DNA of 64,000 bases, from contig JAJZOZ010000001.1 in assembly GCA_021811405.1 (NCBI GenBank), positions 5,103 through 69,102 of the forward strand, in the 5' to 3' direction. A program made the translations under genes and the position numbers. Shown in pieces: positions 1 through 64,000 of this stretch (position 1 is the stretch's first letter; each line of letters opens with the position of its first letter). Below the pieces are notes generated by a model. It was not told the DNA's origin. It saw only the letters and a list, made by a program, of their open reading frames with translations, and did not search any database. This DNA comes from a bacterium (GTDB taxonomy: Bacteria > Elusimicrobiota > Elusimicrobia > Elusimicrobiales > UBA9959).

Positions 1-662
1 TGGCTATTCTCCTGCTCTCTGCCTGTTCGGCCGGTCCCGCGGCGCTGCGCCGGGGCGGGGACGCCTACCCGGACTTCTCCGCCATGAGGGCCGCCTATGC
101 CGAGGGCGCGGATTATTCCCGCGAGGTCTACCCGCGCGGCTCCGCGGTCTCCGTGTTCGCGATGCACGGCGGGGACATCGAGGATTCCACCGCCAGGGTG
201 GCCCGCCGGATAGCCGGCAAGGACTTCAACCTGTACGTGTTCAGCGGCTGGCTGGGGCCGGACAGCTCCCGCATGCACGTGACCTCCACCCATTTCGACG
301 ACCCGGACGCGGTGCTGCTGGCCACCTCCTCCGTGCTGGGCATCTCCGTGCACGCCGAGGCCGACAGCGGGGCGCGGGTCTGCGTGGGAGGCTCCAACCG
401 CCTGGCCGCCGGCCTGGTCACGAGGCGCCTGCAGGAGGCGGGCTTCGCTGCGGAAACGCCGTGCGAGCGGCTGCCCGGCACTTCGCCGAAGAACCTGGTG
501 AACCTGCCGTCCTCGGGCGGGGTGCAGCTCGAGCTGACCCTGCGCCTGCTGGGCAGGCTGGAGAGGGACCGGGAGGCGCTGGCCGCCTTCAGCGGCGCCG
601 TGAGGATGGCCGCGTCCGAATTCGTCAGTTCAGAGAGCAAGTCTACCGGAGAGAACAAATGA
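1..662 (+). CDS. Poly-gamma-glutamate hydrolase family protein (PghP/YjqB-like), probable lipoprotein. The 5' end probably lies at or beyond the window edge.
   Basis: The reading frame is open from nt 3 and encodes AILLLSACS, a lipobox-like signal end, upstream of the listed ATG at 84. Family-typical motifs are present: AMHGGDIEDST (HGGxIExGT), ISVHAE..VCVGGSN and GGVQLELT. GC3 is high. Confidence 0.7.
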   Translation, partial: AILLLSACSAGPAALRRGGDAYPDFSAMRAAYAEGADYSREVYPRGSAVSVFAMHGGDIEDSTARVARRIAGKDFNLYVFSGWLGPDSSRMHVTSTHFDDPDAVLLATSSVLGISVHAEADSGARVCVGGSNRLAAGLVTRRLQEAGFAAETPCERLPGTSPKNLVNLPSSGGVQLELTLRLLGRLERDREALAAFSGAVRMAASEFVSSESKSTGENK

Positions 663-1759
663 AAAAGATCAGGATATTCGCTTTCGGCGGGAACGAGGTG
701 GCCCCGGTGGGCCTCAAGGACAAGGACGGCAAGACCATCAACCCCGACATAGCCATGCAGTGGCAGCGCACGGCCGAGACCGCGGCGCTCGTGGCCGACA
801 TCTTCAAGGCGCACCCGGAGGACAAGTACGTCATCACCCACGGCAACGGCCCTCAGGTGGGCAACATCATCCAGCGCGCCGAGATGTGCCGGCCCCAGCT
901 CTTCCCGCTGCCGCTGGACGTCTGCGTGGCCGACACGCAGGGCGCTATGTCCTACATGATGGCGCAGCTCAACAACGTGCTGAACATCCGCGGCATAGAC
1001 AACATCGTCGCCGGCGTGGTGACGCAGGTGGTGGTGGACAAGGACGACCCGGACTTCAAGAACCCGTCCAAGTACATCGGCCAGTCCTATACCGCCGAGG
1101 AGGCCAGGCAGCGCATGTCCGAGGGCTGGCAGATGAAGATGTACAAGAAGGACGCCGCCGGCAACGAGATCTGGCGCCGCGTCGTGCCCTCTCCCGCCCC
1201 CATCGACATAGTGGAGATAGACGCTATAGAGGCCCTGCTCGACAAGGGCATAGTGCCGATCACCGTGGGCGGCGGCGGCATCCCGGTACGCGAGGTGCCG
1301 GCCGAGGTAAAGGACGGCAAGGAGACCTACACCACCAATTTCGGCGTGAAGTTCTCCAAGCCGCACAAGGGCGGCAGGCCGCTAAAGATGTACACCGGCG
1401 TCGAGGCCGTCATAGACAAGGACCTGGCCAGCGCGCTGCTGGGCTGCATGCTGATGAAGCGCGCCAAGGCCCGCGGCGAAAAGGTGGAGGTCAGCCTCAC
1501 CATCTTCACCGGGGAGGACGGCGCCAAGCTGAACTACCAGAAGCCCGACGAGAAGGCGCTGCGCGTCATCAAGGTCAGCGAGCTCGAGGCCATCTACAAC
1601 CAGAAGCCGGCCCCGTTCCCCGCCGGCTCGATGGGGCCCAAGATCAAGGCCGTGATAGAGTTCATCAAGAACGGCGGCTCGGTGGCTTACATAGCCAAGA
1701 CAGAGCTGTTCGAGGCTACGCTCGAGGGCAAGGCCGGCACCACGGTGCTGCCGGGCTGA
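659..1759 (+). CDS. arcC: Carbamate kinase-like protein (366 aa, longer than typical ~310-aa enzymes)
   Basis: ATG at 659 starts MKKIRIFAFGGNEV. The hallmark motif HGNGPQVGN is present and the C-terminal end is GTTV. The 4-nt ATGA overlap with the upstream stop suggests translational coupling. Confidence 0.75.
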   Translation: MKKIRIFAFGGNEVAPVGLKDKDGKTINPDIAMQWQRTAETAALVADIFKAHPEDKYVITHGNGPQVGNIIQRAEMCRPQLFPLPLDVCVADTQGAMSYMMAQLNNVLNIRGIDNIVAGVVTQVVVDKDDPDFKNPSKYIGQSYTAEEARQRMSEGWQMKMYKKDAAGNEIWRRVVPSPAPIDIVEIDAIEALLDKGIVPITVGGGGIPVREVPAEVKDGKETYTTNFGVKFSKPHKGGRPLKMYTGVEAVIDKDLASALLGCMLMKRAKARGEKVEVSLTIFTGEDGAKLNYQKPDEKALRVIKVSELEAIYNQKPAPFPAGSMGPKIKAVIEFIKNGGSVAYIAKTELFEATLEGKAGTTVLPG

Positions 1760-1808
1760 GGAAATGAGGGATAAAGAGGGGGGGGCCGGCCAGGACCGGT
1801 ACGTCGAC

Positions 1809-2219
1809 ATGAGGCAGCTGCGGAAGTTCGTGCTGTACCCGCTCGCCGCGTTGTCCGGGGCCTATGTTCTCTATATCTGGCTCGGCCCCGCGCTGACCGG
1901 CGCCCGCATCTCCCTGGACCGGTATTCGGACCTCTCCCCCCTGGTCAGGCAGGCGAGGGAGGACTCTTTCACTTACGGGCAGGCTGCAGCTTACGGGGAC
2001 TCGCTGGCCGGGAAATACGCTATCTGGTGCGTGCAGAACAGGGAGGAGTGGAACGTGACCGTGGACGGCGATCCAGGGAAGCGCCTGAACGTGTCCAATT
2101 ATCCCGCCATGCCCGTGTACACGGGCAATAAGCACCAGGCCTGCGTGCCGATGCTGCTGCTGCTGGAAAAGTCCGGGACGGACGCCAGGGTGCGGGTTTT
2201 CTTTAAAGAGGCGCTATAA
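1809..2219 (+). CDS. Hypothetical membrane-anchored protein
   Basis: ORF with strong GC3 bias. There is one N-terminal hydrophobic segment (FVLYPLAALSGAYVLYIWLGPAL). I recognised no family. The start is uncertain (ATG 1764 or 1809). Confidence 0.45.
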   Translation: MRQLRKFVLYPLAALSGAYVLYIWLGPALTGARISLDRYSDLSPLVRQAREDSFTYGQAAAYGDSLAGKYAIWCVQNREEWNVTVDGDPGKRLNVSNYPAMPVYTGNKHQACVPMLLLLEKSGTDARVRVFFKEAL

Positions 2220-2222
2220 ACA

Positions 2223-3461
2223 ATGAAAAAGATAAAGACACTGCAGTGCATCAGGTGCGGAAAGGACCACAAGCTCGACGAGACCAAGTACAACTGTACA
2301 GCCTGCGGCGGCAACCTGCAGGTGCTCTACGACTATAACCTGATAAAGAAGCGGATGAATTTCGAGGAGCTCAGCGAGAACCAGGACCGCAGCATCTGGC
2401 GCTACCTGGACATACTGCCCGTCAGCAGCCTGAAGGACACGCCGCCGGTGCAGGTCGGCTGGACGCCGCTGTACCGGGCCGAGAAGATGGGCGACGAGAT
2501 AGGCGTGCCCAACCTCTACGTCAAGGACGACGGCCGCAACCCCAGCGCCTCGTTCAAGGACAGGGCCAGCGCCGTAGTGACCGCCCGGGCTATAGAACTG
2601 GAGGAAAAGGTCGTGACCTGCGCCTCCACCGGCAACGCGGCCTCGTCGCTGGCCTGCATGACCGGCAGCCTGGACATGAAGACGGTCATCTTCGTCCCGG
2701 AGACGGCGCCAGCCCCCAAGGTGGCCCAGCTGCTGGTCTACGGCGCGGCGGTCATCATGGTGAAGGGCACCTACGACGACGCTTTCGAACTGTGCCTGAA
2801 GGCCTCGCAGGAGTACGGCTGGTACAACCGCAGCACCGGCATCAACCCGTTCACGCGCGAGGGCAAGAAGACCTGCGCTTTCGAGATCTGCGAGCAGCTG
2901 GACTGGGAGACCCCGGACAAGGTGTTCGTGCCGGTGGGCGACGGCAACATCATCAGCGGCATCTGGAAGGGCTTCGTGGAGTTCCACCGCCTCGGCTTCA
3001 TAGACCGCCTGCCGCAGCTGGTCGCCGTGCAGGCCGAGAAGTCGGACGCGGTAAAGCGCGCCTTCGAGACCGGCGGGGATATCCAGCCCGTGAGCGGCCA
3101 GACCGTGGCCGACAGCATCTCCGTCAGCCTCCCGCGCGACGGCCTGGCCGCCGTGATGGCCGTGCGCGATTCGAAGGGCTTCGCCCTGAGCGTCACCGAC
3201 AACGAGATCCTGTCGGCCATCCCCGCGATAGCGCGCGGCTCCAACGTCTTCGCCGAGCCCGCGGCCGCGGCCACCTACGCCGGCCTGCTCAAGGCCGTGA
3301 GGGAGGAGAAGGTTAAGGAGAACGAGTCCGTGGTGCTGCTGGTGACCGGCAACGGCCTGAAGGACGTGCAGAGCGCGATGAAGTCCGTAGGCAAGCCCAT
3401 AGTCATTAAGCCGGAGCTGGCTGAGCTCAAGAAGGTGGTGGCGGACAACAAGCTGGTCTGA
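2223..3461 (+). CDS. thrC: Threonine synthase
   Basis: N-terminal zinc-ribbon-like motif CIRCG..CTACGG. PLP-lysine motif SFKDRAS. Overall length is 412 aa. A strong terminator follows. Confidence 0.85.
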   Translation: MKKIKTLQCIRCGKDHKLDETKYNCTACGGNLQVLYDYNLIKKRMNFEELSENQDRSIWRYLDILPVSSLKDTPPVQVGWTPLYRAEKMGDEIGVPNLYVKDDGRNPSASFKDRASAVVTARAIELEEKVVTCASTGNAASSLACMTGSLDMKTVIFVPETAPAPKVAQLLVYGAAVIMVKGTYDDAFELCLKASQEYGWYNRSTGINPFTREGKKTCAFEICEQLDWETPDKVFVPVGDGNIISGIWKGFVEFHRLGFIDRLPQLVAVQAEKSDAVKRAFETGGDIQPVSGQTVADSISVSLPRDGLAAVMAVRDSKGFALSVTDNEILSAIPAIARGSNVFAEPAAAATYAGLLKAVREEKVKENESVVLLVTGNGLKDVQSAMKSVGKPIVIKPELAELKKVVADNKLV

Positions 3462-3481
3462 AGTCCGCAGCAGTAATAAGG

Positions 3482-3512
3482 AAAGGGCCGCCGCCGGCGG
3501 CCCTTTGCTTTT
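3482..3512 (+). terminator. Rho-independent terminator after thrC
   Basis: Perfect 11-bp stem AAAGGGCCGCC / GGCGGCCCTTT with loop GCC, followed by GCTTTT. Confidence 0.8.
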
Positions 3513-3659
3513 CCCGCGGGCGGGGACAAGAGGCCCAGCGGGGCCTGGGCCTAAATAGGCCGCTTTCCTGGTACCAAAGCCTCTTATGGGGCCGTGCGGC
3601 AAGTGGTAGACTCTGAGTGATGAGTCGCGTTCCAACGGTATAAATGGAGGTCGTCCCGC

Positions 3660-4703
3660 ATGACTAACAAGATAGTCGCAGCACTCGCCTGCCTCGGCTT
3701 TGCCGCCTCGGCCGGCGCAGAAGTGAACTTCGATCAGAACATCGACGTCAAGAGCGTGGTAGAACAGGCCAAGAGCGTCGACGTGAAAGCCCCTTACCCG
3801 TATTACGGCCCCCACCGCGTGCGCTACAGCAGGGAATGCAGGAACTTCGGCTTCGGGGCCAGCCCCTTCGCCCAGTCTTCGGGACGGGAATTCATCAGCA
3901 GCACCGAATATATAGAGGACTGCCGGTTCATCCCCGCTCCTCCTAATCCTCCGCTCCCGCCGCCCCCGCCGCGGCCGAAGAAGACCAAGACCGCTGCGGA
4001 GAAGGACTACTACCCCGGCCAGCCCGGTTACCCTGGCTATAACGGCAACGACTACGGCCCGAACGGCGACTACACTTACCCCGGCAACTTCGGCGGGCAA
4101 CAGGGCCAGTGGTACTGCCGCGAGCGCATTGGGCAGGTCTTCCGCGCCAGCGCGCAGGTCAACCTGGCCCCCAGGCAGCTCTATCCCTGGGAGAGCGAGT
4201 CGTTCGCGGTCTGCATGGAGGGTCAGCGCGTGGACTTCGAGACCCGCAACTCCCCCTACAGCTACTCGGTGGACAGGCAGGGCCTCTACGACCTCACCTT
4301 CAACCTGACCCCCAACTACCGCAGGCCCACGCCTCCTGACGCCTCGGGCCTCAACCTCGCCGGCTTCGCGTTCCGCGACGGCAAGTTCGTGATGGCCATC
4401 GGCGACAGGTGGGCGGCCGAGTACGCCGGCGAGAAGGTGGAGATCCAGGTGGAGCTGATGAAGGACGGCTTCCTGTTCTTCAACAGCAGCAAGGGCAAGA
4501 AGACCTTCACGCTGGACACCGCCTCCAGCTACGAGCTCGCCTTCAACGAGGGCGACCTCACGAAGGACAAGGACTTCGTGGACGATTCCGGCGACGTGCG
4601 CGGCCCCAAGAAGTTCTACGTGAAGTGGGGCTTCCGCCGCATCGGCAGCGTCTCCACCAACGACTACATCAAGAAGGGCGACACCGACAAGATAACGCAG
4701 TAA
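3660..4703 (+). CDS. Secreted hypothetical protein with proline-rich linker
   Basis: RBS GGAGG lies 8-12 nt upstream. Signal peptide MTNKIVAALACLGFAASAGA. Contains the run PAPPNPPLPPPPPRPKK. No family recognised. Confidence 0.6.
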   Translation: MTNKIVAALACLGFAASAGAEVNFDQNIDVKSVVEQAKSVDVKAPYPYYGPHRVRYSRECRNFGFGASPFAQSSGREFISSTEYIEDCRFIPAPPNPPLPPPPPRPKKTKTAAEKDYYPGQPGYPGYNGNDYGPNGDYTYPGNFGGQQGQWYCRERIGQVFRASAQVNLAPRQLYPWESESFAVCMEGQRVDFETRNSPYSYSVDRQGLYDLTFNLTPNYRRPTPPDASGLNLAGFAFRDGKFVMAIGDRWAAEYAGEKVEIQVELMKDGFLFFNSSKGKKTFTLDTASSYELAFNEGDLTKDKDFVDDSGDVRGPKKFYVKWGFRRIGSVSTNDYIKKGDTDKITQ

Positions 4704-4722
4704 CGGCACGGCCCTGAAAGAG

Positions 4723-4761
4723 GTCCCCCGCGCGAGCCTGCGCGGGGGACTTTCTTTTTTT
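4723..4761 (+). terminator. Rho-independent terminator
   Basis: Stem GTCCCCCGCGC, loop gagcct, stem GCGCGGGGGAC, followed by TTTCTTTTTTT. Confidence 0.85.
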
Positions 4762-4773
4762 CCGCGGTAAATG

Positions 4774-4804
4774 AAGGACCCGCCGGCGTTAACGGCGGGC
4801 CCTT
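4774..4804 (-). terminator. Probable terminator for the convergent histidine kinase gene
   Basis: 12-bp stem with one mismatch (AAGGACCCGCCG / CGGCGGGCCCTT) and a 7-nt loop. It lies just downstream of the minus-strand stop at 4823. The T-tract on the minus strand is weak. Confidence 0.5.
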
Positions 4805-4822
4805 GCATTCCCTGCGCGGCCG

Positions 4823-6391
4823 TCAGGCCGGGAGGGCTATGGTTATGGCGGAGCCTTTCTGCAGCTGGGACTTGGCGAAGATGCGGCCGCCGTGGGCTTC
4901 CGCTATCTTCTTGGCGTAGGCCAGGCCCAGGCCCCAGCCCTCCACCTGGCCGGTGAAGGAGGCCTCCACCTGGTAGAACTTCTGGAAGATGTTCTCGAGC
5001 TCTTCCCCGGGGATGCCGGGGCCGTTGTCGCCCACCGAGATCAGCGCGTAGCCGTCCCTGGACTGGGCCGAGAGGATGACCAGCTTGTCCTTGGCCTGGT
5101 TGAACTTCACGGCGTTGTCTATCATGCCCTTGATGGCCGAGCCCAGCAGCTTGCGGTCGGCCTTTATGGTGACCGGCTCGGGAACCGCTATCTTTATGCT
5201 GACACCGGGGATCTCCTTGAGCCAGGCCTTGGCGCCCTCGGCGGCCTCGGTGAGGAACTCCGCGGCGTCGAACTCTATCCTGTTCAGCGCGGGCTGGTCC
5301 AGGTCCTCGGCCATCACGAAATTGAGCAGGCTCTCCACCAGGCGGTTCAGCTTCTGGCCCTGCGAGTTTATGGTGACGGCGGCCTTCTTGACCATTTCGG
5401 GCACCGCGGAGTTCTTCTCCGACTCGTCGCGCAGGATCTGCGCGAAGCCGTTGATGGAGGCCAGCGGGGTCTTAAGCTTGTGCGAGACCAGCGACAGGAA
5501 GTTGCGGGCCATCAGCTCTTCCAGCTTGCGGGCCGTGACGTCGGTGAACACCCAGAGCGTTCCTTCCGGAACCTCGCTGCCGTCCGGGTTCTCCTTGAAG
5601 AGCTTTATGGCCGAGGCGTCCATGAAGAACTTCTTGGGCTTGGCCCGGAAGAGCTCGAAGCGGCAGTGCTGGTCGGAGCAGGACAGCACGCTGTCCAGCT
5701 CCGGCTTGACCTCGAAATCGGCGAAGGCGTTCTTGACGTTGGTGAACTTGTACTTCTCGTGCTCCAGGTAGGTCTTCGCGGCGCTGTTGATCAGGATGAT
5801 CTCCCCGTCGGTGTCGGTGAGTATCGCGCCTTCCTTGATGCGCTTGAAGACTATTTCCAGCTTGCGCTTCTCCTCCTTGACCGTGGAGAAGAGCCTGGAG
5901 TTCTCTATGGCTATGGCCGCCTGGCTGGCGAAGGCCTCGAAATTGTTGCGGTCGGTGTCGGAGAACTCGCCGTCGATGCGGTTGATGGCCTGCACCACGC
6001 CTATCACCTTGCCCTTGATGATCATCGGGCAGGTCAGCAGGGACTTGGTCTGGAAGCCGCTCCTGGAGTCCGCCTTCTTGGAGTGGCGCGGGTCGTTGGC
6101 CGTGTCGTTGATGATGATGGAGCGGCCTTCCTTGGCGCAGGTGCCGGCTATGCCCTCGCCCAGCTTGAAGCGCATCTTCTGCACGTCCTCGGGCAGGCCG
6201 AGGGCCACGTCGAAATAGAGCTCCTGCGCTTTCTCGTCGAGCAGGTACAGCGAGGCGCGCTCCGCCCCGACCACGCGGGAAGCCAGGCGCATGATGGTGG
6301 TGAGCAGCTCGGAGATGTCCAGCTTCGAGGAGAGAAGCCGGCTGACCATCACCAGCATTTCAAGGCTTTCTTGCGATTGCGTTACCATCAT
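4823..6391 (-). CDS. GAF-PAS sensor histidine kinase (cytoplasmic)
   Basis: N-terminal GAF-like region (ERASLYLLDEK..GIAGTCAKEG). H-box FLSLVSHKLKTPL. N/G boxes DNAVKF and GDNGPGIP..GWGLGLAY. Confidence 0.8.
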   Translation of the reverse strand: MMVTQSQESLEMLVMVSRLLSSKLDISELLTTIMRLASRVVGAERASLYLLDEKAQELYFDVALGLPEDVQKMRFKLGEGIAGTCAKEGRSIIINDTANDPRHSKKADSRSGFQTKSLLTCPMIIKGKVIGVVQAINRIDGEFSDTDRNNFEAFASQAAIAIENSRLFSTVKEEKRKLEIVFKRIKEGAILTDTDGEIILINSAAKTYLEHEKYKFTNVKNAFADFEVKPELDSVLSCSDQHCRFELFRAKPKKFFMDASAIKLFKENPDGSEVPEGTLWVFTDVTARKLEELMARNFLSLVSHKLKTPLASINGFAQILRDESEKNSAVPEMVKKAAVTINSQGQKLNRLVESLLNFVMAEDLDQPALNRIEFDAAEFLTEAAEGAKAWLKEIPGVSIKIAVPEPVTIKADRKLLGSAIKGMIDNAVKFNQAKDKLVILSAQSRDGYALISVGDNGPGIPGEELENIFQKFYQVEASFTGQVEGWGLGLAYAKKIAEAHGGRIFAKSQLQKGSAITIALPA

Positions 6392-6402
6392 CTTGTCGGT
6401 TC

Positions 6403-7266
6403 CTAGAAGAAAAGCTGCACCAGCACCTTGTAGTAGCTCTTCGCGGGCGCGTTCTCTTCCTTGTAGGCGTCGTAAGCCAGGTCGAGCGTGCTGCGCTCGT
6501 TGAGGTTCATCTTGATGCCGCCTATCAGCGAGCCGGCCTTGCCTTCGCTCCTGAACGATATTTTACTATATCCCGCGTAAATATGGCTGTCGAAATCCGG
6601 CCGCATATTACGGGCGATCTGGGCCGAAAGCGCCCATTCCGGTATGGCCGTGACCTGGCGGAACACCCCGAGGTAGGCCAGCTCGGCCTGGTCCAGCGCC
6701 GGCTTGACCAGGTTGGCGTTGGACGCGCCGCCGCCCGGCTTCCGGAAGCCGGCCGCGGAGGCCAGGAAGTAGAACTGGCCGTAGAAGGACTTCTCCACCT
6801 GCAGTTCGCCGGCGGCCTGGGAGAACTCCTTGCGGTCCGGCGCGCCGGTCCCGGCCAGGAAGGCCTTCTGCCTGGCCCAGGCGCCGGAGAGTATCAGGTG
6901 GGCGTAGCTCTCGTCATCGGCCTCCTGCAGGGAGGTCAGCAGGTACAGCTTGCCCCCGTACGCGCCGGAGCGGGTATAGGAGGAGACCGGGTACAGGAAA
7001 GGCTTCAGCGAGACGAAATAGTTCCTGCCGGAGTACATCAGCGGGACCCGGAAAGAATAGACCCTCTCCCGGTAAGCGGCCGTGTCCTTGTAGAAGGAGA
7101 GGTTCAGCCCAGAGGAGAACGGGCTTTTTCCCTTGACGAAGGCCGTAAGCGAGTTCTTCTTGAGCCCGTTGGAACCGAAGGCGTAGTCGTTCTCCAGCCA
7201 CCAGGCGGCGGAGGCCTGGGCGGCCGCGGCGGCGGATATCAGCAGGGCCAGCAGGAGTCGCTTCAT
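6403..7266 (-). CDS. Outer-membrane beta-barrel protein, hypothetical
   Basis: Signal peptide MKRLLLALLISAAAAAQASA. Alternating amphipathic segments. C-terminal VLVQLFF (terminal Phe). Lies 11 nt upstream of the kinase gene on the same strand. Confidence 0.6.
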   Translation of the reverse strand: MKRLLLALLISAAAAAQASAAWWLENDYAFGSNGLKKNSLTAFVKGKSPFSSGLNLSFYKDTAAYRERVYSFRVPLMYSGRNYFVSLKPFLYPVSSYTRSGAYGGKLYLLTSLQEADDESYAHLILSGAWARQKAFLAGTGAPDRKEFSQAAGELQVEKSFYGQFYFLASAAGFRKPGGGASNANLVKPALDQAELAYLGVFRQVTAIPEWALSAQIARNMRPDFDSHIYAGYSKISFRSEGKAGSLIGGIKMNLNERSTLDLAYDAYKEENAPAKSYYKVLVQLFF

Positions 7267-7302
7267 CGTTTACATTATATATTAAAACGCCCGAAACATC
7301 GC

Positions 7303-7347
7303 GCGAAAATAAAAAGGCCTCCCGCGGTTTCCCGGGGGAGGCCTTTT
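7303..7347 (-). terminator. Rho-independent terminator after the repeat-protein gene
   Basis: Perfect 12-bp arms AAAAGGCCTCCC / GGGAGGCCTTTT. On the minus strand the hairpin is followed by TTTTTATTTT. Confidence 0.75.
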
Positions 7348-7360
7348 CGCTTGCCGGGCG

Positions 7361-8320
7361 TCAGGCCTGCTCGCCGACGAAGAGGAAGAAGTACTGCAGG
7401 AAGTCGTACAGGTCGCAGTTGACCAGGGTAATGTCGACCGGGCTGCGGTCCATGCCGCCCGTGATGCGGCCGCTGATCTTGTCGTAGGTCAGCTCCACCG
7501 GCGCGCGGTTGGCGTAGCCGGTCACGGTCACGGTCTTCGCGTCGGCGTTGCCCTCGTCCATGTTGAACTCCAGCTTCAGCGGGGCGTGGTTGGAATAGCC
7601 TTCCAGCAGGCCGTTCTTCCAGTTGACGGTATAGTGCACGGGGCTGTGGTTGGCGCCGCCGTCCACGGTGACCTCCTCCGGGCTCCAGCTGAACTTCAGG
7701 TCTACGGGGGAGTGGTTGGCGCCGCCCTTGATGGTCATGGCGTCATTGTCTATCTTTACGTCCACCGGGCTGAGGTTGATGCCGCCGGTGATGGTCCAGT
7801 TGACCTTGTCGATCTTCACGTCGACCGGGCTGTGGTTCATGCCGCCGGTGATCGAGCCCTGCTTTACGGCGTAGGAGGAGCGGCTCTTGTTGCCGAGGCC
7901 GAAGATGTCGTCGTAGACCTTCCGGCTCACCTTCACCTCGGTAATGTAGTAGTAGCGGGCCAGCCCGACCGCGCGGTCCGCCGCGTTCTGGCCGCTGACG
8001 TCCGCGAGCACCATGTAGCCGCCCAGGCCGTCCTGGTAGGCCTTGACCTTGAAGCCCGCTCCGGCGAGTTCGGAAAGGACTTTGTCGATGTCCTGGCGGC
8101 GCCCGACCATGCCGATGACGGCGTCGTTCATGTCGGACGAGGTATTGACCGAAATCTTACGCAGGGTGTTCCACTGGTTGGATTTGGGCGCCGCCGGGGT
8201 CGGTATTTCCAGGGCCGCCGGGGTAAGGCCGATGTCGCTGAGGGCTTTGTTCTCGGCCGCGCCTGCGGCGGTGAAGGCTGCGGCGATGATGGCGAGGGCT
8301 ATATAAGGGGCTTTCTTCAT
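7361..8320 (-). CDS. Exported protein with seven ~20-aa GG-x-N-H-S-P-V-D tandem repeats
   Basis: Start chosen at ATG 8320 (MKKAPYIALAIIAAAFTAAGA signal peptide, RBS GGAGG upstream) rather than the track start at 8467. The C-terminal half holds repeats such as GGMNHSPVDVKID, GGINLSPVDVKID, GGANHSPVDLKF, GGANHSPVHYTV, YSNHAPLKLEF, YANRAPVELTY and GGMDRSPVDITL. Confidence 0.65.
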   Translation of the reverse strand: MKKAPYIALAIIAAAFTAAGAAENKALSDIGLTPAALEIPTPAAPKSNQWNTLRKISVNTSSDMNDAVIGMVGRRQDIDKVLSELAGAGFKVKAYQDGLGGYMVLADVSGQNAADRAVGLARYYYITEVKVSRKVYDDIFGLGNKSRSSYAVKQGSITGGMNHSPVDVKIDKVNWTITGGINLSPVDVKIDNDAMTIKGGANHSPVDLKFSWSPEEVTVDGGANHSPVHYTVNWKNGLLEGYSNHAPLKLEFNMDEGNADAKTVTVTGYANRAPVELTYDKISGRITGGMDRSPVDITLVNCDLYDFLQYFFLFVGEQA

Positions 8321-8455
8321 TTGTCCTCCGGTTATACGTATATTCTGGCAGAATACGGCCGTGCGCGCAAAAGTCCGGGGACCCCTCTTCCGGCCGTTTT
8401 TTGGCCCACAGGAGATGGACCTTTGGGCCCAGGGGCGGCCTGGGCCTTGCCCCCC

Positions 8456-8484
8456 TTGACTAGTCAAGCGTACCCTGCTATCCT
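8456..8484 (+). promoter_or_regulatory. Sigma-70-type promoter for the C11 peptidase gene
   Basis: TTGACT-N17-TATCCT, 27 nt upstream of ATG 8512. The -35 box sits inside the perfect palindrome CTTGACTAGTCAAG (8455-8468). Confidence 0.55.
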
Positions 8485-8511
8485 ATTTGGCGTAGCGACC
8501 GGAGGAAATTT

Positions 8512-9894
8512 ATGAAAAAGTTCCTTGTTCCAGCTCTGTTAGCGGTAATAGCGGCCTCGCCGGCTCTCGCCGGGTCCGGGGACGCGCTCTCCAGCCTTGG
8601 CCTCTCCAAGTCCGCCGCGGTGGCCGTGCCGGCCGCCGCCGGCTCCGCGGCTCTCCCGGTGGAAAGGTCGGGGCCTAAAGAGTGGACCGTGATGGTCTTC
8701 ATCAACGGCAAGAACGACCTGGAGCTCGCCGGCCTCTACAACGTGAACCAGATGGAGCAGGTGGGGTCCAGCGGCAAGGTGAACATCGTGGTGGAGATGG
8801 GCCGCATGAACGGCCAGGCCCAGGGCGACGCTCACCAGGACGGCGACTGGACCGGCTCCCGGCGCATGCTGATAAAGAAGGATAAGGACGAGGAGAAGAT
8901 CACCTCGCCGGTCCTGATGAAGACCGAGAAGGTCGACATGGGCGACTACAAGCGCGCGGTCGACTTCGTGAAGTGGTCCAAGGAGAACTTCCCGGCCAAG
9001 CATTACATGCTGATCATCTGGAACCACGGCTCCGGGTTCATGGACCCCCGCAAGGAGCAGAAGGGCATCTCCTTCGACGACGAGACCGGCAACTACATCC
9101 GTACACCGCAGATCGGCCAGATACTGAGGGAGGCCGGCAAGGTGGACGTGCTGGCCTTCGACGCCTGCCTGATGCAGTCCGCCGAGGTGGATTATGAGGT
9201 GAAGGACAACGTCGACGTCATCGTGGGTTCCGAGGAGACCGTCCCCGCACTGGGCTATCCCTACAGCATGTTCCTCGGCGCGCTGGTCAAGAAGCCGGAT
9301 CTTAACGCCGAGCAACTGGGCGCGATAACCGTAGAGGCCTACAAGATGTTCTACGACAAGCTGGGCAAGCCCTCGCAGCTCTCCGCCGTGCGCGCCTCCA
9401 AGCTGGAGGGCTTCGCGCAGCGCATGAAGGACTTCTCCGCCCTGGCCAAGGACGCCGACGCGGCCGCCCTGAAGGCCGCCCGCGACGGAGTGATCCGCTA
9501 TGACGCGGTCGGCCCTTCCGACGCCAAGATGACCATCTCCTTCTACGGCGACGCGGCCCAGTTCGCCAAGCTGGCGGCCGACAACCTGAAGGACGGGGAC
9601 AAGGCGGCCGCGGTAAAGCAGAAGGCCGAGGAGCTGGGGGCCTTTATAGACGGGGAGCTCGTGATACACAAGGGTGCCACCGGCAAGAACCGCGCCGGGC
9701 ACGAGATGTCCGAGAGCCGCGGCATCTCGGTCTACCTGCCGCCGGCGGAGGCCAGGATACCCCAGGCCAAACTGGAGGGGATCTTCGAGGCGCCGTACAC
9801 GGACTTCGTCTTCGACAAGGCCTCCGGCTGGCACGACTTCGTGACCTTGCTTTACGCCAGCGCCGTCGCTCCCGCGCCGGCTCCCGCGAGATAG
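8512..9894 (+). CDS. Clostripain-family (peptidase C11) cysteine protease, secreted
   Basis: Signal peptide. WTVMVFINGKNDLE. Catalytic-dyad context IIWNHGSGF and LAFDACLM, typical of C11. Confidence 0.75.
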   Translation: MKKFLVPALLAVIAASPALAGSGDALSSLGLSKSAAVAVPAAAGSAALPVERSGPKEWTVMVFINGKNDLELAGLYNVNQMEQVGSSGKVNIVVEMGRMNGQAQGDAHQDGDWTGSRRMLIKKDKDEEKITSPVLMKTEKVDMGDYKRAVDFVKWSKENFPAKHYMLIIWNHGSGFMDPRKEQKGISFDDETGNYIRTPQIGQILREAGKVDVLAFDACLMQSAEVDYEVKDNVDVIVGSEETVPALGYPYSMFLGALVKKPDLNAEQLGAITVEAYKMFYDKLGKPSQLSAVRASKLEGFAQRMKDFSALAKDADAAALKAARDGVIRYDAVGPSDAKMTISFYGDAAQFAKLAADNLKDGDKAAAVKQKAEELGAFIDGELVIHKGATGKNRAGHEMSESRGISVYLPPAEARIPQAKLEGIFEAPYTDFVFDKASGWHDFVTLLYASAVAPAPAPAR

Positions 9895-9915
9895 CCCGCG
9901 GCTGAGCGATAGAAA

Positions 9916-9943
9916 ATACCCCGGCCAGCCGGGGTATTTTTTT
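9916..9943 (+). terminator. Rho-independent terminator
   Basis: Stem ATACCCCGG, loop CCAG, stem CCGGGGTAT, followed by TTTTTT. Confidence 0.85.
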
Positions 9944-10116
9944 GTCCCCACTGCCGGAGATCCCCCCCGGTCCTTATCTGCGGCGGTCCCGCTGCCGTTC
10001 CGCCGCGGCTTTTGAAGGCCGCGCGCGGGTATCATCGCGGGAACGGCATAGCTGACATGGCCGCGAACCGCCGGTTCCCATTGGCAGGGGTTGCGGCCAT
10101 TTGGCATAATAACACG

Positions 10117-11217
10117 ATGTCCCATATAAGGAACACGCAGAAGAACTCCGTCACGGGCAAATTGATGGGGCGCCTCCGGCTTTCCAGGGTGCTCAGCATC
10201 CCGGAGAAGGAGTTCTCCGCGTTCATAGCCGAGATAGAGGGCGACGACCTTTTCGGGGCGCTGGCCCGGCCGGCGCGGACTTCCGAGAAGGTCGTTTCGT
10301 ACAAGAGGTTCCCGCGCGGGACCTGGGCCAGGCAGGTGCAGTTCAACGAGGGGGTTTTCGCGGAAAGGCCTTCCATGGGGGTGCACGAGTTCCTGGCCGG
10401 CCGCGAGGATATCCTGCCCCTGTTGCGGCGCGTCGGAGAGAAGAGCTTCCTGGAGGATTTCCTCTACAGGGAGACTTCCCGCGGCCTCGAGGAGACCGCC
10501 GGCGCCCTGGGGCTGACCCTGGACGAGGCCGGCAGGATCATGGACTTCGTTAACGAGTTCCATCTCAAGCGGGAGATAGAGGGCGGCGGCGCTCCCGCCG
10601 CTTTGCCGGACGCTCTCAAGGAGCGCGGAGCCGACACGCCGGTGGCCCAGATCTACGCGGAAGGCGGGAACATAACCCTGTCCTACCTCTCCCTTTCTTC
10701 CGCCCGGGGCCGCTACGAGATAGATTATGCGCGGCTTAAGGCGCTGGAAAGGACGCTTCCGACGGAAAGGAAAAAGCGTCTCCGCGGCTTGATAGGCAAG
10801 ATGGAGCTGGCCAATATGCGCAAGGGCGTTCTCCACAATATCCTGCTGCAGCTGATAGACTGCCAGCATAAATACCTGATCACCGAGGAGGAGGACGACA
10901 TAAAGCCGGTCTCGCAGCGCGAGATAGCCCGTACGCTGGCGATAAATTCCGGGGTGTTGAACCGCATCGTTTCGGGCAAATCCCTCGCGCTGGCGTCGGG
11001 GCGCGCGGTGCCGATGGGCTCGCTGTTCCTTTCCCGGAAGGACTGGATGAAGGCGGCGCTGGGCAGGCTGCTGGCCGAGCGCGGCGGCGAGTCCCCCGCG
11101 GACGGGGAGCTGGCCGCTCTCCTGCGCGAAAGGACCGGCGTCCGGGTCTCCCGCCGCTCGGTGAACGATTACCGCAGGGAGATAGCCGGGAAACTGCCGG
11201 GGAAGAGGGTCCGCTGA
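10117..11217 (+). CDS. Short, divergent sigma-54 (RpoN)-like factor (~366 aa)
   Basis: The C-terminal region aligns by eye to the sigma-54 DNA-binding domain. IKPVSQREIARTLAINSGVLNRIVSGKSLALASGRAVPMGSLF matches the [42 protein letters not shown] region. The RpoN-box-like VSRRSVNDYRREI matches ARRTVAKYRE. The N-terminus keeps only a remnant of region I (LRLSRVLSIPEKEFSAFIAEIEGDDLF). The start is uncertain (ATG 10117 versus 10012). Confidence 0.65.
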   Translation: MSHIRNTQKNSVTGKLMGRLRLSRVLSIPEKEFSAFIAEIEGDDLFGALARPARTSEKVVSYKRFPRGTWARQVQFNEGVFAERPSMGVHEFLAGREDILPLLRRVGEKSFLEDFLYRETSRGLEETAGALGLTLDEAGRIMDFVNEFHLKREIEGGGAPAALPDALKERGADTPVAQIYAEGGNITLSYLSLSSARGRYEIDYARLKALERTLPTERKKRLRGLIGKMELANMRKGVLHNILLQLIDCQHKYLITEEEDDIKPVSQREIARTLAINSGVLNRIVSGKSLALASGRAVPMGSLFLSRKDWMKAALGRLLAERGGESPADGELAALLRERTGVRVSRRSVNDYRREIAGKLPGKRVR

Positions 11218-11218
11218 T

Positions 11219-12676
11219 ATGGCCGACAAGACCTCAAGATGCAGCTCGCCGTACTGTTTCGACAGGCTCGGCGTGAGGATAATACTGAGCCTCGTCGCCT
11301 GCATAGCGCTCACCAGCGTCGCGGGGCTGTTCCGGGACCTGCGGCATAACAGGCGCTATATCCGCCACCGCGAGGGCGCCAAGGCCTCGTCGCAGGCGGC
11401 GGTGCTGCGCGCGTATCTCGAGCACGAGATGTTCGAGAGCGGCCATGACGGCACCAGGATAGCGCTGGAAGCCGTCAGGGGGCAGCCCAACCTGGAGGAC
11501 CTGCTCATACTGGACTCCAAACGCAAGGTCGTGCGCGCGCTGGACAGGAAGATGGAGGGGCGCACGGTGCCGTCCCCGTCCGCGGACGGCTGGGACGGAG
11601 AGTTCATCCGCATGGATTTCCCGATAAAGGCCAAGAAGGCCTGCTACCGCTGCCACGGCAGGGACAAGCAGCTGCTCGGGTACTTCGAGTTCGTGGTCTC
11701 CACCGTGGAGGCCTACGCCGACCTGAAGCGCTGGCAGCTCTCGCACATCCTGGCGGAGAGCGTCTCCCTCGCCGTCATCTGCGTGCTGGTCATATTCATC
11801 ATAGCGACCATGCTCAACCGCCCTTTGTCGGCCCTTTCGGCGGCCATGGCCAAGGCCGGCGGAGGGGATTACTCCGTGCGCGTTCCGGAGAACGTTTCCG
11901 GGGAGATGGGGGAGCTGGCCAGGCAGTTCAATTCCATGGCCGGGAAGCTGGAGGAGAACCGCGCGGAACTTGAGCGGCTTCACCGGGAGAGCATCTCGCA
12001 CATGGACAGGCTGGTCTCGCTCGGCGAGCTGGCGGCCAGCCTGGCCCACGAGATACGCAACCCGCTCGCCGGCATCGCGGCCGCCATACAGGTGCTGCAG
12101 CGCGACCTGCCCGCGGAGGACCGCCGCTCCTTCGTCCTTACCGAGGTGCTCAGGCAGGTGGCCCGGCTGAACAAGACGGTGGACAATCTGCTGAGCTATG
12201 CCCGGCCGGCGGCGCCGGTGATGTCCAGCGTGTCCCTGCCCGAGACCGCGGCCCGCGTGCTGTCCATCGTGGAGCCGCAGCTCAGGAAGCAGAACGTCTC
12301 GCTGGAAACGGACTGGAGCGGTCCCGTCGGCGCGGTGACGGCCGACCAGGGGCAGATGGAGCAGATACTGCTGAACCTGTGCCTCAATTCCCTGCAGGCG
12401 ATGCCCGCGGGGGGCAGGCTGCGGGTGGGCGTGAGGCCTTCGGACGACGGCTCCGCCGCGGTCCTGGAGGTGTCCGACACCGGCGTCGGGATCCCGGCCG
12501 ACAAGCTGTCCTCCATCTTCAAGCCTTTCTTCACCACCCGCGCCAAGGGCACCGGCCTCGGCCTGGCCATCGTGAAGAAGATAATAGAGTCCCACGGAGG
12601 AAGGATAGAGGTCTTCAGCGAGGAAGGCAAGGGCGCGCGTTTCATGGTGACCCTGCCTTCCGGGCCGGCGGCCTGA
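11219..12676 (+). CDS. Membrane sensor histidine kinase (HAMP-HisKA-HATPase) with a CXXCH haem-c motif in the periplasmic loop
   Basis: Two TM segments flank a ~130-aa loop containing KACYRCHGRD (nt 11642-11656). A HAMP region follows. H-box SLAHEIRNPLAGI. G-boxes DTGVGIP and GTGLGLAIV. Confidence 0.85.
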   Translation: MADKTSRCSSPYCFDRLGVRIILSLVACIALTSVAGLFRDLRHNRRYIRHREGAKASSQAAVLRAYLEHEMFESGHDGTRIALEAVRGQPNLEDLLILDSKRKVVRALDRKMEGRTVPSPSADGWDGEFIRMDFPIKAKKACYRCHGRDKQLLGYFEFVVSTVEAYADLKRWQLSHILAESVSLAVICVLVIFIIATMLNRPLSALSAAMAKAGGGDYSVRVPENVSGEMGELARQFNSMAGKLEENRAELERLHRESISHMDRLVSLGELAASLAHEIRNPLAGIAAAIQVLQRDLPAEDRRSFVLTEVLRQVARLNKTVDNLLSYARPAAPVMSSVSLPETAARVLSIVEPQLRKQNVSLETDWSGPVGAVTADQGQMEQILLNLCLNSLQAMPAGGRLRVGVRPSDDGSAAVLEVSDTGVGIPADKLSSIFKPFFTTRAKGTGLGLAIVKKIIESHGGRIEVFSEEGKGARFMVTLPSGPAA

Positions 12677-12679
12677 GCC

Positions 12680-14059
12680 ATGAAAAAAAGAGTGCTTGTA
12701 GTCGACGACGAGGACCTTATCCGCTGGTCGCTCAAGGACGAGCTGACGCGGGAGGGGTATACCGTGCTGAGCGTGGGCACGGCGGCCGAGGCCATTGAGC
12801 AGCTTTCCCGGGGCGGCGTGGACGTCACCATCTCCGACATCAATCTGGGCGACGGCAGCGGCCTGGACATCCTCAGGTACGCCAGGGAGAACCTGCCGTC
12901 CATGCCGGTGGTGCTGATGACGGCCTACGGCGACGTGAACGGCGCTGTGGACGCGATGCGCAGCGGCGCGGCCCACTACATCTCCAAGCCCTTCGACCTG
13001 TCAGTGCTGCGCATGGAGCTGGAAAAGGTGTGCGAGACCAGCAGCCTCCGGGACCAGGTGCTCGACACGCAGGAGCGGCGCCGGCGCCGCTACAACTTCG
13101 GCTCCATAATAACCGGCGACGAGGGCATGAAGCGCGTTATCTCCGAGGCGGTCATGATGGCGGCCAATCCTTCCGCCACCGTGCTGATACAGGGCGAAAG
13201 CGGCACCGGCAAGGACCTGATGGCGCGGGCGCTGCATTACGAAAGCCCGAGGGCGGGCAAGCCGTTCCTCGAGATAAGCTGCACGGCCATCCCGGAGAAC
13301 CTGCTGGAGAGCGAGCTGTTCGGCTACGAGAAGGGGGCCTTCACGGACGCCAAAGGGCAGAAGAAGGGCTTCTTCGACACCGCCGACGGCGGCACCGTGT
13401 TCCTCAACGAGATAGGCCACATGCCGCTGACCCTGCAGGCCAAGCTGCTGCGGGTGATAGAGGACAAGGTGTTCATGCGGCTGGGCGGCACCGAGGAGAC
13501 CGCCTGCGACGTGCGCATCATAGCGGCCACCAACGAGGACCTGCAGGAGGCCGTCAGGAAGGGCGGCTTCAGGGGGGACCTGTATTTCAGGCTTAACGTC
13601 CTGTCCGTCAGCCTGCCGCCGCTCAGGGAGCGCAAGGGGGACATACTGCCCCTGGCCGGGCATTTCCTGGCCCGCTTCAGCGGGGAGATGCGCAAGGACG
13701 TCCCGGTCCTTTCGGAGGAGGCGCAGGCCGTGATGACGGCCTATCGCTGGCCCGGCAACATCAGGGAGCTGCGCAACGTGATGGAGCGGGTGATGATACT
13801 CGGCGCGGGCAGGGAGATAGCCGGCGTATGGATGCGGGAACAGATAGGAAAGACCTCCGGCCTGGGCGCCGCCCCGTCCGGAGAGGTCTGCTTCAGGCTG
13901 CCGCCGGAGGGGATCTCGCTGGAAGCTGTAGAGAAGGACTTCATCAGGCAGGCCCTGGAATCTGCCGGCGGCAACCAGGTGAAAGCGGCGCGCCTCCTGG
14001 GCATCAGCCGGGACGCCTTGCGCTACCGGCTGGAAAAGCACGGGCTGCGCTATTCCTGA
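12680..14059 (+). CDS. Sigma-54-dependent response regulator (NtrC family enhancer-binding protein)
   Basis: Receiver domain (VLVVDDE..DINLGDGSG). AAA+ Walker A GESGTGKD. GAFTGA-type loop EKGAFTDA. The motifs ESELFGYE and RELRN. C-terminal Fis-type HTH (AARLLGISRDALRYRLEKHG). Confidence 0.9.
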   Translation: MKKRVLVVDDEDLIRWSLKDELTREGYTVLSVGTAAEAIEQLSRGGVDVTISDINLGDGSGLDILRYARENLPSMPVVLMTAYGDVNGAVDAMRSGAAHYISKPFDLSVLRMELEKVCETSSLRDQVLDTQERRRRRYNFGSIITGDEGMKRVISEAVMMAANPSATVLIQGESGTGKDLMARALHYESPRAGKPFLEISCTAIPENLLESELFGYEKGAFTDAKGQKKGFFDTADGGTVFLNEIGHMPLTLQAKLLRVIEDKVFMRLGGTEETACDVRIIAATNEDLQEAVRKGGFRGDLYFRLNVLSVSLPPLRERKGDILPLAGHFLARFSGEMRKDVPVLSEEAQAVMTAYRWPGNIRELRNVMERVMILGAGREIAGVWMREQIGKTSGLGAAPSGEVCFRLPPEGISLEAVEKDFIRQALESAGGNQVKAARLLGISRDALRYRLEKHGLRYS

Positions 14060-14078
14060 GCGCCGCGGGCCCGCGCGC

Positions 14079-14094
14079 TGGCAGGGTTGCTGCG
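14079..14094 (+). promoter_or_regulatory. Candidate sigma-54 (-24/-12) promoter upstream of the 15-haem cytochrome operon
   Basis: TGGCAGGGTTGCTGCG has GG and GC with correct 12-nt register (consensus TGGCAC-N5-TTGCA). It lies 45 nt upstream of ATG 14139, directly after the EBP gene. Confidence 0.6.
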
Positions 14095-14138
14095 CGCTTA
14101 ATTTCGTATAGAATACCTGAATATAATCGGAGAGTGCT

Positions 14139-15452
14139 ATGCGTATCCAGCGTTATATCCCGATCATGCTCCTGCTGTGCGCCGCCGCGCGCGGCCGGGC
14201 GGCCGCGGCGCCGGTTTCACCTGACGTTATAACCACTACGCCCGCCTGCGTGGAGTGCCATAAGAAGGTGGTCTCGTCCAAGTTCACGCACGGTCCGGTC
14301 GGAGTGAAAATGTGCAGGGTGTGCCACTCGGACGAGAAACCGGCACAGGACCCCGCGAAGCATCATGTCTTCTCGTTCCCGAAGCCGCAGCCGGAACTGT
14401 GCCTGGAATGCCACGTGGACGTGCGCGAGAGCCTCAGGTCCGGCAAGATGACGCACGGCGCCATCGAGGCCGGCGGCTGCACTTCCTGCCACGATCCGCA
14501 CGGCTCCGGCCAGAAGTTCTTCCTGCGCGGGGAGAACATGGACGCGCTCTGTTCCAACTGCCACGGGAAAAAGACCGGCGGCGCCGTGGTCCACCGGCCG
14601 GTGAAGGCCTCGTGCATGCTGTGCCACGAGCCGCACGCGTCCGGCGGCAGCCACCTTCTCAAGACCGACACCCCGGAACTCTGCCTGGGCTGCCACCAGC
14701 AGGTGAAGACGGAGCTTTCCGGCAAGTACGTCCACGGCCCGGTGCAGACCGGCTGCCAGACCTGCCATGACCCGCACAGCGCGCCCAAGCCGTACCTGCT
14801 GAAGTCCGACGCGAAGAAGGAGCTCTGCCTGGGCTGCCACGCGGACATGGCCAAGGCGCTGAAGAACGCCAAGCGCCCGCACCCCGCCGTGGAATCGGCC
14901 GGCTGCATCGGCTGCCACAGCCCCCACGCGTCGGGGCAGCCGAAGATGCTGCTGAAGCCGATGAAGGAGCTCTGCCTGGGCTGCCACGCGGACAAGGCCG
15001 CGGAGCTGGGCAGCAAGTTCCTGCACGGCCCGGTGCGCCTGAACGAATGCCAGGGCTGCCATGACCCGCACGGGGCGGACAACCCCAACATCCTCAAGGA
15101 ATATTTCCCGGAGGACTTCTACAACTCGTACAAGGAAGGCCTGTACGCCCTGTGCTTCGAATGCCACGAGAAGAACATCGCCAGCGAACCCAGGACCGCC
15201 AAGCTGACCAACTTCCGCAACGGCGACGTGAACCTGCATTACGTCCACGTCCATTCCGAGAAGGGACGCAGCTGCAAAGCGTGCCACCAGGTGCACGGCG
15301 GCCGCCAGGAGAAGCACGTCCGGGAGAGCGTGCCGTTCGGCTCCTGGCCGCTGCCCATCGTGTACAGGAAGACCGCCACCGGCGGCAGCTGCAACGTCGG
15401 CTGCCATAACCCCAAGTCCTACGACCGCGTGAAAGAGGTGGAGAACAAATGA
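14139..15452 (+). CDS. Multihaem c-type cytochrome, 14 CXXCH plus 1 CXXXCH (437 aa)
   Basis: Signal peptide MRIQRYIPIMLLLCAAARGRAAAAP. Motifs counted in the translation: CVECH, CRVCH, CLECH, CTSCH, CSNCH, CMLCH, CLGCH, CQTCH, CLGCH, CIGCH, CLGCH, CQGCH, CFECH, CKACH and CNVGCH. Confidence 0.9.
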   Translation: MRIQRYIPIMLLLCAAARGRAAAAPVSPDVITTTPACVECHKKVVSSKFTHGPVGVKMCRVCHSDEKPAQDPAKHHVFSFPKPQPELCLECHVDVRESLRSGKMTHGAIEAGGCTSCHDPHGSGQKFFLRGENMDALCSNCHGKKTGGAVVHRPVKASCMLCHEPHASGGSHLLKTDTPELCLGCHQQVKTELSGKYVHGPVQTGCQTCHDPHSAPKPYLLKSDAKKELCLGCHADMAKALKNAKRPHPAVESAGCIGCHSPHASGQPKMLLKPMKELCLGCHADKAAELGSKFLHGPVRLNECQGCHDPHGADNPNILKEYFPEDFYNSYKEGLYALCFECHEKNIASEPRTAKLTNFRNGDVNLHYVHVHSEKGRSCKACHQVHGGRQEKHVRESVPFGSWPLPIVYRKTATGGSCNVGCHNPKSYDRVKEVENK

Positions 15453-16417
15453 GATACATCGTAAGAGCGTTCGTCGTGCTGGCCTTCGGCCTGCCGTTCT
15501 GCGCGGGCGTCTCCCGCTGCGAAGCCAACCCGCTGCGGAACCTGGAACTGGGGGCCGCCGCTTTCCCGTTCTCCCTGCCGGACACGAACGGGAACGCGGT
15601 AAGCCTGGACAAGTTCAAGGGGCGGCCCGTGGTGGTCTGTTACTGGCGTGAAGGCCAGTTCTACTCCAAAAAGATGCTCGAGGTCATGACGCGCGCGCAG
15701 GCCAAGTTCGGCGGCAAGGGCGTGGAGTTCCTCTCCATCACAAGGACCGCGGGCGCCGAAGCCCCAAAGGTGTCCACGATGCCTTTCCCGGTGCTGCTGG
15801 ACGACCAGGAGAAGGTCTACGGGGATTACGGCCTGTTCATACTGCCTACCACGTTCGTGCTGGACGGCGGGCACCGCCTCAAGGCTTATTTTTCCAGCTA
15901 CCAGGAGGAGTCCGGACCGGAGCTGGACAAGATACTGTCGGAGATGCTCGGCCTAAAGGCGACGCCGGCGCCCGCCCCGCGCTACGCGGCGGTGCAGGGC
16001 ATGGCTGACCCGGAGCTCAACCTCGCCCGCGAGCTGCTGAAGGAGGGCAAGGCTGCCGAGGCCCTGCCGCTGCTGGAGAAAGGGCTGCGCGGCGCGGCGT
16101 CAGGCGACGCCGCGGAGCTGAAGCTGCTGTCCGCCCAGGCGCTGATGCAGCTGTCGCGCCTGGAGGAGGCCAAAGCGAGGCTGGAGGGCTGCCTGAAGGA
16201 CGATCCCGCCTCGCACGAGGCGCAGCTGCTGCTGGGCAGGACCCTTTTCCTGATGGGCCGCTACGAGCCCGCGGAAGAGGCCCTCAAAAAGTCCATGGGC
16301 CTGAACCCGCATTCCGAAAAGGCGCATTATTACCTCGGGGAGCTGTATGAGAAGACAGGCCGCAAAGATCTGGCGCTGGCCGAATACCGCGCGGCGCTTG
16401 AGCGTATATACAGGTAG
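15449..16417 (+). CDS. Exported thioredoxin-fold (TlpA/ResA-like) domain lacking the CXXC motif, fused to TPR repeats
   Basis: Signal peptide. The redoxin-like stretch FSLPDTNGNAVSLDKFKGRPVVVCYWREGQFYS stands where WxxWCxxC is expected. The C-terminal half is TPR-like (AEALPLLEKGL.., AHYYLGELYEKTGRKDLALAEYRAALE). ATGA overlap with the upstream gene. Confidence 0.65.
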   Translation: MRYIVRAFVVLAFGLPFCAGVSRCEANPLRNLELGAAAFPFSLPDTNGNAVSLDKFKGRPVVVCYWREGQFYSKKMLEVMTRAQAKFGGKGVEFLSITRTAGAEAPKVSTMPFPVLLDDQEKVYGDYGLFILPTTFVLDGGHRLKAYFSSYQEESGPELDKILSEMLGLKATPAPAPRYAAVQGMADPELNLARELLKEGKAAEALPLLEKGLRGAASGDAAELKLLSAQALMQLSRLEEAKARLEGCLKDDPASHEAQLLLGRTLFLMGRYEPAEEALKKSMGLNPHSEKAHYYLGELYEKTGRKDLALAEYRAALERIYR

Positions 16418-16928
16418 CGCCGCCGCGCTGCTGCTGGCCGGCTGCCTGGCGTCCGTCCGCCTGGCTTCCGTGCACGCGCCCTACGGGCGGCATAATTGCG
16501 AGGCCTGCCACGACGTGGGCGGCACGCTGGCCAGGGGGGTTTCGGCCTCTTCCTATTCGGACCGCGTGAAGGAAGAGGCCGCCGGCGGGGACTATTCCCT
16601 TTCGCCCGGCGAGGAAGTCCCCTCGCTTCTCCGCTACCGGGTGGACAGGCTTTGTTTCCAGTGCCACCGGGAGCTGGACCCGGCCTCTCCGGGCTACGAG
16701 GGGAAATGGCTGCACGGTCCGTTCCAGGCCGGCGTGTGCCTGGCCTGCCATCAACCGCACGAATCCGCGAACCCCCGTCTTCTGGTGGCCTATCCGGTGG
16801 AGAAGCTCTGTTCCATGTGCCATTCCGGGTTCCACGGCAAGGAGGGGGCCTCCCGTTATCCCGGGAAGCCATGCCTGGCCTGCCATTCCCCGCATTCCCA
16901 GGAGAAAGCCGCCAGGACCCCGGACTGA
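16347..16928 (+). CDS. Pentahaem c-type cytochrome, probable lipoprotein
   Basis: Lipobox LLAGC. CXXCH motifs CEACH, CFQCH, CLACH, CSMCH and CLACH. The start is uncertain: ATG 16347 overlaps the upstream gene by 71 nt, and an alternative TTG at 16398 gives MSVYTGSAAALLLAGC. Confidence 0.7.
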   Translation: MRRQAAKIWRWPNTARRLSVYTGSAAALLLAGCLASVRLASVHAPYGRHNCEACHDVGGTLARGVSASSYSDRVKEEAAGGDYSLSPGEEVPSLLRYRVDRLCFQCHRELDPASPGYEGKWLHGPFQAGVCLACHQPHESANPRLLVAYPVEKLCSMCHSGFHGKEGASRYPGKPCLACHSPHSQEKAARTPD

Positions 16929-16933
16929 GGGGG

Positions 16934-17698
16934 TTATTTCAGTTTTTTCAGGCTTTCCCGCACCTGTATGGTGAACGGATGCGCCGGTCCCAGCGCTTTT
17001 TCCGCCAGGGCCAGGGCCGTCTTGTACCGCGCGCGGGCCTCGGCCGGCCTGTCCAGGTCGCGGTAAAGGTCGCCCAGATTGCTCAGCGTGATGGCCATGT
17101 TGGGGTTGCCGTGGCCGAAGCTGCCGCCGCAGAGGTCTACGGCCCTCTTGAAAAGAGCCTCGGCGCGCGCGGGGTCCTTGCGCTGGTGGCAGACCTTCGC
17201 CAGGTTGTTCAGCGTGGCGACCACGTCGGAGATGTCGGCTCCGGGGGTCTTGTCGTAATAGGAGAGGGTGGTCTCGAAGGCTTTCTGGGCCGCCTCCAGC
17301 TTGCCTTCTTTCTGGTAAACGGCTCCCAGATTGTTCAGCGCGGTCATGGCCTGGGCCGAGGTCTCGCCGTAGGATTTCGCCGCCAGGGAGAACACCTCGC
17401 CGGCCAGCGGCTCGGCGGCGGAGAAATCGCCGCGGTCATAGTACAGCTTGGCGAGCAGGCCGACGTTGCCGGCCAGCCGGATGTCTCCGGACCGGAAGAT
17501 CTTCCTGGCCAGTTTCAGCGCTTTCCCGGCCTCCTGCACGGCCATCTCTCCCTGTCCATGCTTCGAATATACCGCGGCTTTATCCATGCTCTCCTGCCAG
17601 GCCGGCAGGTCCTTTTCGCTGTTCACGCAGGCGGAAAGCGCCAGGATGATGATAGCCGGGACTAGAGCGGCGCGGTAGCGGATGTTATAAGAGGGCAT
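16934..17698 (-). CDS. TPR-repeat lipoprotein
   Basis: Signal peptide plus lipobox ALSAC. Repeated TPR_12-like units (LNNLGAVYQKEGKLEAAQKAFE, LNNLAKVCHQRKDPARAEALFKRA, LSNLGDLYRDLDRPAEARARYKTA). Confidence 0.8.
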   Translation of the reverse strand: MPSYNIRYRAALVPAIIILALSACVNSEKDLPAWQESMDKAAVYSKHGQGEMAVQEAGKALKLARKIFRSGDIRLAGNVGLLAKLYYDRGDFSAAEPLAGEVFSLAAKSYGETSAQAMTALNNLGAVYQKEGKLEAAQKAFETTLSYYDKTPGADISDVVATLNNLAKVCHQRKDPARAEALFKRAVDLCGGSFGHGNPNMAITLSNLGDLYRDLDRPAEARARYKTALALAEKALGPAHPFTIQVRESLKKLK

Positions 17699-17816
17699 TC
17701 GTATCTCCTTAAGAGCTTGTTGCGTAGATCCAGAACCTGCGGCAATTGCGGCTTTTGGGCTGCGGCTTCGTCGCTTACGGCCCCGGCTTCGAGGCCGCCG
17801 ATGGCCTGTTATCGCG

Positions 17817-17833
17817 TGGCAGCATTGCTGCCA
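17817..17833. promoter_or_regulatory. Candidate sigma-54 (-24/-12) promoter, perfectly palindromic
   Basis: TGGCAGCATTGCTGCCA reads TGGCAG-N5-CTGC on the + strand and TGGCAG-CAATG-CTGC on the - strand. It lies 20 nt upstream of ATG 17853, and 119 nt upstream of the divergent TPR gene start at 17698. Confidence 0.55.
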
Positions 17834-17852
17834 TGATAATAAATGACGCGTT

Positions 17853-18227
17853 ATGCTGTCTATATTGATCGTGGACGATGAGCCGCTGATAAACTGGTCG
17901 CTGGGCCAGGTCTTCGAAGGCGCCGGCTACGCCGTGACCCTGGCCGAAAGCGGCGAGGAGGCCGAGGCGCTGGCCATGGCCGGCCGTTTCGACGTGGTAT
18001 TGACGGACGTTAAGATGAAAGGCATGACCGGGTTCGAGCTCCTCCGGCGGCTGAAAGCGGGCCTTCCGGGGGTCAAGGTGGTCCTGATGACGGCTTTCTC
18101 CGGAGAGGCGGAAAAGGACGCCTCCTTACGGGAAGGCGCCGACGATTTCATACGCAAGCCTTTCAATGTGGCGGAGGTGGTCCAGCGGGTGCGGGCGCTG
18201 CTCGCAGGGGCGGAGTGCGCGTTTTAA
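17853..18227 (+). CDS. Single-domain response regulator (CheY-like receiver)
   Basis: ILIVDDE. Phospho-acceptor context DVVLTDVKMKGMTG. The motifs LMTAF and KPF. Confidence 0.85.
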   Translation: MLSILIVDDEPLINWSLGQVFEGAGYAVTLAESGEEAEALAMAGRFDVVLTDVKMKGMTGFELLRRLKAGLPGVKVVLMTAFSGEAEKDASLREGADDFIRKPFNVAEVVQRVRALLAGAECAF

Positions 18228-18248
18228 CGCGATTTGCGTCAAATCGCG
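18228..18248. repeat. Perfect inverted repeat CGCGATTT-GCGTC-AAATCGCG immediately after the receiver gene stop
   Basis: 8-bp arms with a 5-nt loop starting 1 nt after the TAA stop. The following sequence, CATTGTTTG, is only weakly T-rich. It could be an attenuating hairpin or an operator. Confidence 0.4.
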
Positions 18249-18307
18249 CATTGTTTGCTATGATATTACGGAAATTCCGTGCATCTGTGATCTGGAGCCG
18301 ACCTTCC

Positions 18308-19297
18308 ATGCGCCATAGTATCAGAAAGAACCCGTGCGGCCCCCGCCGCCTGCTCCGCGCCGCTGCTGTCCTCTGCCCGCTGCTCTGTCTTGCCGCCCTT
18401 TCCTGGGCCGGGAAGAAGGACAACGCGCCCGACCCTTTTTACGCCAGGCACACGGCCGAGGCCGGAAAGTTCGCCGGTAAGGGGCACGTCCATACTCCGG
18501 TGGCGAAGAACGTCTGCAGCCCGTGCCACGCGTCGGCGGAAGACCCGAAGAAGCTCTCCGCCGAGGGCAATGAGCTGTGCTTCTCCTGCCACTCCGCGCT
18601 GAAGAAGGACCTTAAGAAGAAGAAGGTCCACGAGCCCTTCTCCGGCATGCCCTGCTCCACCTGCCACGACCCGCATTCCTCCGGAGAGGCCGCCAACCTC
18701 GTTTCCCCGGTCAGGGAGCTCTGCTCCATGTGCCATGACGTCTCAGCTACCGGTACGGCGGCCGCGCACGGCGGCGTCAGGACGATGAAGAAGGACTGCA
18801 CGCTGTGCCATTCCCCGCACGCCTCCGACAACGGCAAGCTGCTGCTGGAGGGAAAAACGCATCCCTCTTTCGAAGCCGGCTCCTGCGGTACCTGCCACGC
18901 CGAGCCGGGCCCGGACGGCGAGGCGAAGCTTTCCGGTTCCGCGGGCAGCGCGTGCCTTATGTGCCACGGGGACCTGCAGGACGCCATGAAGGAGAAGTCG
19001 GCGCACCGGCCTTTCCTGTCCGGCGCCTGCGAGAAATGCCATTTTCCCCATGTAGGCAAGTTCCGGGCCTTCACGCTCTCGGAGCCAGAGCTGATGTGCC
19101 GCTCCTGCCACGCGGGCATCCAGGATAACGGCCACCCGGTGGTCGGACACCTTTCCCACGATCCCGGCAAAAAGAATCCCCTGGACAAGTCACGGCCGTT
19201 CGACTGCGTTTCCTGCCACAAGCCGCACGCTTCCGCTTTCGGAAAGCTGCTGGTGAAAGAGCCGGGGGAACTGTGCCTGGCCTGCCATGAGCAGTGA
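18308..19297 (+). CDS. Multihaem c-type cytochrome, 11 CXXCH (329 aa)
   Basis: Start taken at ATG 18308 (MRHSIRKNP..LLCLAALSWAG signal). Motifs: CSPCH, CFSCH, CSTCH, CSMCH, CTLCH, CGTCH, CLMCH, CEKCH, CRSCH, CVSCH and CLACH. Confidence 0.85.
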   Translation: MRHSIRKNPCGPRRLLRAAAVLCPLLCLAALSWAGKKDNAPDPFYARHTAEAGKFAGKGHVHTPVAKNVCSPCHASAEDPKKLSAEGNELCFSCHSALKKDLKKKKVHEPFSGMPCSTCHDPHSSGEAANLVSPVRELCSMCHDVSATGTAAAHGGVRTMKKDCTLCHSPHASDNGKLLLEGKTHPSFEAGSCGTCHAEPGPDGEAKLSGSAGSACLMCHGDLQDAMKEKSAHRPFLSGACEKCHFPHVGKFRAFTLSEPELMCRSCHAGIQDNGHPVVGHLSHDPGKKNPLDKSRPFDCVSCHKPHASAFGKLLVKEPGELCLACHEQ

Positions 19298-19381
19298 GGA
19301 ACTCCGGGGGGCGGGGAAAAGGCGCGAGCAATAGAGCGCTGATTTGCGGGTACAGCGGGGCTTATCCTTAAAGGAGTTTTT

Positions 19382-20428
19382 ATGCGGTCCATCGTGCTGT
19401 CTTTGGCGGTTATGGGCGGTCTCTTCGCGGTGTACGGGACGCCGGCGGCGGCCGCCGCCGAAGCGAAAGAAATAGTCTTCCCGGCTCCGCCCGACGTGCC
19501 GCGCATAAAATATCTCAGAAGCCTCGCGCGGGAATCCGATATTTCCGGCCGGAAATCCGGCATGTGGGGCAAGTTCCTCAACGCCATCACCGGCAAGGAG
19601 GCGTCCAACATCTTCATGACCAGGCCGTACGACGTCTGCGCCGACACCGGCAGCGTCTACGTCTCGGACAGCGAGGGCGGGGCCGTGGTGGCGTTCAACC
19701 TGCAGAGCGGGAAAGCCTACAAGATCGGCGGCACGCTGGAGGGGAGGCTGGTCTCCCCGATGGGAGTGGCGCTGGATTCCTCGGGCAGGCTTTTCGTGGC
19801 GGATTCGGCCGGGGACACGATAAAGGTCTTTTCAGTGAACGGAGATTTTCTTTTTCGCTTCGGCCTTTCCGGCTCCGGGCCCGGGCAGTTGAAAAAGCCG
19901 CTGGACGTGACCTATGACCGCGGGCGCGACAGGATACTGGTGGCGGACAGCGGCAACGCGCGGATACAGATTTTCGACACCGCCGGAAAGTTCATAGCCC
20001 AGATAGGGAGCCGCGGGACCGCCGACGGCCAGTTCTCCATTCCGGTCGGGGTGGCCGTGGCCCCGGACGGGCGGGTGATCGTCTCTGATACCATGCTCTG
20101 CCGGGTGCAGGAATTCTCACCTGACGGGAAGTTCCTCCTGAAGTTCGGCGAGCAGGGGGACAGCCTGGGCTACTTCGCCCGGCCCAAGGGAGTGGCCACG
20201 GACAGCGACGGGAACATCTACGTGGCGGACGCGCTTTTCAGCGCGATACAGATCTTCGATCCGAAGGGCGAGCTGCTGATGCATTTCGGGGCCGAGGGCG
20301 GCGAGCCCGGCGCTTTCCAGCTGCCCATCGGCGTCTACGTGGACGACCAGGACAAGGTCTATATCGCCGATTCTTTCAACCAGCGCGTCCAGGTCTTCCA
20401 GTACCTGAAGCAGCCTAAAGCGCCTTAG
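19382..20428 (+). CDS. Exported NHL-repeat six-bladed beta-propeller protein (paralog 1 of 4)
   Basis: RBS AAAGGAG and a signal peptide. Repeated NHL-type units (P.GVA.D..G.I.V.D..N.R.Q.F). Conserved N-terminal VFPAPPDVPRIKYL and C-terminal QRVQVFQYLK. Confidence 0.85.
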   Translation: MRSIVLSLAVMGGLFAVYGTPAAAAAEAKEIVFPAPPDVPRIKYLRSLARESDISGRKSGMWGKFLNAITGKEASNIFMTRPYDVCADTGSVYVSDSEGGAVVAFNLQSGKAYKIGGTLEGRLVSPMGVALDSSGRLFVADSAGDTIKVFSVNGDFLFRFGLSGSGPGQLKKPLDVTYDRGRDRILVADSGNARIQIFDTAGKFIAQIGSRGTADGQFSIPVGVAVAPDGRVIVSDTMLCRVQEFSPDGKFLLKFGEQGDSLGYFARPKGVATDSDGNIYVADALFSAIQIFDPKGELLMHFGAEGGEPGAFQLPIGVYVDDQDKVYIADSFNQRVQVFQYLKQPKAP

Positions 20429-20478
20429 GACCGGCCGGGGCGCCGGAATATGACGCCGATCGCGGAGCCTGCGGTCCC

Positions 20479-20508
20479 TTGACAACGGCGCGGCCGCGGG
20501 GGTATACT
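20479..20508 (+). promoter_or_regulatory. Sigma-70-type promoter
   Basis: TTGACA-N18-TATACT, about 30 nt upstream of GTG 20539. Confidence 0.55.
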
Positions 20509-20538
20509 TCGCTAAGAACGCGCCGTACCGGAGGAGCG

Positions 20539-21102
20539 GTGAAAACCAAGGTCATACTTCTTTTCATGTCGGTGACGCTGCTGCTGGCTTATTTCGCGCA
20601 TAGACGCGGGAAGCCGGTGACGGTCCCTTCCGACCTGCGCGATTCCGTGATAACCGTTCATGGCTCTTCCGGGGTTCCCGGTTTGGCGCCGCAGTGCCTG
20701 TCCGGCGGCCTTCCGCACAGGGCCGCGGCCGCCGCCGCCTGGGACGGCGGCGGAGCGCTCGCCGCCGGCGTTCAGTCTTCCCCGATGGCGCAGGGAGTAT
20801 ATTCCTGCCTGTCCTGCCATGACGGCACGGTGGCGCCGGCGGATAAGTCGTATTCGGCCGCGCTCGGCTTTTCCGGCGGCGCGCCGGAGGGCGGCTCCGC
20901 CGGAAATCACCCGGTGGGCGTGGATTACGGGGAGGCCATGCGCGCCCGCCCAGGCGAGTACAATGACCCGCATTCCAACCCGGATATCAGGCTTTCCGGG
21001 AACAAGGTCACGTGTCTTTCCTGCCATGCCAGCGAACTGACGGCCGGCCTGCAAATGCCCGGCGGCCAGACCGCTCTTTGTCTCTCCTGTCACAGGCTTT
21101 GA
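20539..21102 (+). CDS. Small c-type cytochrome, 3 CXXCH, divergent member of the tetrahaem family with a degenerate first haem site
   Basis: GTG start preceded by GGAGGAG. TM/signal segment VILLFMSVTLLLAYFA. The motif CLSCH occurs three times, and GNHPVGVDY is present. The position of the first motif reads CLSGGLPH. Confidence 0.7.
   Translation: MKTKVILLFMSVTLLLAYFAHRRGKPVTVPSDLRDSVITVHGSSGVPGLAPQCLSGGLPHRAAAAAAWDGGGALAAGVQSSPMAQGVYSCLSCHDGTVAPADKSYSAALGFSGGAPEGGSAGNHPVGVDYGEAMRARPGEYNDPHSNPDIRLSGNKVTCLSCHASELTAGLQMPGGQTALCLSCHRL
20994..21102 (+). repeat. Direct repeat copy A (3' end of the trihaem cytochrome gene)
   Basis: About 90% identical by eye to 28422-28530, with a perfect 59-nt core (21016-21074 = 28444-28502). 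Confidence 0.9.
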
Positions 21103-21450
21103 GCGCGCTTACCGCCTGCTCCGGCTTTTTGCCGGACCGGCCGGAAGATCGCGTGCCTTTTACCGGGCGTTCACTGATCGATGGATACGCTGAGGGCTTG
21201 TTTTCTGGCGTCCGCTTCATTGCCTGTTCCGCGGATCGCGGAGTCCGCCCGCGGCGGACGCCGCCCCTTGCCCGCATACCGCGTGTATGCCCGCTCATCG
21301 CGGCTTGTTCCCGGACAGCGCCGCTGAGCGCCACCCACAGCCGTCTCCGGCCTATGGCCGTGCCAGGAGCTATGCCCGTCGAACAGCCAAATCCGGGCCG
21401 CCATAAGTCATATTGCTTATGCGCGGGCCGGTTAATGAGGAAATACTGTT

Positions 21451-22512
21451 ATGCGTAATCCACCCGCCAGACCCGTCCAGCGTAGTTTATGGAGCGCGTT
21501 CGCCGCCAAATGCGCCATTGCCCTTTTCGCCGGCAGTTTGGCGGGGCCGATCGCCGCGCATGGCCAGGACATCGTCTTTCCGCCGGCTCCGGATGCTCCG
21601 CGCGTGCGCTATCTGTACAGCCTCAGCGGGCCGCAGGACATCAAGCCGAAAGTGTCCGGGTTCAGGGCTTTTCTGCTGAAGCTTGCCGGTAAAGGCCCGC
21701 GGTCCGGCCAGGCCATGGTGCGGCCTTACGGCGTGTACGCCGCCTCCGGCCGCGTCTTTGTAGCCGATACCGGCGGCATGGCCGTGGCGGTGTTCGACCG
21801 CGGCGCAAAACGGCTGACGAGGATCGGCGGTTCGCGGGAGGGCAGCCTTATCAATCCGATCGATGTTGCAGCCGATGAGGCCGGCAATATCTACGTTACG
21901 GATTCCGGGCTGAATCTGGTCAAGGTTTACGGGCCGGACGGGAACTTCCTGAGGCAACTGGGCACGGCTTCGGGACTGTCGCATCCCACGGGCATCGTTT
22001 ACGACGCCGGCCGCAAACGGCTGATCGTCGCCGATACGGGGAACTCCCGCCTGGTCCTGTTCGACGCGGGCGGGAAAATGTCGGGGACTATAGGCCGCCG
22101 GGGAACGGAAAAGGGGGACATGTCGGTGCCGATAAATCTGGCGCTGGACAGGGAAGGCGATATCTATGTCGTGGAGAACATGCTCAGCCGCGTCCAGATA
22201 TATTCTCCGGAGGGGGTTTTTCTTTCGCAGTTCGGCAAAAACGGCGACCTGCCGGGCTATTTCGCCAGGCCAAGAGGCATAGCCCTTGACAGCGACGGCA
22301 ATATTTATGTCGTTGACGCCTTGATGAATATGGTGCAGATTTTCGACCGGGAAGGGAAACTGCTGCTGTTCTTCGGAGGCGGCGGCGCGGAGCCGGGCAC
22401 GTTCCAGCTGCCTGCCGGAATTTTCATAGATCCGGAGGACCGTATTTATGTGGTGGATTCCAACAATAGGCGTGTCCAGGTTTTCCAGTATCTGAAGCCG
22501 CCTCCGAAATAG
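21451..22512 (+). CDS. Exported NHL-repeat beta-propeller protein (paralog 2 of 4)
   Basis: Signal peptide. IVFPPAPDAPRVRYL. NHL units. C-terminal RRVQVFQYLKPPPK. Confidence 0.85.
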   Translation: MRNPPARPVQRSLWSAFAAKCAIALFAGSLAGPIAAHGQDIVFPPAPDAPRVRYLYSLSGPQDIKPKVSGFRAFLLKLAGKGPRSGQAMVRPYGVYAASGRVFVADTGGMAVAVFDRGAKRLTRIGGSREGSLINPIDVAADEAGNIYVTDSGLNLVKVYGPDGNFLRQLGTASGLSHPTGIVYDAGRKRLIVADTGNSRLVLFDAGGKMSGTIGRRGTEKGDMSVPINLALDREGDIYVVENMLSRVQIYSPEGVFLSQFGKNGDLPGYFARPRGIALDSDGNIYVVDALMNMVQIFDREGKLLLFFGGGGAEPGTFQLPAGIFIDPEDRIYVVDSNNRRVQVFQYLKPPPK

Positions 22513-22625
22513 GGCTTGCGGCAGAAAACCGTTTGTGCGGGATTTCCCCCGGTCTGCGTGAAATCACCCGGATTTGCGGCGGCCGGAACAGCGGTTTCCA
22601 TTGGGAAAGGCGCGTTGCGGGGTGT

Positions 22626-22641
22626 TGGCAGAAACGCTGCA
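22626..22641 (+). promoter_or_regulatory. Candidate sigma-54 (-24/-12) promoter
   Basis: TGGCAGAAACGCTGCA has correct GG/GC register. It lies 88 nt upstream of ATG 22730. The palindrome CTTGACATGTCAAG (22661-22674) lies in the presumed 5' UTR. Confidence 0.65.
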
Positions 22642-22729
22642 CTAAGGATATATGGCGGGGCTTGACATGTCAAGTGCCGCGGCCGCGGCGGGGAAAATGC
22701 GCGGGGGACAGAGGAAACGGGGAGGCGTT

Positions 22730-23365
22730 ATGAAGAAACATGAATCCGTGTGGGCGGGCATGCTTATAGCGTGTGCCCTTGTTCTGCCGGCGCGGCCGGC
22801 GCGCGCAGTGGTTGCGGGTTCCCTGCACGACTTCACCGCGGCCCCGTATTCGCTGCTCACCACCTGTTCGGGCTGCCACGTGCCGCACCAGACCAAGACG
22901 AATGTCCCGTTATGGGCGCACGCGACATCCACGTATACCTACACATTGTATAACCAGAACGCGGCGTATGTCGTGAAAAGCCCCGCCTTCACTTACGATG
23001 CGTCCCCGAGCGCCCTCACGGGCAGCAAATCGCTGTTATGCCTGGGCTGCCATGACGGTACGGTGGCGGTATCCGGCACGAACTATATCACGCAGGCCTC
23101 GGCCTCCTGGATACTTTATGACGCCGGAGCGAAGGTGGGCGGCCAGGCGAGCGCCAATCCGTCGGCCGGCCTGAAAGGCAGCCATCCTATCGGTGTCGTC
23201 TACCAGGCGGTGGCGGGGAAATATAATGATATCTCGCTCGACCCCGATGTGAAGCTGGACAGCACCAAGGTCCAATGCACTTCGTGCCACAACCCGCACA
23301 ACCTGTTCCCCAAGATGCTGGTGAAATCAGGCGCCGCGCTCTGCACCACCTGCCATATAAAGTAA
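22730..23365 (+). CDS. Tetrahaem c-type cytochrome (211 aa), cassette A
   Basis: Start at ATG 22730 (RBS GGGGAGG, signal MKKHESVWAGMLIACALVLPARPARA). Motifs CSGCHVPH, CLGCHDG, CTSCHNPH and CTTCHIK, plus NVPLWAH and GSHPIGVVY. Confidence 0.85.
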   Translation: MKKHESVWAGMLIACALVLPARPARAVVAGSLHDFTAAPYSLLTTCSGCHVPHQTKTNVPLWAHATSTYTYTLYNQNAAYVVKSPAFTYDASPSALTGSKSLLCLGCHDGTVAVSGTNYITQASASWILYDAGAKVGGQASANPSAGLKGSHPIGVVYQAVAGKYNDISLDPDVKLDSTKVQCTSCHNPHNLFPKMLVKSGAALCTTCHIK

Positions 23366-23437
23366 CGCGCGGCAGGAACGGCCCGCCGGGGTTTTTAAGC
23401 ACGGGGGCCGCTGTTTCCGGGAATCCAGGATGATAAA

Positions 23438-24490
23438 ATGCGCTGGAAAACGGCCGGCATCAGTCTGAAAACGCTGAAGTTTCCAGCCATGCTGCTGGCT
23501 ATAGCGTTCACGGCAGCCGCCGCGGCGTCCGTTGGCGGGCGTGTCTGGCCCCCGGCCCCGGATAAGGCGCGGATCCGGCTGATAGCCGTGCTTCCCGAAG
23601 CGGCGCAGGAGGACAATGCCGGGCCGCTTTTTCTGAAAATTTTACGCCGCCTGGCCGGCCTGAAGCCGGGCAAGCGCCGCGGTCCGGGGTTTGTGCGCCC
23701 CACAGGCGTGGCCGTGCGCGGCCGCGTCGTCTATGCCGCAGACCCGGGAGCCGGAGGCGTTGTCATCTATGACACCGAAAAACGTTCCTGCAGCCTGATT
23801 CCGGCCAACCGCCGCAACCGCCTGCCTTCTCCGGTAGGAGTGGCGGCGGCTTCCGACGGGAGCATATTCGTCAGCGATTCCCGGCTGCGGAAAGTTCTTC
23901 TGTTCGACGCCGGAGGCCGCGCCAGCGGCGAACTTAAACCCCCGCCGGGCGCTTTCATGCGGCCGGGTGGTCTGGCTCTGGACGAGGCCCGCGGCCGGCT
24001 GTGGGTGGCCGACGCTGCGGCGCATATGATCTACGCCTATTCTCTCGGCGGAGAATACCTGTTTTCCATCGGCGCGCGGGGCCAGGCGCCCGGCAGTTTC
24101 AATTATCCCACCTATCTCTGGGCCGATACGCGCACAGGAGCCCTGTGGGTCTGCGACTCCGGCAACTTCCGCGTCCAGTCCCTTGACGCCGCCGGGCGGC
24201 CGACAGGGGCTCTGGGGCGCAACGGCAACTGCCCCGGTTATCTGGCGCGGCCGCGCGGCGTGGCCGCAGATTCCGAAGGCCACGTCTATGTGGCGGACGG
24301 CGCGATGTCCGCCGTGCAGATATTTGACGAGAGCGGGCGGTTATTGCTGTATTTCGGAGAGCGGGGCGGCCAACCGGGCGAGTTCTATCTGCCGGGGGGG
24401 GTGTTCATTGACGGCGACGACAGGATATATGTCGCCGATACCTATAACGCCAGGGTGCAGGTATTCCAGTACCTGAAGGACGCGCCATGA
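23438..24490 (+). CDS. Exported NHL-repeat beta-propeller protein (paralog 3 of 4), cassette A
   Basis: Signal peptide. VWPPAPDKARIRLI. NHL units. C-terminal ARVQVFQYLKDAP. ATGA overlap with the next gene. Confidence 0.85.
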   Translation: MRWKTAGISLKTLKFPAMLLAIAFTAAAAASVGGRVWPPAPDKARIRLIAVLPEAAQEDNAGPLFLKILRRLAGLKPGKRRGPGFVRPTGVAVRGRVVYAADPGAGGVVIYDTEKRSCSLIPANRRNRLPSPVGVAAASDGSIFVSDSRLRKVLLFDAGGRASGELKPPPGAFMRPGGLALDEARGRLWVADAAAHMIYAYSLGGEYLFSIGARGQAPGSFNYPTYLWADTRTGALWVCDSGNFRVQSLDAAGRPTGALGRNGNCPGYLARPRGVAADSEGHVYVADGAMSAVQIFDESGRLLLYFGERGGQPGEFYLPGGVFIDGDDRIYVADTYNARVQVFQYLKDAP

Positions 24491-26367
24491 AGAAAATGTC
24501 CGCCGCTGCCGCCTCCGCCGCGCCGGCCGCCATTTCGCTGCTTCTGGCCGGCGCGCTGTTCCCGCCTCCGGCGCGCGCGCTTGTCGTCGCCGGTTCTAAA
24601 CACGATCTCTCTCCCGGTTCGGGCACGTCCCAGACCTGCATATTCTGCCACACGGCCCACCAGGCCAAGCGGAACGTCCCGCTGTGGAATCATTACGTGA
24701 CCACCCAGACCTTCACCTTCTACTCCTCCAACCATCTCAACACCTACCTCGCCATCGCCGCCCCGACCATGGCCGACCTCCCCGGAACTCGCACGGAGCT
24801 GTGCCTGTCCTGCCATGACGGGATGACGGCCCTCGGAGGCCTCTACAATCTGGGCGGGGAAACCATTTCAAAACCCCCGGCCGTTACGGGCCCCGCCAAC
24901 CTGGGCACTAACCTCGCCGACGACCACCCGGTGCTTTACGACGTCAAGCCCGGCGCGGGTCCGCCCGGCTCGCCCGGCACCGACCCCGAGATACAACTGC
25001 CGCTTGCCGGCGACGCGGTCAAGGTCTACGGCGCCGCCAACAGGGTGGAGTGCACTTCCTGCCATGACCCGCATGATAACCAGTTCGGCCATTTCCTGGT
25101 CAAATCCAACGCCAACGCGGCCATCTGCACGACATGTCACATAAAATCCGGCTTTTCCGCCTCCGCGCACGCGACTTCCGTCGTGGCCTATACTCCGCCA
25201 GGCGAAGCGGCGACCACCGTCGGCGAGTGGTCATGCCGGAACTGCCACCGTTCCCACGGGGCGTCCGCGACGCAGGCCTACATCCTGCGCGGAGCCGAGG
25301 AGGCCACCTGCTACCAGTGCCACGGCAATCCTCCCCTGGCCGGCGCCAGGAATATGCAGGCGCTCTTTCTCAAAGCCTCCAGACACCCGACGGAAACGGT
25401 CTCGGCCAGGCATAAGGACCCGGAGACGGACGGCTCCAATTTCACGTATTCGCCGCTCAACAACAGGCATGCGGAATGCCAGGACTGCCATAATCCGCAC
25501 CAGGCCAAGACCGGCACCCATACCGCGCCCGCCAATAACATCTCGAACGTACTGCTGGGCCAGTGGGGCGTGGAACCCTCTGACGGCGCGATCTGGACCG
25601 CGGCCATCGCCTATGTCCGCCAGGTCTTCGCTAACACGACAGGCTACAAGGAGTACCAACTCTGTCTCAAGTGCCACTCCTACTACGCCTTCGGCGCCAT
25701 ACCCGCTCCCAATATCACGGACCAGACCGTCGAGTTCAATATCAATAACAAGGCCGCTCATCCTGTCCGCGCGGGTCTCAGCGGCCAGACCGGGAGCGTT
25801 GCTCCGAAGGCTTTGACGGCCGGCCAGATGTCGGCGCCGTGGACGACCGCCGGCACCCAGACGATGTACTGCTCGGACTGCCACGATTCTGACGTCGCTG
25901 CCGATCCCAAGGGTCCGCATGGCTCGGCCGGAACGTGGCTCAAGAAAGGCCCCAACGTCTACTGGCCCAGGGACGCCGCTCTGGCGCTGTATACGCTGGG
26001 CGCCAACAACACTACCGACGCGCATCTGGCGGGACTTTTCTGCCGCAACTGCCATCCTTTGAGAAGCGCGACAGCAAATACCTGGTACAACAACGCCCAC
26101 CAGGAGCACAGTGGGGCGCAGGTAAGCAATGTCCCCTGCGTGGCCTGCCATGTGGTGGTCCCGCACGGCTCGCGCCGCGGGCGGCTCATCGGCTACGCGG
26201 CTGAAAGCGCCCCCTACAACAACAACGGCGCGGGAACCCTTGAAAAACTCGTGCTGAGCGGCTTTAAGAAAGCGACGACCCCCGTAGGATACGTCACGGG
26301 AAACTGTTACTCCACCGTCGCGGGATGCAGTTCGGTGCATACGAACGCGGGTGGCTATGATCCCTGA
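24487..26367 (+). CDS. 11-haem c-type cytochrome (626 aa), cassette A
   Basis: Signal peptide. 11 CXXCH motifs: CIFCH, CLSCH, CTSCH, CTTCH, CRNCH, CYQCH, CQDCH, CLKCH, CSDCH, CRNCH and CVACH. The first ~215 aa are homologous to the small tetrahaem proteins. Confidence 0.9.
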   Translation: MKKMSAAAASAAPAAISLLLAGALFPPPARALVVAGSKHDLSPGSGTSQTCIFCHTAHQAKRNVPLWNHYVTTQTFTFYSSNHLNTYLAIAAPTMADLPGTRTELCLSCHDGMTALGGLYNLGGETISKPPAVTGPANLGTNLADDHPVLYDVKPGAGPPGSPGTDPEIQLPLAGDAVKVYGAANRVECTSCHDPHDNQFGHFLVKSNANAAICTTCHIKSGFSASAHATSVVAYTPPGEAATTVGEWSCRNCHRSHGASATQAYILRGAEEATCYQCHGNPPLAGARNMQALFLKASRHPTETVSARHKDPETDGSNFTYSPLNNRHAECQDCHNPHQAKTGTHTAPANNISNVLLGQWGVEPSDGAIWTAAIAYVRQVFANTTGYKEYQLCLKCHSYYAFGAIPAPNITDQTVEFNINNKAAHPVRAGLSGQTGSVAPKALTAGQMSAPWTTAGTQTMYCSDCHDSDVAADPKGPHGSAGTWLKKGPNVYWPRDAALALYTLGANNTTDAHLAGLFCRNCHPLRSATANTWYNNAHQEHSGAQVSNVPCVACHVVVPHGSRRGRLIGYAAESAPYNNNGAGTLEKLVLSGFKKATTPVGYVTGNCYSTVAGCSSVHTNAGGYDP

Positions 26368-26434
26368 ATCCCGCCGTTGCGCCGGGAGAAGGTGATGCCG
26401 GCCGGAATGGTTCCCGGGTTGGGAGGGCGAACTC

Positions 26435-28108
26435 ATGCGCCGCCATACCAGCTGTCTGCTCTGCGTTTTCTGGCTGCTGAAGGCGGCCGTACCCGCAGCG
26501 CGAGCGCAATCCCCGTACGCAGCGTCCGGCCGGCTCGGCTGGTCCTATGACGACGTCATGGTCCGGACCCCGGAGGGAAGCAGGCGCATCGCGATAGCCG
26601 GCCAGAAGTACAATCTGAACCTCCGGGGACCGTTCGGCCTGCCGGGGATCGGCGAAGGCTTCGCCACGCTCGACTATTCTGAAGGGAGGAACCTCTCGCA
26701 GGTCGTCGCAGGCGGGGGCGCCGCCCAGAAGCTGGTCGGGTATTCTATCGGCGGCAGCTTCCTCCCGCCGGAGGCGCGCGAATTCGTGTCGCTTGGCGGG
26801 ACGTTCGCGCGGAATTCCGACCGCACGGCCTGGGGCGCGGGTCCGCCCAGGAATCTCACGGACACGAGCTATGACGGCAATATCGGCCTGACGCTGCCCG
26901 GGCTGCCGAGCCTGCAGCTGAGCTGTCAGAACCTTCAGCGCCGCGACAGCGCCGAAGGCGCGCCGGCCAGCCAGGATATCATAACGTGGCGGGAGCGCGC
27001 GTCGTACGCCAAGGGCCCTCTGCGCTGGAATTACTTCCGCACCCGGCAGGATACAAGAGCCCTCGGTCCGGGAGTCCGGAGTTCCGGCAACGACGACCTT
27101 TCCACCGACCTGTCCCTGGACTATCCCGCTCTGCGCGTGCGCGGCCTGCGAAGCCTGGCCCTGCGCGCCTCGTTTACCCGCCAGGCGTTCGACAGCGCCG
27201 GGAACCGGAGGACGCAGCAGTCTATCGGCGAGAGCGGCTATCTCACCACGGCGCTTTCGCGCAGCGGACGGTTCGAGTCATATCTCGGCTACGGCGAGAG
27301 CTTTTCCCGCATCGCCGGGGAAAAAAGCCTGCGCTCCAGCCATAACCTGAGCCTGGTCAGCCAGTCGGTTTCGTCGCGCTGGAATGTGAACAACCAGGCC
27401 AAGTACTCCGCGGCCTCCGGCCCCGGCGTAAGCGGCCAGAGTCTCGACGAGAATTTCAACGCGGAGTCGCCGAGGTTCGGCAAATACTTCGTCTACTATC
27501 TGCAGAGCGCCGGCAGCGTCCGCTGGGGGGGATCCGGCGGAGGGACGGCCGGAGAATCGGCGTTGCAAAAACTCTCCTTCTATCCCCGCCCGGAACTGGA
27601 TGTCTACTGCCAGCAGAGCTACTCGGGTTCGGGCGCCAGGCTTGGCCGGGCGCGCGAGGACAGCCTCGGCTGGGCCGCGGGCGTCAATTGGCGGCCCGGC
27701 AGCCTTCTGGAAACCGCCGCCGACTACAGTCGGCAACGCGGCCGCGGTCTTCTTACTGACCAGCTGACGTTAAGTTATAAAGCCTTTCCGCTGGACAGTA
27801 TGACCATAGGATGCGGTTATTCCCTGCAGCGTACCCGGACTTACCGGCCGCTGCCGATGGAATCCGTGTACGGCACATTCAAAGCCGACCTTGGATATCG
27901 CCCGGCCGAGGGCCTCTCGCTGGACGCCAGCCTCCTGCGGCAACGGTTTGCCGGGGAGAATCCGGGCCGGCCAGGCGCCATGGATTATTCCCTGTCGGCG
28001 CTATACCAGCTGGGCGCAGTCGAAATGAGCGTTAAATACGAAAACCGCGCGATTTCAACGGTCAACGAATACAGCCGTCTGGCAGCGGAGTTCAGCCGGA
28101 ATTTTTAG
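26435..28108 (+). CDS. Large outer-membrane beta-barrel protein (557 aa), cassette A; putative porin partner of the cytochromes
   Basis: RBS GGGAGGG. Signal peptide ending AARAQ. Ser/Gly/Tyr/Arg-rich alternating beta-strand pattern throughout. C-terminal AAEFSRNF (terminal Phe). Paralog of 38586-40289. Confidence 0.7.
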   Translation: MRRHTSCLLCVFWLLKAAVPAARAQSPYAASGRLGWSYDDVMVRTPEGSRRIAIAGQKYNLNLRGPFGLPGIGEGFATLDYSEGRNLSQVVAGGGAAQKLVGYSIGGSFLPPEAREFVSLGGTFARNSDRTAWGAGPPRNLTDTSYDGNIGLTLPGLPSLQLSCQNLQRRDSAEGAPASQDIITWRERASYAKGPLRWNYFRTRQDTRALGPGVRSSGNDDLSTDLSLDYPALRVRGLRSLALRASFTRQAFDSAGNRRTQQSIGESGYLTTALSRSGRFESYLGYGESFSRIAGEKSLRSSHNLSLVSQSVSSRWNVNNQAKYSAASGPGVSGQSLDENFNAESPRFGKYFVYYLQSAGSVRWGGSGGGTAGESALQKLSFYPRPELDVYCQQSYSGSGARLGRAREDSLGWAAGVNWRPGSLLETAADYSRQRGRGLLTDQLTLSYKAFPLDSMTIGCGYSLQRTRTYRPLPMESVYGTFKADLGYRPAEGLSLDASLLRQRFAGENPGRPGAMDYSLSALYQLGAVEMSVKYENRAISTVNEYSRLAAEFSRNF

Positions 28109-28421
28109 CCCCCATGTTCTATAAGCGCGCCGGCGCCGATTTGTGTTTTACCGCCTTCGGCGCGCTGTCCGGGTATGCCTGAAAAACCGGCGCCCCCTCT
28201 TCCAAGGCCATAAGCCTTTAACGAGGTGAAAACGCAAATATTAAAATTAGTATATTCATCATTTTACCGCCGGCTATTCTTTCGGCGATCCGTTCCCCTG
28301 AACAGTTCCCGTACCGCAGCTCTTCCTGAATTTGCCCGCGGTTCTATTACAACTTCACGGTCAGGCTTAAAATATGGATCTTGCCCGGGTCGCCTATCTT
28401 GCTGGCGAAAAGGCGTAGTTG

Positions 28422-28530
28422 TTCCGGCGACAAGGTGACCTGCCTTTCCTGCCATGCCAGCGAACTGACGGCCGGCCTGCAAATGCCCGGCGGCCAGACC
28501 GCCCTCTGCCTCGCCTGCCACAGGCTGTGA
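28422..28530 (+). pseudogene. Orphan 3' fragment of a cytochrome gene (direct repeat copy B)
   Basis: Encodes ..GDKVTCLSCHASELTAGLQMPGGQTALCLACHRL*, nearly identical to the C-terminus of the 20539-21102 product. The frame is closed by TGA at 28327. There is no signal peptide and no ATG or RBS. An AT-rich patch lies upstream. Confidence 0.75.
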
Positions 28531-28563
28531 GCTCGCCCCGCCGCCGGCCGCCCCTCCGGGCGG

Positions 28564-29841
28564 TCAGCGCTCCCCGCCCCGGTCCAGCCCGAACAAGGTC
28601 CTGACAGCGCTTATCTTCGCCAGCGTCTCCTCGTCCGTACCGTTCCCGCCGTTCTTGAGGCCGGTGATGGGAGCGTGCAGGATCCTGCCGAGGACCCGCC
28701 TGGTGACCACGTCCAGCAGCTCGCGGTCCCGCTCCCCGAAGCGGCCGGCGTGCTTCTCCACCTCGCTGCGGCGGATCTCCTCGAAGAGCTCCGTCAGCTC
28801 CCTGATCGTGGGACCGGCGGCGAGGGAGAGGTGCCAGCGGGTGAACGCGGCGAGCTCCTCCTCTACGATAGTCCTCACCTTGGCGGCTTCGCGCGTCCGC
28901 TTGTCCAGGTTCTGGTCCACGATGCGCTGGAGGGCGTCGATATCGTGAAGGAAAACGTTGCCGACCTCGTCCGCGAGCGGGTCGATATTGCGGGGGACCC
29001 CGATGTCGATAAGGAAGAGCGGGCCGCGGTCGCGCTCGCGTTCCCCCATGGCCCGGCGTACGTCCTCCGCCCTGAGAACGTAGTCCGGCGCGGAGACCGA
29101 GCTGATGACGATGTCGGCCCGGCGCAGGTGGGTGTGAAGGGCGTCGAAGTCCACCGCCGTGCCCCCCAGCTTCCCCGCGACCTCCTCCGCCTTGCCGCGC
29201 GTGCGGTTGGTTATCAGCAGGTCCCGGACGCCCCTGCCGGCGAGGTGCCTGCCGGTCAGTTCGCCCGTTTCCCCGGCCCCTATGAGAAGGACGCGTTTCT
29301 GGTCCAGGCGCTCGAAGATCTTAGCGGCCAGCTCGGCGGCGGCGAAGCTGACGGAGACGGCGCCCTCGCCTATCCCGGTCTCAGCGCGGCTGCGCTTCCC
29401 GACGTGGAACGCCGTCTGGAAGAGCCGGTTCAGGAGCAGCCCGCTGGTGGAAAGCTCCGCGGCGAGGGAGAAGGCGTCCTTCACCTGCCCCAGGATCTGC
29501 ACGTCGCCCAGGACCATGGAGTCCAGGCCGGAGGCCAGCTCGAAGAGATGCTTCGCCGCCTCGCCGGAGCGGAGGGCGTAGAAATGCCCCGGGCGGGCCG
29601 CCTGCCGCGCCCCCTTGAAGTCCACCAGGAAATCCCGCAGCCGCTCCGGCCGCGGCTCGCCGGACGGGGAGACGGCGTAGGCCTCGGTCCTGTTGCAGGT
29701 GGAGACCAGGACGCATTCGCTGAACGCGCCGCTGCGCAGCGCGGGCAGCGCCTCCCGGAGCTCCTCGCGCGAGAAGCAGAGCTTCTCGCGGACGTCTACG
29801 GGAGCGGTCCTGTGGTTGAGTCCGACGCAGAGAAGGTCCAT
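28564..29841 (-). CDS. hemA: Glutamyl-tRNA reductase
   Basis: MDLLCVGLNHRTAPVDVREK. The motifs STCNRTE and GAGETGEL (NADPH site). Length 425 aa. Confidence 0.9.
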   Translation of the reverse strand: MDLLCVGLNHRTAPVDVREKLCFSREELREALPALRSGAFSECVLVSTCNRTEAYAVSPSGEPRPERLRDFLVDFKGARQAARPGHFYALRSGEAAKHLFELASGLDSMVLGDVQILGQVKDAFSLAAELSTSGLLLNRLFQTAFHVGKRSRAETGIGEGAVSVSFAAAELAAKIFERLDQKRVLLIGAGETGELTGRHLAGRGVRDLLITNRTRGKAEEVAGKLGGTAVDFDALHTHLRRADIVISSVSAPDYVLRAEDVRRAMGERERDRGPLFLIDIGVPRNIDPLADEVGNVFLHDIDALQRIVDQNLDKRTREAAKVRTIVEEELAAFTRWHLSLAAGPTIRELTELFEEIRRSEVEKHAGRFGERDRELLDVVTRRVLGRILHAPITGLKNGGNGTDEETLAKISAVRTLFGLDRGGER

Positions 29842-29862
29842 GGTTTGGCCGGAGGAACGCGC

Positions 29863-30687
29863 TCAGCTGAAATTGTGGAAGCCGCGGAAAAAGAGATTTA
29901 TGACGGTCATGGAGAGCAGGGCCAGGGCGAACCCCAGGATGGACAGGACGGCGAACTTCTTGCCGTACCAGCCCGCCGCCTCCCTCAGCCCGAGGCCGGC
30001 GCCGTACACCAGCCAGATGAGCGCGGTGCCGATGAGCTTCGGGTCCACGTAGGAATGCCCCGGGAACGCCCTGGCCAGCCACGCCATGCCGACCGCTATC
30101 GCCACGGTCAGGAAGAAAAAGCCCGTCGCCGTCGAGATGAAGCTCAGCCTTTCGAGTACCTCCAGGCTGGGCAGGCGCTCGTAGACGACGCCGAGCCGGC
30201 TGGACTTTATCTCGTGATAGAGCATCAGGTAGAGGAAGCCGTAGACGGCCGCGATCGCGAGCGCCGCGTAGCCGAGCAGCGCGCCGGAAACGTGTATCCC
30301 GAGAAGCCGGCTCTTCAGGACTGGATCCACGTCGGTCCTGTTCACGATCAGCAGCGAGGAGGCGAGCTGGAAGAGCAGCGGGAGACCGAGGATGAAACAG
30401 CCGGTGCCCTTCACCTTGGTCCAGTACTCCAGCAGGAAGTACGCGAGCGAAATGCTGAAGGCGATGACCGAGAGTATCTCCGGAAGGCTGGTGATGGGCG
30501 GGTGTCCCAGAAAGACCGTCCGGGCGAGCAGATAAGTGAGATGGACGGAAAGCGCGGCGATAAGCAGCGGCGTCTTGGCGGTCTTCGCGACGGGGCTCGC
30601 GCTGAAGAACGCCCTGGCGTACGCCGCTACTGTTGCCAGGTAAAGGAGCGGCAGCAGAGCGTTCAACGCGGTTATTGCATGGTTCAT
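29863..30687 (-). CDS. Cytochrome c assembly (CcsA/HemX-like) integral membrane protein
   Basis: About 8 predicted TM segments immediately upstream of hemA, as in hemA-hemX arrangements. The start at ATG 30687 is supported by the promoter at 30731-30759, so the track start at 30759 is rejected. Confidence 0.6.
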   Translation of the reverse strand: MNHAITALNALLPLLYLATVAAYARAFFSASPVAKTAKTPLLIAALSVHLTYLLARTVFLGHPPITSLPEILSVIAFSISLAYFLLEYWTKVKGTGCFILGLPLLFQLASSLLIVNRTDVDPVLKSRLLGIHVSGALLGYAALAIAAVYGFLYLMLYHEIKSSRLGVVYERLPSLEVLERLSFISTATGFFFLTVAIAVGMAWLARAFPGHSYVDPKLIGTALIWLVYGAGLGLREAAGWYGKKFAVLSILGFALALLSMTVINLFFRGFHNFS

Positions 30688-30730
30688 TGCCGTGTGCCGT
30701 AACGAAAAAACATACTGACCGGCCGGTTCA

Positions 30731-30759
30731 AGTTTATGTAAATCGTGTGTCGAAGTCAA
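30731..30759 (-). promoter_or_regulatory. Sigma-70-type promoter for the ccsA-like/hemA operon
   Basis: On the minus strand, TTGACT (30759-30754), N17, TAAACT (30736-30731). Confidence 0.55.
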
Positions 30760-31137
30760 GGGATAGGCCTGCCCCTGGATACGGGACCGGATGGGGGCTG
30801 CGCCGCGCGGCAGGGCGCTGTATCGGGAAGGACGGGGGGTCTTGGTCCTGGCGTCTCTGCCGGGAAATTTCCGCCTCCCTGCTATGGTATTTTCTGGAGA
30901 GTGTTTACATATTATAACGGGAAAGCCTCTTTATTAATGATTTATCTATATTATATATCAATGAAGGGGGTTGCGGGAAGCCAATTGTCATAATTTGGTC
31001 AAAAAACGCAGGGGTGGGGGTTTTCCCCCATGGGCAGAGCCCCCGGTTTTCATCAAAGCGCGGCATTCAGCTGGAAATAGGCTTGATGGACTTCAGATCT
31101 GCCGTTTCCCTATGAGAAATGCCGTCTTTGGCGGCTA

Positions 31138-31153
31138 TGGCAGGAATGCTGCA
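31138..31153 (+). promoter_or_regulatory. Candidate sigma-54 (-24/-12) promoter for cassette B
   Basis: TGGCAGGAATGCTGCA has correct register. It lies 79 nt upstream of ATG 31233. It overlaps the inverted repeat CTGCAC-N8-GTGCAG (31149-31168). An AT-rich tract at about 30900-30990 lies upstream. Confidence 0.65.
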
Positions 31154-31232
31154 CCAGTATTTGTGCAGTACCAGGCGGGTGTCTGGATTTTACAGGAAGA
31201 AAACAGCGAAAACGAAAATTATGGAGGAGATA

Positions 31233-31892
31233 ATGAAAAAGGCGAAAATCGCGGGTCTGCTGATAGCGATCTGCGCGATAACCACCGGTGTACAGCCGCT
31301 TCATGCTGCCATTGCCGGTTCAAAGCACGACTTCCGCCAGACCGGCGGTGGTTTTCCGATAACCGGCGTCACCGAGATGTGCGTGACCTGCCATGTGCCG
31401 CACAGGCCTCTGGTCAATGTTCCCCTGTGGAATCACTCGATCAGCTCGTATACCTACACGCTCTACAACCAGAACGCCGAGTACGCTTCCGGCAACAGCG
31501 CGGCTTACGACGCTTCCCCCAGCGGCCTGCAGAACTCCAAGTCCAGGCTGTGCATGTCCTGCCATGACGGTTCCGTCGCCGTGGCCAGCTCGGTGAAGAT
31601 ACAGAGCGCTTCCAACAACTGGATCCTCTGGGACAACGGCGCGGCCGTGGCCAACGGCTCCGGCACCGGCAACACCGGCATGAAGGGCTCCCACCCCGTG
31701 GCCGTCAACTACGCCACCGTGCAGACCGCCAACCCCACTGATTACGTGGCGGCCGCCAGCCTCGTGGACGTGAAACTCGACGCCGGCAAAGTGCAGTGCA
31801 CCACCTGCCACAACCCGCACAACAAGTACAACAAGATGCTCGTGGCGGACAACGCCGGCAGCGCGCTGTGCCTTAAGTGCCACATAAAGTAA
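31233..31892 (+). CDS. Tetrahaem c-type cytochrome (219 aa), cassette B
   Basis: RBS GGAGGAG. Signal MKKAKIAGLLIAICAITTGVQPLHA. GSKHDF. Motifs CVTCHVPH, CMSCHDG, CTTCHNPH and CLKCHIK. NVPLWNH. GSHPVAVNY. Confidence 0.9.
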   Translation: MKKAKIAGLLIAICAITTGVQPLHAAIAGSKHDFRQTGGGFPITGVTEMCVTCHVPHRPLVNVPLWNHSISSYTYTLYNQNAEYASGNSAAYDASPSGLQNSKSRLCMSCHDGSVAVASSVKIQSASNNWILWDNGAAVANGSGTGNTGMKGSHPVAVNYATVQTANPTDYVAAASLVDVKLDAGKVQCTTCHNPHNKYNKMLVADNAGSALCLKCHIK

Positions 31893-31980
31893 AGGGTATA
31901 GCGGGTCCCCTGAGGGCCTGACAGTACATAAGACGCCGGGCGCCACACACGCCCCCGGCGGCTTATTGAAGGGGGCGATG

Positions 31981-32008
31981 TTTACGCGGGAGGACGAAAA
32001 GGTATAAT
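31981..32008 (+). promoter_or_regulatory. Possible internal sigma-70-type promoter
   Basis: TTTACG-N16-TATAAT, 46 nt upstream of ATG 32055. The -35 box is weak. Confidence 0.35.
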
Positions 32009-32054
32009 TTATCCGGGTTTTTTCCGGCCGGATGTCCGGAGCCCGCTGATCAGG

Positions 32055-33077
32055 ATGAAAAAACTGCTGCTCTGTCTTCTTCTTGTCCCGCTTGCCATCG
32101 GCCCGGCCGCGGCCGGGGAGAAGCCGGTCTGGCCGGCTCCGCCGGACAAGCCGCGTATAGAGTATCTGGAAACCCTGACGGCCGGCAAGAGGGCGGACGG
32201 AAAGCGCGGGAAATTCGGGAAAATGCTGGATTTCCTGCTGGGCGTGGTGTCGGGCGGCCGCTCCGAGCAGGAGTTCTTGCGGCCTACCGGCATATGGGTC
32301 ACCGAGAACGCGGTTTTCGTCGCGGATCCGGGCGTCGGCCGCGTCATGGTGCGCGACAAGGCTTCCGGGAAGTCCCGTTGGGTGCCGTCCGCCAGGCGGC
32401 ACAGGATGCCGTTCCCGGTGGGCGTGGCGGTAGCGCCGGACGGCAGGCTTTTCGTAAGCGATCCGGAGCTGGGAGGGGTTTCGGTCTTTGATCCGGAAGG
32501 AAAGCCCCTTCCCGGGCTGGCGGCGCCTCCGCAGGGGTTCCAGCGCCCTACCGGCCTGGCCCTGGACGCGAAGCTCTCGCGGCTCTACGTGTCCGACACC
32601 GGCACGCATTCCGTTTCCGCCTACGGCCTGGATGGCCGCTATCTTTTCACTTTCGGAGGCCGGGGCGGCGGCGCCGGGGAGCTGAACTACCCCACCTATC
32701 TCTGGGCCGACTCCGGCACCGGGAGGGTGCTGGTCTGTGATTCCGGGAATTTCCGGGTCAGGATATTCGACCCGGAGGGCAAGCCCGCCGGAGGTTTCGG
32801 GGAGATGGGCGACAGGCCCGGGTATCTGGCCAGGCCCAGAGGCATAGCCGCCGATTCTGACGGCGACGTCTATTCGGTCGACGGGGCGCTGGAGGCGGTG
32901 CAGATCTTCGACGAAAAGGGCCGGCTGCTGCTGTACTTCGGGGAGAGCGGCGGCGCGCCGGGTTATTTCTCGATGCCGGGAGGGATATTCGTGGACGGAC
33001 AGGACAGGATATACGTGGCGGATTCGTTCAACTCCCGGGTGCAGGTTTTCCAGTACCTCAAGGCGGACGCACGATGA
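32055..33077 (+). CDS. Exported NHL-repeat beta-propeller protein (paralog 4 of 4), cassette B
   Basis: Signal MKKLLLCLLLVPLAIGPAAA. VWPAPPDKPRIEYL. NHL units. C-terminal SRVQVFQYLKADAR. ATGA overlap with the next gene. Confidence 0.85.
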   Translation: MKKLLLCLLLVPLAIGPAAAGEKPVWPAPPDKPRIEYLETLTAGKRADGKRGKFGKMLDFLLGVVSGGRSEQEFLRPTGIWVTENAVFVADPGVGRVMVRDKASGKSRWVPSARRHRMPFPVGVAVAPDGRLFVSDPELGGVSVFDPEGKPLPGLAAPPQGFQRPTGLALDAKLSRLYVSDTGTHSVSAYGLDGRYLFTFGGRGGGAGELNYPTYLWADSGTGRVLVCDSGNFRVRIFDPEGKPAGGFGEMGDRPGYLARPRGIAADSDGDVYSVDGALEAVQIFDEKGRLLLYFGESGGAPGYFSMPGGIFVDGQDRIYVADSFNSRVQVFQYLKADAR

Positions 33078-34981
33078 GCGCGCTTTCCAGGACCATACTT
33101 TTCCCGGCGGCCTTGCTGGCCTTCGCCGCGGCCCCGTGCCGCGCAGCCTCCATAGTGAACTCCAAGCACGACATGTCCTCGCTGTCGGCCACCACCGGGC
33201 CCAAGTCGCTCTCCACCAGCGAGCGCTGCGTTTTCTGCCATACTCCGCACAGGGCCGGCGTGAACGTGCCGCTCTGGAACCAGTCGGTCACCACCCAGAC
33301 CTTCACTTTCTATTCCTCCAACTACGTCAACACCTACCTGGGCATGGCCGTCCCGACCATGGCGAAGCTGGCCGGCTCCCGCACCAAGCTCTGCCTCTCC
33401 TGCCACGACGGCATGACCGCGCCCGGCAGCGTGTTCAATCTGGGCGGGACCGGCGGCCGGCTGAACATGAGCGGTCCGCTGGGCTCCGCTTCCACCCTCG
33501 GCGTGAACCTGGCCGACGACCACCCGGTCCTTTACGGCGTAAACCCGGGCGCGGGTCCCCCGGTCCAGCCGGGGACCGACCCCGAGATACAGCTGCCGCC
33601 CGCCGGGGACAAGGTAAAGGTGTACGGCGCGGAGAACCTGGTGGAATGCACCTCCTGCCATAACCCGCACGATAACCAATACGGCCATTTCCTGGTCAAG
33701 TCCAACGCCAACGGCGCGCTCTGCACCACCTGCCATTACAAGACCGGCTTCTCCGCCAGCGCGCATAAGCTGTCGGCCGTCTCCTATACTCCGCCCGGGG
33801 AGAGCCCCACCACCGTGGGCGAGTGGGCCTGCCGCGACTGCCACCGTTCGCACGGGGCGTCCTCGGTGCAGGCTTACCTGCTGAGCGGCGCGGAAGAGGC
33901 CACTTGTTACGCCTGCCACGGCAATCCGCCGCTTACCGGGGCCAGGAACCTGAAACTTACCGTAGGCAAAGCCTACAAGCACCCGGTTGAGACCGTCTCC
34001 GGCAGGCACAAGGACCCGGAGACGGATGGCGCCAATTTTACGTATTCGCCGCTCAACAACAGGCATGCGGAATGCCAGGACTGCCATAATCCGCATCAGG
34101 CCAAGTCCGGCACGCATGTCGCCCCGACCAACGTCATTTCCAGCGTCCTGCTGGGCCAGTGGGGCGTGGAACCGGCCTACGGCACGGCCAGCTGGACGCA
34201 GCCCACCAGCTATTCCAGGAAGGTATTCGCCGACACGCTGAACTACAGGGAATACCAGCTCTGTCTCAAATGCCATTCCTCGTACGCGTTCGGGACTACG
34301 CCCCCGCCCGGAATAACGGACCAGTCGATAGAACTGAGCATAAATAACCGCGGCGCCCATCCGGTGATACGGGGGCTTAACAGCCAGACCGGCAGCACCA
34401 GCCCCAAGCCGCTGGCGGCCAACCAGCTTTCCAGCCCCTGGTCCGCCGCGCGCGGAACGCAGACCATGTACTGCTCGGACTGCCACGGCCCGGACAGCAC
34501 AACGGATCCCAAGGGTCCGCACGGTTCCGCCGGAGAACACATCTTGTCCGGGCCGAACGTCTACTGGCCCAGGAAACCCGGGGGGGCGCTCTACACTCTG
34601 GACGACTTCCCCGGGGGGAACAACTCCGGCGCCAACACCTCGGCTGGCCTGTTCTGCCTGAACTGCCACCCGATGTACTCCGGAACCAGTTTCTTCAACA
34701 ACGTCCACATGGAGCATAATCAGAAGAATCAGGGCGTTACTCATGCCTGCGTCGGCTGCCATCAGGTGATCCCGCACGGCTCAAAACGCTCCCGGCTTAT
34801 AGGCTATGCCTCCGACCAGGCGCCTTACAACTATAACGGGACGGGGGCGTTCGATAAGCTGGTCCTGTCCGGGTTCAAGAAGGCGACCAGCCCTACCGGT
34901 TATGTGAAAACGAACTGCTACGCTCCTGTTTCCGGTTGCAGCAGCGAGCACGGGATCAACTCGGGCGGATATGATCCATGA
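33074..34981 (+). CDS. 11-haem c-type cytochrome (635 aa), cassette B
   Basis: Motifs CVFCH, CLSCH, CTSCH, CTTCH, CRDCH, CYACH, CQDCH, CLKCH, CSDCH, CLNCH and CVGCH. Collinear with 24487-26367. Confidence 0.9.
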   Translation: MSALSRTILFPAALLAFAAAPCRAASIVNSKHDMSSLSATTGPKSLSTSERCVFCHTPHRAGVNVPLWNQSVTTQTFTFYSSNYVNTYLGMAVPTMAKLAGSRTKLCLSCHDGMTAPGSVFNLGGTGGRLNMSGPLGSASTLGVNLADDHPVLYGVNPGAGPPVQPGTDPEIQLPPAGDKVKVYGAENLVECTSCHNPHDNQYGHFLVKSNANGALCTTCHYKTGFSASAHKLSAVSYTPPGESPTTVGEWACRDCHRSHGASSVQAYLLSGAEEATCYACHGNPPLTGARNLKLTVGKAYKHPVETVSGRHKDPETDGANFTYSPLNNRHAECQDCHNPHQAKSGTHVAPTNVISSVLLGQWGVEPAYGTASWTQPTSYSRKVFADTLNYREYQLCLKCHSSYAFGTTPPPGITDQSIELSINNRGAHPVIRGLNSQTGSTSPKPLAANQLSSPWSAARGTQTMYCSDCHGPDSTTDPKGPHGSAGEHILSGPNVYWPRKPGGALYTLDDFPGGNNSGANTSAGLFCLNCHPMYSGTSFFNNVHMEHNQKNQGVTHACVGCHQVIPHGSKRSRLIGYASDQAPYNYNGTGAFDKLVLSGFKKATSPTGYVKTNCYAPVSGCSSEHGINSGGYDP

Positions 34982-36273
34982 GAAAGCTGCTGGTCTCGCC
35001 CCGCACGGCGCTGGCGCTGATGGGGGCGATAGCGGCGGCCTGCTGCGCGGCTTCCTTCGTGCCGCAGATAGCCGACAGCAGCCCGGCCGTTATCGGGGCT
35101 TGGAGGAGTGCCAGCCCGCTGACTTACCGGCTGGCCGGGGTCCTGCGGCTTGACAGGATATATACTTCTCCATGGTTCCTGCTGCTGGTAGCCGCGGCCG
35201 GCGTGGTGCTTGCCTATTCGGTCCGGCTGCAGTTCCGCGGCTGCCTTTCCGGCCTGGCCGGGAGCGGCGCGCCGGCGGTCCAGTTCCCGGGCCAGGGGCG
35301 CTTGTCCGCGGCGCTGTCAGCCAGAGGGTATTCCATGCTTCCGGCATCGGCAGGAGAGGCCCGTTTCGCGGCCAACAGGCCTGGTCGGTGGGGCTCGCCT
35401 GTCTTTCATCTCGGGCTGCTGCTGGTGATAGTCGCCGCCTTCCTGACGTTCGCGTTCCAGCAGAGAGGCTTCGTGCAGCTGATAGAGGGCGAGGTCTTCG
35501 ACGGCGCCGCCGCCGATTTCCTTACCGTGAACAATGGGCCGCTGGCCGGCCGCTTTTTGGTGCCGTTCAGCCTGCGCATGAACAAACTGGAGCAGGCATA
35601 CTGGGGGAACGGACAACCCAGGGATTTCGGCAGCCGGGTGGACTTCCTGGAGGAAAGCGGCAGGCCGGCGCCGGCTCTGATCTCGGTAAACAACCCCTTC
35701 CGCCGGCGCGGCGTGACGGTGTACCAGTCGCCCTATTACGGCTACAGCGTGTCGCTGGCGCTGAAAAGACCGGCCGGCGCGGAAACGCTGACGCATTTCC
35801 TGCTGGACAGGGCCGCCGTCCCTTCGAGGCCTGCGGTCGGTGGGGCGGATTTCCCCGGTACGGGCTATCTTTTCTGGCTCGAATTCCTGCCGGACGCGGC
35901 CGGACGGTCGTTCTTCGTGAAGGACCCGGTACTGAAGGCCCGCGTGACGGAAGGCGGCCGCGTGGTCTTCGACGGCCCCGTTCCGATGGACGGCACGGTG
36001 CGGGTCGGAGCGGATTCCCTGCGCGTGGCGGCCGTACGCGGCTGGAGCGGGCTCGTGTTCGTCCGCGACAGGTGGCAGGGGCTGGCGTACGCGGGACTGG
36101 GGCTTTGCGTCCTGGGGGCCGCGCTGATGTTCCTGCTGCCGTATCGCGAGCTGGCCGTGGCGCTTCCGGACGCCGGCGAAGCTGTGGTCCGGGCGGTTTC
36201 GGGCAGGGAGATGGACCTGCTGCGTGAAGAGGCGCGCGACATAGAGGCTGAACTTAAAAAATGGAAGGAATGA
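34978..36273 (+). CDS. ResB/CcsB-like cytochrome c biogenesis protein (System II)
   Basis: Membrane topology of an N-terminal TM pair, a large soluble loop and a C-terminal TM. It sits directly upstream of, and is coupled to, ccsA. The assignment rests mainly on context and architecture. Confidence 0.6.
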   Translation: MRKLLVSPRTALALMGAIAAACCAASFVPQIADSSPAVIGAWRSASPLTYRLAGVLRLDRIYTSPWFLLLVAAAGVVLAYSVRLQFRGCLSGLAGSGAPAVQFPGQGRLSAALSARGYSMLPASAGEARFAANRPGRWGSPVFHLGLLLVIVAAFLTFAFQQRGFVQLIEGEVFDGAAADFLTVNNGPLAGRFLVPFSLRMNKLEQAYWGNGQPRDFGSRVDFLEESGRPAPALISVNNPFRRRGVTVYQSPYYGYSVSLALKRPAGAETLTHFLLDRAAVPSRPAVGGADFPGTGYLFWLEFLPDAAGRSFFVKDPVLKARVTEGGRVVFDGPVPMDGTVRVGADSLRVAAVRGWSGLVFVRDRWQGLAYAGLGLCVLGAALMFLLPYRELAVALPDAGEAVVRAVSGREMDLLREEARDIEAELKKWKE

Positions 36274-37085
36274 CCCCTCTTAAGGCCGGGATACTGCTGC
36301 ACTGGGCCGCGGTGACGCTCTATATACTCTCTACGGTGGCCTACGCGGCCGCAGCGACTTTTTCCCGTGAGAGCCTGCTGAAGAAGGGCTGGTGGCTGGC
36401 GCTGGCCGGACTTCTGCCGCACAGCGCCGCCCTGGCGCTGCGCTGGTACGCCACCGGGCACGGCCCGTACATGGCGAAATACGAGGTGTTCTCTTCCAAC
36501 GCCTGGGTGGCCGTACTCATGTTCCTGGTATTCTCCAAAAAGATACCGCGCCTCAGGGCGGCCGGTTACGTGGTGCTGCCCGCTTCCTTCCTGATGATGA
36601 CGGCAGGCTTGTTCACAAGCCCGGAGCTGCGTTTTCTGCCGCCGTCGCTCAGGAGCTTCTGGCTGGTGCTGCATACGGTGTTCGCCAAACTGGCCGTCGG
36701 AGGCATACTCATCGCGGTGGGGGCCTCCATCCTGTACCTGGTCAGGGAAAGGAAGGGCGGCGCGGAGGCGGCCTCCCTCCCGGCGCTGGACGACTATGCC
36801 GGCCGTTTCGCCGGCTTCGGCTTCATTTTCTGGACCATCATGACGGCCGCCGGCGCCATCTGGGCCAATGAGACCTGGGGCCGCTACTGGGGCTGGGACC
36901 CCATAGAGACCTGGTCCCTCATCACCTGGCTGCTTTTCGGCTCCTACCTGCACGGCCGCCGCTCCCTGGGCTGGCGCGGCGGGAAGGCCGCCTGGGTATT
37001 GCTCGGCTGCTTTGTCCTGTCGCTGGCCACGGTGTTCGTCATCCCGTTCGTCTTCGACACGCTCCACGGGGAGTACTTCAGATGA
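36261..37085 (+). CDS. ccsA: Cytochrome c-type biogenesis protein CcsA/ResC (System II haem handling)
   Basis: WWD-type haem-handling motif WGRYWGWDPIETWSLITWL. Polytopic membrane protein with conserved His residues. Confidence 0.85.
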   Translation: MEGMTPLKAGILLHWAAVTLYILSTVAYAAAATFSRESLLKKGWWLALAGLLPHSAALALRWYATGHGPYMAKYEVFSSNAWVAVLMFLVFSKKIPRLRAAGYVVLPASFLMMTAGLFTSPELRFLPPSLRSFWLVLHTVFAKLAVGGILIAVGASILYLVRERKGGAEAASLPALDDYAGRFAGFGFIFWTIMTAAGAIWANETWGRYWGWDPIETWSLITWLLFGSYLHGRRSLGWRGGKAAWVLLGCFVLSLATVFVIPFVFDTLHGEYFR

Positions 37086-38593
37086 AGGCCAAGGTCCTGC
37101 TGATGACGCCGCCCTATCACTGCGGCGTGGTGGAAGCCGCCGGCACCTGGGTGCCGCTGGCGCTGGCGTCCGTGGCCGGCGGCCTCTCCCGCGCCGGCTA
37201 CGAGGTGGAGATCTACGACGCGATGGCCAAGTACTCGGACTGGGCCGCTATCGAGGAGAAGCTCAGGTCCTCGAACCCCGACTTCGTGGGGACCACGGCC
37301 TTCACGGCCACGGTCAACGACGCCGTCAGGGCGCTGGCGCTGGCCAAGCGCGTCAAGCCGGGCGTGGTAACGTTGCTGGGCGGCATCCATCCCAACTTCC
37401 AGTGGAAGGAGCTCCTCGAGGCGGAGGATTCGCCGGTGGATTACGTGGTCAGGGGGGAGGGCGAGGTGACGGCGCCCCGCCTGCTGGACGCCATAACCTG
37501 CGGGGAGCCGCCGGAGCGCGTGCGGGGGATAGCGCTGCGCGACGCTTCCGGCAGGGCCTTCGCCACGGCATCCAGGCCGCTGATAGAGGACCTCGACGCC
37601 CACCCGGCCGCGTGGGAGCTGCTCGACTGGAAGGACTACACTTTCTATCCCCGGCCCGGCTCCGTCTCGGGCCTGATCTCCTCGTCGCGCGGCTGCACCG
37701 AGGCCTGCTCCTTCTGCAGCCAGCAGAAGTTCTGGTCCCAGAGCTGGAGGGCGAAGTCCCCGGAGGCCTTCGTCGGCGAGATAGAGCTGCTGCGCAAGGA
37801 GTTCGGCGTCTCCATAGCGATGGTCGCCGACGAGACGCCCACCAAGGACCGCGCGCGCTGGCGCAGGATACTGGACCTGCTGATAGCCAGGAAGCTCGAC
37901 TTCGAGCTGATGCTGGAGACCCGCGTGGACGATATCCTGCGCGACCGCGACTGGCTGGACGACTACCGGCGGGCGGGCATAATGCACATTTACGTGGGGG
38001 TGGAATCCGGCTCGCAGGAGACGCTGGATACCTTCAAGAAGAACCTTAAGACGGAGCAGTCCAAAGAGGCCATAAAGCTGATAAACGAGGCCGGGATAAT
38101 CAGCGAAACGGCCTTCGTGCTGGGCATGCCGGGGGAGACGCCGGAGTCCATACGGCGCACCACGGACCTGGCCCTGGAGTACGGTCCCGACATGGCCTTC
38201 TTCATGGCCATAGCCCCGTGGCCGTATTCCGACATCTACAGGGAGCTCAAGCCCCTGGTGGAGACGGACGACTACTCGCTCTACAACCTGGTGCGCGCCG
38301 TGGTCAAGCCCAGGGCGATGACCCGCGCCGAGGTGGAGGCGGAGCTGGCCTCCGCCTTCAGGAAATTCTACATGCACCGGCTCAAGGGGCTGGAGAAAAT
38401 GCCGCCCTTCAAGCGGGAGTACATGCTTGCCGTGACCAGGCTGCTGGCCTCGCACTCCTACCTCAAGGAGCAGATGAAGGGGATGGGGGGCTCGGCCGGC
38501 ATGCCGGAGGAGGTGCTGCGCGTTCTCGGCGCGGCCGGCGTCGCGCTCACGGAGGCGGCGCGGCCGGGCTCCGCGGATAAAAAGCATGCGTGA
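37082..38593 (+). CDS. B12-binding-domain radical SAM enzyme (class B rSAM)
   Basis: N-terminal cobalamin-binding-like domain (VLLMTPP..DFVGTTAFT..LLGGIHPN). The CX3CX2C cluster motif is SSRGCTEACSFCSQQ. ATGA overlaps at both ends embed it in the operon. Confidence 0.8.
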   Translation: MKAKVLLMTPPYHCGVVEAAGTWVPLALASVAGGLSRAGYEVEIYDAMAKYSDWAAIEEKLRSSNPDFVGTTAFTATVNDAVRALALAKRVKPGVVTLLGGIHPNFQWKELLEAEDSPVDYVVRGEGEVTAPRLLDAITCGEPPERVRGIALRDASGRAFATASRPLIEDLDAHPAAWELLDWKDYTFYPRPGSVSGLISSSRGCTEACSFCSQQKFWSQSWRAKSPEAFVGEIELLRKEFGVSIAMVADETPTKDRARWRRILDLLIARKLDFELMLETRVDDILRDRDWLDDYRRAGIMHIYVGVESGSQETLDTFKKNLKTEQSKEAIKLINEAGIISETAFVLGMPGETPESIRRTTDLALEYGPDMAFFMAIAPWPYSDIYRELKPLVETDDYSLYNLVRAVVKPRAMTRAEVEAELASAFRKFYMHRLKGLEKMPPFKREYMLAVTRLLASHSYLKEQMKGMGGSAGMPEEVLRVLGAAGVALTEAARPGSADKKHA

Positions 38594-40289
38594 GCCGCGT
38601 CCCGGCAGGCCGTGGCGCGCCGGCGTCCTGGCGGCCTCCGCTTCATTGGCCGTCTGCGCCGCTTCCGCCAGCGGCGGGCAATACCATTATTCCGGCAAGC
38701 TGGACTGGAGGTTCGAGAGCGTCGCGGTAAGGACCCCGGCCGGAAAGACCACCACCTCCATGGGTTCCCATGTCTACAGCCTGAATCTGGACGGGCCTCT
38801 GGGAACGCCGCTCATCGGCAACGGAAACCTGGGGCTGACCCTGCAGGGGGGGAAGAGCCTCTCCAACGTGGTGGCCGCGCGCAAGTCCTCGCAGGAACTG
38901 ACCGGCTATAACTTCGGGGCCACGCTGCTCCCCCCTCCGCTTAGAAGGTTCATTAATCTCTCCCCCAACTTCAGCAGGAGCGTCAATAAGACGTCCTGGG
39001 GCGACGGCGCGCTGCATAACATAACCGACGCCGCTTCCGGGGTCACGGCCGGGCTGACGCTGCCGAAACTGCCGACCTATTCCGTCACCTATCAGAAACT
39101 GAGGCGCACCGACGACAGCAGCTACGCTTCCGACCAGGAGACGGACATCATGGACGAGCGCGCGCTTTATATGAAAGGCGTGCTGAGGGCGGAATACCAG
39201 CGCCGCCGGCAGACGACGCGCGATCTGCTGGGAAGGTCACCGGATAACGAGGTGGACAGCGTGAACTCCAGCGTCGACCTGAACGACGCGGATTTCAACA
39301 GGCTGGGCCTGCGCTCCTACTTCATGCGGGTCTCGTACGCCGGCCAGACCAATCGGTCCGTAGGCAGCACCAGTCAAAGAGGGGTTTCCTCGCTTTTCAA
39401 TCTCACCTCCAGGACGGTCCGTTCCGGGGGGGTGAAATCCTATCTCGGATACACGCAGGGCCTTAACCGCGATCTGGTCTCGAAGGCGCGCACGTCCAAT
39501 TCCGATGTAACCGCCTACAGCTCCTATTCCGGTTCCAGCGGCACCATAAACAACCAGCTGCAGTTCAGGAATATCGACGGACCCGCGGGAGCGGACCGTT
39601 CCGTCAGCGACAACCTGAACTCGGAGGTCACGCTGTTCAACGGCCTGGCCGGCCACAGGCTGCAGCTGGCAGAGACTCTCTCGTGGGGGGCGCAGGGCGC
39701 CCGCGGCACCGACCTGATAGAACAGCGCGTTTCGGTATATCCCGCCGCGAAATACGACTTCTACGTGGACCAGCGCTACTCTGCCGCACGTTCCGCGGCC
39801 GCCGGGGCGCTGAACCAGGGGCTTGGCTGGGGCGGCGGCGTCAACTGGAGGCCGGCCTATTACGCCCGCGGGGACATGAGCTATCAGGAAGACCTCGGTT
39901 CCGACCTCGCGAAGGGCAGCAAGACCAGGTCGGATACGGTCACCATGAAGTTCTCCGCCGAGCCCGCGGTCGGCCTCTCGGCCACTCTTATCTGCGCCTT
40001 TTATTCCAACAGCGCCGAGCTCGTCAGGTCCAGGAACGGCACTCTTTCGCTGGAAACCGCCTATTCCGTGACCCCGGCCCTGACGTTCTCCGGCAGCCTG
40101 TACCGGACGGACACGCGGCAGCGTTTCCGGCCGGACGGAGGGCGGGCCAGGACGGTCTCTTTGGATTACAGCGCCAGGATGGTCTACAACATCGGCCGTA
40201 CCACGCTTTCCCTGCTGTACGAATCCAGGGAAGCCTCAGTCTTCAACGCGTATTCGCGCTTCGGCGCTTTCCTTACGCGGACCATTTAA
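38586..40289 (+). CDS. Large outer-membrane beta-barrel protein (567 aa), cassette B; paralog of 26435-28108
   Basis: Signal peptide. The N-terminal region is alignable with the cassette A barrel (YSGKLDWRFESVAVRTPAG..YSLNLDGPLG versus ASGRLGWSYDDVMVRTPEG..YNLNLRGPFG). The same strand-like composition is seen throughout. Confidence 0.7.
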   Translation: MREPRPGRPWRAGVLAASASLAVCAASASGGQYHYSGKLDWRFESVAVRTPAGKTTTSMGSHVYSLNLDGPLGTPLIGNGNLGLTLQGGKSLSNVVAARKSSQELTGYNFGATLLPPPLRRFINLSPNFSRSVNKTSWGDGALHNITDAASGVTAGLTLPKLPTYSVTYQKLRRTDDSSYASDQETDIMDERALYMKGVLRAEYQRRRQTTRDLLGRSPDNEVDSVNSSVDLNDADFNRLGLRSYFMRVSYAGQTNRSVGSTSQRGVSSLFNLTSRTVRSGGVKSYLGYTQGLNRDLVSKARTSNSDVTAYSSYSGSSGTINNQLQFRNIDGPAGADRSVSDNLNSEVTLFNGLAGHRLQLAETLSWGAQGARGTDLIEQRVSVYPAAKYDFYVDQRYSAARSAAAGALNQGLGWGGGVNWRPAYYARGDMSYQEDLGSDLAKGSKTRSDTVTMKFSAEPAVGLSATLICAFYSNSAELVRSRNGTLSLETAYSVTPALTFSGSLYRTDTRQRFRPDGGRARTVSLDYSARMVYNIGRTTLSLLYESREASVFNAYSRFGAFLTRTI

Positions 40290-40458
40290 ACCCAAAAGGA
40301 GCCAGGCTGTCGAAACGGAGTCCACGCTGATTCCTTGCCGCGGGCAGGCTGAATGGTATCCAGCAATTATCCAGCCGCGGAGGCGGTAAAAGTTTTAATT
40401 TGTTAGAATTAATGTTGCGGTCCAATCCTGTACTGTCCGGTCTTGAGGTGCGCAACTG

Positions 40459-41991
40459 ATGGATCAGATCCTTATCCTGGATTTCGGCAGCCAGTACACC
40501 CAGCTCATCGCCCGCAGGCTGCGCAGCCTGCGGGTTTATTGCGAAATACTCCCGTACGGCGCCCCGGTGGAGGACATCCTCTCGCGGTCGCCTAAGGGCA
40601 TCATCCTCTCCGGAGGCCCGTCGAGCGTATACGACAAGGCCGCGCCGAAGCCCGACCCCGCCGTGTTCAACCTCGGCGTGCCGGTGCTGGGCGTCTGCTA
40701 CGGCATGCAGCTGCTCGCGCACGAGTTCGGCGGCAAGGTGGCCAAGGCCGCCAGCCGCGAGTACGGCTTCAGCAAGCTGAAGGTCTTGAAAGGCTCGCGC
40801 CTCTTCAAAGGCATAGGCAAAGAGGTCAATGTCTGGATGAGCCACGGCGACGAGGTGAAGAAAGTCCCTGCCGGCTACCACATGACCGCCAGGGCCGACG
40901 GCTCCGACATCACGGCTATGGAGAACCCGGACCGCGGCCATTACGCGCTGCAGTTCCACCCCGAGGTGCACCATACCGAGAGCGGGACGAAGATGCTGGA
41001 GAACTTCGCGCGCGGAGTCTGCGGCTACAGGGACCGCTGGTCCCCGGCCTCCTTCCTCAAGGACAGCATCGCGGAAATTAAACGCCAGGCCGGCGGCAGC
41101 GCCGTGATCTGCGGCCTCTCCGGCGGGGTGGATTCCTCCGTCGCGGCGGTGCTCGCGCACAAGGCCATCGGCAATAAATTGAAGTGCATCTTCGTGGACA
41201 CCGGCGTGCTGCGCCACGGCGACCGCGAGCGCATGACGGAAGTCTTCAAGAAGAAGTTCGGTTACAGCCTGAAGATAGTGGACGCTTCCGCTCTGTTCCT
41301 CGGGCGGCTGAAGGGAGTGACCTCGCCGGAGAAGAAGCGCAAGATCATCGGCCACACCTTCATCGAGGTCTTCGACCGCGAAGCGAAAAAGGTGAAAGGC
41401 GCGAAGTTCCTGCTGCAGGGCACGCTGTACCCCGACGTGATAGAGTCGGTGTCCGTGAAGGGGCCGTCGGCCGTCATCAAGAGCCACCACAACGTGGGCG
41501 GTCTGCCCGCGAAGATGAAGATGGGCCTGATAGAGCCTCTGCGCTACTTCTTTAAGGACGAGGTCCGCGAGCTCGGCCGCAGCCTGAGGATACCGGAGAG
41601 CGTGCTGATGCTGCACCCGTTCCCGGGGCCCGGCCTCTCGATACGCGTGCTCGGCGAAGTGACGCCCGACAGGCTGAAGATACTGCGCGAAGCGGACCGC
41701 GTGATGCGCGAGGAGATCGGGAAGGCCGGCTGGTACGATAAAATATGGCAGGCCTTCTGCGTGCTGCTCCCGGTGCGGTCCGTCGGCGTGATGGGCGACG
41801 AGCGCTCCTACGAATACACTATAGCGATACGCTGCGTGAGCTCGGTGGACGGCATGACGGCCGACTGGAGCCGCCTGCCGCACGACCTGCTGCAGAAGAT
41901 CTCGTCGCGGATAGTCGGCGAGGTGCGCGGCGTCAACCGCGTGGTCTACGACGTTACCTCGAAACCGCCCGCCACGATAGAGTGGGAGTGA
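40459..41991 (+). CDS. guaA: GMP synthase (glutamine-hydrolysing)
   Basis: ILILDFGSQYTQLIARR. The motifs GVCYGMQ and SGGVDSSV. C-terminal PPATIEWE. Confidence 0.95.
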   Translation: MDQILILDFGSQYTQLIARRLRSLRVYCEILPYGAPVEDILSRSPKGIILSGGPSSVYDKAAPKPDPAVFNLGVPVLGVCYGMQLLAHEFGGKVAKAASREYGFSKLKVLKGSRLFKGIGKEVNVWMSHGDEVKKVPAGYHMTARADGSDITAMENPDRGHYALQFHPEVHHTESGTKMLENFARGVCGYRDRWSPASFLKDSIAEIKRQAGGSAVICGLSGGVDSSVAAVLAHKAIGNKLKCIFVDTGVLRHGDRERMTEVFKKKFGYSLKIVDASALFLGRLKGVTSPEKKRKIIGHTFIEVFDREAKKVKGAKFLLQGTLYPDVIESVSVKGPSAVIKSHHNVGGLPAKMKMGLIEPLRYFFKDEVRELGRSLRIPESVLMLHPFPGPGLSIRVLGEVTPDRLKILREADRVMREEIGKAGWYDKIWQAFCVLLPVRSVGVMGDERSYEYTIAIRCVSSVDGMTADWSRLPHDLLQKISSRIVGEVRGVNRVVYDVTSKPPATIEWE

Positions 41992-42183
41992 CTGTGAATA
42001 TTGATCTTCCCGAGGTCAGCGGACGACACGGGGAGCGGATAAGCAAAACCGTCGCGGAGGCCGAGGCTTGCGTAAGCGACGAGGCCGAGTGGCGAGGCGC
42101 GCGCACGGTGTGCGCGACGCCGTGTTTTGCGTTCCGGTCCCCGGGGCGGACGCGTAAGACAGGATTGTCTAAAGGAGACTGCG

Positions 42184-43644
<1,461 letters not shown>

Positions 43645-43683
43645 GGCGCCGTTGTGCTATAGTATATCCTGTCAGGGGGAACT

Positions 43684-44106
43684 ATGCGCAAGATACTGCT
43701 GGTGGAAGACGATAAGTCGCTCCTGGTGCTGCTGAGGCATTGCCTGGAGACCGAAGGCTACATGGTGGTAGCTGCCGAGACGGGCGGGGCCGCCATGAAC
43801 TGGCTGAAGGAATCGCGTTTCGACCTGGCCCTGCTGGACCTGACGCTGCCCGACATGAACGGGGCCGAGATCTGCGCCTCGATCAAGGAGAGCCCGAGGA
43901 CCAGGTCCACCCCGGTGATAATACTGACCGGCAACACCTCCAACGAGGCGAGGATAAGGACCGGGCTGGAGGCTAACGCCGATCTTTTCCTCAACAAGCC
44001 CATCGACCCGGCCGACCTCAGGAAGGCGGTCAAGACCATAATCGAAGCGGCCGAGCGGAAGAAGCTGCTGCTGCGCCGCTCCATAAAGGACAGGCTGGGG
44101 GAATAA
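43684..44106 (+). CDS. Single-domain response regulator
   Basis: ILLVEDD. The motifs DLALLDLTLPDMNG and KP. Confidence 0.8.
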   Translation: MRKILLVEDDKSLLVLLRHCLETEGYMVVAAETGGAAMNWLKESRFDLALLDLTLPDMNGAEICASIKESPRTRSTPVIILTGNTSNEARIRTGLEANADLFLNKPIDPADLRKAVKTIIEAAERKKLLLRRSIKDRLGE

Positions 44107-44114
44107 CGGCCTGC

Positions 44115-44156
44115 CGCGAAAAAAGGCCGCCGGGTGACCGGCGGCCTTTTTTCGCG
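44115..44156. terminator. Bidirectional Rho-independent terminator between convergent genes
   Basis: Palindrome CGCGAAAAAAGGCCGCCGG-gtga-CCGGCGGCCTTTTTTCGCG. Confidence 0.9.
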
Positions 44157-44166
44157 GAGCTGGAGG

Positions 44167-44949
44167 CTACTTCCCCTTGAAATCCGGCTTGCGCTTCTCG
44201 AGGAAGGCGGCTATGCCCTCCTCGTAGTCGCCGCTGTTGTAGACCTTCCGCCGCAGCGCCTGGATGCGTTCGAACGACTCCGGGCTTATAGGGTGCGCCT
44301 CCGAAAGGATGCGGAACTGCTCCTTTACCACCGAGACCGCCAGCGGCGAGTTGGCAGCTATGGTCTTGGCGAGGTTGAAGGTGAAATCCTCTATCTCGCG
44401 GGAGCTTATCAGGTGGTTCAGGATGCCGAAGTGGTAGGCGCGCTCGGCCTTCACGGGCTCCGCGGTGAAGAACATCTCCTTGGCGATGTTGCTGCCCACG
44501 CGGTTGATGAAGTGCATGATGCCGGAGGCGTTGTACGGCAGGCCCATCTTCACGGGCGTGATGGCGAAGGAGGCCGTCTCGTCCCCGACGGCGAGGTCGC
44601 AGGTGACGGCGAGGTCGGTGGCGCCGCCCCAGACGCTGCCCTGTATCATGGCTATGACCGGGCCGGGGAAGGCCTGGATCGCGCGGAAGGCGGTCTCCAT
44701 CGGGCTGTCGTAGGCCAGCGGGTCGTGGTGCACCTTAGGCAGCTGCGTGATGTCGTGCCCGGCGGACCAGACCCGCGCGCCGGGCTCGGCCCGGAGGATG
44801 ACCACGTTCACCTTCTTCTTCTTGAAATCCTCCAGGGCGTTCGTCAGCTGCTTGCACAGCTCCAGGCTCAGCGCGTTGCGCCTGGCCGGGTTGTTGAGCG
44901 TCATAACGCCTATGCCTTCCTTGATGTCCCTGAGAATCAGCTGGTCCAT
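44167..44949 (-). CDS. Enoyl-CoA hydratase/crotonase-family protein (methylmalonyl-CoA decarboxylase-like)
   Basis: Start at ATG 44949 (RBS GGGAGGAC). GVMTLNNPARRNALS. FSAGHD-like segment (VWSAGHDI). G.VWGGA. C-terminal EGIAAFLEKRKP. The 673-aa track ORF upstream extension is rejected. Confidence 0.85.
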   Translation of the reverse strand: MDQLILRDIKEGIGVMTLNNPARRNALSLELCKQLTNALEDFKKKKVNVVILRAEPGARVWSAGHDITQLPKVHHDPLAYDSPMETAFRAIQAFPGPVIAMIQGSVWGGATDLAVTCDLAVGDETASFAITPVKMGLPYNASGIMHFINRVGSNIAKEMFFTAEPVKAERAYHFGILNHLISSREIEDFTFNLAKTIAANSPLAVSVVKEQFRILSEAHPISPESFERIQALRRKVYNSGDYEEGIAAFLEKRKPDFKGK

Positions 44950-45012
44950 AGTCCTCCCGCCGGCGGCGTCGCAACCGGGGCCGCCGGCCGGGTCTAATTG
45001 TATAATTTTAGG

Positions 45013-46272
45013 ATGAAGATCTCCCTGCTGTTCCTTTCCCTGCTCGCGGCTCCCGCCGCGGTCTCCGCCGGGGCGGCGGACCCGGGGCTGGCGGCCGGGA
45101 AGGCGGCCGCGCTGGTGGCCGAAAGTCCTTCGGGCGCGGAGGAGCTGTTCACGGCCGAGTTCTTCAGGCATATCTCGCTGGACAGGCTGAACGCGCTGTT
45201 CCGCGGCCTGTATGCGGGGCAGGGGCCGGTCAAGTCCGTGGTCCTGTCGAGTTCCGGCCCTTATTCCGGGCATTATTTCTTCGACACGGGACGCGGTTGG
45301 CGCATACCGGCCGCGCTCTCGGTGGACCCGCGGAGCGGCAAAATAGACGGACTTTTCTTCGGCGGTCCGTACAAGCTGGACGCGAAGCTGGCCGACGTCC
45401 GAACGGAGCTGGCCGCCCTGCCCGGGCGCAAAGGCCTGCTGGTCGAGCGCCTGGGGAAAGCACCTGAATCGCTCGAGTCGCTGTGGCCGGGCGAGGAGTT
45501 CGCGGTGGGACCGGCCTTCGAGCTCTACGTGCTGGCCGCGGCGGTCAAGGACGGGCTGCCGTGGGAAAGGGTGGTCAGGCTCAGGGACGTAGACAGATCC
45601 CCGCCCGGCGGCCGCCTGCGGGACTGGCCGGCCGGCTCGCCGCTCACCGCGCACACGCTGGCCGCGATGATGATCTCCGAGAGCGACGGCACCGCCGCAG
45701 ACGCGCTCATCTCCGAGGTGGGCAGGGGGAACATAGAAAGGAGCCTGCCCGCGCTCGGGCATTCGGTCCCGGAGCGGATGCGCCCTTTCCTGAAGACCTC
45801 GGAGATGTTCAGGCTTAAGTCCGATACCGGGTCCGCGCTGAAGTACATGAACCTCTCCCCCGGGGACAAGTACGCCTACCTGCGCTCCATGCCCCCGGCC
45901 CTGCCGGAGGCTGAGCGCCCGGGCCAGTCCCCCTTCGGGATAGACAAGATCGAGTGGTTCGCCTCCCCGGCCGACCTCTGCCGTCTGATGGGCTGGTTCG
46001 CGGAGCGCGGCGGGGATGCCCTGGGCATACTGGCGGTGAACCCGGGCCTGAAGGAGGCCTCCGAAGGCTTCTCCTACGCGGGCTATAAGGGCGGCTCCGG
46101 GCCCGGGGTGCTCTCCGCCACCTGGCTGCTCAGGGACAAGGGCGGGGAGTGGCTTTGCCTTTCCTCCTCCTGGAACGACCCGGCCCATGACCTGGACGAG
46201 GGGAAGTTCTTCGGCCTGATGGGGACGGCCCTGCGGGCGCTGTCCGGCAGGACCGGGCCGGCGGGCCCTTGA
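45013..46272 (+). CDS. Secreted class A beta-lactamase-fold-like protein with apparently degenerate catalytic motif
   Basis: Signal MKISLLFLSLLAAPAAVSA. The SDN-loop-like segment ISESDGTAADALI and the KTG-like segment YKGGSGPG are present. The S-x-x-K position reads GPAFELYVLAAAV. Confidence 0.45.
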   Translation: MKISLLFLSLLAAPAAVSAGAADPGLAAGKAAALVAESPSGAEELFTAEFFRHISLDRLNALFRGLYAGQGPVKSVVLSSSGPYSGHYFFDTGRGWRIPAALSVDPRSGKIDGLFFGGPYKLDAKLADVRTELAALPGRKGLLVERLGKAPESLESLWPGEEFAVGPAFELYVLAAAVKDGLPWERVVRLRDVDRSPPGGRLRDWPAGSPLTAHTLAAMMISESDGTAADALISEVGRGNIERSLPALGHSVPERMRPFLKTSEMFRLKSDTGSALKYMNLSPGDKYAYLRSMPPALPEAERPGQSPFGIDKIEWFASPADLCRLMGWFAERGGDALGILAVNPGLKEASEGFSYAGYKGGSGPGVLSATWLLRDKGGEWLCLSSSWNDPAHDLDEGKFFGLMGTALRALSGRTGPAGP

Positions 46273-46297
46273 CAGTAATCAAGCCTCTTATTACACT
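46269..46297 (+). promoter_or_regulatory. Sigma-70-type promoter
   Basis: TTGACA-N17-TACACT, 39 nt upstream of ATG 46337. Confidence 0.5.
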
Positions 46298-46336
46298 TTA
46301 AATAACGCGCACACGCGGTAACATAAGGATACGGCT

Positions 46337-48193
46337 ATGAACAGACTATTACTTTCAGCGGTCCTGGCGGCGCTCGCGGCGGCCCCCTCGTTCGCCCAGC
46401 TCGCCCCGGCCGACAAGACGCTGATCACGGAATGCACGGACAACGTCGACCCGGCCAAGAAAGGGCTTTCCCCCGAGAGGGCCGACAGCTGCGTGAAGGC
46501 CCTCAACGACGGCCAGCCGCCGCTGATCGCCCGCTATTCCCAGGAGGACCCCGAGGCCGCGGATATCCTCATAGCCCGCAATAACGCGCTGCTCGACCTC
46601 AAGCGCATAGTGGTCAAGCAGGAGTGGTACCACGGCGCCACGGCCCTCTCCCGCGTGATGGAGAAGCCGGACTGCACCCTCTGCGACATGGGCCTGGGCC
46701 CCAAGCCCGAGACGGCCTTCGACTGGATAGGGAAATACGCCTCCGACCGCCTGGAGAAGACCAAGGTCACCGTGCGCACCTGGGACGTGCTGGGCCCGAT
46801 ACGCACCGGTTCGCTCGCCTCTCCCGATTACGGCATGGACAAGGCCTCCTGGAACGAGCAGGGCATGCTCGAGCGCTATTCCGAGCTGTCCAAATGGGCC
46901 CGGAAGGAGACCGACAAGCTGGTCGCCATCTCCGCCGATCCGGCCGCGGCCTCCAAGCTCAAGATAGACGACCTGGTCAAGGTGCTCAGGGAGGACCTGA
47001 TCTTCAGCTCCGACGCCCCGTACAGGGCCAAGCTGGACGCGCTGTCCAAGACCGTAAAGGAGAGCGCCGGCAAGCCGGTGGCCCCCACCACCGCGGACAA
47101 GAAGGGCAAGGACCTTTCCACCGCCAGCGACAGGCTGGCCGCGCTGAGCCCCGACAACCACGGCGAATACCTGGCGCAGACCTTCGACAACGCCGGCGCG
47201 GCGCGCCCCGGCGCCTTCCCGGAGGGGTCGGGCAAGCCCGCGGCAGGCACCGGCGGCGGCGCCGGCGTGAAGCCTATCACCCCGGTCAAGATGACGGCCG
47301 ACCAGGAGAAGGCGCTCGGCGAAGCAATGATCCGCATGGACAAGGACGGCAAGCCCACCGGCTACCTGGTGGACGTGATGAACGAGACCGAGGCCGGCAA
47401 GCGCACCGTGGCCTTCTACGGCGACCCCAAGTACGCCAAGGCCGGCAGCAACAAGCTGAACTTCGGCTTCCAGCGCGAAGAGGGCGTCTTCGGCTTCTGG
47501 TCGCCGGCCAACAAGAATATCGTGGTGAACAGCGAGGTCGCCGAGGAGTTCGCGGCCAAGCGCGGCATGACCGTGGAGCAGCTGATGAAGGATAAGGACG
47601 GGATGCGCGACCTCGCGCTCTACATCTCGCCCACCTTCGTGCACGAGTCAGAGCACCAGAACCAGACCGCCCGCGCGATAGACGCCGGGATAGACTACGT
47701 GAAGTTCTCCAACGGCAACAGCACCGACCCGTACACCCGGGCGAAGGAGAACCTCTCCAACAAGTGGTCCGCCGAGCACATGATCGAGTACTGCTCCAAG
47801 CACGGCGGCGCCGGGTGCTTCCAGAACTTCCACGAGATGCACGCCGACAACGCCGACAAGTTCATGCAGGGCGGCATGGAGGCCCTCGACACGCTGAAGG
47901 CCCCGCTCTACCCGCGCATAGACAGCCTGGAGGGCGGCGCGGCGCGCGAGTTCAAGCAGGCCCAGTCCTACGCCGCCTACCTGAAGACGCTGGAGGACAA
48001 GAACCGCACCAGCCCCGCCTCGATGACGGCGCAGGAGAAGAAGGACATGGCCGACTACCGGGAGCTGATGAACACCCGCTTCAAGTGGTACACGATGATG
48101 TACCGCGAGAGCGTGGATAACGAGGCGGAGGCGCTGGCCTTCAGGAAGAAATACGGCGGCGCGGGGCTCGGGCTCTCCGTGCCGGCGCTGTAA
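46337..48193 (+). CDS. Secreted hypothetical protein with HExxH motif (possible zincin-like metalloprotein)
   Basis: Signal MNRLLLSAVLAALAAAPSFAQ. One HESEH motif (TFVHESEHQNQ). Lys/Asp-rich overall. No family recognised. Confidence 0.55.
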   Translation: MNRLLLSAVLAALAAAPSFAQLAPADKTLITECTDNVDPAKKGLSPERADSCVKALNDGQPPLIARYSQEDPEAADILIARNNALLDLKRIVVKQEWYHGATALSRVMEKPDCTLCDMGLGPKPETAFDWIGKYASDRLEKTKVTVRTWDVLGPIRTGSLASPDYGMDKASWNEQGMLERYSELSKWARKETDKLVAISADPAAASKLKIDDLVKVLREDLIFSSDAPYRAKLDALSKTVKESAGKPVAPTTADKKGKDLSTASDRLAALSPDNHGEYLAQTFDNAGAARPGAFPEGSGKPAAGTGGGAGVKPITPVKMTADQEKALGEAMIRMDKDGKPTGYLVDVMNETEAGKRTVAFYGDPKYAKAGSNKLNFGFQREEGVFGFWSPANKNIVVNSEVAEEFAAKRGMTVEQLMKDKDGMRDLALYISPTFVHESEHQNQTARAIDAGIDYVKFSNGNSTDPYTRAKENLSNKWSAEHMIEYCSKHGGAGCFQNFHEMHADNADKFMQGGMEALDTLKAPLYPRIDSLEGGAAREFKQAQSYAAYLKTLEDKNRTSPASMTAQEKKDMADYRELMNTRFKWYTMMYRESVDNEAEALAFRKKYGGAGLGLSVPAL

Positions 48194-48208
48194 AGGAAGG
48201 AGCGGGCC

Positions 48209-48781
48209 ATGAAAAAACCTCTGCTTTACGTTTCGCTGCTGCTGGCGGCCTGCCCGGCGCTGGCCACCGCCCCCGCTCCGCGGGTCTATACCGAGGGCAA
48301 GTACTTCACCGTACAGGTGCCTGAGGGCTGGGTGAAGAAGGAGGAGGGCCTCGGCCTTTCCGACGCCGACAAGAAGGTGTACGGCTCCGACTTCTTCGGC
48401 CCGTATTCGGGGGAGCTGGGCGTCAGGCTGGGGGTGCATTACTACGCGCCAGGCAACCAGTTGCAGCCCACCGCCGAGAAGTTCATAAAGCTGCATTCCG
48501 CCCCGGCCATAGGGGTCAACCTGGACGGCAAGGTCTACGGCAAGGTCAAGGAGGGCAAGGCCGGCAGCTATTACGCCAGGGTCTTCGAGCGCAAGACCTA
48601 CGAGTACAAGCCGGAGAACGCGCTGCACCCCAAGAAGATACACGTCTACGAGAAGTTCTACGTGGTGCCAGTGAAGAACGGCTTCTACGTGCTGAGCTAC
48701 TACGCCCCGATGGACCTGGCCAAGGCCAACCTGAAGGCGTTCGAGACCGCCGTCTCCTCGTTCAAGCCGCTGACGCGCTGA
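48209..48781 (+). CDS. Secreted hypothetical protein (190 aa)
   Basis: RBS GGAAGGAG. Signal MKKPLLYVSLLLAACPALA. Followed by a strong terminator. Confidence 0.6.
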   Translation: MKKPLLYVSLLLAACPALATAPAPRVYTEGKYFTVQVPEGWVKKEEGLGLSDADKKVYGSDFFGPYSGELGVRLGVHYYAPGNQLQPTAEKFIKLHSAPAIGVNLDGKVYGKVKEGKAGSYYARVFERKTYEYKPENALHPKKIHVYEKFYVVPVKNGFYVLSYYAPMDLAKANLKAFETAVSSFKPLTR

Positions 48782-48801
48782 ACCGGCGCGGAGCGGGAGG
48801 A

Positions 48802-48834
48802 AAGGGCCCCGGGAGACCGGGGCCCTTCTTTTTT
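48802..48834 (+). terminator. Rho-independent terminator
   Basis: Stem GGGCCCCGG, loop gaga, stem CCGGGGCCC, followed by TTCTTTTTT. Confidence 0.85.
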
Positions 48835-48856
48835 CGCAGTGTAGTATAATCCTTGT

Positions 48857-50314
48857 ATGCCGCTGAAGAACGACGCGCCGGAGCAGGGCTCGCTGAAGTC
48901 CCCCCAGGAACCCGCCCTCAGGGCGCTTTACAAAAAGACCTTCGGGCCGGAGCCGGATACCTTCGAGCCGCTGCGGGCCGACGCTTCCGCGCGCAGGCTC
49001 TTCCGCCTCGGCGACGGGAAGAGGACCGCGGTCGGCGTGTTCGGCCCGGACAAGGCCGAGAACCGCGCTTTCCTCTCCTTCTCCGGCCAGTTCCGCGCGG
49101 CGGGCCTGCCGGTGCCGGAGATCTACGCCGAGGACCAGGCCCAGGGCATATACCTGGAGGAGGACCTCGGCTCCACCACGCTCTTCGAGTACCTCAGCGC
49201 CGAGCGCAAGGGGCCGGAGCTGCCGCCGCAGGTCATGGCCGCCTACCTTAAAGTCCTGGACTGGCTGCCGAAGTTCCAGGCGCAGGTGAAGGCCGGCCTG
49301 GACCTGAGGCACTGCTACCCGCGCGCCGCCTTCGACCGGCAGTCGGTGATGTGGGACCTCAATTACTTCAAATATTATTTCCTCAAGCTGGCGAAGATCC
49401 CCTTCAACGAGGACAAGCTGGAGGCGGATTTCTCGCGCTTCGCGGACCTGCTGCTGGAAGCCCCGTCGGACCATTTCCTCTACCGCGACTTCCAGAGCCG
49501 CAACATCATGCTGCGCGACGGCGAGCCGTGGTTCATAGACTACCAGGGCGGGCGCCGGGGCGCGGCGCAGTACGACGTGGCCTCGCTGCTCTACGACGCC
49601 AAGGCCGACCTGCAGCCGGAGGACAGGGCCTCGCTGCGCGAGGCCTACCTGAAGGCCTCCGGGCAGGACGCCGGCGGGTTCATGCGCTACTATTACGCCT
49701 TCGTCTACGCGCGCATCATGCAGGCGATGGGCGCCTACGGCCTGCGCGGCTTCTACGAGCGCAAGACCCATTTCCTCGCCAGCGTGCCGTACGCGGTGCG
49801 CAACATCGAGTGGCTGCTGCGCAACGCCGAGCTGCCGGTGAAGCTGCCGGAGCTGACCGCCTGCTTCAAGCGGATAGCGGCCTCCTCCTACCTGCGCCAG
49901 TTCGGCAAGTCCAGGCTGGGCCTGACGGTGCGCGTGACGAGCTTCTCGTTCAAGAACGGCGTCCCTCTCGACGACCGCGGCCACGGCGGCGGCTTCGTGT
50001 TCGACTGCCGCGCGCTCCCCAACCCGGGCCGCTACGAGCAGTACGCCCAGCTGACCGGCAGGGACAAGCCGGTGGCGGATTTCCTGAAGGGCGAGGCCGA
50101 GGTGGAGCGCTTCCTGCGGGGCGTCTTCGCCATAACCGGCCAGAGCGTGGAGAACTACCTCTCCCGCAACTTCACCTCGCTGTCGGTCTCCTTCGGCTGC
50201 ACCGGCGGCCGGCACCGTTCCGTATACTGCGCCGAGGCCCTGGCCGCGCACCTGCGGAAGAATTACGGCGCGCGCGTGGAGCTGACGCACCGGGAGCTGG
50301 GACCCGCCAGATGA
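48857..50314 (+). CDS. Fusion protein: AmgK-like anomeric sugar kinase (APH-fold phosphotransferase) plus RapZ C-terminal-like domain
   Basis: The N-terminal ~340 aa carry YRDFQSRNIMLRDGEPWFIDYQGGRRGAAQYDVASLL, a typical APH/AmgK catalytic loop. The C-terminal ~130 aa carry FVFDCRALPNPGRY..LTGRDKPVADFL..VSFGCTGGRHRSVYCAE, which matches the RapZ C-terminal signature (D.R.LPNP, GCTGG.HRSV). Confidence 0.7.
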   Translation: MPLKNDAPEQGSLKSPQEPALRALYKKTFGPEPDTFEPLRADASARRLFRLGDGKRTAVGVFGPDKAENRAFLSFSGQFRAAGLPVPEIYAEDQAQGIYLEEDLGSTTLFEYLSAERKGPELPPQVMAAYLKVLDWLPKFQAQVKAGLDLRHCYPRAAFDRQSVMWDLNYFKYYFLKLAKIPFNEDKLEADFSRFADLLLEAPSDHFLYRDFQSRNIMLRDGEPWFIDYQGGRRGAAQYDVASLLYDAKADLQPEDRASLREAYLKASGQDAGGFMRYYYAFVYARIMQAMGAYGLRGFYERKTHFLASVPYAVRNIEWLLRNAELPVKLPELTACFKRIAASSYLRQFGKSRLGLTVRVTSFSFKNGVPLDDRGHGGGFVFDCRALPNPGRYEQYAQLTGRDKPVADFLKGEAEVERFLRGVFAITGQSVENYLSRNFTSLSVSFGCTGGRHRSVYCAEALAAHLRKNYGARVELTHRELGPAR

Positions 50315-51021
50315 AGGCGATGGTCTTCGCAGCCGGCCTGGGCACCAGGCTGCGCCCGCTCACGGATACCGTTCCCAAGGCCCTCGTGGACGTGAACGGC
50401 CGCCCGATGCTCTGGCACGTGCTGGGGAGGCTGGCCGCGGCCGGCGTCACCGAGGCCGTGGTCAACACGCACCATTTCCACGAGAAGATAGCGGAGTTCG
50501 TCGCGGCCGGCGGTACGCGCGGCATCCGGGTGACGCTTTCCCGCGAGGAGGAGTTCCCGCTGGAGACCGGCGGCGGCCTGAAGAAGGCCGCGGCGCTGCT
50601 CTCCGGCGGCGGCCCTCTCCTCGCCTGCAACGCCGACGTCTGGAGCGAGCTGGACCTGAAGGCGCTGCTGGCGGCTCACGCCGCCTCCGGCGCGCTGGCC
50701 ACGCTGGCCGTCCGCGAACGCCCGTCGAAGCGGCGGCTGCTGTTCGACGGGGAGATGAACCTGAAGGGCAGGGAGGGGGAAGCCCCGGGCCCGGGCCTGC
50801 GGCCGCTGGCCTTCAGCGGCATCCAGGCCGTTTCCCCGGAGCTCTTCGGGAAGATGACGGAGGAGGGGGTCTTCTCCATAACCTCCGTCTACCTGCGGCT
50901 GGCCGCCGCCGGGGAGAAGGTCCGCGGCTTCCCGGACGCGTCCCCTTTCTGGAGCGACATCGGCGACCTGGAGCGCCTCGAGGGCGTCCGCCTGCGCGCC
51001 TCGTCTATATCGGCCCGGTAA
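50311..51021 (+). CDS. Sugar-1-phosphate nucleotidyltransferase (MurU-like)
   Basis: MKAMVFAAGLGTRLRPLTDTVPKALV (G-x-G-T-R motif). ATGA overlap with the kinase gene. Confidence 0.75.
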   Translation: MKAMVFAAGLGTRLRPLTDTVPKALVDVNGRPMLWHVLGRLAAAGVTEAVVNTHHFHEKIAEFVAAGGTRGIRVTLSREEEFPLETGGGLKKAAALLSGGGPLLACNADVWSELDLKALLAAHAASGALATLAVRERPSKRRLLFDGEMNLKGREGEAPGPGLRPLAFSGIQAVSPELFGKMTEEGVFSITSVYLRLAAAGEKVRGFPDASPFWSDIGDLERLEGVRLRASSISAR

Positions 51022-51040
51022 AAATATATAATACGCTTGT

Positions 51041-52081
51041 ATGACCTCATTGATGACCGCGGTGCTGCTGGCGGCCTCCCCCGCTTTTTCGGCCCCCCAG
51101 CCTTCTTCCTGCTTCGACAACGCCGTTCCCTGCGCGGCCTCCTCCGCCGCCCTGCCGGCCCCGGCGCTGCCCGCCCCGCTGGCCGCGGGCCGGCCGGTGG
51201 TGATCTCCATCGTCGGCATAGATTTCACCGAGCTCGGCTTCGGCAAGCTCGAGCTGTCCTACCTGAAGAAGATACTTCACTTCTTCAGGCCCGGTGCCGG
51301 GCTGGACGAGTCCGAGTTCCGGACGCGCCTTTCCAGCGTGGGGCAGGACCTGGAGATGGCCGAGTATTACAAGAAGTCCGACGCCGGGGCAGCGGCGGCC
51401 GGCAAGTACCCGGACAATTACCTGGATTCCAGGCTGGCGGACGTGCTGCCGGCGGACAAGTACGAGATAGTGCCGGTGCGCTGGTCGCGCGATCCCGATG
51501 AGAGCGAGCAGGCCCTGCCGCTGGTCGAGGCCGAGATCCGGAACACCTTCGCCAAGGCCAGCTCGGAGGGGCGCCCCGTCTACCTGGTGGCCCACAGCTG
51601 GGGGACTATGCTCGCCCATACCGCGCTGAACCGCATGGCCGTCTCTGACCCGCGGGTGCGCATAGACAAGCTGATCACGCTCGGCTCGCCGCTGGTGCCG
51701 TCCACCTGGTGGATGAAGATCTTCACCGAGCACGAGGTGAACGCGGGCCACCTGCAGAGCTTCGTCTCCAAGCCGGCCAACGTCGGCTACTGGGTCAACC
51801 TCTGGGCCGGCAACGACTATTTCTCCAACGAGATAAAGGCCGCGGACAAGAACATCCGCGAGGACGGCTTCACCGAGGACCTGGTCAGAAGGGTAAAGGC
51901 GGCGGCGCAGCAGGACCATTCCCTGGGGGAGAAAGCGCTGCGCGACCTGTTCTTCCTGAAGAGCCTGAAGAGCTGGCATTTCGCCTATATTTTCGATTAC
52001 CAGGTATACCTGAAGACCCTGAAGGAAAGCCACGAGAAGGCGATCTTCGCCCCGGTGATCTCCGGGGAGCTGGGCAAGTAG
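51041..52081 (+). CDS. Secreted alpha/beta-hydrolase (lipase/esterase-like, AHSxG nucleophile elbow)
   Basis: Signal peptide. YLVAHSWGTMLAHTAL has an A-H-S-x-G elbow, as in small Bacillus-type lipases. Confidence 0.5.
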   Translation: MTSLMTAVLLAASPAFSAPQPSSCFDNAVPCAASSAALPAPALPAPLAAGRPVVISIVGIDFTELGFGKLELSYLKKILHFFRPGAGLDESEFRTRLSSVGQDLEMAEYYKKSDAGAAAAGKYPDNYLDSRLADVLPADKYEIVPVRWSRDPDESEQALPLVEAEIRNTFAKASSEGRPVYLVAHSWGTMLAHTALNRMAVSDPRVRIDKLITLGSPLVPSTWWMKIFTEHEVNAGHLQSFVSKPANVGYWVNLWAGNDYFSNEIKAADKNIREDGFTEDLVRRVKAAAQQDHSLGEKALRDLFFLKSLKSWHFAYIFDYQVYLKTLKESHEKAIFAPVISGELGK

Positions 52082-52088
52082 GCCGCAT

Positions 52089-52556
52089 ATGATAGTGGCC
52101 AGCCTCAAGCACGCCGACAGGCAGTCCCCCGGAACCGAAGGGCTTTCGAAGGCCTTCGCCTTCCTGCGGCGGCCCGGCCTGGCGGAGCTGGCGGACGGCA
52201 GGTACCCGATAGACGGGGACAGGGTGTACGCGCTCGCGCAGCGCTACTCCACCGAGGCCGGCGGCGCGGAGCCGCGCTTCGAGGCCCACCGCGATTTCAT
52301 CGACGTGCAGTACCTCGTCGCCGGCTCAGAGGTCATAGGCTGGGCGCCCCTGTCCGCGGTGGAGATTTCGGAGCCTTACGACTCCGGCAAGGACGCCTGT
52401 TTCGGGCGGGCGCGCGGCTGGACGCCGGTCCGGCTGGGCCCGGGCGACCTGGCGGTGCTCTACCCGGAGGACGCCCACGCCCCGCGGCTGGCCGACGGGG
52501 CCCCGGGCCCCGTGGCGAAGATAGTGGTGAAGGTGAGCGTGGCGGACGGGATATGA
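52089..52556 (+). CDS. YhcH/YjgK/YiaL (DUF386) family protein
   Basis: Size of 155 aa. FEAHRDFIDVQYLVAGSEVIGW and YPEDAHAP are typical of this cupin-like family. Confidence 0.6.
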   Translation: MIVASLKHADRQSPGTEGLSKAFAFLRRPGLAELADGRYPIDGDRVYALAQRYSTEAGGAEPRFEAHRDFIDVQYLVAGSEVIGWAPLSAVEISEPYDSGKDACFGRARGWTPVRLGPGDLAVLYPEDAHAPRLADGAPGPVAKIVVKVSVADGI

Positions 52557-52936
52557 CTTTCAAGGAACTGGTACGGTCGGCTATCTGCGGCGAGATGGAG
52601 GACATCTCGGCCTGCGTTACGGACGGGGAGGCCTTCCCCGCGGCGGCCGCCTTCTACGGCGGTCTTGCCGACGAGAAACGGGAGCGCCTCAAGGAGCTCG
52701 GGCGCATCTTCCGGGAGGGCACCGGCTTCCGCCAGCGCCGCATAGAGGCTTCCAGGTCGCTGGAGGCCTCGCTGCGCGCGCGCGCGGCCAGGGCGTCCGA
52801 GGCGGCCTCGGTCTACGCCGCGCTGGTCAGGCAGATGAACAAGCCGGAATATAAAGAGGCGCTGAAGGCTTTCGGGGACAGGGAGCTGATAATACTGGGC
52901 GAGGTGCGGGCTTTCCAGGCGGGGCTGAAAAAATAG
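52553..52936 (+). CDS. Hypothetical protein (127 aa)
   Basis: Coupled ATGA start and high GC3. No family recognised. Confidence 0.45.
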   Translation: MTFKELVRSAICGEMEDISACVTDGEAFPAAAAFYGGLADEKRERLKELGRIFREGTGFRQRRIEASRSLEASLRARAARASEAASVYAALVRQMNKPEYKEALKAFGDRELIILGEVRAFQAGLKK

Positions 52937-52955
52937 GCAGGGCGAGCCCCGCGGC

Positions 52956-52985
52956 AGGCCGGTCAGCGCGACCGGCCTTTTTTTA
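52956..52985 (+). terminator. Rho-independent terminator overlapping the 3' end of the convergent gene
   Basis: Stem AGGCCGGTC, loop agcgc, stem GACCGGCCT, followed by TTTTTTT. Confidence 0.75.
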
Positions 52986-54678
52986 TTTCCTCCGTCCTGG
53001 CCAGGTTGTCCGCCGCGCTCCGCAGGCCGGGGTCTATGCCGAGGGCTTTCCTGAAAAGCTTTTCCGCCCCGTCGAGGTCCCCGCGGCCCGCCAGCAGTAC
53101 GCCGTAGTCGTTGAGGGCCTCGGTGTCGGCCGGGTCGTCCGCCAGGACGCGCCGGTAAAGCCCCTCGGCCTCTTCCGCGCGGCCCATCGCCGCCTCCGAG
53201 CGGGCCAGCACCAGCAGCGCCGGCGCGTAGCCGGGATGCAGGCGGAGCAGGTCCATCAGGGCCGCGGCCGCTTCCTTGTCCCGGCCGGAGCCGCGCAGCA
53301 CCGTGTAGCGGTTGAACAGGGCCTCTTCGTCACCGGGCTTAAGCGCCAGCTCCGCGTCCAGCGCCTTCAGCGCTCCCGCCTCGTCGCCGTCCTTCCAGCG
53401 CGCCAGCGCCAGCCCGCCCAGGTAGGACGGCTCGCCCGGCGCCTCGGCGGCTATGCGCTCCAGCAGCAGCCTGCTCTTCTGGAAGCGCCCCCTCAGGTAA
53501 TACTCGCGCGCCAGGTTGTAGAGCATCGGCTTCGAAGTGGAGGTCAGCGCCGCGTTCTCGTAGATCTTCAGGTCGGTGCCGCGCTTCGGGATATTGAGCG
53601 CGGAGGCCAGCGCGAAGACCGCGGCGGCCGCGGCCAGGGCGCGCCGGCCGGCAGCTTTTTGCGCCAGCTTGTCCGAGGCCCAGAGGAACAGCCCGGCGTT
53701 GGACAGGTAGACCCAGTGGTCCAGCATCAGGTCGTTGGCGGCCAGCAGCGGGAACTTCGGGGCCAGGTTCAGCAGGTACCAGCCGGCGCACAGAACGGAG
53801 GCGCGGCTTCCCTTCTTCAGGATCAGCAGCGCGGCGGCGGCCAGCGCCGGCAGGGCCGTCCAGTTGAGCGCGGCCAGCTGCGGCTGCATGCGGTGAGAGT
53901 GCATGTCGAAAGGCAGCGCCGCCTCCTTCAGGTAGACCAGCAGCGCCTGGGGCACCTTCAGGAACAGCCCCGCCGCCACCGGGCCGGCGCCGCGCGAGAA
54001 CAGGCCCATGCCGAGCGCTTCGTGGCGCAGCAGCAGGTAGACCGGGACGAAGGCCAGGAAAGGGATCAGCTTGCGGTACTCGGCGCGCGGCCGGCGCAGG
54101 TACCACAGGCAGAGGGCGGCCAGCGCGGGGGTTATCACGCCGTTCTCCTTGAAGCCGCAGGCGGCCAGGAAAAGCAGGAAGGACCAGGCGGCGCGGCCGC
54201 GCAGGAACAGCGGCAGCGAGGCGGCCATGCAGGCCCCCGAGGCCAGCTCCGCGCGCCCGGCTATGACGAGCATCTGCTCCACGGCCGCCGGGTGCGCCGC
54301 CAGCAGTACAGCCGCCCAGAGGGAGGCGCCCCTGCCGAAGCCCAGCTGTAGCGCCAGGAAGAAGAACAGCACGGCCGCCGCGGCGTGGAAGGCGAAATTG
54401 GTCAGGTGATAGCCGAACGGCCTCAGCCCCCACAGCGAGAAATCGGCCATGTTGCTGACGGTCTGCAGCGGCCTGTAATAGTTGAGCCCCTGATCGAAGG
54501 GGTCGCCCCTGAAAGCGCGGGCCAGGTTGGCGGCGCTCATTGAGATATGCGGGTTACCCTCTATCATGCGGTGGTCGTCCCACAGGAAGCCCACCCGCAG
54601 GGTCAGGCCGAAGGCCAGCAGCGCCGCGAGCAGGATGCCCGCCGCGGCCGCGGATCTTTTGCCGGGGTCGTTCAGCAC
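52963..54678 (-). CDS. GT-C-type (PMT/TMTC-like) polytopic membrane glycosyltransferase with C-terminal TPR repeats
   Basis: N-terminal motif VGFLWDDHRMIEGNP. About 10 TM segments. The C-terminal ~200 aa are TPR repeats. Confidence 0.6.
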   Translation of the reverse strand: MLNDPGKRSAAAAGILLAALLAFGLTLRVGFLWDDHRMIEGNPHISMSAANLARAFRGDPFDQGLNYYRPLQTVSNMADFSLWGLRPFGYHLTNFAFHAAAAVLFFFLALQLGFGRGASLWAAVLLAAHPAAVEQMLVIAGRAELASGACMAASLPLFLRGRAAWSFLLFLAACGFKENGVITPALAALCLWYLRRPRAEYRKLIPFLAFVPVYLLLRHEALGMGLFSRGAGPVAAGLFLKVPQALLVYLKEAALPFDMHSHRMQPQLAALNWTALPALAAAALLILKKGSRASVLCAGWYLLNLAPKFPLLAANDLMLDHWVYLSNAGLFLWASDKLAQKAAGRRALAAAAAVFALASALNIPKRGTDLKIYENAALTSTSKPMLYNLAREYYLRGRFQKSRLLLERIAAEAPGEPSYLGGLALARWKDGDEAGALKALDAELALKPGDEEALFNRYTVLRGSGRDKEAAAALMDLLRLHPGYAPALLVLARSEAAMGRAEEAEGLYRRVLADDPADTEALNDYGVLLAGRGDLDGAEKLFRKALGIDPGLRSAADNLARTEEIKKGRSR

Positions 54679-54737
54679 GAGGAGATTATAGCAAGTACTC
54701 CGGGCGCTGCCGCCCCGGAAAAAGATAGAATGGAGGC

Positions 54738-55517
54738 ATGAGCAGGATCGCGGACGGCTCCGAGGTGTACTGGGACGGCGGGCAGTACGACGCCTTCAAC
54801 ACGCCCTACGAGGACGACCTCCCCTTTTACCTGGCCGAGGCCCGCAGGGCGCGGGGCCCGGTGCTGGAGCTGGCCTGCGGCACGGGCCGGCTCGCCCTGC
54901 CGCTGAAGAAAGCGGGGGCGGATATCACCGGCCTGGACTTCTCCGGGCCCATGCTGAAGCGCGCCCGCGCCAAAGCCCGGGAAGCCGGCCTGGACCTGCC
55001 GCTGGTAAAGGGCGACGCGAGGAAATTCTCCTTGGGCCGCCGGTTCAGGCTGGTCTTCATGGCCTTCAACTCAATGCAGCACCTGGGCAGAAGGGAGGAC
55101 CTGGAAGGTCTTTTTTCCTCGGTGAAGAAGGCGCTGGCCCCGGGCGGCAGGTTCATCTTCGACGTCTTCAACCCGGACCCCCGCTACCTTTCCCGGGACC
55201 CCGACGAACTGCTGCCTGTGGCTTATTACGACGACCCGTCCGGCCCGGGCAAGATGCTGGTGAACGAGCAGTACAGCTACGACAAGGCCGCGCAGGTGTC
55301 CAGGCTGGTCTGGCATTACAGGCGCGAGAGCGACGGCCATACCGTCAAAAAATCCTTGAATCTCCGGTGTTTTTTTCCGGAGGAGCTGCTGGTCCTTGTG
55401 CATTACAACGGCTTCAGGGTGCTGAGGCGGTACGGCGACTTCTCGCGCGCCCCCTTCACGGCCTCCTCGGGAAAGCAGGTGCTGGTCTGCGCCCCGCGCC
55501 CCGCCGGCCGGCGCTAG
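54738..55517 (+). CDS. Class I SAM-dependent methyltransferase
   Basis: Motif I VLELACGTGRL. Post-I segment ITGLDFS. Confidence 0.8.
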   Translation: MSRIADGSEVYWDGGQYDAFNTPYEDDLPFYLAEARRARGPVLELACGTGRLALPLKKAGADITGLDFSGPMLKRARAKAREAGLDLPLVKGDARKFSLGRRFRLVFMAFNSMQHLGRREDLEGLFSSVKKALAPGGRFIFDVFNPDPRYLSRDPDELLPVAYYDDPSGPGKMLVNEQYSYDKAAQVSRLVWHYRRESDGHTVKKSLNLRCFFPEELLVLVHYNGFRVLRRYGDFSRAPFTASSGKQVLVCAPRPAGRR

Positions 55518-55572
55518 CCCCGTCCCCGGTCTCCTTGTAAAGGCTCCCCGCATTTGCTATTATTAACCTACT

Positions 55573-55878
55573 ATGAATACCTATGAGTTAATGCTGATAA
55601 TCAATCCCCAGCTTACGGACGCCGAGGTAGGGGAAGCGATCGAGAAGGCCAAGAAGACCCTGACCGACGAGAAGGGCGAGGTCCTCTCCGAGGACCGCAT
55701 CGGCCGCAAGAAATTCGCGCACGCCGTCGGCAAGAACCGCGACGGCTATTACGTCTACATGAAGGTGAAGGCCTCCCCCGAGAGCCTGAAGACCATACAG
55801 CACGCCCTCAAGCTGCAGGAGACCGTGCTGCGCGCCATGATGATGAAGGCCGCCGTAGAGCCCGTAAAGAAGGCCTGA
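55573..55878 (+). CDS. rpsF: 30S ribosomal protein S6
   Basis: MNTYELMLIINP...GRKKFAH. Context rpsF-ssb-rpsR-rplI. Confidence 0.9.
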   Translation: MNTYELMLIINPQLTDAEVGEAIEKAKKTLTDEKGEVLSEDRIGRKKFAHAVGKNRDGYYVYMKVKASPESLKTIQHALKLQETVLRAMMMKAAVEPVKKA

Positions 55879-55885
55879 GCCAGCC

Positions 55886-56332
55886 ATGGATATACGCGTA
55901 CCGGAGCTTAACCAGGTTATGATCGCGGGTCGCCTGACGCGCGACCCCGAGCTGCGCTTCACCCAGAAACAGCAGGGCGTAGTTTCCCTGTCCGTGGCCG
56001 TGAACCGCCGCTACCAGGACCAGGCCTCCGGCGAGTGGAAGGACGACACCACTTTCGTGCCGGTCACCGTCTGGGGCCCGGCCGCGGAGCGCTGCAAGGA
56101 GAAGATGCGCAAGGGCAGCCCGGTGCTGGTGGAGGGCCGCCTCACGGCGTCCGAGTACACCGACAAGGCCGGCCAGAAGCGCAAGGAACTCAAGATCACC
56201 GCGCGCCGCGTGCAGCTGATGGCCTACGGCTCCGCCGAGGCGGGAGAGGGCGGCGCTAAAGAGGCCGAAGAGATACAGGCGGACCCGGAGCCCAAGGGCG
56301 ACTCGTCCGGCATAGAGGAAGTCCCGTTCTAA
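55886..56332 (+). CDS. ssb: Single-stranded DNA-binding protein
   Basis: OB-fold N-terminus NQVMIAGRLTRDPELRFT. Acidic tail ending IEEVPF. Confidence 0.9.
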   Translation: MDIRVPELNQVMIAGRLTRDPELRFTQKQQGVVSLSVAVNRRYQDQASGEWKDDTTFVPVTVWGPAAERCKEKMRKGSPVLVEGRLTASEYTDKAGQKRKELKITARRVQLMAYGSAEAGEGGAKEAEEIQADPEPKGDSSGIEEVPF

Positions 56333-56427
56333 CCCTTTAAAGCCCGGAGCGGCCGGTCCGGCAGGCGCCGGGCCCAAGAGAGCTTTGCCGGGATACGAGC
56401 CAACAGGAACAGTACTAGGAGCGAATT

Positions 56428-56733
56428 ATGGAGAACAAAGAAACCACCCCGAAGCCGGCCGAGGCCGCGCCCGCCGCCGCCCCGAGGCCCTACGCCGGTC
56501 CGCGCCGCCCCGGCGGCCGCAGGTTCGCGCCGCGCCGCAAGGTATGCAGGCTGTGCGCCGAGAAGATCGAGCTGGTGGACTACAAGCAGACCCAGATAGT
56601 CAAGAGCTTCTGCACCGACACCGGCAAGATCCTTTCCCGCCGCATCACCGGCGCGTGCGCCAGGCACCAGCGCCAGATCATGAGGGCGGTGAAGATCAAC
56701 CGCAACCTGTCCATCATGCCCTACAACGGCTAA
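56428..56733 (+). CDS. rpsR: 30S ribosomal protein S18
   Basis: VDYKQTQIVKSFCTDTGKILSRRITG...HQRQIMRAVKINRNLSIMPY. Confidence 0.9.
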   Translation: MENKETTPKPAEAAPAAAPRPYAGPRRPGGRRFAPRRKVCRLCAEKIELVDYKQTQIVKSFCTDTGKILSRRITGACARHQRQIMRAVKINRNLSIMPYNG

Positions 56734-56745
56734 CGGAGCTAAATC

Positions 56746-57195
56746 ATGAAAGTGATACTCAAGAAAGACGTGTACAAGGTCGGCCGGTCCGGCGAGATCA
56801 AGAACGTTAAGGACGGCTACGCCCGCAACTTCCTGATGCCCCGCGGCCTCGCGGAGACCGCCACCCCCGGCGCGCTGCGCGCGTGGAAGAACTCCGCCGA
56901 GAAGCGCACCAAGCGCGTCGCGGCCGAGGACGCCGCGCTGGACGAGCTGGCCAAGCGCCTCGGCGCGATAACGCTCTCGTTCTCCCGCCCGGTCTCGGAA
57001 GAGGGCGTGATGTTCGGTTCCGTGGCCAAGAGCGACATCATCAAGAACCTGGCCGCCGCCGATATAGAGATACACAAGGACATGATACGCCTGCCGGCCT
57101 CGATAAAGGCCGTCGGCACCTTCGAGGTGGAGATAGCGCTCAAGCCGCATATCGCCGCCAAGATCAAGGTCGCGGTTTCAGCCCAGAGCAAGTAA
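56746..57195 (+). CDS. rplI: 50S ribosomal protein L9
   Basis: [36 protein letters not shown]. Confidence 0.9.
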
Positions 57196-57305
57196 GCAGC
57201 TTCAACCCGCCGGGCCCCCGCACTAAGTCTGCGCTGGCTCGGCGGGTCGTTTTTCAGGCCGCGCCCCCGGGGGGGCGGCGCCGATCCGGACGGGGTAACA
57301 CCACC

Positions 57306-58691
57306 ATGAGCTATAACAAGGTTCCTCCGCATTCCACCGAGGCGGAAATGGCCGTGCTCGGCGCTCTGCTCATAGACAAGGACGTCATCGACGGCATCAT
57401 CGAGGTCCTCCAACCCAAGCATTTCTACAGCGACGTGCACCGCCGGATCTACGAGGCCATCCTGGAGCTTTACCAGCGGCACATGCCGGTGGACGTGGTC
57501 ACGCTGACGGCCGAGCTGAAGAAGACCGACCGCCTGGAGGAGCTGGGCGGCCAGAAGTACCTGGCCGACCTGATGGAGAAGGTCTCCACGTCCGCGCACA
57601 CGCAGGCCTACGCCAACATCGTCAGGGAGAAGGCCCTGATGCGCGAGCTGATCCGCGTCTCCACCACCATCGTGGAGAAGACCCAGGACGGCGCGGAGCC
57701 GGTGGACAAGATCATAGATTTCGCCGAGCAGCAGATACTGCAGGTGGCGCAGACCAACACCGACCACGGTTTCTCTTCGGCGGACTCGCTGGCCGCGCAG
57801 ACGCTGGAGCGCATGGAGAAGCTGTTCTCCCAGCGCTCGCCGCTCACCGGCGTGCCGAGCGGCTTCCTGAAGCTCGACGGCATGACCGGCGGCTTCCAGA
57901 AGTCGGACCTGATCATCCTCGCGGCCCGGCCCTCGATGGGCAAGACCGCGCTGGCGCTCAACGTCGCCTACCACGCCTGCGTGGAGAAGAAGGTGCCCAC
58001 GGCCGTCTTCTCGATGGAAATGGACAAGCACTCCATCATGCAGCGCATGATCTGCAGCGCCGCCCGCGCCAACATCGGCGCCGTGCGCAAGGGGCTGCTG
58101 TCCAGGTCGGTCTGGCCGCAGCTGACCCGCGTCACGCAGACCGTCTCCGAGTCCCCGCTCTTCATCGACGACACGCCCGGCCTCAACATCCTCGACATCC
58201 GCAACCGCACCCGCAAGCTGATGACGCAGCTGAAGAACGAGGGCAAGGAGCTGGGCCTCGTCATCATCGACTACCTGCAGCTGATCCGCGGCGCCGGCAG
58301 GACCGAGAGCCGGCAGCAGGAGGTCTCCGAGATCTCCCGCCTGCTGAAGGACCTCGCCCGCAGCCTGAAGATCCCGGTGATCGCGCTGGCCCAGCTGAAC
58401 CGCCGTACCGAGGACAAGGGCCGCACCGACAACAAGCCGATGCTCTCCGACCTGCGCGACTCGGGCTCCATCGAGCAGGACGCCGACGTGGTGGCGATGA
58501 TCCACCGCGACGAGTACTACAAGCGCGAGGACCCCACCGTCAAGAACCAGGCCACGCTGATAGTCGCCAAGCACCGCAACGGCGAGGTCGGCGTGGTGGA
58601 CCTGGCCTTCTTCAGCGAGTACACGAAGTTCGAGAACCCGGCCGTCAAGGCGATAGAGGAAGAGCCGCTGCCGGAATCCACGGTCTTCTGA
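57306..58691 (+). CDS. dnaB: Replicative DNA helicase
   Basis: PPHSTEAEMAVLGALL. Walker A ARPSMGKTA. The motifs IDYLQL and LSDLRDSGSIEQDAD. Confidence 0.95.
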   Translation: MSYNKVPPHSTEAEMAVLGALLIDKDVIDGIIEVLQPKHFYSDVHRRIYEAILELYQRHMPVDVVTLTAELKKTDRLEELGGQKYLADLMEKVSTSAHTQAYANIVREKALMRELIRVSTTIVEKTQDGAEPVDKIIDFAEQQILQVAQTNTDHGFSSADSLAAQTLERMEKLFSQRSPLTGVPSGFLKLDGMTGGFQKSDLIILAARPSMGKTALALNVAYHACVEKKVPTAVFSMEMDKHSIMQRMICSAARANIGAVRKGLLSRSVWPQLTRVTQTVSESPLFIDDTPGLNILDIRNRTRKLMTQLKNEGKELGLVIIDYLQLIRGAGRTESRQQEVSEISRLLKDLARSLKIPVIALAQLNRRTEDKGRTDNKPMLSDLRDSGSIEQDADVVAMIHRDEYYKREDPTVKNQATLIVAKHRNGEVGVVDLAFFSEYTKFENPAVKAIEEEPLPESTVF

Positions 58692-58699
58692 GCCAGGCC

Positions 58700-59800
58700 A
58701 TGCCCCCTATGCTGCGACCTACCCGGGCCGAGATCAGTCTCGGGGCGGTGCGCGGCAATCTGAAAAAGCTGTCCGCCACGGCCGCCCCGGCGCGGCTGCT
58801 CTTCGTCGTCAAGGCGAACGCCTACGGCCACGGCGCCGCGGAGCTGGCGCGGCTGGCCGAGCGCGAGGGCCTGGCGTACGGCTTCGGCGTCTCCTGCGTG
58901 GAGGAGGGGCTCGCGCTGAGGGCCGCCGGCCTGAAGAGCCCGGTCCTGGTGCTCGGCAGCCTCTACCCTTTCGAGAGCTTCGTCGAGGCCATTAACTCCG
59001 GCATGATGGTGACGATAGCCAGCCTGGACGCGGCGCGCCAGGTGATAGAGGCCTCCCGCCGCCTAGGCCGGAAGGCCGAATGCCACATCAAGCTCGAGAC
59101 CGGCATGGGGCGCATCGGCGCCCGCCGGCCCTCGGTGCTGAAGATCTACGACGAGCTCTCGTCCTCCGGCGCCGTCGAGGTCTCCGGCCTCTACACCCAT
59201 CTTTCCAGCGCGGACACCGACCCGGACTACACCGGCCAGCAGCTTTCCATCTTCGGCGAGACCGTCTCCGACCTCGAGCAGCGCGGCGCCAAGGGCCTGA
59301 CCCTGCACGCGGCCAATTCCGCGGCCACGCTGCGCTACCCCGTCAGCCGGATGGACATGGTGCGCTGCGGCATAGCCGCCTACGGGCTGGCGGAGGGCTT
59401 CTCGCCCGCGATGCAGCTGAAGACCAGCGTGGTCTTCATAAAGAACGTGCGCGAGGGAGCCTACATCAGCTACAATAAGTCCTTCAGGGCGGACCGCGCG
59501 ATGAAGATAGCCACGATACCGGCCGGCTACGGGGACGGCTATATCAGGCGCTTCTCCAACAGGGCCGACGTGCTGATAGGCGGCAGGCGCTGCCGGGTGC
59601 TGGGGAACGTCACGATGGACATGACGATGGTGGACGTCACCGGCGTGAAGGAGGCGGCTGTCGGCTCGGAGGCCGTGCTGCTGGGCCGCCAGGGCGCCGA
59701 GGAGATAACGGCGGCCGAGCTGGCCGGGTTGGCCGGCACCATCACTTACGAGATAGTAACGCTGGTGACCGGCCGGGTGCCCCGGGTGTACGTGGAATGA
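58700..59800 (+). CDS. alr: Alanine racemase
   Basis: PLP-lysine context FVVKANAYGHG. C-terminal ITYEIVT. Confidence 0.9.
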   Translation: MPPMLRPTRAEISLGAVRGNLKKLSATAAPARLLFVVKANAYGHGAAELARLAEREGLAYGFGVSCVEEGLALRAAGLKSPVLVLGSLYPFESFVEAINSGMMVTIASLDAARQVIEASRRLGRKAECHIKLETGMGRIGARRPSVLKIYDELSSSGAVEVSGLYTHLSSADTDPDYTGQQLSIFGETVSDLEQRGAKGLTLHAANSAATLRYPVSRMDMVRCGIAAYGLAEGFSPAMQLKTSVVFIKNVREGAYISYNKSFRADRAMKIATIPAGYGDGYIRRFSNRADVLIGGRRCRVLGNVTMDMTMVDVTGVKEAAVGSEAVLLGRQGAEEITAAELAGLAGTITYEIVTLVTGRVPRVYVE

Positions 59801-60585
59801 AATACTGCGTTACCGAGAAGATAGGCCGGAAGGCCATGTCGCTGGCCGAGGCGCTGGGCGCCGGCGCGCTGATGTTCAAGTCGGTGCTCTTCTGGCTTTT
59901 CCGCTCGAGGCTGGAGGTCGCCGAGACGGTGAAGCAGTCGGTAAAGATCGGCGTGGACTCCCTGACCGTGGTGGCTCTGACCAGCTTCTTTACCGGCATG
60001 GTGCTGTCGCTGCAGACGGGCCATTCCTCGCAGAACCTCTTCAACGAGCCTCTTTACATCGGCACGATGGTCGCTTTCTCGATGCTCAAGGAGCTGGGCC
60101 CGGTGCTGACCTCCATCGTCGTGGCCGGCCGCGCCGGCGCCGTGGTGACGGCCGAGATCGGCACGATGCGCGTCACCGAGCAGATCGACGCGCTGTACAC
60201 GCTGGGGACCAACCCCACCCGCTACCTGCTGGTGCCGCGCTACATCGCCTTCATGATCATGCTGCCGCTGCTGACGGTGTTCGCGGATTTCCTGGGCATC
60301 ATCGGCGGCGCCCTCGTCGGGGTGGTGCGGCTGGACATCCCGACCAGCGTGTTCATGAACGACATCTACACCTACGTGGACGTCAAGGATTTCATGCACG
60401 GCTTCCTGAAGACCTTCTTCTTCGCCTTCATGATCGCCACGGTCTCCTGCTACAAGGGGCTCAGCACCAGCGGCGGGGCCGAGGGCGTCGGCAAGTCCAC
60501 CACGGAGGCCGTGGTGACCAGCATGGTGCTGGTGATGGTGCTGGACTATTTCATCAGCGCGCTGCTGGTGGCGGTGGGGGTGTGA
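59797..60585 (+). CDS. mlaE: Mla/Ttg2-type ABC transporter permease
   Basis: Polytopic protein with GRAGAVVTAEIGTMRVTEQIDAL, typical of MlaE. Confidence 0.85.
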   Translation: MKYCVTEKIGRKAMSLAEALGAGALMFKSVLFWLFRSRLEVAETVKQSVKIGVDSLTVVALTSFFTGMVLSLQTGHSSQNLFNEPLYIGTMVAFSMLKELGPVLTSIVVAGRAGAVVTAEIGTMRVTEQIDALYTLGTNPTRYLLVPRYIAFMIMLPLLTVFADFLGIIGGALVGVVRLDIPTSVFMNDIYTYVDVKDFMHGFLKTFFFAFMIATVSCYKGLSTSGGAEGVGKSTTEAVVTSMVLVMVLDYFISALLVAVGV

Positions 60586-60963
60586 GGAGCCTGTCGGGGC
60601 TTGGCTTCACCGGGCACGCTATCGGCCACACCGTGGCCGCGCTGCCGCTCGGCCTCGGCGCTTGCGCAAGCCTCGGCCTGCGCGAGCACCCGTTGAACCC
60701 AAGCCCCGCCCGGCTCCTGGTTGAGGTAATAATTGAGGGCGACGTGCGGGAGATGTGGCCCGAGTGCCTTCGCGGAGGCCCGAGCTTGCATAAGCGCGAG
60801 GGCCGGATGGCCGCGAAGCGGCCAGGTCTGCGTGATGAGCGGCGCGCACGGTGGCCGCTTGATGAGCATAGCTCCTGATGCGGCACGGGCATGGCCCAGT
60901 GCGCGACCGCGCGCCGAGGGACACATCTCCCGTACGGCGCACTAGGGGCTTGAATTTGAAGGT

Positions 60964-61713
60964 ATGATCGAAATAAGGAATTTGAACAAGGCTTTCGGGG
61001 AGCACAAGGTGCTCAAGGACATCTCCGTCGATATAAAGGAGGGGGAGCTGTTCAGCGTCATCGGGCCCTCCGGCATCGGCAAGAGCACCTTCATAAAGTG
61101 CGTCATCCGCCTGCTGCGCCCCGACAGCGGCCGCATAATCGTGGACGGCCAGGACATAGGTTCCACGAACAGCGAGTTCACGCTGGCCAAGGTGCGCCGC
61201 AGCTTCGCCTACCTGTTCCAGGAGGGCGCGCTGTTCGACTCGCTCACCGTCTTCGAGAACGTCTCTTTCGGGCTCAAGTACCTGACCGACAAGCCGAAGA
61301 GCGAATACCGCCGCATCGTGAAGGAGAAGCTCGCGCTGGTGGGCCTCAAGGACGTGGAGGACCTGAAGCCGGCCGAGCTCTCCGTCGGCATGAAGAAGCG
61401 CGTCTCGCTGGCCCGCTCTATAGCGGCCGAGCCCAAGTACATCCTCTACGACGAGCCCACCACGGGCCTGGACCCGGTCACCACCGGCATGGTAAAGGAC
61501 CTGATCACGGACATGAGGGCCAAGCTGGGCATCACCTCCGTGGTGGTCACCCACGACATGAAGCTGGCACTCGAGATCTCCAGCCGCGTCGCCATGCTCT
61601 ACGGCGGCGAGTTCGCCGAGGTGGCCGAGCCCGCCGCGTTCTGCAAGTCCCCGCACAAGGGGGTCCAGGAATTCATGAGGATCTCCGGCCTTTCCTCCGA
61701 CTGCAGGCCCTGA
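60964..61713 (+). CDS. mlaF: Mla-type ABC transporter ATP-binding protein
   Basis: Walker A GPSGIGKST. Signature LSVGMKKRVSLAR. Walker B ILYDEPT. Confidence 0.9.
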   Translation: MIEIRNLNKAFGEHKVLKDISVDIKEGELFSVIGPSGIGKSTFIKCVIRLLRPDSGRIIVDGQDIGSTNSEFTLAKVRRSFAYLFQEGALFDSLTVFENVSFGLKYLTDKPKSEYRRIVKEKLALVGLKDVEDLKPAELSVGMKKRVSLARSIAAEPKYILYDEPTTGLDPVTTGMVKDLITDMRAKLGITSVVVTHDMKLALEISSRVAMLYGGEFAEVAEPAAFCKSPHKGVQEFMRISGLSSDCRP

Positions 61714-61735
61714 GCCGCAAGGCAGACGCCGCCGC

Positions 61736-61764
61736 GCGGCCCGGCCCCCCGGGCCGCTTTTTTT
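61736..61764 (+). terminator. Rho-independent terminator between mlaF and mlaD
   Basis: Stem GCGGCCCGG, loop cccc, stem CCGGGCCGC, followed by TTTTTTT. It is immediately followed by TATAAT (61766-61771). Confidence 0.8.
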
Positions 61765-61818
61765 ATATAATGGATATCGCTATAGATATCATTCGGCCGC
61801 GGCAGCGGAAGGGGTCCC

Positions 61819-63111
61819 ATGAACGGCGAGATGAAGGTCGGTTTTTTCGTGCTGGTCGGTTCCGTGCTTTTCGGGACCGCCGTCTTCCTGCTGGGCGATT
61901 ACTCCTTCCAGAAGTTCTACCCCCTTAACGTCGAGTTCTCGGACGTGGCGGGCCTGCCGGACAAGGCCACCGTAAAGCTGTCGGGCGTCTCCGTGGGCAA
62001 GATCAAGCGCATCTACATCCAGGACGACAAGGTCATAGTGCAGCTGGCCATAAAGGAAGGCGTCAAGATCTACCGCGACGCGCGTTTCCTCGTGGGGGCC
62101 ACCAGCATGATAGGCTCCAAGTTCCTGCAGGTGGACCAGGGCAGCCCGGCGGCCGGCAAGCTGAAGGCCGGCGAGACCGTAAAGGGCGACGACGCGCTGC
62201 CGCTGGACCGCGCCATCGGAAAGGCCGTCAGCAGCCTGCAGAAGATGGTGGAGGAGATCAACGGCGAGGGCCGCCTGGCGCGCGACCTTAACGAGATAAT
62301 GAAGAACCTGCGGGAGATCACGGCCAACGTCAACGAGCTGGTCTCCAACAGCCAGCCGCACGCGGAGATGGTGGTGCAGCGGCTCGACACCATCACCGCC
62401 AAGCTCGACGCGATGCTGGACAAGACCAACGCCATAGTGGACAAGGTCAACAACGGCGAGGGCGTCGCCGGGGCGCTGGTCAGCGACCAGAAGATGAAGG
62501 CGGACGTGGCCGAGGCCGTCAGCAACATAAAGGACGCCAGCGTCTCGGTGAAGTCCGCGCTGGGGCGCGTGAGCGGCTTCCGCACCTACCTGAAGTGGGA
62601 CTATAAGAACGAGCCCCTGGCCCGCTCCTCCAAGAACGATTTCGGCGTTAAGATCTACCCCCGCGAGGGACGCTATTACTATCTCGGCGCGGCCAACATG
62701 ATAAACACCAAGGACAAGGCCAAGGGCACCGACTACGAGGTGATGAACACCGTGGACGCGCAGCTCGGCTGGGAAGTAGGCGGGTTCGACCTCTACGCCG
62801 GAATCATCCGCGGCTCGGGCGGCGCCGGCGCGCGCTGGCGCCCCTTCATGAACTCCAAGTGGGACCGCATAGCCCTGCTGGCCGAGGGCACCGAGTTCAC
62901 CCGCAACCGGACCATCAAGGGCAGGGATTTCAACAAGCCGCGCTACGACGTGGGCGTGGACCTGAAGCTCAACAAGTACGTTTCGGCCGGGGTGCGTCTC
63001 AACGACCTGGCGGAGACCAAGCGCGTAAACTATACCACCCGCGTGCTGTTCGAGGACAAGGACATAGCCTACCTGTTCGGCTTCGCCTCGCTGGGGTCGC
63101 TGAAGAAATAG
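61819..63111 (+). CDS. mlaD: MCE-domain (MlaD-like) protein with long C-terminal extension (430 aa)
   Basis: N-terminal TM segment. MCE motif VKLSGVSVGKIKRI. Confidence 0.8.
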   Translation: MNGEMKVGFFVLVGSVLFGTAVFLLGDYSFQKFYPLNVEFSDVAGLPDKATVKLSGVSVGKIKRIYIQDDKVIVQLAIKEGVKIYRDARFLVGATSMIGSKFLQVDQGSPAAGKLKAGETVKGDDALPLDRAIGKAVSSLQKMVEEINGEGRLARDLNEIMKNLREITANVNELVSNSQPHAEMVVQRLDTITAKLDAMLDKTNAIVDKVNNGEGVAGALVSDQKMKADVAEAVSNIKDASVSVKSALGRVSGFRTYLKWDYKNEPLARSSKNDFGVKIYPREGRYYYLGAANMINTKDKAKGTDYEVMNTVDAQLGWEVGGFDLYAGIIRGSGGAGARWRPFMNSKWDRIALLAEGTEFTRNRTIKGRDFNKPRYDVGVDLKLNKYVSAGVRLNDLAETKRVNYTTRVLFEDKDIAYLFGFASLGSLKK

Positions 63112-63113
63112 CC

Positions 63114-64000
63114 ATGAAGCTCAAGACCGTCTACCGCTGCCAGCAGTGCGGGCAATCCTCCCCCAAGTGGGCGGGACAGTGCCCCGGCTGCGGCGGCTGG
63201 AACACGCTGGTCGAGGAGGCCGAGGAACTGGTCTCCAGGGCGGCCTCCAAGGCCCGCGGTCTTACCGATTTTTCCGAGCCGCCGGTGAAGCTGTCCGAGG
63301 CCCGGGCCCTGAAGGCCGAGCACGCTTCCACGGGCATCTCCGAGCTGGACCGCGCGCTGGGCGGGGGCCTGGTGAAGGGCCAGGTGGTGCTGCTGGCCGG
63401 CCCTCCCGGCATCGGCAAGAGCACGCTGACGCTGGAGAGCTGCGCCGCGCTGGCCTCCGGCGCGTACAAGGCCGGGAAGGTGCTGTACGTCTCCGGCGAG
63501 GAGTCGCTCGCGCAGGTGGGCTCGCGCGCCGAGCGCCTGGGCGCCAAGTGCGACAACGTCTACCTGATGAGCGAGACCAACCTCGCGCGCGTGATAGAGG
63601 AGTTCCGCAAGATCAAGCCGGCCTTCCTCGTGATAGACTCCATCCAGACCGTCTACCATCCCGATTTCGTGGGCAGCCCGGGCTCGGTGGGCCAGATACG
63701 CGAGTGCGCCTCCGAGCTGCTGAAGATCGCCAAGTCCGCCGGCGTCCCTCTCTTCCTGCTGGGACACGTGACCAAGGAGGGTTCGCTCGCGGGCCCGAAG
63801 GTGCTCGAGCACATAGTGGACACTGTCCTCTATTTCGACGCGGAGAAGAGCAACGTCTTCCGCGTGCTGCGGCCGCACAAGAACCGCTTCGGCGCGGTGG
63901 ACGACGCCGGCATCTTCGAGATGACCGGCAGGGGCCTGCGTCCGGTGGCCGACGCCGGCCTGATGCTGGGGGAGTCCGACAGGGACAGGGCGCTGGCCGG
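63114..64000 (+). CDS. radA: DNA repair protein RadA (5' part; runs off the window)
   Basis: My own translation from ATG 63114 gives MKLKTVYRCQQCGQSSPKWAGQCPGCGGWNTLVEE (zinc finger) and Walker A GPPGIGKSTL. The frame stays open to the window end. This ORF is not in the supplied track because no stop is reached. Confidence 0.9.
   Translation, partial: MKLKTVYRCQQCGQSSPKWAGQCPGCGGWNTLVEEAEELVSRAASKARGLTDFSEPPVKLSEARALKAEHASTGISELDRALGGGLVKGQVVLLAGPPGIGKSTLTLESCAALASGAYKAGKVLYVSGEESLAQVGSRAERLGAKCDNVYLMSETNLARVIEEFRKIKPAFLVIDSIQTVYHPDFVGSPGSVGQIRECASELLKIAKSAGVPLFLLGHVTKEGSLAGPKVLEHIVDTVLYFDAEKSNVFRVLRPHKNRFGAVDDAGIFEMTGRGLRPVADAGLMLGESDRDRALA

Follow-up and report, generated by a model that had tools for sequence, protein, structure and literature searches.

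The uet (undecahaem electron transfer) cluster of Ca. Tenderia electrophaga encodes the tetrahaem cytochrome UetA, the barrel UetC, the NHL proteins UetH and UetI and the undecahaem cytochrome UetJ, followed by ccsAB and a TPR gene, and has also been reported from Gallionella and Leptothrix (bioRxiv 10.1101/2022.05.06.490989; PMC10734462; PMC13386937). The omcE cluster of Geobacter and Desulfuromonas consists of two multihaem cytochromes, two beta-propeller lipoproteins, OmcE and a large beta-barrel, with resB/ccsB adjoining (bioRxiv 10.1101/2025.10.22.684050). In Desulfovibrio ferrophilus IS5, for which NHL propellers beside outer-membrane cytochromes were described in 2018, the clusters DFE_0448-0451 and DFE_0461-0465 (FeGenie markers) are induced when the electron donor limits (PMC5815863). 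Expression and electrochemical data from Tenderia and D. ferrophilus support this kind of system (bioRxiv 10.1101/2022.05.06.490989; PMC5815863). However, D. ferrophilus mutants deleted for similar clusters still reduced Fe(III) oxide (PMC9769857), so any physiological role of the kind is tentative.

Here we analysed a stretch of 64,000 nucleotides (the window) from a metagenome-assembled genome of an uncultured member of the Elusimicrobia. A 30-kb block at 10117-40289 holds a self-contained gene set, and its boundaries are sound, since housekeeping genes (guaA, guaB, dnaB, alr and mla) lie on either side. The block is probably a complete Uet/OmcE-type porin-cytochrome module with two full cassettes and a degenerate third, and a role in moving electrons across the outer membrane or extracellularly is the best-supported reading. 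A preliminary description had guessed at such a role, naming three findings that would speak against it (barrels of a known porin or usher family, large cytochromes that are known enzymes, a gene set not conserved elsewhere), none of which was obtained. Every gene it listed was recovered in place, the sigma-54-like factor only in part. Its view of an undescribed system does not hold, as the block belongs to the described "undecahaem" Uet clusters, which are relatives of the OmcE nanowire cluster in Geobacter; the kind is known from at least 14 bacterial phyla. New are the host phylum Elusimicrobia and the tripled and rearranged cassettes, together with the individual features pointed out below.

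A six-frame CXXCH scan revealed eight cytochrome ORFs with 64 haem motifs in total (15, 5, 11, 3, 4, 11, 4, 11), bearing out the earlier count.
14139..15452, + strand, 15-haem cytochrome, predicted periplasmic (14 CXXCH and one CX3CH)
16347..16928, + strand, pentahaem cytochrome lipoprotein (5 CXXCH; Paired_CXXCH_1; LAGC lipobox)
18215..19297, + strand, compact 11-haem cytochrome, predicted periplasmic (11 CXXCH; six Paired_CXXCH_1 stretches)
20539..21102 (ORF start 20479/20539), + strand, degenerate OmcE-like 3-haem cytochrome by alignment (3 CXXCH)
22730..23365 (ORF start 22652/22730), + strand, OmcE/UetA-like tetrahaem cytochrome a, predicted extracellular (4 CXXCH)
24487..26367, + strand, undecahaem cytochrome a, UetJ-like by architecture (11 CXXCH)
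28422..28536, + strand, remnant copy of the 3-haem gene's 3' end (115 nt with 90% identity), not a functional part
31233..31892 (ORF start 31119/31233), + strand, OmcE/UetA-like tetrahaem cytochrome b (4 CXXCH)
33074..34981, + strand, undecahaem cytochrome b, UetJ-like by architecture (11 CXXCH)

Alignment of tetrahaem a with OmcE revealed conservation of the four CXXCH motifs and the four distal His residues, and the protein matches PDB 9YUQ (E 4.5e-12) and 7TFS (E 6.5e-9). Tetrahaem b is 55% identical to tetrahaem a and matches G. sulfurreducens OmcE with E 6e-19. Undecahaem a, which has more than 5000 homologues, is composed of an OmcE-like tetrahaem N-domain (residues ~1-220) followed by a 7-haem C-domain that has no relative of solved structure. 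The N-domain matches 7TFS with E 3.6e-29 as a single sequence and 1.4e-52 as a family profile, and a Foldseek search with undecahaem a gave 7TFS as the sole meaningful match (E 2e-6). Undecahaem b is 67% identical to undecahaem a and matches OmcE with E 5e-32. By sequence, OmcE, the subunit of the Geobacter nanowire (PDB 7TFS), is homologous to the two tetrahaems and to the N-terminal ~220 residues of each undecahaem, with 25-27% identity for the small tetrahaems versus 36% for the undecahaem N-domain. The OmcE-like N-terminal domain on the undecahaem appears to be new, the link being absent from the cluster literature compared. In the alignment, the 3-haem cytochrome no longer has haem motif 1, nor two of the distal His residues, and its gene has a sigma-70-like promoter at 20479-20508 (11/12 in the promoter scan). 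A 2-motif haem ORF remnant lies at 28330-28527.

The 15-haem cytochrome has, as far as sequence comparison goes, a clear counterpart in G. sulfurreducens: the 370-aa protein (cyt370) that comes first among the multihaem cytochromes of the omcE locus (L086), to which it is 42% identical (E 9e-79). It is also DmsE/MtrA-like (TIGR03508, 162.7 bits, under the 192.2 cut-off). Most of the related cassettes have a pentahaem gene adjoining that of the large beta protein.

Four exported NHL propellers, as listed in the preliminary description, were found by Pfam search.
19382..20428, + strand, exported NHL beta-propeller 1 (NHL E 1e-36)
21451..22512, + strand, NHL beta-propeller 2 (NHL E 7e-31; E 2e-59 against NHL361 of L086)
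23438..24490, + strand, NHL beta-propeller 3 (NHL domain), directly 5' of the undecahaem a gene
32055..33077, + strand, NHL beta-propeller 4 (NHL E 2e-27), 53% identical to NHL3

All four share 32-36% identity with NHL361 of the Geobacter omcE locus (E 4e-46 to 2e-59), NHL1 with 36% (E 6e-58), and NHL1 has an N-terminal FPxPPDxPRIxYL motif in common with the Geobacter NHL protein. NHL propellers as cassette members, and the pairing of a tetrahaem with an 11-haem cytochrome, had been considered to fall outside known models; the uet cluster has exactly these parts, and NHL proteins also occur in the D. ferrophilus and omcE clusters.

Two large proteins complete the cassettes.
26435..28108, + strand, predicted outer-membrane beta-barrel A (signal peptide, about 24 predicted strands, C-terminal Phe)
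38586..40289, + strand, predicted outer-membrane beta-barrel B, paralogue of barrel A

These ~560-aa proteins are paralogous as proposed (33% identity, E 3e-80). Neither matches any Pfam or NCBIfam family, MtrB/PioB included, nor any known porin or usher family. The AlphaFold2 model of barrel A is all-beta with ~24 strands at low confidence (pLDDT 40), so that the earlier term "beta-barrel" is likely rather than established. Weak Foldseek matches of the model are mostly large outer-membrane barrels. The family of barrel A, with 43 representatives in 1.84 billion proteins, is small, lineage-specific and new. Among these representatives is a 696-aa protein from the widespread family of ~700-aa cassette proteins, which the profile of barrel A reaches with E 3e-6 library-wide (hhalign probability 63% against that family), and no sequence link was found to the 752-aa protein of the Geobacter omcE locus.

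Like the published uet cluster, which it matches in architecture, the block combines a tetrahaem cytochrome, NHL propellers (two in uet), a large beta-barrel, System II ccsA/ccsB and a TPR protein, and both are proposed porin-cytochrome conduits. Its undecahaems are likened to UetJ by published architecture, with exactly 11 CXXCH and no other annotated domain. However, the window lacks the trihaem c7 proteins (UetD/E/G), cupredoxin (UetF) and PPIase (UetB), and adds periplasmic cytochromes with 15, 11 and 5 haems, a kinase and NtrC activator of its own, sigma-54 promoters and a BchE-like radical SAM gene. Its cassettes are duplicated in a different host phylum, Elusimicrobia, and its ~560-aa barrel follows the undecahaem gene, whereas the uet barrel precedes it. 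With the omcE cluster (PDB 7TFS, 9YUQ) the block shares OmcE homologues, the NHL proteins and first multihaem cytochrome at the above identities, adjacent resB/ccsB, a large beta protein with no Pfam match beside the OmcE-like gene, and a purine-metabolism gene as neighbour. In contrast, an undecahaem bearing an OmcE-like N-domain is lacking in Geobacter, glycosylation genes are absent from the window, the NHL proteins of the window carry no lipobox and are not lipoproteins, and its barrel has 557 aa versus 752 aa, with homology undetected.

The D. ferrophilus clusters DFE_0448-0451 and DFE_0461-0465 are alike in gene content, with NHL genes interleaved with predicted periplasmic and extracellular multihaem cytochromes, but they have no recognised porin, and their periplasmic haem counts are 12 and 14 (PMC5815863). 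MtrCAB of Shewanella and OmaB-OmbB-OmcB/Ext of Geobacter follow the same logic of periplasmic multihaem cytochrome, large outer-membrane barrel and surface multihaem cytochrome, and the 15-haem protein resembles the DmsE/MtrA family. Unlike these systems, the window has no MtrB/PioB-family barrel, its DmsE/MtrC model scores are all below the cut-offs, and it has NHL propellers and OmcE-like surface cytochromes, both of which they lack.

Cassettes of this kind were found at 78 genome loci spanning at least 14 phyla, with the set of NHL protein, cytochrome and large beta protein conserved. An OmcE-domain cytochrome with 11 CXXCH is present in 62 of the 78, the NHL gene lies directly upstream of the undecahaem gene in 61, and the order large unannotated ORF, NHL, undecahaem is seen in 52. 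Gene order is alike in Ignavibacteriae, Elusimicrobia and close relatives, and homologues of the window's cassettes are found in MAGs of Gammaproteobacteria and Burkholderiales (L033, L051, L054, L068, L072, L083).

Genes for haem supply and cytochrome maturation, together with a TPR lipoprotein and a B12-radical SAM gene, all named in the preliminary description, were confirmed by Pfam and NCBIfam searches.
15449..16417, + strand, ResA/TlpA-like thiol-disulfide oxidoreductase fused to TPR (AhpC-TSA/Redoxin and TPR)
16934..17698, - strand, TPR lipoprotein (TPR_12 E 4.5e-52; LSAC lipobox)
28564..29841, - strand, HemA (glutamyl-tRNA reductase), haem supply (GlutR_N, Shikimate_DH and GlutR_dimer domains)
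29863..30759, - strand, second CcsA/CcsB-like haem-handling membrane protein (Cytochrom_C_asm E 1.6e-27; TIGR03144 123.7 bits, below cut-off)
34978..36273, + strand, ResB/CcsB-like System II component (PF05140 E 2e-34)
36261..37085, + strand, CcsA System II haem lyase subunit (PF01578 E 4e-36)
37082..38593, + strand, BchE-like B12-binding radical SAM enzyme (TIGR02026 384.6 bits, below the 481 cut-off)

The redoxin-TPR protein, with a weak ResA match and counterparts in 11 related loci, is likely an apocytochrome-reducing System II accessory. hemA is present in 12 related loci. CcsA is 33% identical to Geobacter ccsB, and ResB also matches L086. The ResB-CcsA-radical SAM-barrel block is conserved in locus L088, and in P0258 the radical SAM is fused to the barrel; this conserved BchE-like gene in the cassette surroundings is new.

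The regulatory genes and promoters are as follows.
10117..11217, + strand, protein with only a sigma-54 DNA-binding domain (RpoN box SRRSVNDYRREI)
11219..12676, + strand, sensor histidine kinase (HAMP, HisKA and HATPase_c domains)
12680..14059, + strand, NtrC-type sigma-54 enhancer-binding response regulator (Response_reg, Sigma54_activat E 1e-65, HTH_8)
14079..14093, + strand, sigma-54-type -24/-12 promoter P1 (TGGCAGGGTTGCTGC), 60 nt 5' of the 15-haem gene
17817..17833, matches on both strands, sigma-54-type promoter P2, palindromic
17853..18227, + strand, CheY-like single-domain receiver (Response_reg E 2.8e-28)
22626..22640, + strand, sigma-54-type promoter P3 (motif match)
31138..31152, + strand, sigma-54-type promoter P4 (motif match)

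The motif TGGCAG-N4-GCTGC has 5 matches at four sites, versus 0.07 expected, and all four sit upstream of an operon start, which supports the earlier term "sigma-54-wired". Being palindromic and flanked by divergent genes, P2 may be active in both directions. Domain searches likewise recovered the kinase, NtrC-type activator and CheY-like receiver already noted. The kinase has one CXXCH (CYRCH) in a presumably periplasmic loop between two hydrophobic segments. Of 85 loci, about 20-25 have the kinase-NtrC pair adjoining the cassette, and the receiver has the same position in related loci L005 and L007. The supposed sigma-54-like factor retains the DNA-binding domain with its RpoN box (Sigma54_DBD, 33 bits, residues 268-391 only; TIGR02395 over model positions 292-425 only), but Pfam and NCBIfam gave no activator-interacting or core-binding domain. 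Such a protein with the DNA-binding domain alone is new, and its gene has its own sigma-70-like promoter at 10081-10110 in the promoter scan.

Based on these genes and promoters, we propose the following working. The haem-motif kinase would sense redox state and phosphorylate the NtrC-type activator, which would fire the four sigma-54 promoters. HemA, the two CcsA-type proteins, ResB and the ResA-like redoxin-TPR protein would supply and attach roughly 64 haems. Electrons may be relayed through the periplasm by the 15-haem protein (homologous to a Geobacter omcE-locus cytochrome), the 11-haem protein and the 5-haem lipoprotein, and would cross the outer membrane through the large beta-barrel to the OmcE-like surface cytochromes. 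The tetrahaem may polymerise like OmcE, and in the undecahaem, OmcE-like by homology in its N-domain, the seven-haem C-domain would lengthen the haem chain. The NHL propellers, one encoded beside each surface cytochrome gene, might be assembly or docking factors. Electrons could flow either way, to minerals or electrodes or inwards from Fe(II) or cathodes; the sequence cannot tell which.

A plain MtrCAB/Pcc-type conduit, in which a periplasmic cytochrome is threaded in the barrel and monomeric tetrahaem and undecahaem cytochromes sit at the surface with no filament, is a sub-variant of the proposed module, not an exclusive alternative. The recurring order of periplasmic cytochrome, large beta protein and surface cytochrome fits this arrangement, as does the DmsE/MtrA-like 15-haem protein, and it is the model proposed by the Uet authors (bioRxiv 10.1101/2022.05.06.490989). 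We regard it as tenable though the less probable form, since the surface cytochromes are homologous to a protein that is known solely as a subunit of filaments and retain the N-terminal His, the presumed inter-subunit ligand, and the barrels have no MtrB/PioB-family match. It is quite improbable that the cytochromes instead form a periplasmic or outer-membrane-associated redox enzyme or electron store for a soluble substrate (nitrogen or sulfur oxyanions). Sub-threshold likeness to NrfB/NrfH/NrfA-type cytochromes and the lack of an inner-membrane quinol-oxidising partner within the window would agree with such an enzyme, but the six-frame scan of the block found no CXXCK, other catalytic haem signatures are missing as well, the best PDB enzyme match has E 0.02, and the conserved His residues suffice for bis-His ligation of all 11 haems. 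In addition, the best homology matches come from an extracellular nanowire subunit and the partners encoded at its locus.

Partial decay or inactivity of the cluster is suggested by the gene remnant at 28422-28536 and by the missing motif 1 of the 3-haem gene. This seems even less probable, as every other ORF is intact, both full cassettes included. Moreover, an identical barrel A occurs on 14 contigs from several samples, in some together with its neighbours undecahaem a, hemA and the ccsA-like gene, and the dual-cassette layout is kept in relatives.

The G+C content of the window was 62-70%, with a single 2-kb bin at 59%. Because of this high G+C content, translation and family matches, not ORF length, were used to pick genes. 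A six-frame scan revealed eight ORFs with haem-binding motifs, carrying 15 (14 CXXCH and one CX3CH), 5, 11, 3, 4, 11, 4 and 11 of them, and the total of 64 agrees exactly with the preliminary description. A further fragment with two CXXCH motifs was found at 28330-28527. Pfam and NCBIfam searches also confirmed the other components named there: four NHL propellers (NHL1-4, starting at 19382, 21451, 23438 and 32055), the System II maturation genes ResB and CcsA, a second CcsA-like gene beside hemA on the minus strand, a ResA/TlpA-like redoxin with fused TPR repeats, a separate TPR lipoprotein, an NtrC-type activator, a CheY-like receiver, and a B12-binding radical SAM enzyme whose top match, BchE, scored 385 bits, below the cut-off of 481. 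The HAMP histidine kinase carries one CXXCH between two hydrophobic segments, in a loop that is presumably periplasmic. The genes flanking the cluster are housekeeping genes.

Features within and next to the cluster (coordinates, strand, description)
8512-9894, +, secreted clostripain-type (C11) peptidase, directly 5' of the cluster, with a terminator-like hairpin between
10117-11217, +, protein with the sigma-54 DNA-binding domain only, RpoN box, own sigma-70-like promoter
28422-28536, +, 115-nt remnant encoding two CXXCH, matching the 3-haem gene at its 3' end (20994-21108) with 90% identity
37082-38593, +, BchE-like B12 radical SAM gene, within the ResB-CcsA-radical SAM-barrel block
40459-43644, +, guaA and guaB (purine metabolism), directly 3' of the cluster

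OmcZ nanowires need a dedicated protease; any tie of the C11 peptidase to the present cluster would be speculative. Purine genes (purHDE) and resB/ccsB also adjoin the omcE cluster in Desulfuromonadia, and the proximity of purine genes common to that cluster and the window may be a coincidence.

Comparison with the omcE locus of Geobacter sulfurreducens, which encodes the nanowire subunit OmcE, revealed partners for most of the proteins compared. The genes of that locus run purHDE, ppcA, resB, ccsB, a 370-aa cytochrome (cyt370), a 330-aa cytochrome (cyt330), an NHL protein (NHL361), omcE, a 752-aa protein without any Pfam match, and glycosyltransferases.

BLASTP matches of window proteins in the G. 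sulfurreducens omcE locus
15-haem cytochrome vs cyt370: 42% identity, E 9e-79
NHL1-4 vs NHL361: 32-36% identity, E 4e-46 to 2e-59
Undecahaem N-domains vs OmcE: 36% identity, E about 2e-32
Tetrahaems vs OmcE: 25-27% identity, E 5e-14 to 6e-19
CcsA and ResB vs ccsB and resB: matched
Barrels vs 752-aa protein: no match

The 11- and 5-haem proteins of the window are likewise related to cyt330/cyt370. The window NHL proteins have no lipobox, whereas the NHL protein of the Geobacter omcE locus has one. According to the preprint in which 9YUQ was solved (bioRxiv 10.1101/2025.10.22.684050), a minimal omcE cluster adjoins resB/ccsB and comprises OmcE, a pair of multihaem cytochromes, a pair of beta-propeller lipoproteins and one large beta-barrel. 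Based on this description and the BLASTP partners, the window cluster is built from omcE-cluster parts: an OmcE-like tetrahaem, an adjacent NHL gene, further multihaem cytochromes and resB/ccsB.

The structural searches led to the same protein. Tetrahaem a (22730-23365) matched the OmcE bundle of D. soudanensis (PDB 9YUQ, E 4.5e-12) and the G. sulfurreducens nanowire (PDB 7TFS, E 6.5e-9), with no other meaningful match in the PDB. The two undecahaems (a, 24487-26367; b, 33074-34981) are proteins of 626 and 635 aa with exactly 11 CXXCH each, for which Pfam gave generic multihaem domains only. Residues ~20-220 of the undecahaem matched 7TFS and 9YUQ more strongly than the tetrahaem did (3.6e-29 and 7.6e-25, respectively), and a family profile of 72 members matched 7TFS at 1.4e-52, with nothing significant in the PDB for the remaining ~400 residues. 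An AlphaFold2 model of the undecahaem (pLDDT 70.5) found 7TFS only in a Foldseek search of the PDB (E 2e-6). Across the loci, the median score against Geobacter OmcE was 98 bits for the undecahaem N-domains and lower, at 69 bits, for the small tetrahaems.

Sequence alignment showed that the two tetrahaems and the N-domains of the two undecahaems keep all four CXXCH motifs and four distal histidines. One of these histidines lies 7-8 residues past the predicted signal-peptide cleavage site, with the spacing seen in OmcE, and is probably the inter-subunit ligand. The 3-haem paralogue (20539-21102) has lost the first haem motif and two conserved distal histidines. Close to its C-terminus, undecahaem a has two extra cysteines, C607 and C614, which are invariant in 72 homologues (consensus NCSxxxxCH) and might be joined in a disulfide or bind a twelfth haem at an atypical site.

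Two other assignments were considered for these proteins. Large multihaem cytochromes could be enzymes of the NrfA, HAO or OTR type; the six-frame scan found no CXXCK motif in the window, and the top PDB enzyme match of the large cytochromes had an E value of 0.02 over 90 residues. As for membership in the MtrCAB/Pcc conduits, which calls for a DmsE/MtrA-family decahaem above the model cut-off, TIGR03508 scored 162.7 (cut-off 192.2) and TIGR03507 scored 42.6 (cut-off 209.3); the barrels matched no known family in Pfam or NCBIfam, including MtrB/PioB and OmbB-type barrels. Both assignments were rejected, since the signatures are missing and the scores lie below threshold.

The two ~560-aa proteins (barrel A, 26435-28108; barrel B, 38586-40289) both carry signal peptides. 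They had been called paralogous outer-membrane barrels; the paralogy is clear (about 33-34% identity, E 3e-80), and the barrel fold is suggested for barrel A by an all-beta AlphaFold2 model with ~24 strands, of low confidence (pLDDT 40). Foldseek matches of this model, which is too poor for a fold search, were insignificant and mostly large or generic outer-membrane barrels. The Elusimicrobia barrels form a small separate family, with 43 representatives in 1.84 billion proteins, 22 of them at E < 1e-30. The related loci encode ~700-aa proteins that make up one family of 45 members. Comparison of the barrels with the single Geobacter 752-aa sequence by hhalign gave a probability of at most 1%, and neither the iterated HMMs built from the Elusimicrobia barrels nor those from an Ignavibacteria ~550-aa protein picked up members of other clades within the set of fetched loci. 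The Elusimicrobia profile did match the first ~180 residues of a 696-aa member of the ~700-aa family (E 3e-6 library-wide), and hhalign gave a probability of 63% for the barrel N-terminal region against that family. We read these matches as remote homology between the two families, which likely share a structural role.

The architecture of the window has a published counterpart. In Ca. Tenderia electrophaga, the undecahaem electron transfer (uet) cluster (ALP54622-ALP54629, ALP54908 and an unannotated UetJ) has genes for a tetrahaem (UetA), a PPIase (UetB), a 28-strand barrel (UetC), trihaem c7 cytochromes (UetD/E/G), a cupredoxin (UetF), NHL proteins (UetH/I) and an undecahaem (UetJ), followed by ccsA, ccsB and a TPR protein; its authors proposed a porin-cytochrome conduit for electron uptake, in which UetA or UetJ might polymerise (bioRxiv 10.1101/2022.05.06.490989). 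Uet was later reported in Gallionella and Leptothrix (PMC10734462; PMC13386937). The window shares with it an 11-CXXCH undecahaem without any other domain, a tetrahaem, NHL proteins, a large predicted barrel, ccsAB and TPR proteins. This likeness is one of published architecture, not of protein alignment, and the gene order differs in detail; the supplements of the Gallionellaceae paper contain no Uet sequences. No ORF in 10117-40289 encodes a Uet-like cupredoxin, PPIase or c7-only trihaem. NHL propellers among outer-membrane cytochromes had been described in D. ferrophilus in 2018 (PMC5815863), and Fe(III) oxide reduction was not abolished when these cytochromes were deleted (PMC9769857). Therefore, the claim of an undescribed system fails, as both the uet cluster and the D. 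ferrophilus NHL/cytochrome genes were already known, and the window cluster represents a known kind in well-preserved form, arguably as a variant, rather than a new system. The uet and omcE descriptions have stood apart: OmcE is not mentioned in the Tenderiales uet preprint (bioRxiv 10.1101/2022.05.06.490989) or the Leptothrix paper, nor Uet or its undecahaem in the OmcE-cluster preprint (bioRxiv 10.1101/2025.10.22.684050), and neither the uet nor the omcE cluster description names Elusimicrobia for such systems (bioRxiv 10.1101/2022.05.06.490989; 10.1101/2025.10.22.684050).

More than 5000 homologues of the 626-aa undecahaem were found at E < 1e-5, and Elusimicrobia, Bacteroidota and Ignavibacteriae have members that match over the full length at 40-78% identity. 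Three loci around distant members showed the same neighbourhood, including the kinase-NtrC-CheY genes and a ~550-aa protein without a Pfam match. An alignment of the OmcE domain was then searched against one genome per species, which confirmed 587 OmcE-domain stretches. The best 78 loci span at least 14 phyla: Planctomycetota, Verrucomicrobiota, Acidobacteriota, Nitrospirota, Bacteroidota, Desulfobacterota, Gamma- and Alphaproteobacteria, Myxococcota, Calditrichota, Fidelibacterota, Kiritimatiellia, Chlamydiota and Elusimicrobia. Of these 78 loci, 62 encode a cytochrome that has the OmcE domain and exactly 11 CXXCH, 61 have an NHL gene directly upstream of it, and 52 keep the order large ORF, NHL, undecahaem. 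When every ORF of 85 loci was searched with HMMs built from the window proteins, the OmcE domain was matched in 82 loci, NHL in 80, the seven-haem C-domain in 73 and a 15-haem-like cytochrome in 68. The co-occurrence of NHL, cytochrome and large protein is thus conserved far beyond the window. Gene maps revealed a recurrent cassette of tetrahaem, NHL, pentahaem, ~700-aa unannotated protein, NHL and undecahaem, often near a 13-haem cytochrome, redoxin-TPR, kinase-NtrC, hemA or ccsA/resB. Counterparts of UetD/E/G, UetF and UetB are mostly missing from this widespread cassette as well, and these appear to be specific to Tenderiales.

The full tetrahaem-NHL-barrel-NHL-undecahaem cassette was observed in a Chlamydiota MAG (L080) and in many Planctomycetota and Verrucomicrobiota loci (L013-L085). 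These phyla are not usually considered electroactive; the distribution hints at possible electroactivity in many members of the Planctomycetota, Verrucomicrobiota, Acidobacteriota and Bacteroidota. In six loci from Desulfobulbaceae/Desulforhopalus and Gammaproteobacteria (L031, L033, L063, L068, L072 and L075), very large cytochromes with 18-22 CXXCH adjoin the standard cassette, and these also match the OmcE-domain HMM.

The role first suggested for the cluster, outer-membrane or extracellular electron transfer, stands as the probable one, and places a full module of this type in Elusimicrobia. Electrons would pass from the predicted periplasmic cytochromes through the predicted barrel to OmcE-like surface cytochromes, which may form filaments, and the NHL proteins would act in assembly. 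Either direction of flow is possible, since clusters of this kind are found in metal reducers and in iron or cathode oxidisers. The main value of the window lies in the link between Uet and OmcE and in a candidate role for the undecahaem. The tetrahaem, NHL and periplasmic cytochrome parts of Uet conduits are homologous to those of OmcE nanowires, which joins the literature on iron and cathode oxidisers with that on metal reducers. The OmcE-cluster preprint asks for a nanowire end-piece, none having been found in Geobacter operons, and reports no OmcE-like protein with extra haems in OmcE operons (bioRxiv 10.1101/2025.10.22.684050). In contrast to those operons, the widespread cassette encodes such a protein, and the OmcE-like domain of the common ~630-aa undecahaem is a candidate for filament start, end or attachment. 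There is a small chance that the UetJ-type undecahaem is this missing end-piece, either an initiator or anchor at the barrel or a tip. Its N-domain would dock onto a polymer of the neighbouring tetrahaem through the kept N-terminal histidine and haem set, and its seven-haem C-domain would contact the barrel or a mineral. If so, the Uet "porin-cytochrome" and the OmcE "nanowire" would be a single ancient machinery, present in 14 phyla or more.

The cluster had also been described as wired to sigma-54. The canonical consensus TGGCAC-N5-TTGC gave no match with up to one mismatch. A relaxed scan revealed TGGCAG-N4-GCTGC, with the spacing of the canonical -24 GG and -12 GC elements, at four sites, each 36-104 nt 5' of the first gene of a same-strand run.

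Gene runs preceded by predicted sigma-54 sites (site position, genes)
14079: 15-haem, redoxin-TPR, 5-haem
17817: CheY, 11-haem, NHL1
22626: tetrahaem a, NHL3, undecahaem a, barrel A
31138: tetrahaem b (31233-31892), NHL4, undecahaem b, ResB, CcsA, radical SAM, barrel B

The exact motif occurs five times (four sites, one of them palindromic) against 0.07 expected. This excess and the placement before gene runs support the sigma-54 wiring. For the regulator genes and the 3-haem gene, the predicted promoters are sigma-70-like. The palindromic site (17817-17833) matches on both strands and separates the divergent TPR-lipoprotein and CheY genes, where it may serve as a bidirectional promoter. The exact motif is not conserved across the other loci, and only a few of them showed canonical -24/-12 sites when the scan was loosened. 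The supposed sigma-54-like factor proved to have the DNA-binding domain with its RpoN box and no activator-interacting or core-binding region. Its gene was absent from all fetched relatives by HMM search of the ORFs of 85 loci, and the protein might compete for the -24/-12 sites.

The window contains two full cassettes, with identities of 67% between the undecahaems, 55% between the tetrahaems and 53% between NHL3 and NHL4, together with the 3-haem gene as a degenerate third tetrahaem. The remnant at 28422-28536 points to past recombination or duplication between the cassettes. Both cassettes are kept in close relatives in a changed order. At NCBI, the window proteins are named after an Elusimicrobia MAG (locus tags M0025_121xx). 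Barrel A is identical on at least 14 contigs from several samples, and some of these contigs share undecahaem a, hemA and the CcsA-like gene with the window as well. As a guess, the BchE-like radical SAM enzyme modifies haem or a cytochrome. The block that contains its gene is also present in a close relative (L088, radical SAM gene at 3584-5047), one representative of the barrel family (P0258) is a radical SAM-barrel fusion of 1075 aa, and the gene also lies beside the undecahaem cassette in a Fidelibacterota MAG (L026).

Follow-up and report, generated by a model that had tools for sequence, protein, structure and literature searches.

On present sequence evidence we consider that s54L, a name coined here for the compact sigma-54-like protein encoded in the window (the whole 64-kb stretch of DNA under analysis), is a functional sigma-54-type factor of a self-contained module of kinase, activator, sigma factor and promoters, with a probability of about 0.6. 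This reading is based on the retention of the promoter-reading residues and of the equivalent of the sigma-54 residue R336, on an N-terminus that looks like Region I (RI), on the pairing with a bEBP and on the presence of a -24/-12 site downstream. Residues 122-366 are clearly homologous to sigma-54, and s54L is a member of an undescribed, conserved family of compact sigma-54-like proteins (about 365 aa) that is typical of MAGs from Elusimicrobiota and from Omnitrophota. To our knowledge no bacterial sigma class other than sigma-54 needs an ATPase activator, and the three-region architecture of sigma-54 is considered to vary hardly at all. The features that we discuss are collected in Table 1.

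Table 1. The s54L locus, predicted promoters and presumed target cluster (nucleotide positions in the window), with the layout of the s54L protein (residues)
Feature	Position	Strand	Details
Predicted sigma-70-type promoter of the s54L operon	10081..10110	+	TTGGCA, 18-nt spacer, TG-n-CATAAT; inside the upstream extension
s54L gene	10117..11217	+	366 aa; the open frame itself is 10012-11217
HAMP-HisKA-HATPase sensor histidine kinase	11219..12676	+	1 nt after the s54L stop codon (11215-11217)
NtrC-type response regulator / bEBP	12680..14059	+	Response_reg, Sigma54_activat, HTH_8; 3-nt spacer after the kinase
-24/-12 promoter (predicted), TGGCAGGGTTGCTGCG	14079..14094	+	45 nt upstream of multihaem cytochrome gene 14139; L001 homologue at 6889
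Palindromic -24/-12 site, TGGCAGCATTGCTGCCA	17817..17833	both	upstream of response-regulator gene 17853; kept in L001 at 10576-10592
-24/-12 promoter (predicted), TGGCAGAAACGCTGCA	22626..22641	+	upstream of cytochrome gene 22652; L001 homologue at 13318
-24/-12 promoter (predicted), TGGCAGGAATGCTGCA	31138..31153	+	upstream of a multihaem cytochrome with signal peptide (probable start near 31233)
Presumed target cluster	14139..38593	+	multihaem cytochromes, NHL beta-propellers, AhpC-TPR protein, single-domain response regulator, ResB/CcsA cytochrome c biogenesis
s54L, RI-like N-terminus	residues ~1-50
s54L, unclassified small domain	residues 51-121
s54L, single CBD-like HTH unit and beta region	residues 122-203
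s54L, long helix	residues 216-249
s54L, HTH	residues 267-285
s54L, RpoN box	residues 344-353

The s54L gene and its family

The gene starts at ATG 10117, which gives the product of about 366 aa that had been proposed from the sequence alone. In the relatives the Met sits 8-20 residues ahead of a conserved L.GR.KL motif, and this Met with the sequence that follows is common to s54L, to P0002 (62% identity, locus L001) and to a 94%-identical fragment in an Elusimicrobia MAG (L007, the sole locus to come from a profile search of genome contigs). The open frame reaches 35 codons further upstream, to TTG 10012, and one gene caller chose that start (P0001), so that s54L might be seen as an ordinary full-length rpoN with its true start upstream, or as an artefact of assembly or gene calling. 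We find this hardly credible, given that the extension has no counterpart or homology in any relative, including P0002 at L001 and the L007 fragment, that it contains a sigma-70-type promoter block which is kept in both L001 and L007, that the terminator of the preceding gene lies at about 9918-9945, and that relatives begin at the equivalent Met. The TTG start adds nothing sigma-54-like and was rejected, and no upstream start restores a full Region I, an outcome that had earlier been left open.

The -10 element of the predicted sigma-70-type promoter ends only 6 nt ahead of ATG 10117, which suggests that the mRNA of the s54L operon may be leaderless. We also considered that the s54L gene might have a promoter of sigma-54 type, and rejected this as the spacing in TTGGCAGGGGTTGC is GG-N8-GC and does not match; for the TGGCATAAT block an extended -10 is the better reading. 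One other locus, L006, does have a -24/-12 site ahead of its s54L gene.

Word-indexed protein searches gave almost no relatives of s54L, and an exhaustive search of representative sequences was necessary. With HMMER and 1.84 billion representative proteins, clustered at 50% identity, at least 161 clusters of relatives score E < 1e-30, a number that rises to 331 for E < 1e-10. Their lengths are almost always within 340-390 aa, and they align from end to end. The protein had at first been taken as truncated, but s54L is no truncated copy, because about 365 aa is the usual length in this large family of at least 161 clusters. The sequence-only observation is largely right, but its label of truncated paralogue is better given up for that of a member of this conserved compact family. 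The members for which an organism is named comprise six from Elusimicrobia/Elusimicrobiota MAGs, including the MAG that matches the window, and three from Candidatus Omnitrophica/Omnitrophota MAGs, with no others. The sequence-only reading had envisaged that s54L might prove to be the only rpoN and typical for the phylum, and the second point holds in part, the family being typical of MAGs of these two phyla. Members are labelled as hypothetical proteins by NCBI and some as "specialized sigma54-like protein" by JGI, and no description of a family of this kind, compact or sigma-54-like, came up in our literature searches on Elusimicrobia and Omnitrophota. Two long relatives, P0104 (839 aa) and P0130 (914 aa), were considered as possible Rosetta-stone fusions, but neither carries a fused bEBP and their C-terminal extensions have no Pfam domain.

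Homology to sigma-54

With regard to the C-terminal part, the only Pfam match of s54L is to Sigma54_DBD, at 33.4 bits (cutoff 22.8) over residues 233-356, and this domain is matched in all 84 of the aligned relatives, with no other sigma-54 domain of Pfam. In a profile-profile alignment (hhalign), for which the canonical side was a small set of E. coli and three others, s54L residues 122-366 correspond to residues 230-477 of E. coli sigma-54 with a probability of 99.6% and E = 7.5e-24. The homologous part (245 residues) extends from the last portion of the CBD through the long helix and the HTH to the RpoN box. A profile search of the PDB matched Aquifex sigmaN at E = 9e-26; its structure (5ui5) is the sole solved one related by sequence, over s54L residues 204-362. 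The AF2 model of full-length s54L has a pLDDT of 89 and a pTM of 0.88, and its top 27 Foldseek matches in the PDB, down to E = 9e-8, are all sigma-54 chains. The proposal of a divergent sigma-54 relative in which the DNA-binding region is kept is thus upheld by a Sigma54_DBD score above the cutoff, by the presence of the HTH and of the RpoN-box-like segment VSRRSVNDYRREI, and by the structural comparison. The protein does not pass TIGR02395, the NCBIfam rpoN equivalog; its score is 40.5 bits where the cutoff is 277.35, and only the C-terminal third of the model is matched.

The roles of RI, HTH and RpoN box in sigma-54 have been reviewed (PMC7057263). R336 is the activator-bypass site of the long helix and locks the closed complex by way of contacts between RI and this helix (PMC7057263). 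The equivalent of R336 in s54L is R235, which is present in 78/84 members. In the HTH, R283 is the equivalent of E. coli R383 and is found in every one of the 84 members, and in the RpoN box R346 and R347 are equivalent to R455 and R456, each being present in 80/84. Q250, equivalent to E. coli Q351, and Y352 and R353 in the RpoN box are also conserved in the 84-member alignment.

The N-terminal half is more difficult to place. No known domain is matched by the first 120 residues, and neither Sigma54_CBD nor Sigma54_AID is matched by any of 84 full-length members or, even at E <= 10, by any of 41 N-terminal fragments; the HMM checks that had been proposed at the outset thus came out positive for Sigma54_DBD and negative for the other two. 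When a model of the N-terminal 212 residues (pLDDT 82) was searched with Foldseek, nothing significant was matched; ArsR-type winged helices came first at E = 0.06, and the sigma-54 CBD structure 2k9l scored E = 2.3.

It is because s54L has no recognisable core-binding domain that the main alternative is a DNA-binding regulator that is not a sigma factor. The protein would then be a stand-alone regulator derived from the DNA-binding half of sigma-54, serving at -24/-12 sites as a repressor, a placeholder, a decoy or an aid to the bEBP, and initiation would be by a canonical sigma-54 encoded elsewhere. The failure of Pfam to detect a core-binding domain or Region I (0/84, 0/41), the resemblance of the N-terminal model to generic winged-helix folds only, and the loss of half of the canonical CBD repeat structure would all be expected of such a regulator. 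We nevertheless think it unlikely, as the R336 equivalent is kept in 78/84 members, as an RI-like N-terminus together with the intact GAFTGA-type loops of the partner proteins (see below) fits a target of remodelling better than a simple repressor, and as canonical RpoN is reported to be absent from the first two Elusimicrobia genomes examined.

The part of the CBD that can be aligned in s54L is only the C-terminal portion, equivalent to E. coli 230-300. The HTH-like unit at s54L residues 121-148 matches both of the E. coli CBD repeats equally well (155-185, P = 0.0014; 232-256, P = 0.0017), which indicates that there is one such unit in the family where there are two in canonical sigma-54. 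The "condensed middle region" of the sequence-only reading is correct to this extent, with its wording otherwise not confirmed.

The first 50 or so residues align to residues 1-50 of Region I, weakly (hhalign, P = 0.004) and with no Sigma54_AID match, and the segment has the length and position of Region I. The family motif here is L.GR.KL...L.E.EF...I..IE.DPLF, and the pattern common to s54L and Region I is L.L..(E/D)(F/L)...I..(I/L)E.(D/N)P(L)(F/L); no fewer than 80/84 members have E41, and the same is true of F46 and of L49. We see this as a suggestive resemblance to Region I, and the earlier statement that most of that region is lacking is not borne out in that form, there being an RI-like segment of about 50 aa, which Sigma54_AID does not match. 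The N-terminus is, as judged by codon comparison, under purifying selection, with a dN/dS of 0.18 for the first 96 codons of s54L against L007. The pLDDT of residues 11-40 is 89-95 in the full-length model as against 72-85 in the N-terminal model, and the higher values in the former fit a packing of these residues on the C-terminal half, comparable to that of RI on the long helix of sigma-54.

Partner genes and predicted promoters

The s54L gene is followed by genes for a sensor kinase and then an activator with spacers of 1-3 nt, as had been claimed (stop 11217 to ATG 11219, and stop 12676 to ATG 12680), and this arrangement supports the earlier view that the three are probably co-transcribed. 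The bEBP of the window has GAFTDA as its L1 loop and FLNE as its Walker B motif, in which the change of Asp to Asn might impair ATP hydrolysis.

In the first nine contexts of family members the neighbour was always a response-regulator bEBP. A metagenome scan then provided 80 further loci, for which ORFs were called by script and searched with HMMs, and in 58 of the 60 informative loci there is a response-regulator bEBP on the same strand within 3.2 kb of s54L. After dereplication at 70% identity the linkage is present in 9 of 11 clusters, the exceptions being L051 and L060. The gene order in the 58 loci is s54L-HK-bEBP in 47, s54L-bEBP in 5, HK-s54L-bEBP in 2 and bEBP-s54L in 1, with another gene between in the remaining 3. 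At one Omnitrophota locus s54L is set apart from the HK-bEBP pair by four extra genes, among them PqqD and radical SAM-SPASM, and in another Elusimicrobiota locus s54L directly adjoins the bEBP gene.

The L1 loops of the partner bEBPs are GSFTGA (31), GAFTGA (12), GAFTDA (6), GAYTDA (1) and GAFTSA (1), so that by sequence the loop predicted to contact sigma-54 is intact. We had considered GAFTDA as a family-wide co-evolved form of the loop, but it is confined to a sub-clade and most partners have GSFTGA or GAFTGA.

The conservation of this linkage also bears on the suggestion that s54L is a decaying or redundant remnant of sigma-54, the promoters being read by a normal RpoN. There is a precedent in the Neisseria RpoN-like protein, which is inactive and has neither the helices that read the -12/-13 region nor a bEBP partner. 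s54L resembles it in being a divergent relative of sigma-54, and the very low rpoN equivalog score and the loss of a recognisable AID and CBD are what one would expect of a remnant. However s54L has an intact HTH, unlike the Neisseria protein, and almost always has a bEBP as its partner; the at least 161 clusters contain full-length relatives of constant length, the AF2 fold is confident, dN/dS is 0.18, the DNA-reading residues are invariant and the operon structure is conserved across two phyla. We therefore regard decay as very improbable.

In the case of the promoters, TGGCAG-N4-GCTGC has four exact matches in the window, all intergenic and on the + strand, and with one mismatch allowed there are 10 in the 64 kb against 3.0 +/- 1.7 expected. 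Each of the four exact sites heads a transcription unit of the cytochrome/NHL cluster, and the sequence-only reading of a -24/-12 promoter set for the adjacent cluster is well founded, as the exact sites are confined to it. The cytochrome gene with its likely start near 31233 is followed by genes for an NHL protein, a further cytochrome, ResB, CcsA and a radical-SAM protein, and the cluster is interrupted at 28564-30759 by hemA and a CcsA-like gene on the - strand. Locus L001 has homologous sites at homologous positions. TTGCGGC was looked at as a candidate activator-binding repeat and showed no enrichment (16 observed, 19.6 expected).

In most family loci there are -24/-12 sites directly after the bEBP gene. 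In loci other than those of the window and L001 the site takes the form TGGCA-N7-TGC and lies 80-180 nt past the bEBP stop codon, and in the largest metagenome clade it is TTTTGGCAAGAAAATTGCA, ahead of a gene for a response regulator of about 350 aa. The base after TGGCA is G in 11 of 12 sites from six lineages and A or G in the large clade; the canonical C is rare at this position in family sites, and the purine that replaces it is the more general deviation. GCTGC had been put forward as a non-standard -12 preference, and such sites do exist, but the CTGC variant is specific to the lineage of the window and its 62%-identical relative at L001, other family loci having TTGC or ATGC. This lineage also has a different recognition helix, SGV(L/V)NR as against the usual (P)S(T/L/S)(V/I)(S/C)R. 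The co-variation is only a lead, as it represents a single event.

There is no canonical rpoN in the 64-kb window nor in 716 kb of family loci, which is a small sample. A RapZ-like gene at 48857 was considered as a remnant of an rpoN operon and rejected, there being no lptB, hpf or ptsN around it. RpoN was reported as missing from the two Elusimicrobia genomes that were sequenced first, and we put the chance that s54L is the sole sigma-54-type factor of its genome at roughly even odds.

Proposed mechanism, known systems and significance

We infer that s54L binds core RNA polymerase, is dependent on an activator and uses the promoters described above. The operon of s54L, kinase and bEBP would be transcribed from its sigma-70-type promoter, probably as a leaderless mRNA. 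The RpoN box of s54L would read TGGCAG at -24 and its HTH would read GCTGC at -12 in the four promoters of the cytochrome/NHL cluster, where RNA polymerase would be held by s54L in a closed complex. Phosphorylation of the NtrC-type activator by the HAMP kinase would then allow its GAFT(G/D)A loop to engage the RI-like N-terminus of s54L, and the promoter would be opened with use of ATP.

Such a factor would resemble canonical sigma-54 (RpoN/SigL) in its association with bEBPs and GG-N10-GC promoters. It differs in size, being about 365 aa with no detectable AID or CBD as against 400-500 aa with Sigma54_AID, Sigma54_CBD and Sigma54_DBD; in lacking one of the two canonical CBD repeats and having an unclassified domain in its first 120 residues; in the RpoN box, which is SRRS(V/I)N.YR in the family and ARRTVAKYR in canonical proteins; and in gene setting, as canonical rpoN lies beside lptB, hpf and ptsN and s54L in an operon with kinase and bEBP. 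The sigmaN of Aquifex aeolicus (398 aa; 5ui5), the best match of s54L by sequence among solved structures, is also naturally short, with almost no Region II. However, unlike s54L, it has a canonical Region I and a CBD with both subdomains complete, and only the stretch of the family profile from about residue 165 to 364 aligns with it. RpoN paralogues with cognate activators are described for Cereibacter/Rhodobacter sphaeroides (RpoN1-4) and for Ralstonia and Bradyrhizobium (RpoN1/2) (PMC11999139, PMC4371752, Francke 2011). The concept common to these and to s54L is that particular activators and a subset of promoters are served by a sigma-54-type factor of their own, but the paralogues are full length with all three domains and coexist, whereas the architecture of s54L is reduced.

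We also suggest, more tentatively and as something that we would not as yet wager on, that many Elusimicrobiota and Omnitrophota have no sigma-54-type initiation factor other than s54L. The protein would then work with a re-modelled Region I and a minimal module for core binding that amounts to about half of a canonical CBD, and would have evolved jointly with its kinase, its activator and its promoter variant (TGGCAR...YTGC) as a portable and self-contained switch. If this sole-factor reading is true, the phyletic map of sigma-54 would be redrawn and the smallest natural sigma-54 architecture defined. The s54L family would also account for the function of bEBPs in lineages annotated as having no RpoN. 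As a widespread natural family in which the half that reads promoters and locks the closed complex is kept, while the core-binding region is halved and the N-terminus is unrecognisable, it would reveal which parts of sigma-54 are dispensable. The compact set of sigma factor, activator and promoters, with its slightly shifted specificity, might also be orthogonal to canonical sigma-54. Multihaem cytochrome/NHL clusters of the type in the window are associated with extracellular electron transfer, and the s54L module is the likely regulatory switch of this large cluster in an uncultured Elusimicrobia bacterium.

Start of the s54L operon and its activator

The extended -10 promoter of the operon that encodes the compact sigma-54-like protein (s54L), the histidine kinase and the NtrC-type activator lies immediately before the s54L start codon (Table), and there is no Shine-Dalgarno sequence before the ATG in this interval. 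The promoter-to-ATG geometry is kept in L001, the locus of the 62%-identical relative, and in L007, an Elusimicrobia MAG locus with a 94%-identical fragment, and the operon transcript is probably leaderless.

The activator has GAFTDA in place of GAFTGA in its L1 loop (residues about 219-224), and FLNE in place of FLDE in its Walker B motif (residues about 241-244). Among the 55 partner activators examined, FLNE is shared only by the window protein and its L001 ortholog, and this Asp to Asn change might slow ATP hydrolysis.

Table. Positions of features in the window and in related loci
Feature	Sequence	Positions	Strand	Remarks
Operon promoter (extended -10, TGgCATAAT) through s54L ATG	window	10081-10119		-10 element ends 6 nt 5' of ATG
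Activator gene	window	12680-14059
Cytochrome/NHL cluster	window	14139-38593		span about 25 kb
Palindromic -24/-12 site	window	17817-17833
Palindromic -24/-12 site	L001	10576-10592
hemA and CcsA-like gene	window	28564-30759	-	about 17 kb downstream of s54L gene
hemA and CcsA-like gene	L001	42-2849		directly upstream of and divergent from s54L gene
RapZ-like ORF	window	48857-50314
s54L gene for P0104	L010	3638-6157
CT398/HP0958 (FlgZ)-type DUF164 zinc-ribbon gene	L010	7136-7867	-	about 1 kb from s54L gene
PqqD / radical SAM-SPASM / NTP_transf_5 cassette	L093	7083-10204		between s54L gene and kinase-activator pair

The cytochrome/NHL cluster and the RapZ-like gene

The cluster encodes at least six multihaem cytochromes (Paired_CXXCH) and four NHL beta-propeller proteins, together with an AhpC-TPR fusion, ResB/CcsA and a B12-radical SAM gene, and in gene content it resembles an extracellular electron transfer set, which to our knowledge is unusual for Elusimicrobia. 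In the window hemA and the CcsA-like gene are within this cluster, and their different placement in L001 shows that it has been rearranged between these two relatives.

The RapZ-like ORF joins an aminoglycoside-phosphotransferase-type kinase domain to a RapZ C-terminal domain, and the rpoN-operon neighbours lptB, hpf and ptsN are absent around it.

Variant loci and -24/-12 sites in the family

Two members, P0104 and P0130, are long (839 and 914 aa), and their C-terminal extensions of about 500 aa each contain no Pfam domain. The activator gene is upstream of the P0104 gene rather than downstream, and the same locus carries a zinc-ribbon gene of the type of HP0958, a Helicobacter pylori protein with a reported stabilising effect on RpoN (PMC3372290). 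In L093, an Omnitrophota locus, the inserted cassette is RiPP-maturation-like.

The palindromic site is a perfect 17-nt palindrome in the window (TGGCAGCATTGCTGCCA), so that either strand fits the promoter pattern, and L001 has kept the site. In the largest clade (L020, L023, L029, L042 and some 40 further loci from metagenomes) the conserved promoter is TTTTGGCAAGAAAATTGCA, 80-180 nt 3' of the activator gene. The gene under it encodes a second response regulator of about 350 aa (MKPVLIVEDEAIMRESLRDWL...), an arrangement that suggests a regulatory cascade in this clade.

Follow-up and report, generated by a model that had tools for sequence, protein, structure and literature searches.

Which protein reads the promoters of the multihaem cytochrome genes at this locus of an Elusimicrobiota metagenome-assembled genome? 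Enhancer-dependent transcription is ascribed to one highly conserved sigma factor with three defining domains. The 64-kb stretch of DNA analyzed here (the window) carries four −24/−12-type sites in front of such genes (Table 1). In the sole sigma-54 relative encoded within it, unlike in canonical RpoN, neither region I nor a core-binding domain can be detected.

Table 1. Coordinates of the features of the locus, numbered from the first nucleotide of the window
Feature	Position	Strand	Remarks
Short sigma-54-like protein gene	10057..11217	+	Pfam Sigma54_DBD; start uncertain (10012, 10057 or 10117)
Histidine kinase gene (HAMP-HisKA-HATPase)	11219..12676	+	One CXXCH in the N-terminal sensor part
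NtrC-type enhancer-binding protein gene	12680..14059	+	Receiver, AAA+ sigma-54 interaction domain, HTH_8; loop GAFTDA
Putative promoter P1 (−24/−12)	14079-14094	+	TGGCAGGGTTGCTGCG; 19 nt past the activator stop codon
Transcription unit 1	14139..16928	+	14-haem cytochrome, AhpC/TSA-TPR protein, 5-haem cytochrome
Terminator-like hairpin	16916-16935		Overlaps the end of transcription unit 1
TPR protein gene	16934..17698	−	Divergent from the receiver gene; possible target of minus-strand site 2
Putative promoter P2 (−24/−12)	17817-17832	+ (16-nt motif)	TGGCAGCATTGCTGCC
Perfect 17-bp palindrome at P2	17817-17833	both	TGGCAGCATTGCTGCCA
Transcription unit 2	17853..20428	+	Stand-alone receiver domain, 11-haem cytochrome, NHL-repeat protein
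Sigma-70-like boxes TTGACA-18-TATACT	20479-20508	+	Before the trihaem gene; 11/12 consensus positions; outside the −24/−12 set
Putative promoter P3 (−24/−12)	22626-22641	+	TGGCAGAAACGCTGCA
Transcription unit 3	22730..28108	+	OmcE-like tetrahaem cytochrome, NHL protein, 11-haem cytochrome with OmcE-like N-terminus, 557-aa protein
Putative promoter P4 (−24/−12)	31138-31153	+	TGGCAGGAATGCTGCA
Transcription unit 4	31233..40289	+	First part: OmcE-like tetrahaem cytochrome, NHL protein, 11-haem cytochrome; rest: ResB, CcsA, BchE-like B12 radical-SAM protein, 567-aa protein

The sequence-only reading had proposed that four sites with the core TGGCAG-N4-GCTGC define a local sigma-54 regulon. A pattern search of the 64 kb recovered all four with the expected sequences. 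It gave five matches on both strands against 0.07 expected by chance, the fifth arising because site 2 matches on the minus strand too, and at least five matches occurred in none of 100 shuffles of the window. When the window was scanned with a position weight matrix, the four sites scored 19 to 24 bits, while all other positions stayed at or below 13.9 bits, the range of the shuffles. Within the 64 kb, the motif is confined to a 17-kb cluster, and every site falls within the non-coding fraction, roughly 10% of the window (about 90% is coding), and has the orientation of the next gene downstream. The GG-N10-GC spacing, the TGGCA...TGC core and the position before the driven operon are those of canonical RpoN/NtrC promoters, and the register had been assigned correctly for all four sites. 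Equally common to the four are the non-textbook G at position 6 of the motif and GCTGC at the −12 element: compared with the canonical consensus, mrNrYTGGCACG-N4-TTGCWNNw, or TTGGCACGGTTTTTGCT in Geobacter sulfurreducens (PMC2725144), base −21 is G and not C or T, −15 is C and not T, and −16 is G. Between the end of the motif and the start codon (ATGs at 14139, 17853, 22730 and 31233) lie 44, 20, 88 and 79 nt, respectively, within the 20 to 90 nt originally described. The accompanying statement that a cytochrome unit begins downstream of each site has to be amended for site 2, where the first gene encodes a stand-alone receiver domain and an 11-haem cytochrome gene follows. At this site the predicted leader is only about 10 nt long and has no Shine-Dalgarno sequence. 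A motif search around the four sites found no shared upstream activator site.

Since sites 3 and 4 head paralogous operons, whose tetrahaem proteins are 55% identical, these two sites are not independent and may be copies of each other. The idea that the shared core is a mere by-product of duplication or chance, with no regulatory role, can nevertheless be given practically no weight, given the low number of matches expected: the genes after sites 1 and 2 are unrelated, the flanks cannot be aligned even between sites 3 and 4, and the motif, though not the surrounding intergenic DNA, is kept in L001, the only close syntenic relative in the collections searched (marker protein 62% identical). 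Each of the three orthologous positions in L001 has the motif, which stands out as a stretch of identity between spacers that have diverged: the counterpart of P1, at 6889, reads TGGCAGAATTGTTGC; that of P2 retains the palindrome (TGGCAGCAATGCTGCCA), and the following 12 bases differ at one position; that of P3, at 13318, is an identical 15-mer. Because the motif persists in L001 despite the diverged flanks, its reading as a promoter of the sigma-54 class is well supported.

The same comparison bears on the possibility that a dimeric transcription factor uses the motif as its operator, the genes themselves being transcribed from sigma-70 promoters. All four sites do share a GCAG-N5-CTGC inverted repeat, the palindrome of site 2 is perfect and is kept as such in L001, and minus-strand sigma-70-like boxes adjoin sites 1 to 3. 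However, plus-strand boxes of this type were found at none of the four sites, and the invariant 5' TGG lacks a matching 3' CCA at sites 1, 3 and 4, as well as at sites 1 and 3 of L001, so that the signal is asymmetric, as expected of a promoter. Furthermore, L001 site 1, which has GTTGC, loses the inverted repeat but retains GG-N10-GC; GCA-N7-TGC is already part of the canonical sigma-54 consensus; and the cluster encodes a sigma-54-type activator and no candidate dimeric regulator. An operator of this kind is thus highly improbable. As to the palindrome, it separates divergent genes (the TPR gene on the minus strand and the receiver gene on the plus strand), an arrangement also seen in L001, and its symmetry makes two-directional action possible, so site 2 may fire both ways, with the TPR gene as its leftward target.

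The genes next to the sites fit a promoter function. As the sequence-only reading had stated, a sigma-54-like gene and an NtrC-type activator gene adjoin the sites, both lying immediately upstream (Pfam); together with a histidine kinase gene they form an operon with gaps of 1 and 3 nt, and 19 nt separate its end from site 1. For the sigma-54-like gene, the start at 10057 is favored because a conserved peptide, AIWHN, is encoded upstream of 10117. The combination of a two-component kinase with a receiver-AAA+-HTH_8 activator (PF00158, 220 bits; Response_reg, 86 bits; HTH_8, 57 bits) resembles canonical RpoN/NtrC systems. The trihaem gene and the hemA operon had been set apart as carrying sigma-70-type boxes, and at the level of the consensus this holds, TTGACT-17-TAAACT preceding ccsA-hemA. 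Spacing, intergenic position, orientation, restriction to the cluster, adjoining regulators and conservation in L001 all support the proposed local regulon of the sigma-54 type, and the four sites are probably enhancer-dependent −24/−12 promoters that are opened by the co-encoded activator and drive four cytochrome operons.

Two of these operons encode relatives of a known cytochrome. The tetrahaem proteins from units 3 and 4, each with four CXXCH motifs, match 7tfs_A over their full length (E = 8.5e-17, profile positions 11-216), and the first approximately 220 residues of the 11-haem proteins match the same chain (E = 5e-30). PDB 7tfs, whose record itself reads 'Cytochrome c', is presumably the OmcE cytochrome nanowire of G. 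sulfurreducens. Judged by these matches, the tetrahaem products are OmcE-like, and filament formation would be a prediction at most. In contrast to G. sulfurreducens OmcE, the host phylum is Elusimicrobiota, and the genes are under putative −24/−12 control and are flanked by those for NHL-repeat proteins and for the 557-aa and 567-aa proteins; the latter two are paralogues, and the 557-aa protein gave no family match. Homologues in Elusimicrobiaceae metagenome-assembled genomes lie beside a divergent LysR-type gene, with no TGGCAG-type motif.

The identity of the sigma factor depends on what the short sigma-54-like protein is. Its only Pfam match is Sigma54_DBD (PF04552; 33 bits versus a cut-off of 22.8), and hhalign aligned it with residues 270-475 of Escherichia coli sigma-54 at a probability of 98.5%. 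The C-terminal approximately 200 residues correspond to the ELH-HTH-RpoN part of sigma-54, and the rest has no detectable likeness to it. The RpoN box reads SRRSVNDYR, with RR..YR near-invariant in a family of 621 clusters, the proteins of which are about 360-386 aa long and for which no published description was found in the literature. PF04552 was matched by all 60 family members analyzed, whereas the core-binding domain PF04963 (at E ≤ 1) and the region I/activator-interacting domain PF00309 were matched by none of the 60 (Pfam). For the N-terminal approximately 170 residues, Pfam, hhalign and Foldseek detected no significant similarity to region I or the core-binding domain: the best local hhalign match to region I is co-linear (IExDPLF versus LESNPLLE, E. 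coli 36-51) but non-significant (E = 0.2), and the best sigma-54 core-binding-domain match of the N-terminal model in Foldseek, 2k9l, has an E value of only 2.1. The full-length model, however, was aligned by Foldseek to sigma-54 chains only, in some cases over more than 420 columns, with TM scores of only about 0.4. On the basis of this model, a structural equivalent of the core-binding domain in the N-terminal half is conceivable.

The sites might be ordinary sigma-54 promoters, with a canonical RpoN from elsewhere in the genome as their reader, the local protein being no sigma factor and perhaps acting as a competitor, repressor or co-factor at −24/−12 through its RpoN/HTH domain. The canonical spacing and core of the motif agree with this, as does the absence of a recognizable region I and core-binding domain from the N-terminal half of the short protein. 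The loop of the local activator, which reads GAFTDA where canonical NtrC-type activators have GAFTGA, is compatible with it as well: GAFTDA is listed as activation-compatible in D. vulgaris DVU2106, which works with canonical sigma-54 (PMC4641369). For Dickeya VfmH, the significance of this variant is said to be unclear (PMC10714721). More distant loci of the family likewise have fully canonical TGGCA[CT]-N5-TTGC sites. On the other hand, promoter-like sites near the closer relatives have TGGCAG in 11 of 11 cases, and this hexamer accounts for only 3.6% of the TGGCAN matches tabulated for validated sigma-54 promoters (PMC12316311). Moreover, the −21 base tracks the RpoN box of the local protein, SRRS going with G and ARRT with C or T in a covariation that spans five independent lineages only; the minority ARRT box is represented by two proteins, both paired with TGGCA[TC]. 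The Foldseek alignments of the full-length model and the reported absence of sigma-54 from the one Elusimicrobia genome surveyed (PMC3162934) also speak against a canonical RpoN at this locus. Taken together, we regard this explanation as rather unlikely, though it deserves serious attention, and favor the co-encoded short protein over canonical RpoN as the most likely reader of the sites, at about even chances.

The activators of the family point in the same direction as the promoter base. Of 12 informative loci, 8 have an activator gene next to the family gene, and none of the nine activators of this kind has G as the fifth residue of the GAFTGA loop (GAFTDA in five, GAYTDA in two, GAFTNA and GAFTDS in one each). 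Among the 37 activators of D. vulgaris, by comparison, 25 carry the exact GAFTGA and 2 carry D (PMC4641369). Adjoining variant-loop activators, TGGCAG promoters and the covariation of −21 with the RpoN box suggest a dedicated sigma-54-like/activator/promoter module. A precedent of sorts is offered by the paralogous RpoN1 and RpoN2 of Rhodobacter sphaeroides, which have separate specificities and whose promoters reportedly differ at −11 (as cited in PMC3162934): there, too, a dedicated sigma-54 goes with certain activators and a slightly altered promoter, and one promoter base could carry the specificity. Those paralogues, however, are full-length proteins with three Pfam domains, whereas only the C-terminal part of the 360-386-aa proteins is recognizable, and the discriminating base would here be −21, in the −24 element, covarying with the RpoN box (SRRS versus ARRT). 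It is tempting, if somewhat less than an even proposition, to see the locus as a self-contained, orthogonal enhancer-dependent module of short SRRS-type sigma-54-like factors from a family with hundreds of metagenomic clusters, GAFTDA/GAYTDA activators and a TGGCAG −24 element, which would provide private control of an acquired island of OmcE-like cytochromes for extracellular electron transfer.

The computations established where the motif lies and how it is conserved, which genes the locus contains and what features the protein family has; from these we infer that the holoenzyme binds at the sites, that the activator is required, what the signal is and which sigma factor acts. The 10057-14059 operon would supply the sigma-54-like protein, the kinase and the AAA+ activator. 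The sensor part of the kinase carries a haem-c binding motif. A signal, possibly redox, would cause the kinase to phosphorylate the activator, which, driven by ATP, would open closed complexes at the four TGGCAG-N4-GCTGC promoters. This would turn on four multihaem operons (the 14-haem, the receiver/11-haem and the two OmcE-like tetrahaem/NHL/11-haem units), the last of which, unit 4, also carries cytochrome-maturation genes, and site 2 might also fire leftward into the divergent TPR gene.

Surveys demanding all three sigma-54 domains (e.g. PMC12316311) would miss the short family. If its members are sigma factors, they would represent a second lineage of the sigma-54 type with its own activator loop and promoter base, and a natural orthogonal switch that would interest synthetic biology as well as research on the mechanism of transcription; otherwise, they would rank as the first DNA-binding proteins to reuse the promoter-reading module of sigma-54. 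Should the module reading be true, sigma-54-type control would exist in a phylum whose cultured representative is without sigma-54. Either way, the locus opens a concrete, testable way into the regulation of OmcE-like "nanowire" cytochrome clusters beyond the Geobacter group, among Elusimicrobiota that are uncultivated.

Across both strands of the 64-kb window, the pattern TGGCAG-N4-GCTGC was matched five times against 0.07 expected matches, and none of 100 shuffled sequences gave five. The plus-strand matches start at 14079, 17817, 22626 and 31138 (sites 1 to 4, the candidate promoters P1 to P4), and the fifth match is site 2 read on the minus strand. Inspection of the window sequence agreed with an earlier sequence-only reading on the four site sequences and on their GG-N10-GC register. 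Although coding sequence takes up about 90% of the window, each of the four sites is intergenic and oriented toward the next gene, with 44, 20, 88 and 79 nt between the motif end and the start codons at 14139, 17853, 22730 and 31233. When the window was scanned with a weight matrix made from 11 such -24/-12-like sites, sites 1 to 4 and the reverse of site 2 scored 19 to 24 bits, while the best score elsewhere in the 64 kb was 13.9 bits, within the shuffled-sequence range. The relaxed pattern TGGCA-N7-TGC added just four matches, within or antisense to coding sequence, which is about the chance expectation. No Rfam family matched at the sites. An identical TGGCATTCCGCATGC lies antisense within both 11-haem genes (25467-25481 and 34063-34077) and is most likely a product of gene paralogy, not a promoter.

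Features of the window and motif sites of the syntenic locus L001
Locus	Feature	Position	Strand	Remark
Window	Clostripain-like peptidase	ends 9894
Window	Sigma-54-like protein	10057-11217		Pfam Sigma54_DBD only
Window	HAMP histidine kinase	11219-12676		one CXXCH motif
Window	NtrC-type activator	12680-14059		receiver, AAA+, HTH_8
Window	P1	14079
Window	14-haem cytochrome, AhpC/TSA-TPR protein, 5-haem cytochrome	14139-16928
Window	TPR protein	16934-17698	minus
Window	P2	17817
Window	Stand-alone receiver, 11-haem cytochrome, NHL protein	17853-20428
Window	Sigma-70-like boxes	20479-20508
Window	Trihaem cytochrome, NHL protein	20539-22512
Window	P3	22626
Window	Tetrahaem, NHL, 11-haem, 557-aa unknown	22730-28108
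Window	hemA and ccsA-like gene	28564-30690	minus
Window	P4	31138
Window	Tetrahaem, NHL, 11-haem, ResB, CcsA, BchE-like B12 radical-SAM protein, 567-aa paralogue of 557-aa unknown	31233-40289
L001	TGGCAGAATTGTTGC	6889		downstream: 14-haem gene
L001	TGGCAGCAATGCTGC	10576		downstream: receiver gene
L001	TGGCAGAAACGCTGC	13318		downstream: tetrahaem gene

The window proteins are deposited as MDA8244835-860 (Elusimicrobiota MAG), for which reason a Geobacter origin was rejected. Gaps of only 1 and 3 nt separate the three regulator genes, which therefore form one operon, and housekeeping genes (guaA, guaB, dnaB, alr, mla) fill the rest of the window. The sigma-70-type boxes earlier assigned to two of the units were recovered, as consensus matches only: TTGACA-18-TATACT (11 of 12 positions) precedes the trihaem gene, and TTGACT-17-TAAACT precedes ccsA-hemA. 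The lone CXXCH motif of the histidine kinase (CYRCH) lies in its N-terminal sensor part, before the HAMP domain, which suggests that covalently bound haem c may be the sensing cofactor. The genes at 20479-28108 have a third-position GC of 0.73-0.79, against mostly 0.85-0.94 in the regulator operon and housekeeping genes; acquisition of the cytochrome island is therefore possible. At 48857-50314, an aminoglycoside-phosphotransferase-like kinase domain is fused to a RapZ C-terminal domain, with no rpoN near; in Proteobacteria, rapZ belongs to the rpoN operon.

A word-indexed search of 5.8 billion clustered proteins returned one close relative of the sigma-54-like protein, P0002 (62% identity), whose contig, L001, is syntenic with the window and carries the motif at all three comparable positions. 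In the window/L001 alignments, the motif is an island of identity in spacers otherwise diverged in length and sequence. The genes behind sites 1 and 2 are unrelated, whereas sites 3 and 4 are not independent, as the operons downstream of them are paralogous. Degenerate-pattern scans for the sigma-54-like protein in genome and metagenome contigs found no further syntenic loci, and the exact 24-nt pattern from site 2 was absent from the metagenomes searched.

The inverted repeat GCAG...CTGC within the motif suggests an alternative, namely that it is an operator. However, the invariant 5' TGG has no mirror CCA at sites 1, 3 and 4, the first L001 site has a broken repeat (GTTGC) yet an intact GG-N10-GC, GCA-N7-TGC is already contained in the canonical sigma-54 consensus, and plus-strand sigma-70-like boxes were not found with the sites. 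Nor can the motif serve some other promoter as its upstream activator site, since at sites 1 and 2 the start codon follows it after only 20-44 nt. In seven upstream regions, an inverted-repeat search and k-mer enrichment for a common upstream activator sequence gave nothing clearly above shuffles. Being intergenic, co-oriented, in GG-N10-GC register and kept in L001, the sites support the original interpretation as sigma-54-class promoters.

Site 2 (17817-17833, TGGCAGCATTGCTGCCA) is a perfect 17-bp palindrome, and its L001 counterpart (10576-10592) is the reverse complement with the centre base flipped, so that the palindrome is kept; in either genome the site is flanked by divergent genes, with the TPR gene on its left and the receiver gene on its right. 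The other sites vary freely at positions 7, 16 and 17, but here, in both genomes, these bases are exactly what the reverse strand requires, and on this fit we propose that site 2 could be read both ways, as a bidirectional -24/-12 promoter. Alternatively, leftward transcription might start from a minus-strand sigma-70-like TAGACA-18-TATCAT at 17862-17833.

In an exhaustive HMMER search, the family of the sigma-54-like protein comprised 621 clusters at a cut-off of E <= 0.001, and 295 when this was tightened to E <= 1e-10; among the matches listed, most are 340-390 aa long and aligned end to end. A PDB-sequence profile search matched E. coli sigma-54 at about 314-474 and Aquifex sigma-54 over about 200 residues, hhalign placed family columns 174-370 against E. 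coli residues 270-475 (probability 98.5%), and across the family there is little or no variation in the RR and YR residues of the RpoN box or in the SR residues of the HTH recognition helix. Judged by these alignments, the recognisable sigma-54 part is the C-terminal part only. Pfam Sigma54_AID and Sigma54_CBD matched none of 60 family members, even at E <= 1. The AlphaFold model of the whole protein is confident (pLDDT 88) and its PDB matches are sigma-54 chains only, the top 27 all being sigma-54, with some alignments of >420 columns at a TM of ~0.4. For the N-terminal 172-aa model, Foldseek gave no significant match (the sigma-54 CBD 2k9l ranked 9th, E = 2.1), and the PDB-sequence profile search was likewise non-significant for this half as region I/CBD. 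Nor did hhalign give a significant local match between the N-terminal profile and E. coli sigma-54; its best one (E = 0.2) is co-linear and sets IExDPLF against LESNPLLE, at the end of region I. Judged by sequence, the protein falls short of sigma-54 proper on two of three defining domains; structural counterparts of these may exist. A published survey defines sigma-54 by three Pfam domains at strict thresholds (PMC12316311); surveys of this kind would miss this ~360-aa family, of which we found no description in the literature searched. On L002, a 423-kb soil-metagenome scaffold, a family member (10001-11077) has secG on one side, rpoD-dnaG-rpsU on the other and no activator in its vicinity, a setting that suggests a broader role of the family in some lineages.

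An enhancer-binding protein gene adjoins, and often overlaps, the sigma-54-like gene in eight of 12 informative loci (the window, L001, L004, L006, L018, L019, L023 and L024), and the L018 locus runs on into ResB-CcsA-cytochrome genes. In none of the nine partner activators is position 5 of the sigma-contacting GAFTGA loop a glycine; the loop reads GAFTDA in five, GAYTDA in two, and GAFTNA and GAFTDS in one each; among Desulfovibrio vulgaris activators, 25 of 37 have the exact GAFTGA and 2 of 37 have D at position 5 (PMC4641369). The promoter-like intergenic sites that accompany the closer family members all carry TGGCAG, with four in the window, three in L001, and two each in L018, where one site is instead CGGCAG, and L019, where one precedes the sigma-54-like gene itself by 95 nt. 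As the G at -21 is present in L019, a 41% GC locus, it is not a base-composition effect. The more distant L004 and L023 have canonical TGGCA[TC]-N5-TTGC sites, and their proteins carry a canonical-type RpoN box, ARRT, whereas TGGCAG-associated proteins carry SRRS; SRRS, ARRT and SRRT were found in 43, 7 and 21, respectively, of the 84 family members scored. Because the RpoN box is the sigma-54 element that reads the -24 region, its covariation with position -21, here across five independent lineages only, is as one would expect of a dedicated sigma factor. Closed complexes at P1 to P4 would consist of RNA polymerase and the local sigma-54-like protein, a reading to which we give an even chance; that canonical RpoN takes this place we consider unlikely. 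In Elusimicrobium minutum, sigma-54 is reported absent together with its activators (PMC3162934). In L019 (9906-9920), L023 (7966-7980) and L018 (8311-8325), the operon encoding the sigma-54-like protein is preceded by a -24/-12-like site, which suggests positive autoregulation there. None was found before the window's sigma-54-like gene, where TGGCAG/TGGCAT strings at 10083-10110 were rejected as mis-spaced and inside conserved coding sequence.

The tetrahaem proteins match PDB 7tfs_A, the Geobacter OmcE filament, from end to end (E = 8.5e-17). The N-terminal ~220 residues of the 11-haem proteins at 24487-26367 and 33074-34981 match it too (E = 5e-30 over residues 12-223 of the latter), and both proteins continue with an extension of ~400 aa. 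Among GTDB genomes, the nearest homologues of the tetrahaem proteins are in Elusimicrobiaceae MAGs (62-64% identity), in which no -24/-12 motif was found at L007 700-1070, L008 8330-8700 and L009 9630-10000, where a divergent LysR-type gene stands instead. The promoter is thus not universal for the tetrahaem family, and one cytochrome family is placed under different regulators. The operons behind P3 and P4 end with the paralogous 557-aa (26435-28108) and 567-aa (38586-40289) proteins; the former had no Pfam or NCBIfam match and the latter none in a Pfam scan only, and an outer-membrane barrel is our guess for both. Between CcsA and the 567-aa protein lies the B12-binding radical-SAM protein (37082-38593), an unusual context for such an enzyme, whose best match is BchE at 385 bits, under the 481-bit cut-off.

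From the computed motif, its position and conservation, the domain content of the genes and the family-level associations, we infer holoenzyme binding, activator dependence, a signal and, at P2, use in both directions. The haem-motif kinase would sense a periplasmic signal, plausibly redox, leading to phosphorylation of the activator, whose hexamer would remodel the closed complexes at P1 to P4 and so switch on the four operons that encode multihaem, OmcE-like cytochromes along with functions for their maturation. What sets this locus apart from promoters alone is the association of TGGCAG, GAFTDA and SRRS with an apparently undescribed family, which may, as we tentatively propose, constitute an orthogonal enhancer-dependent transcription system.
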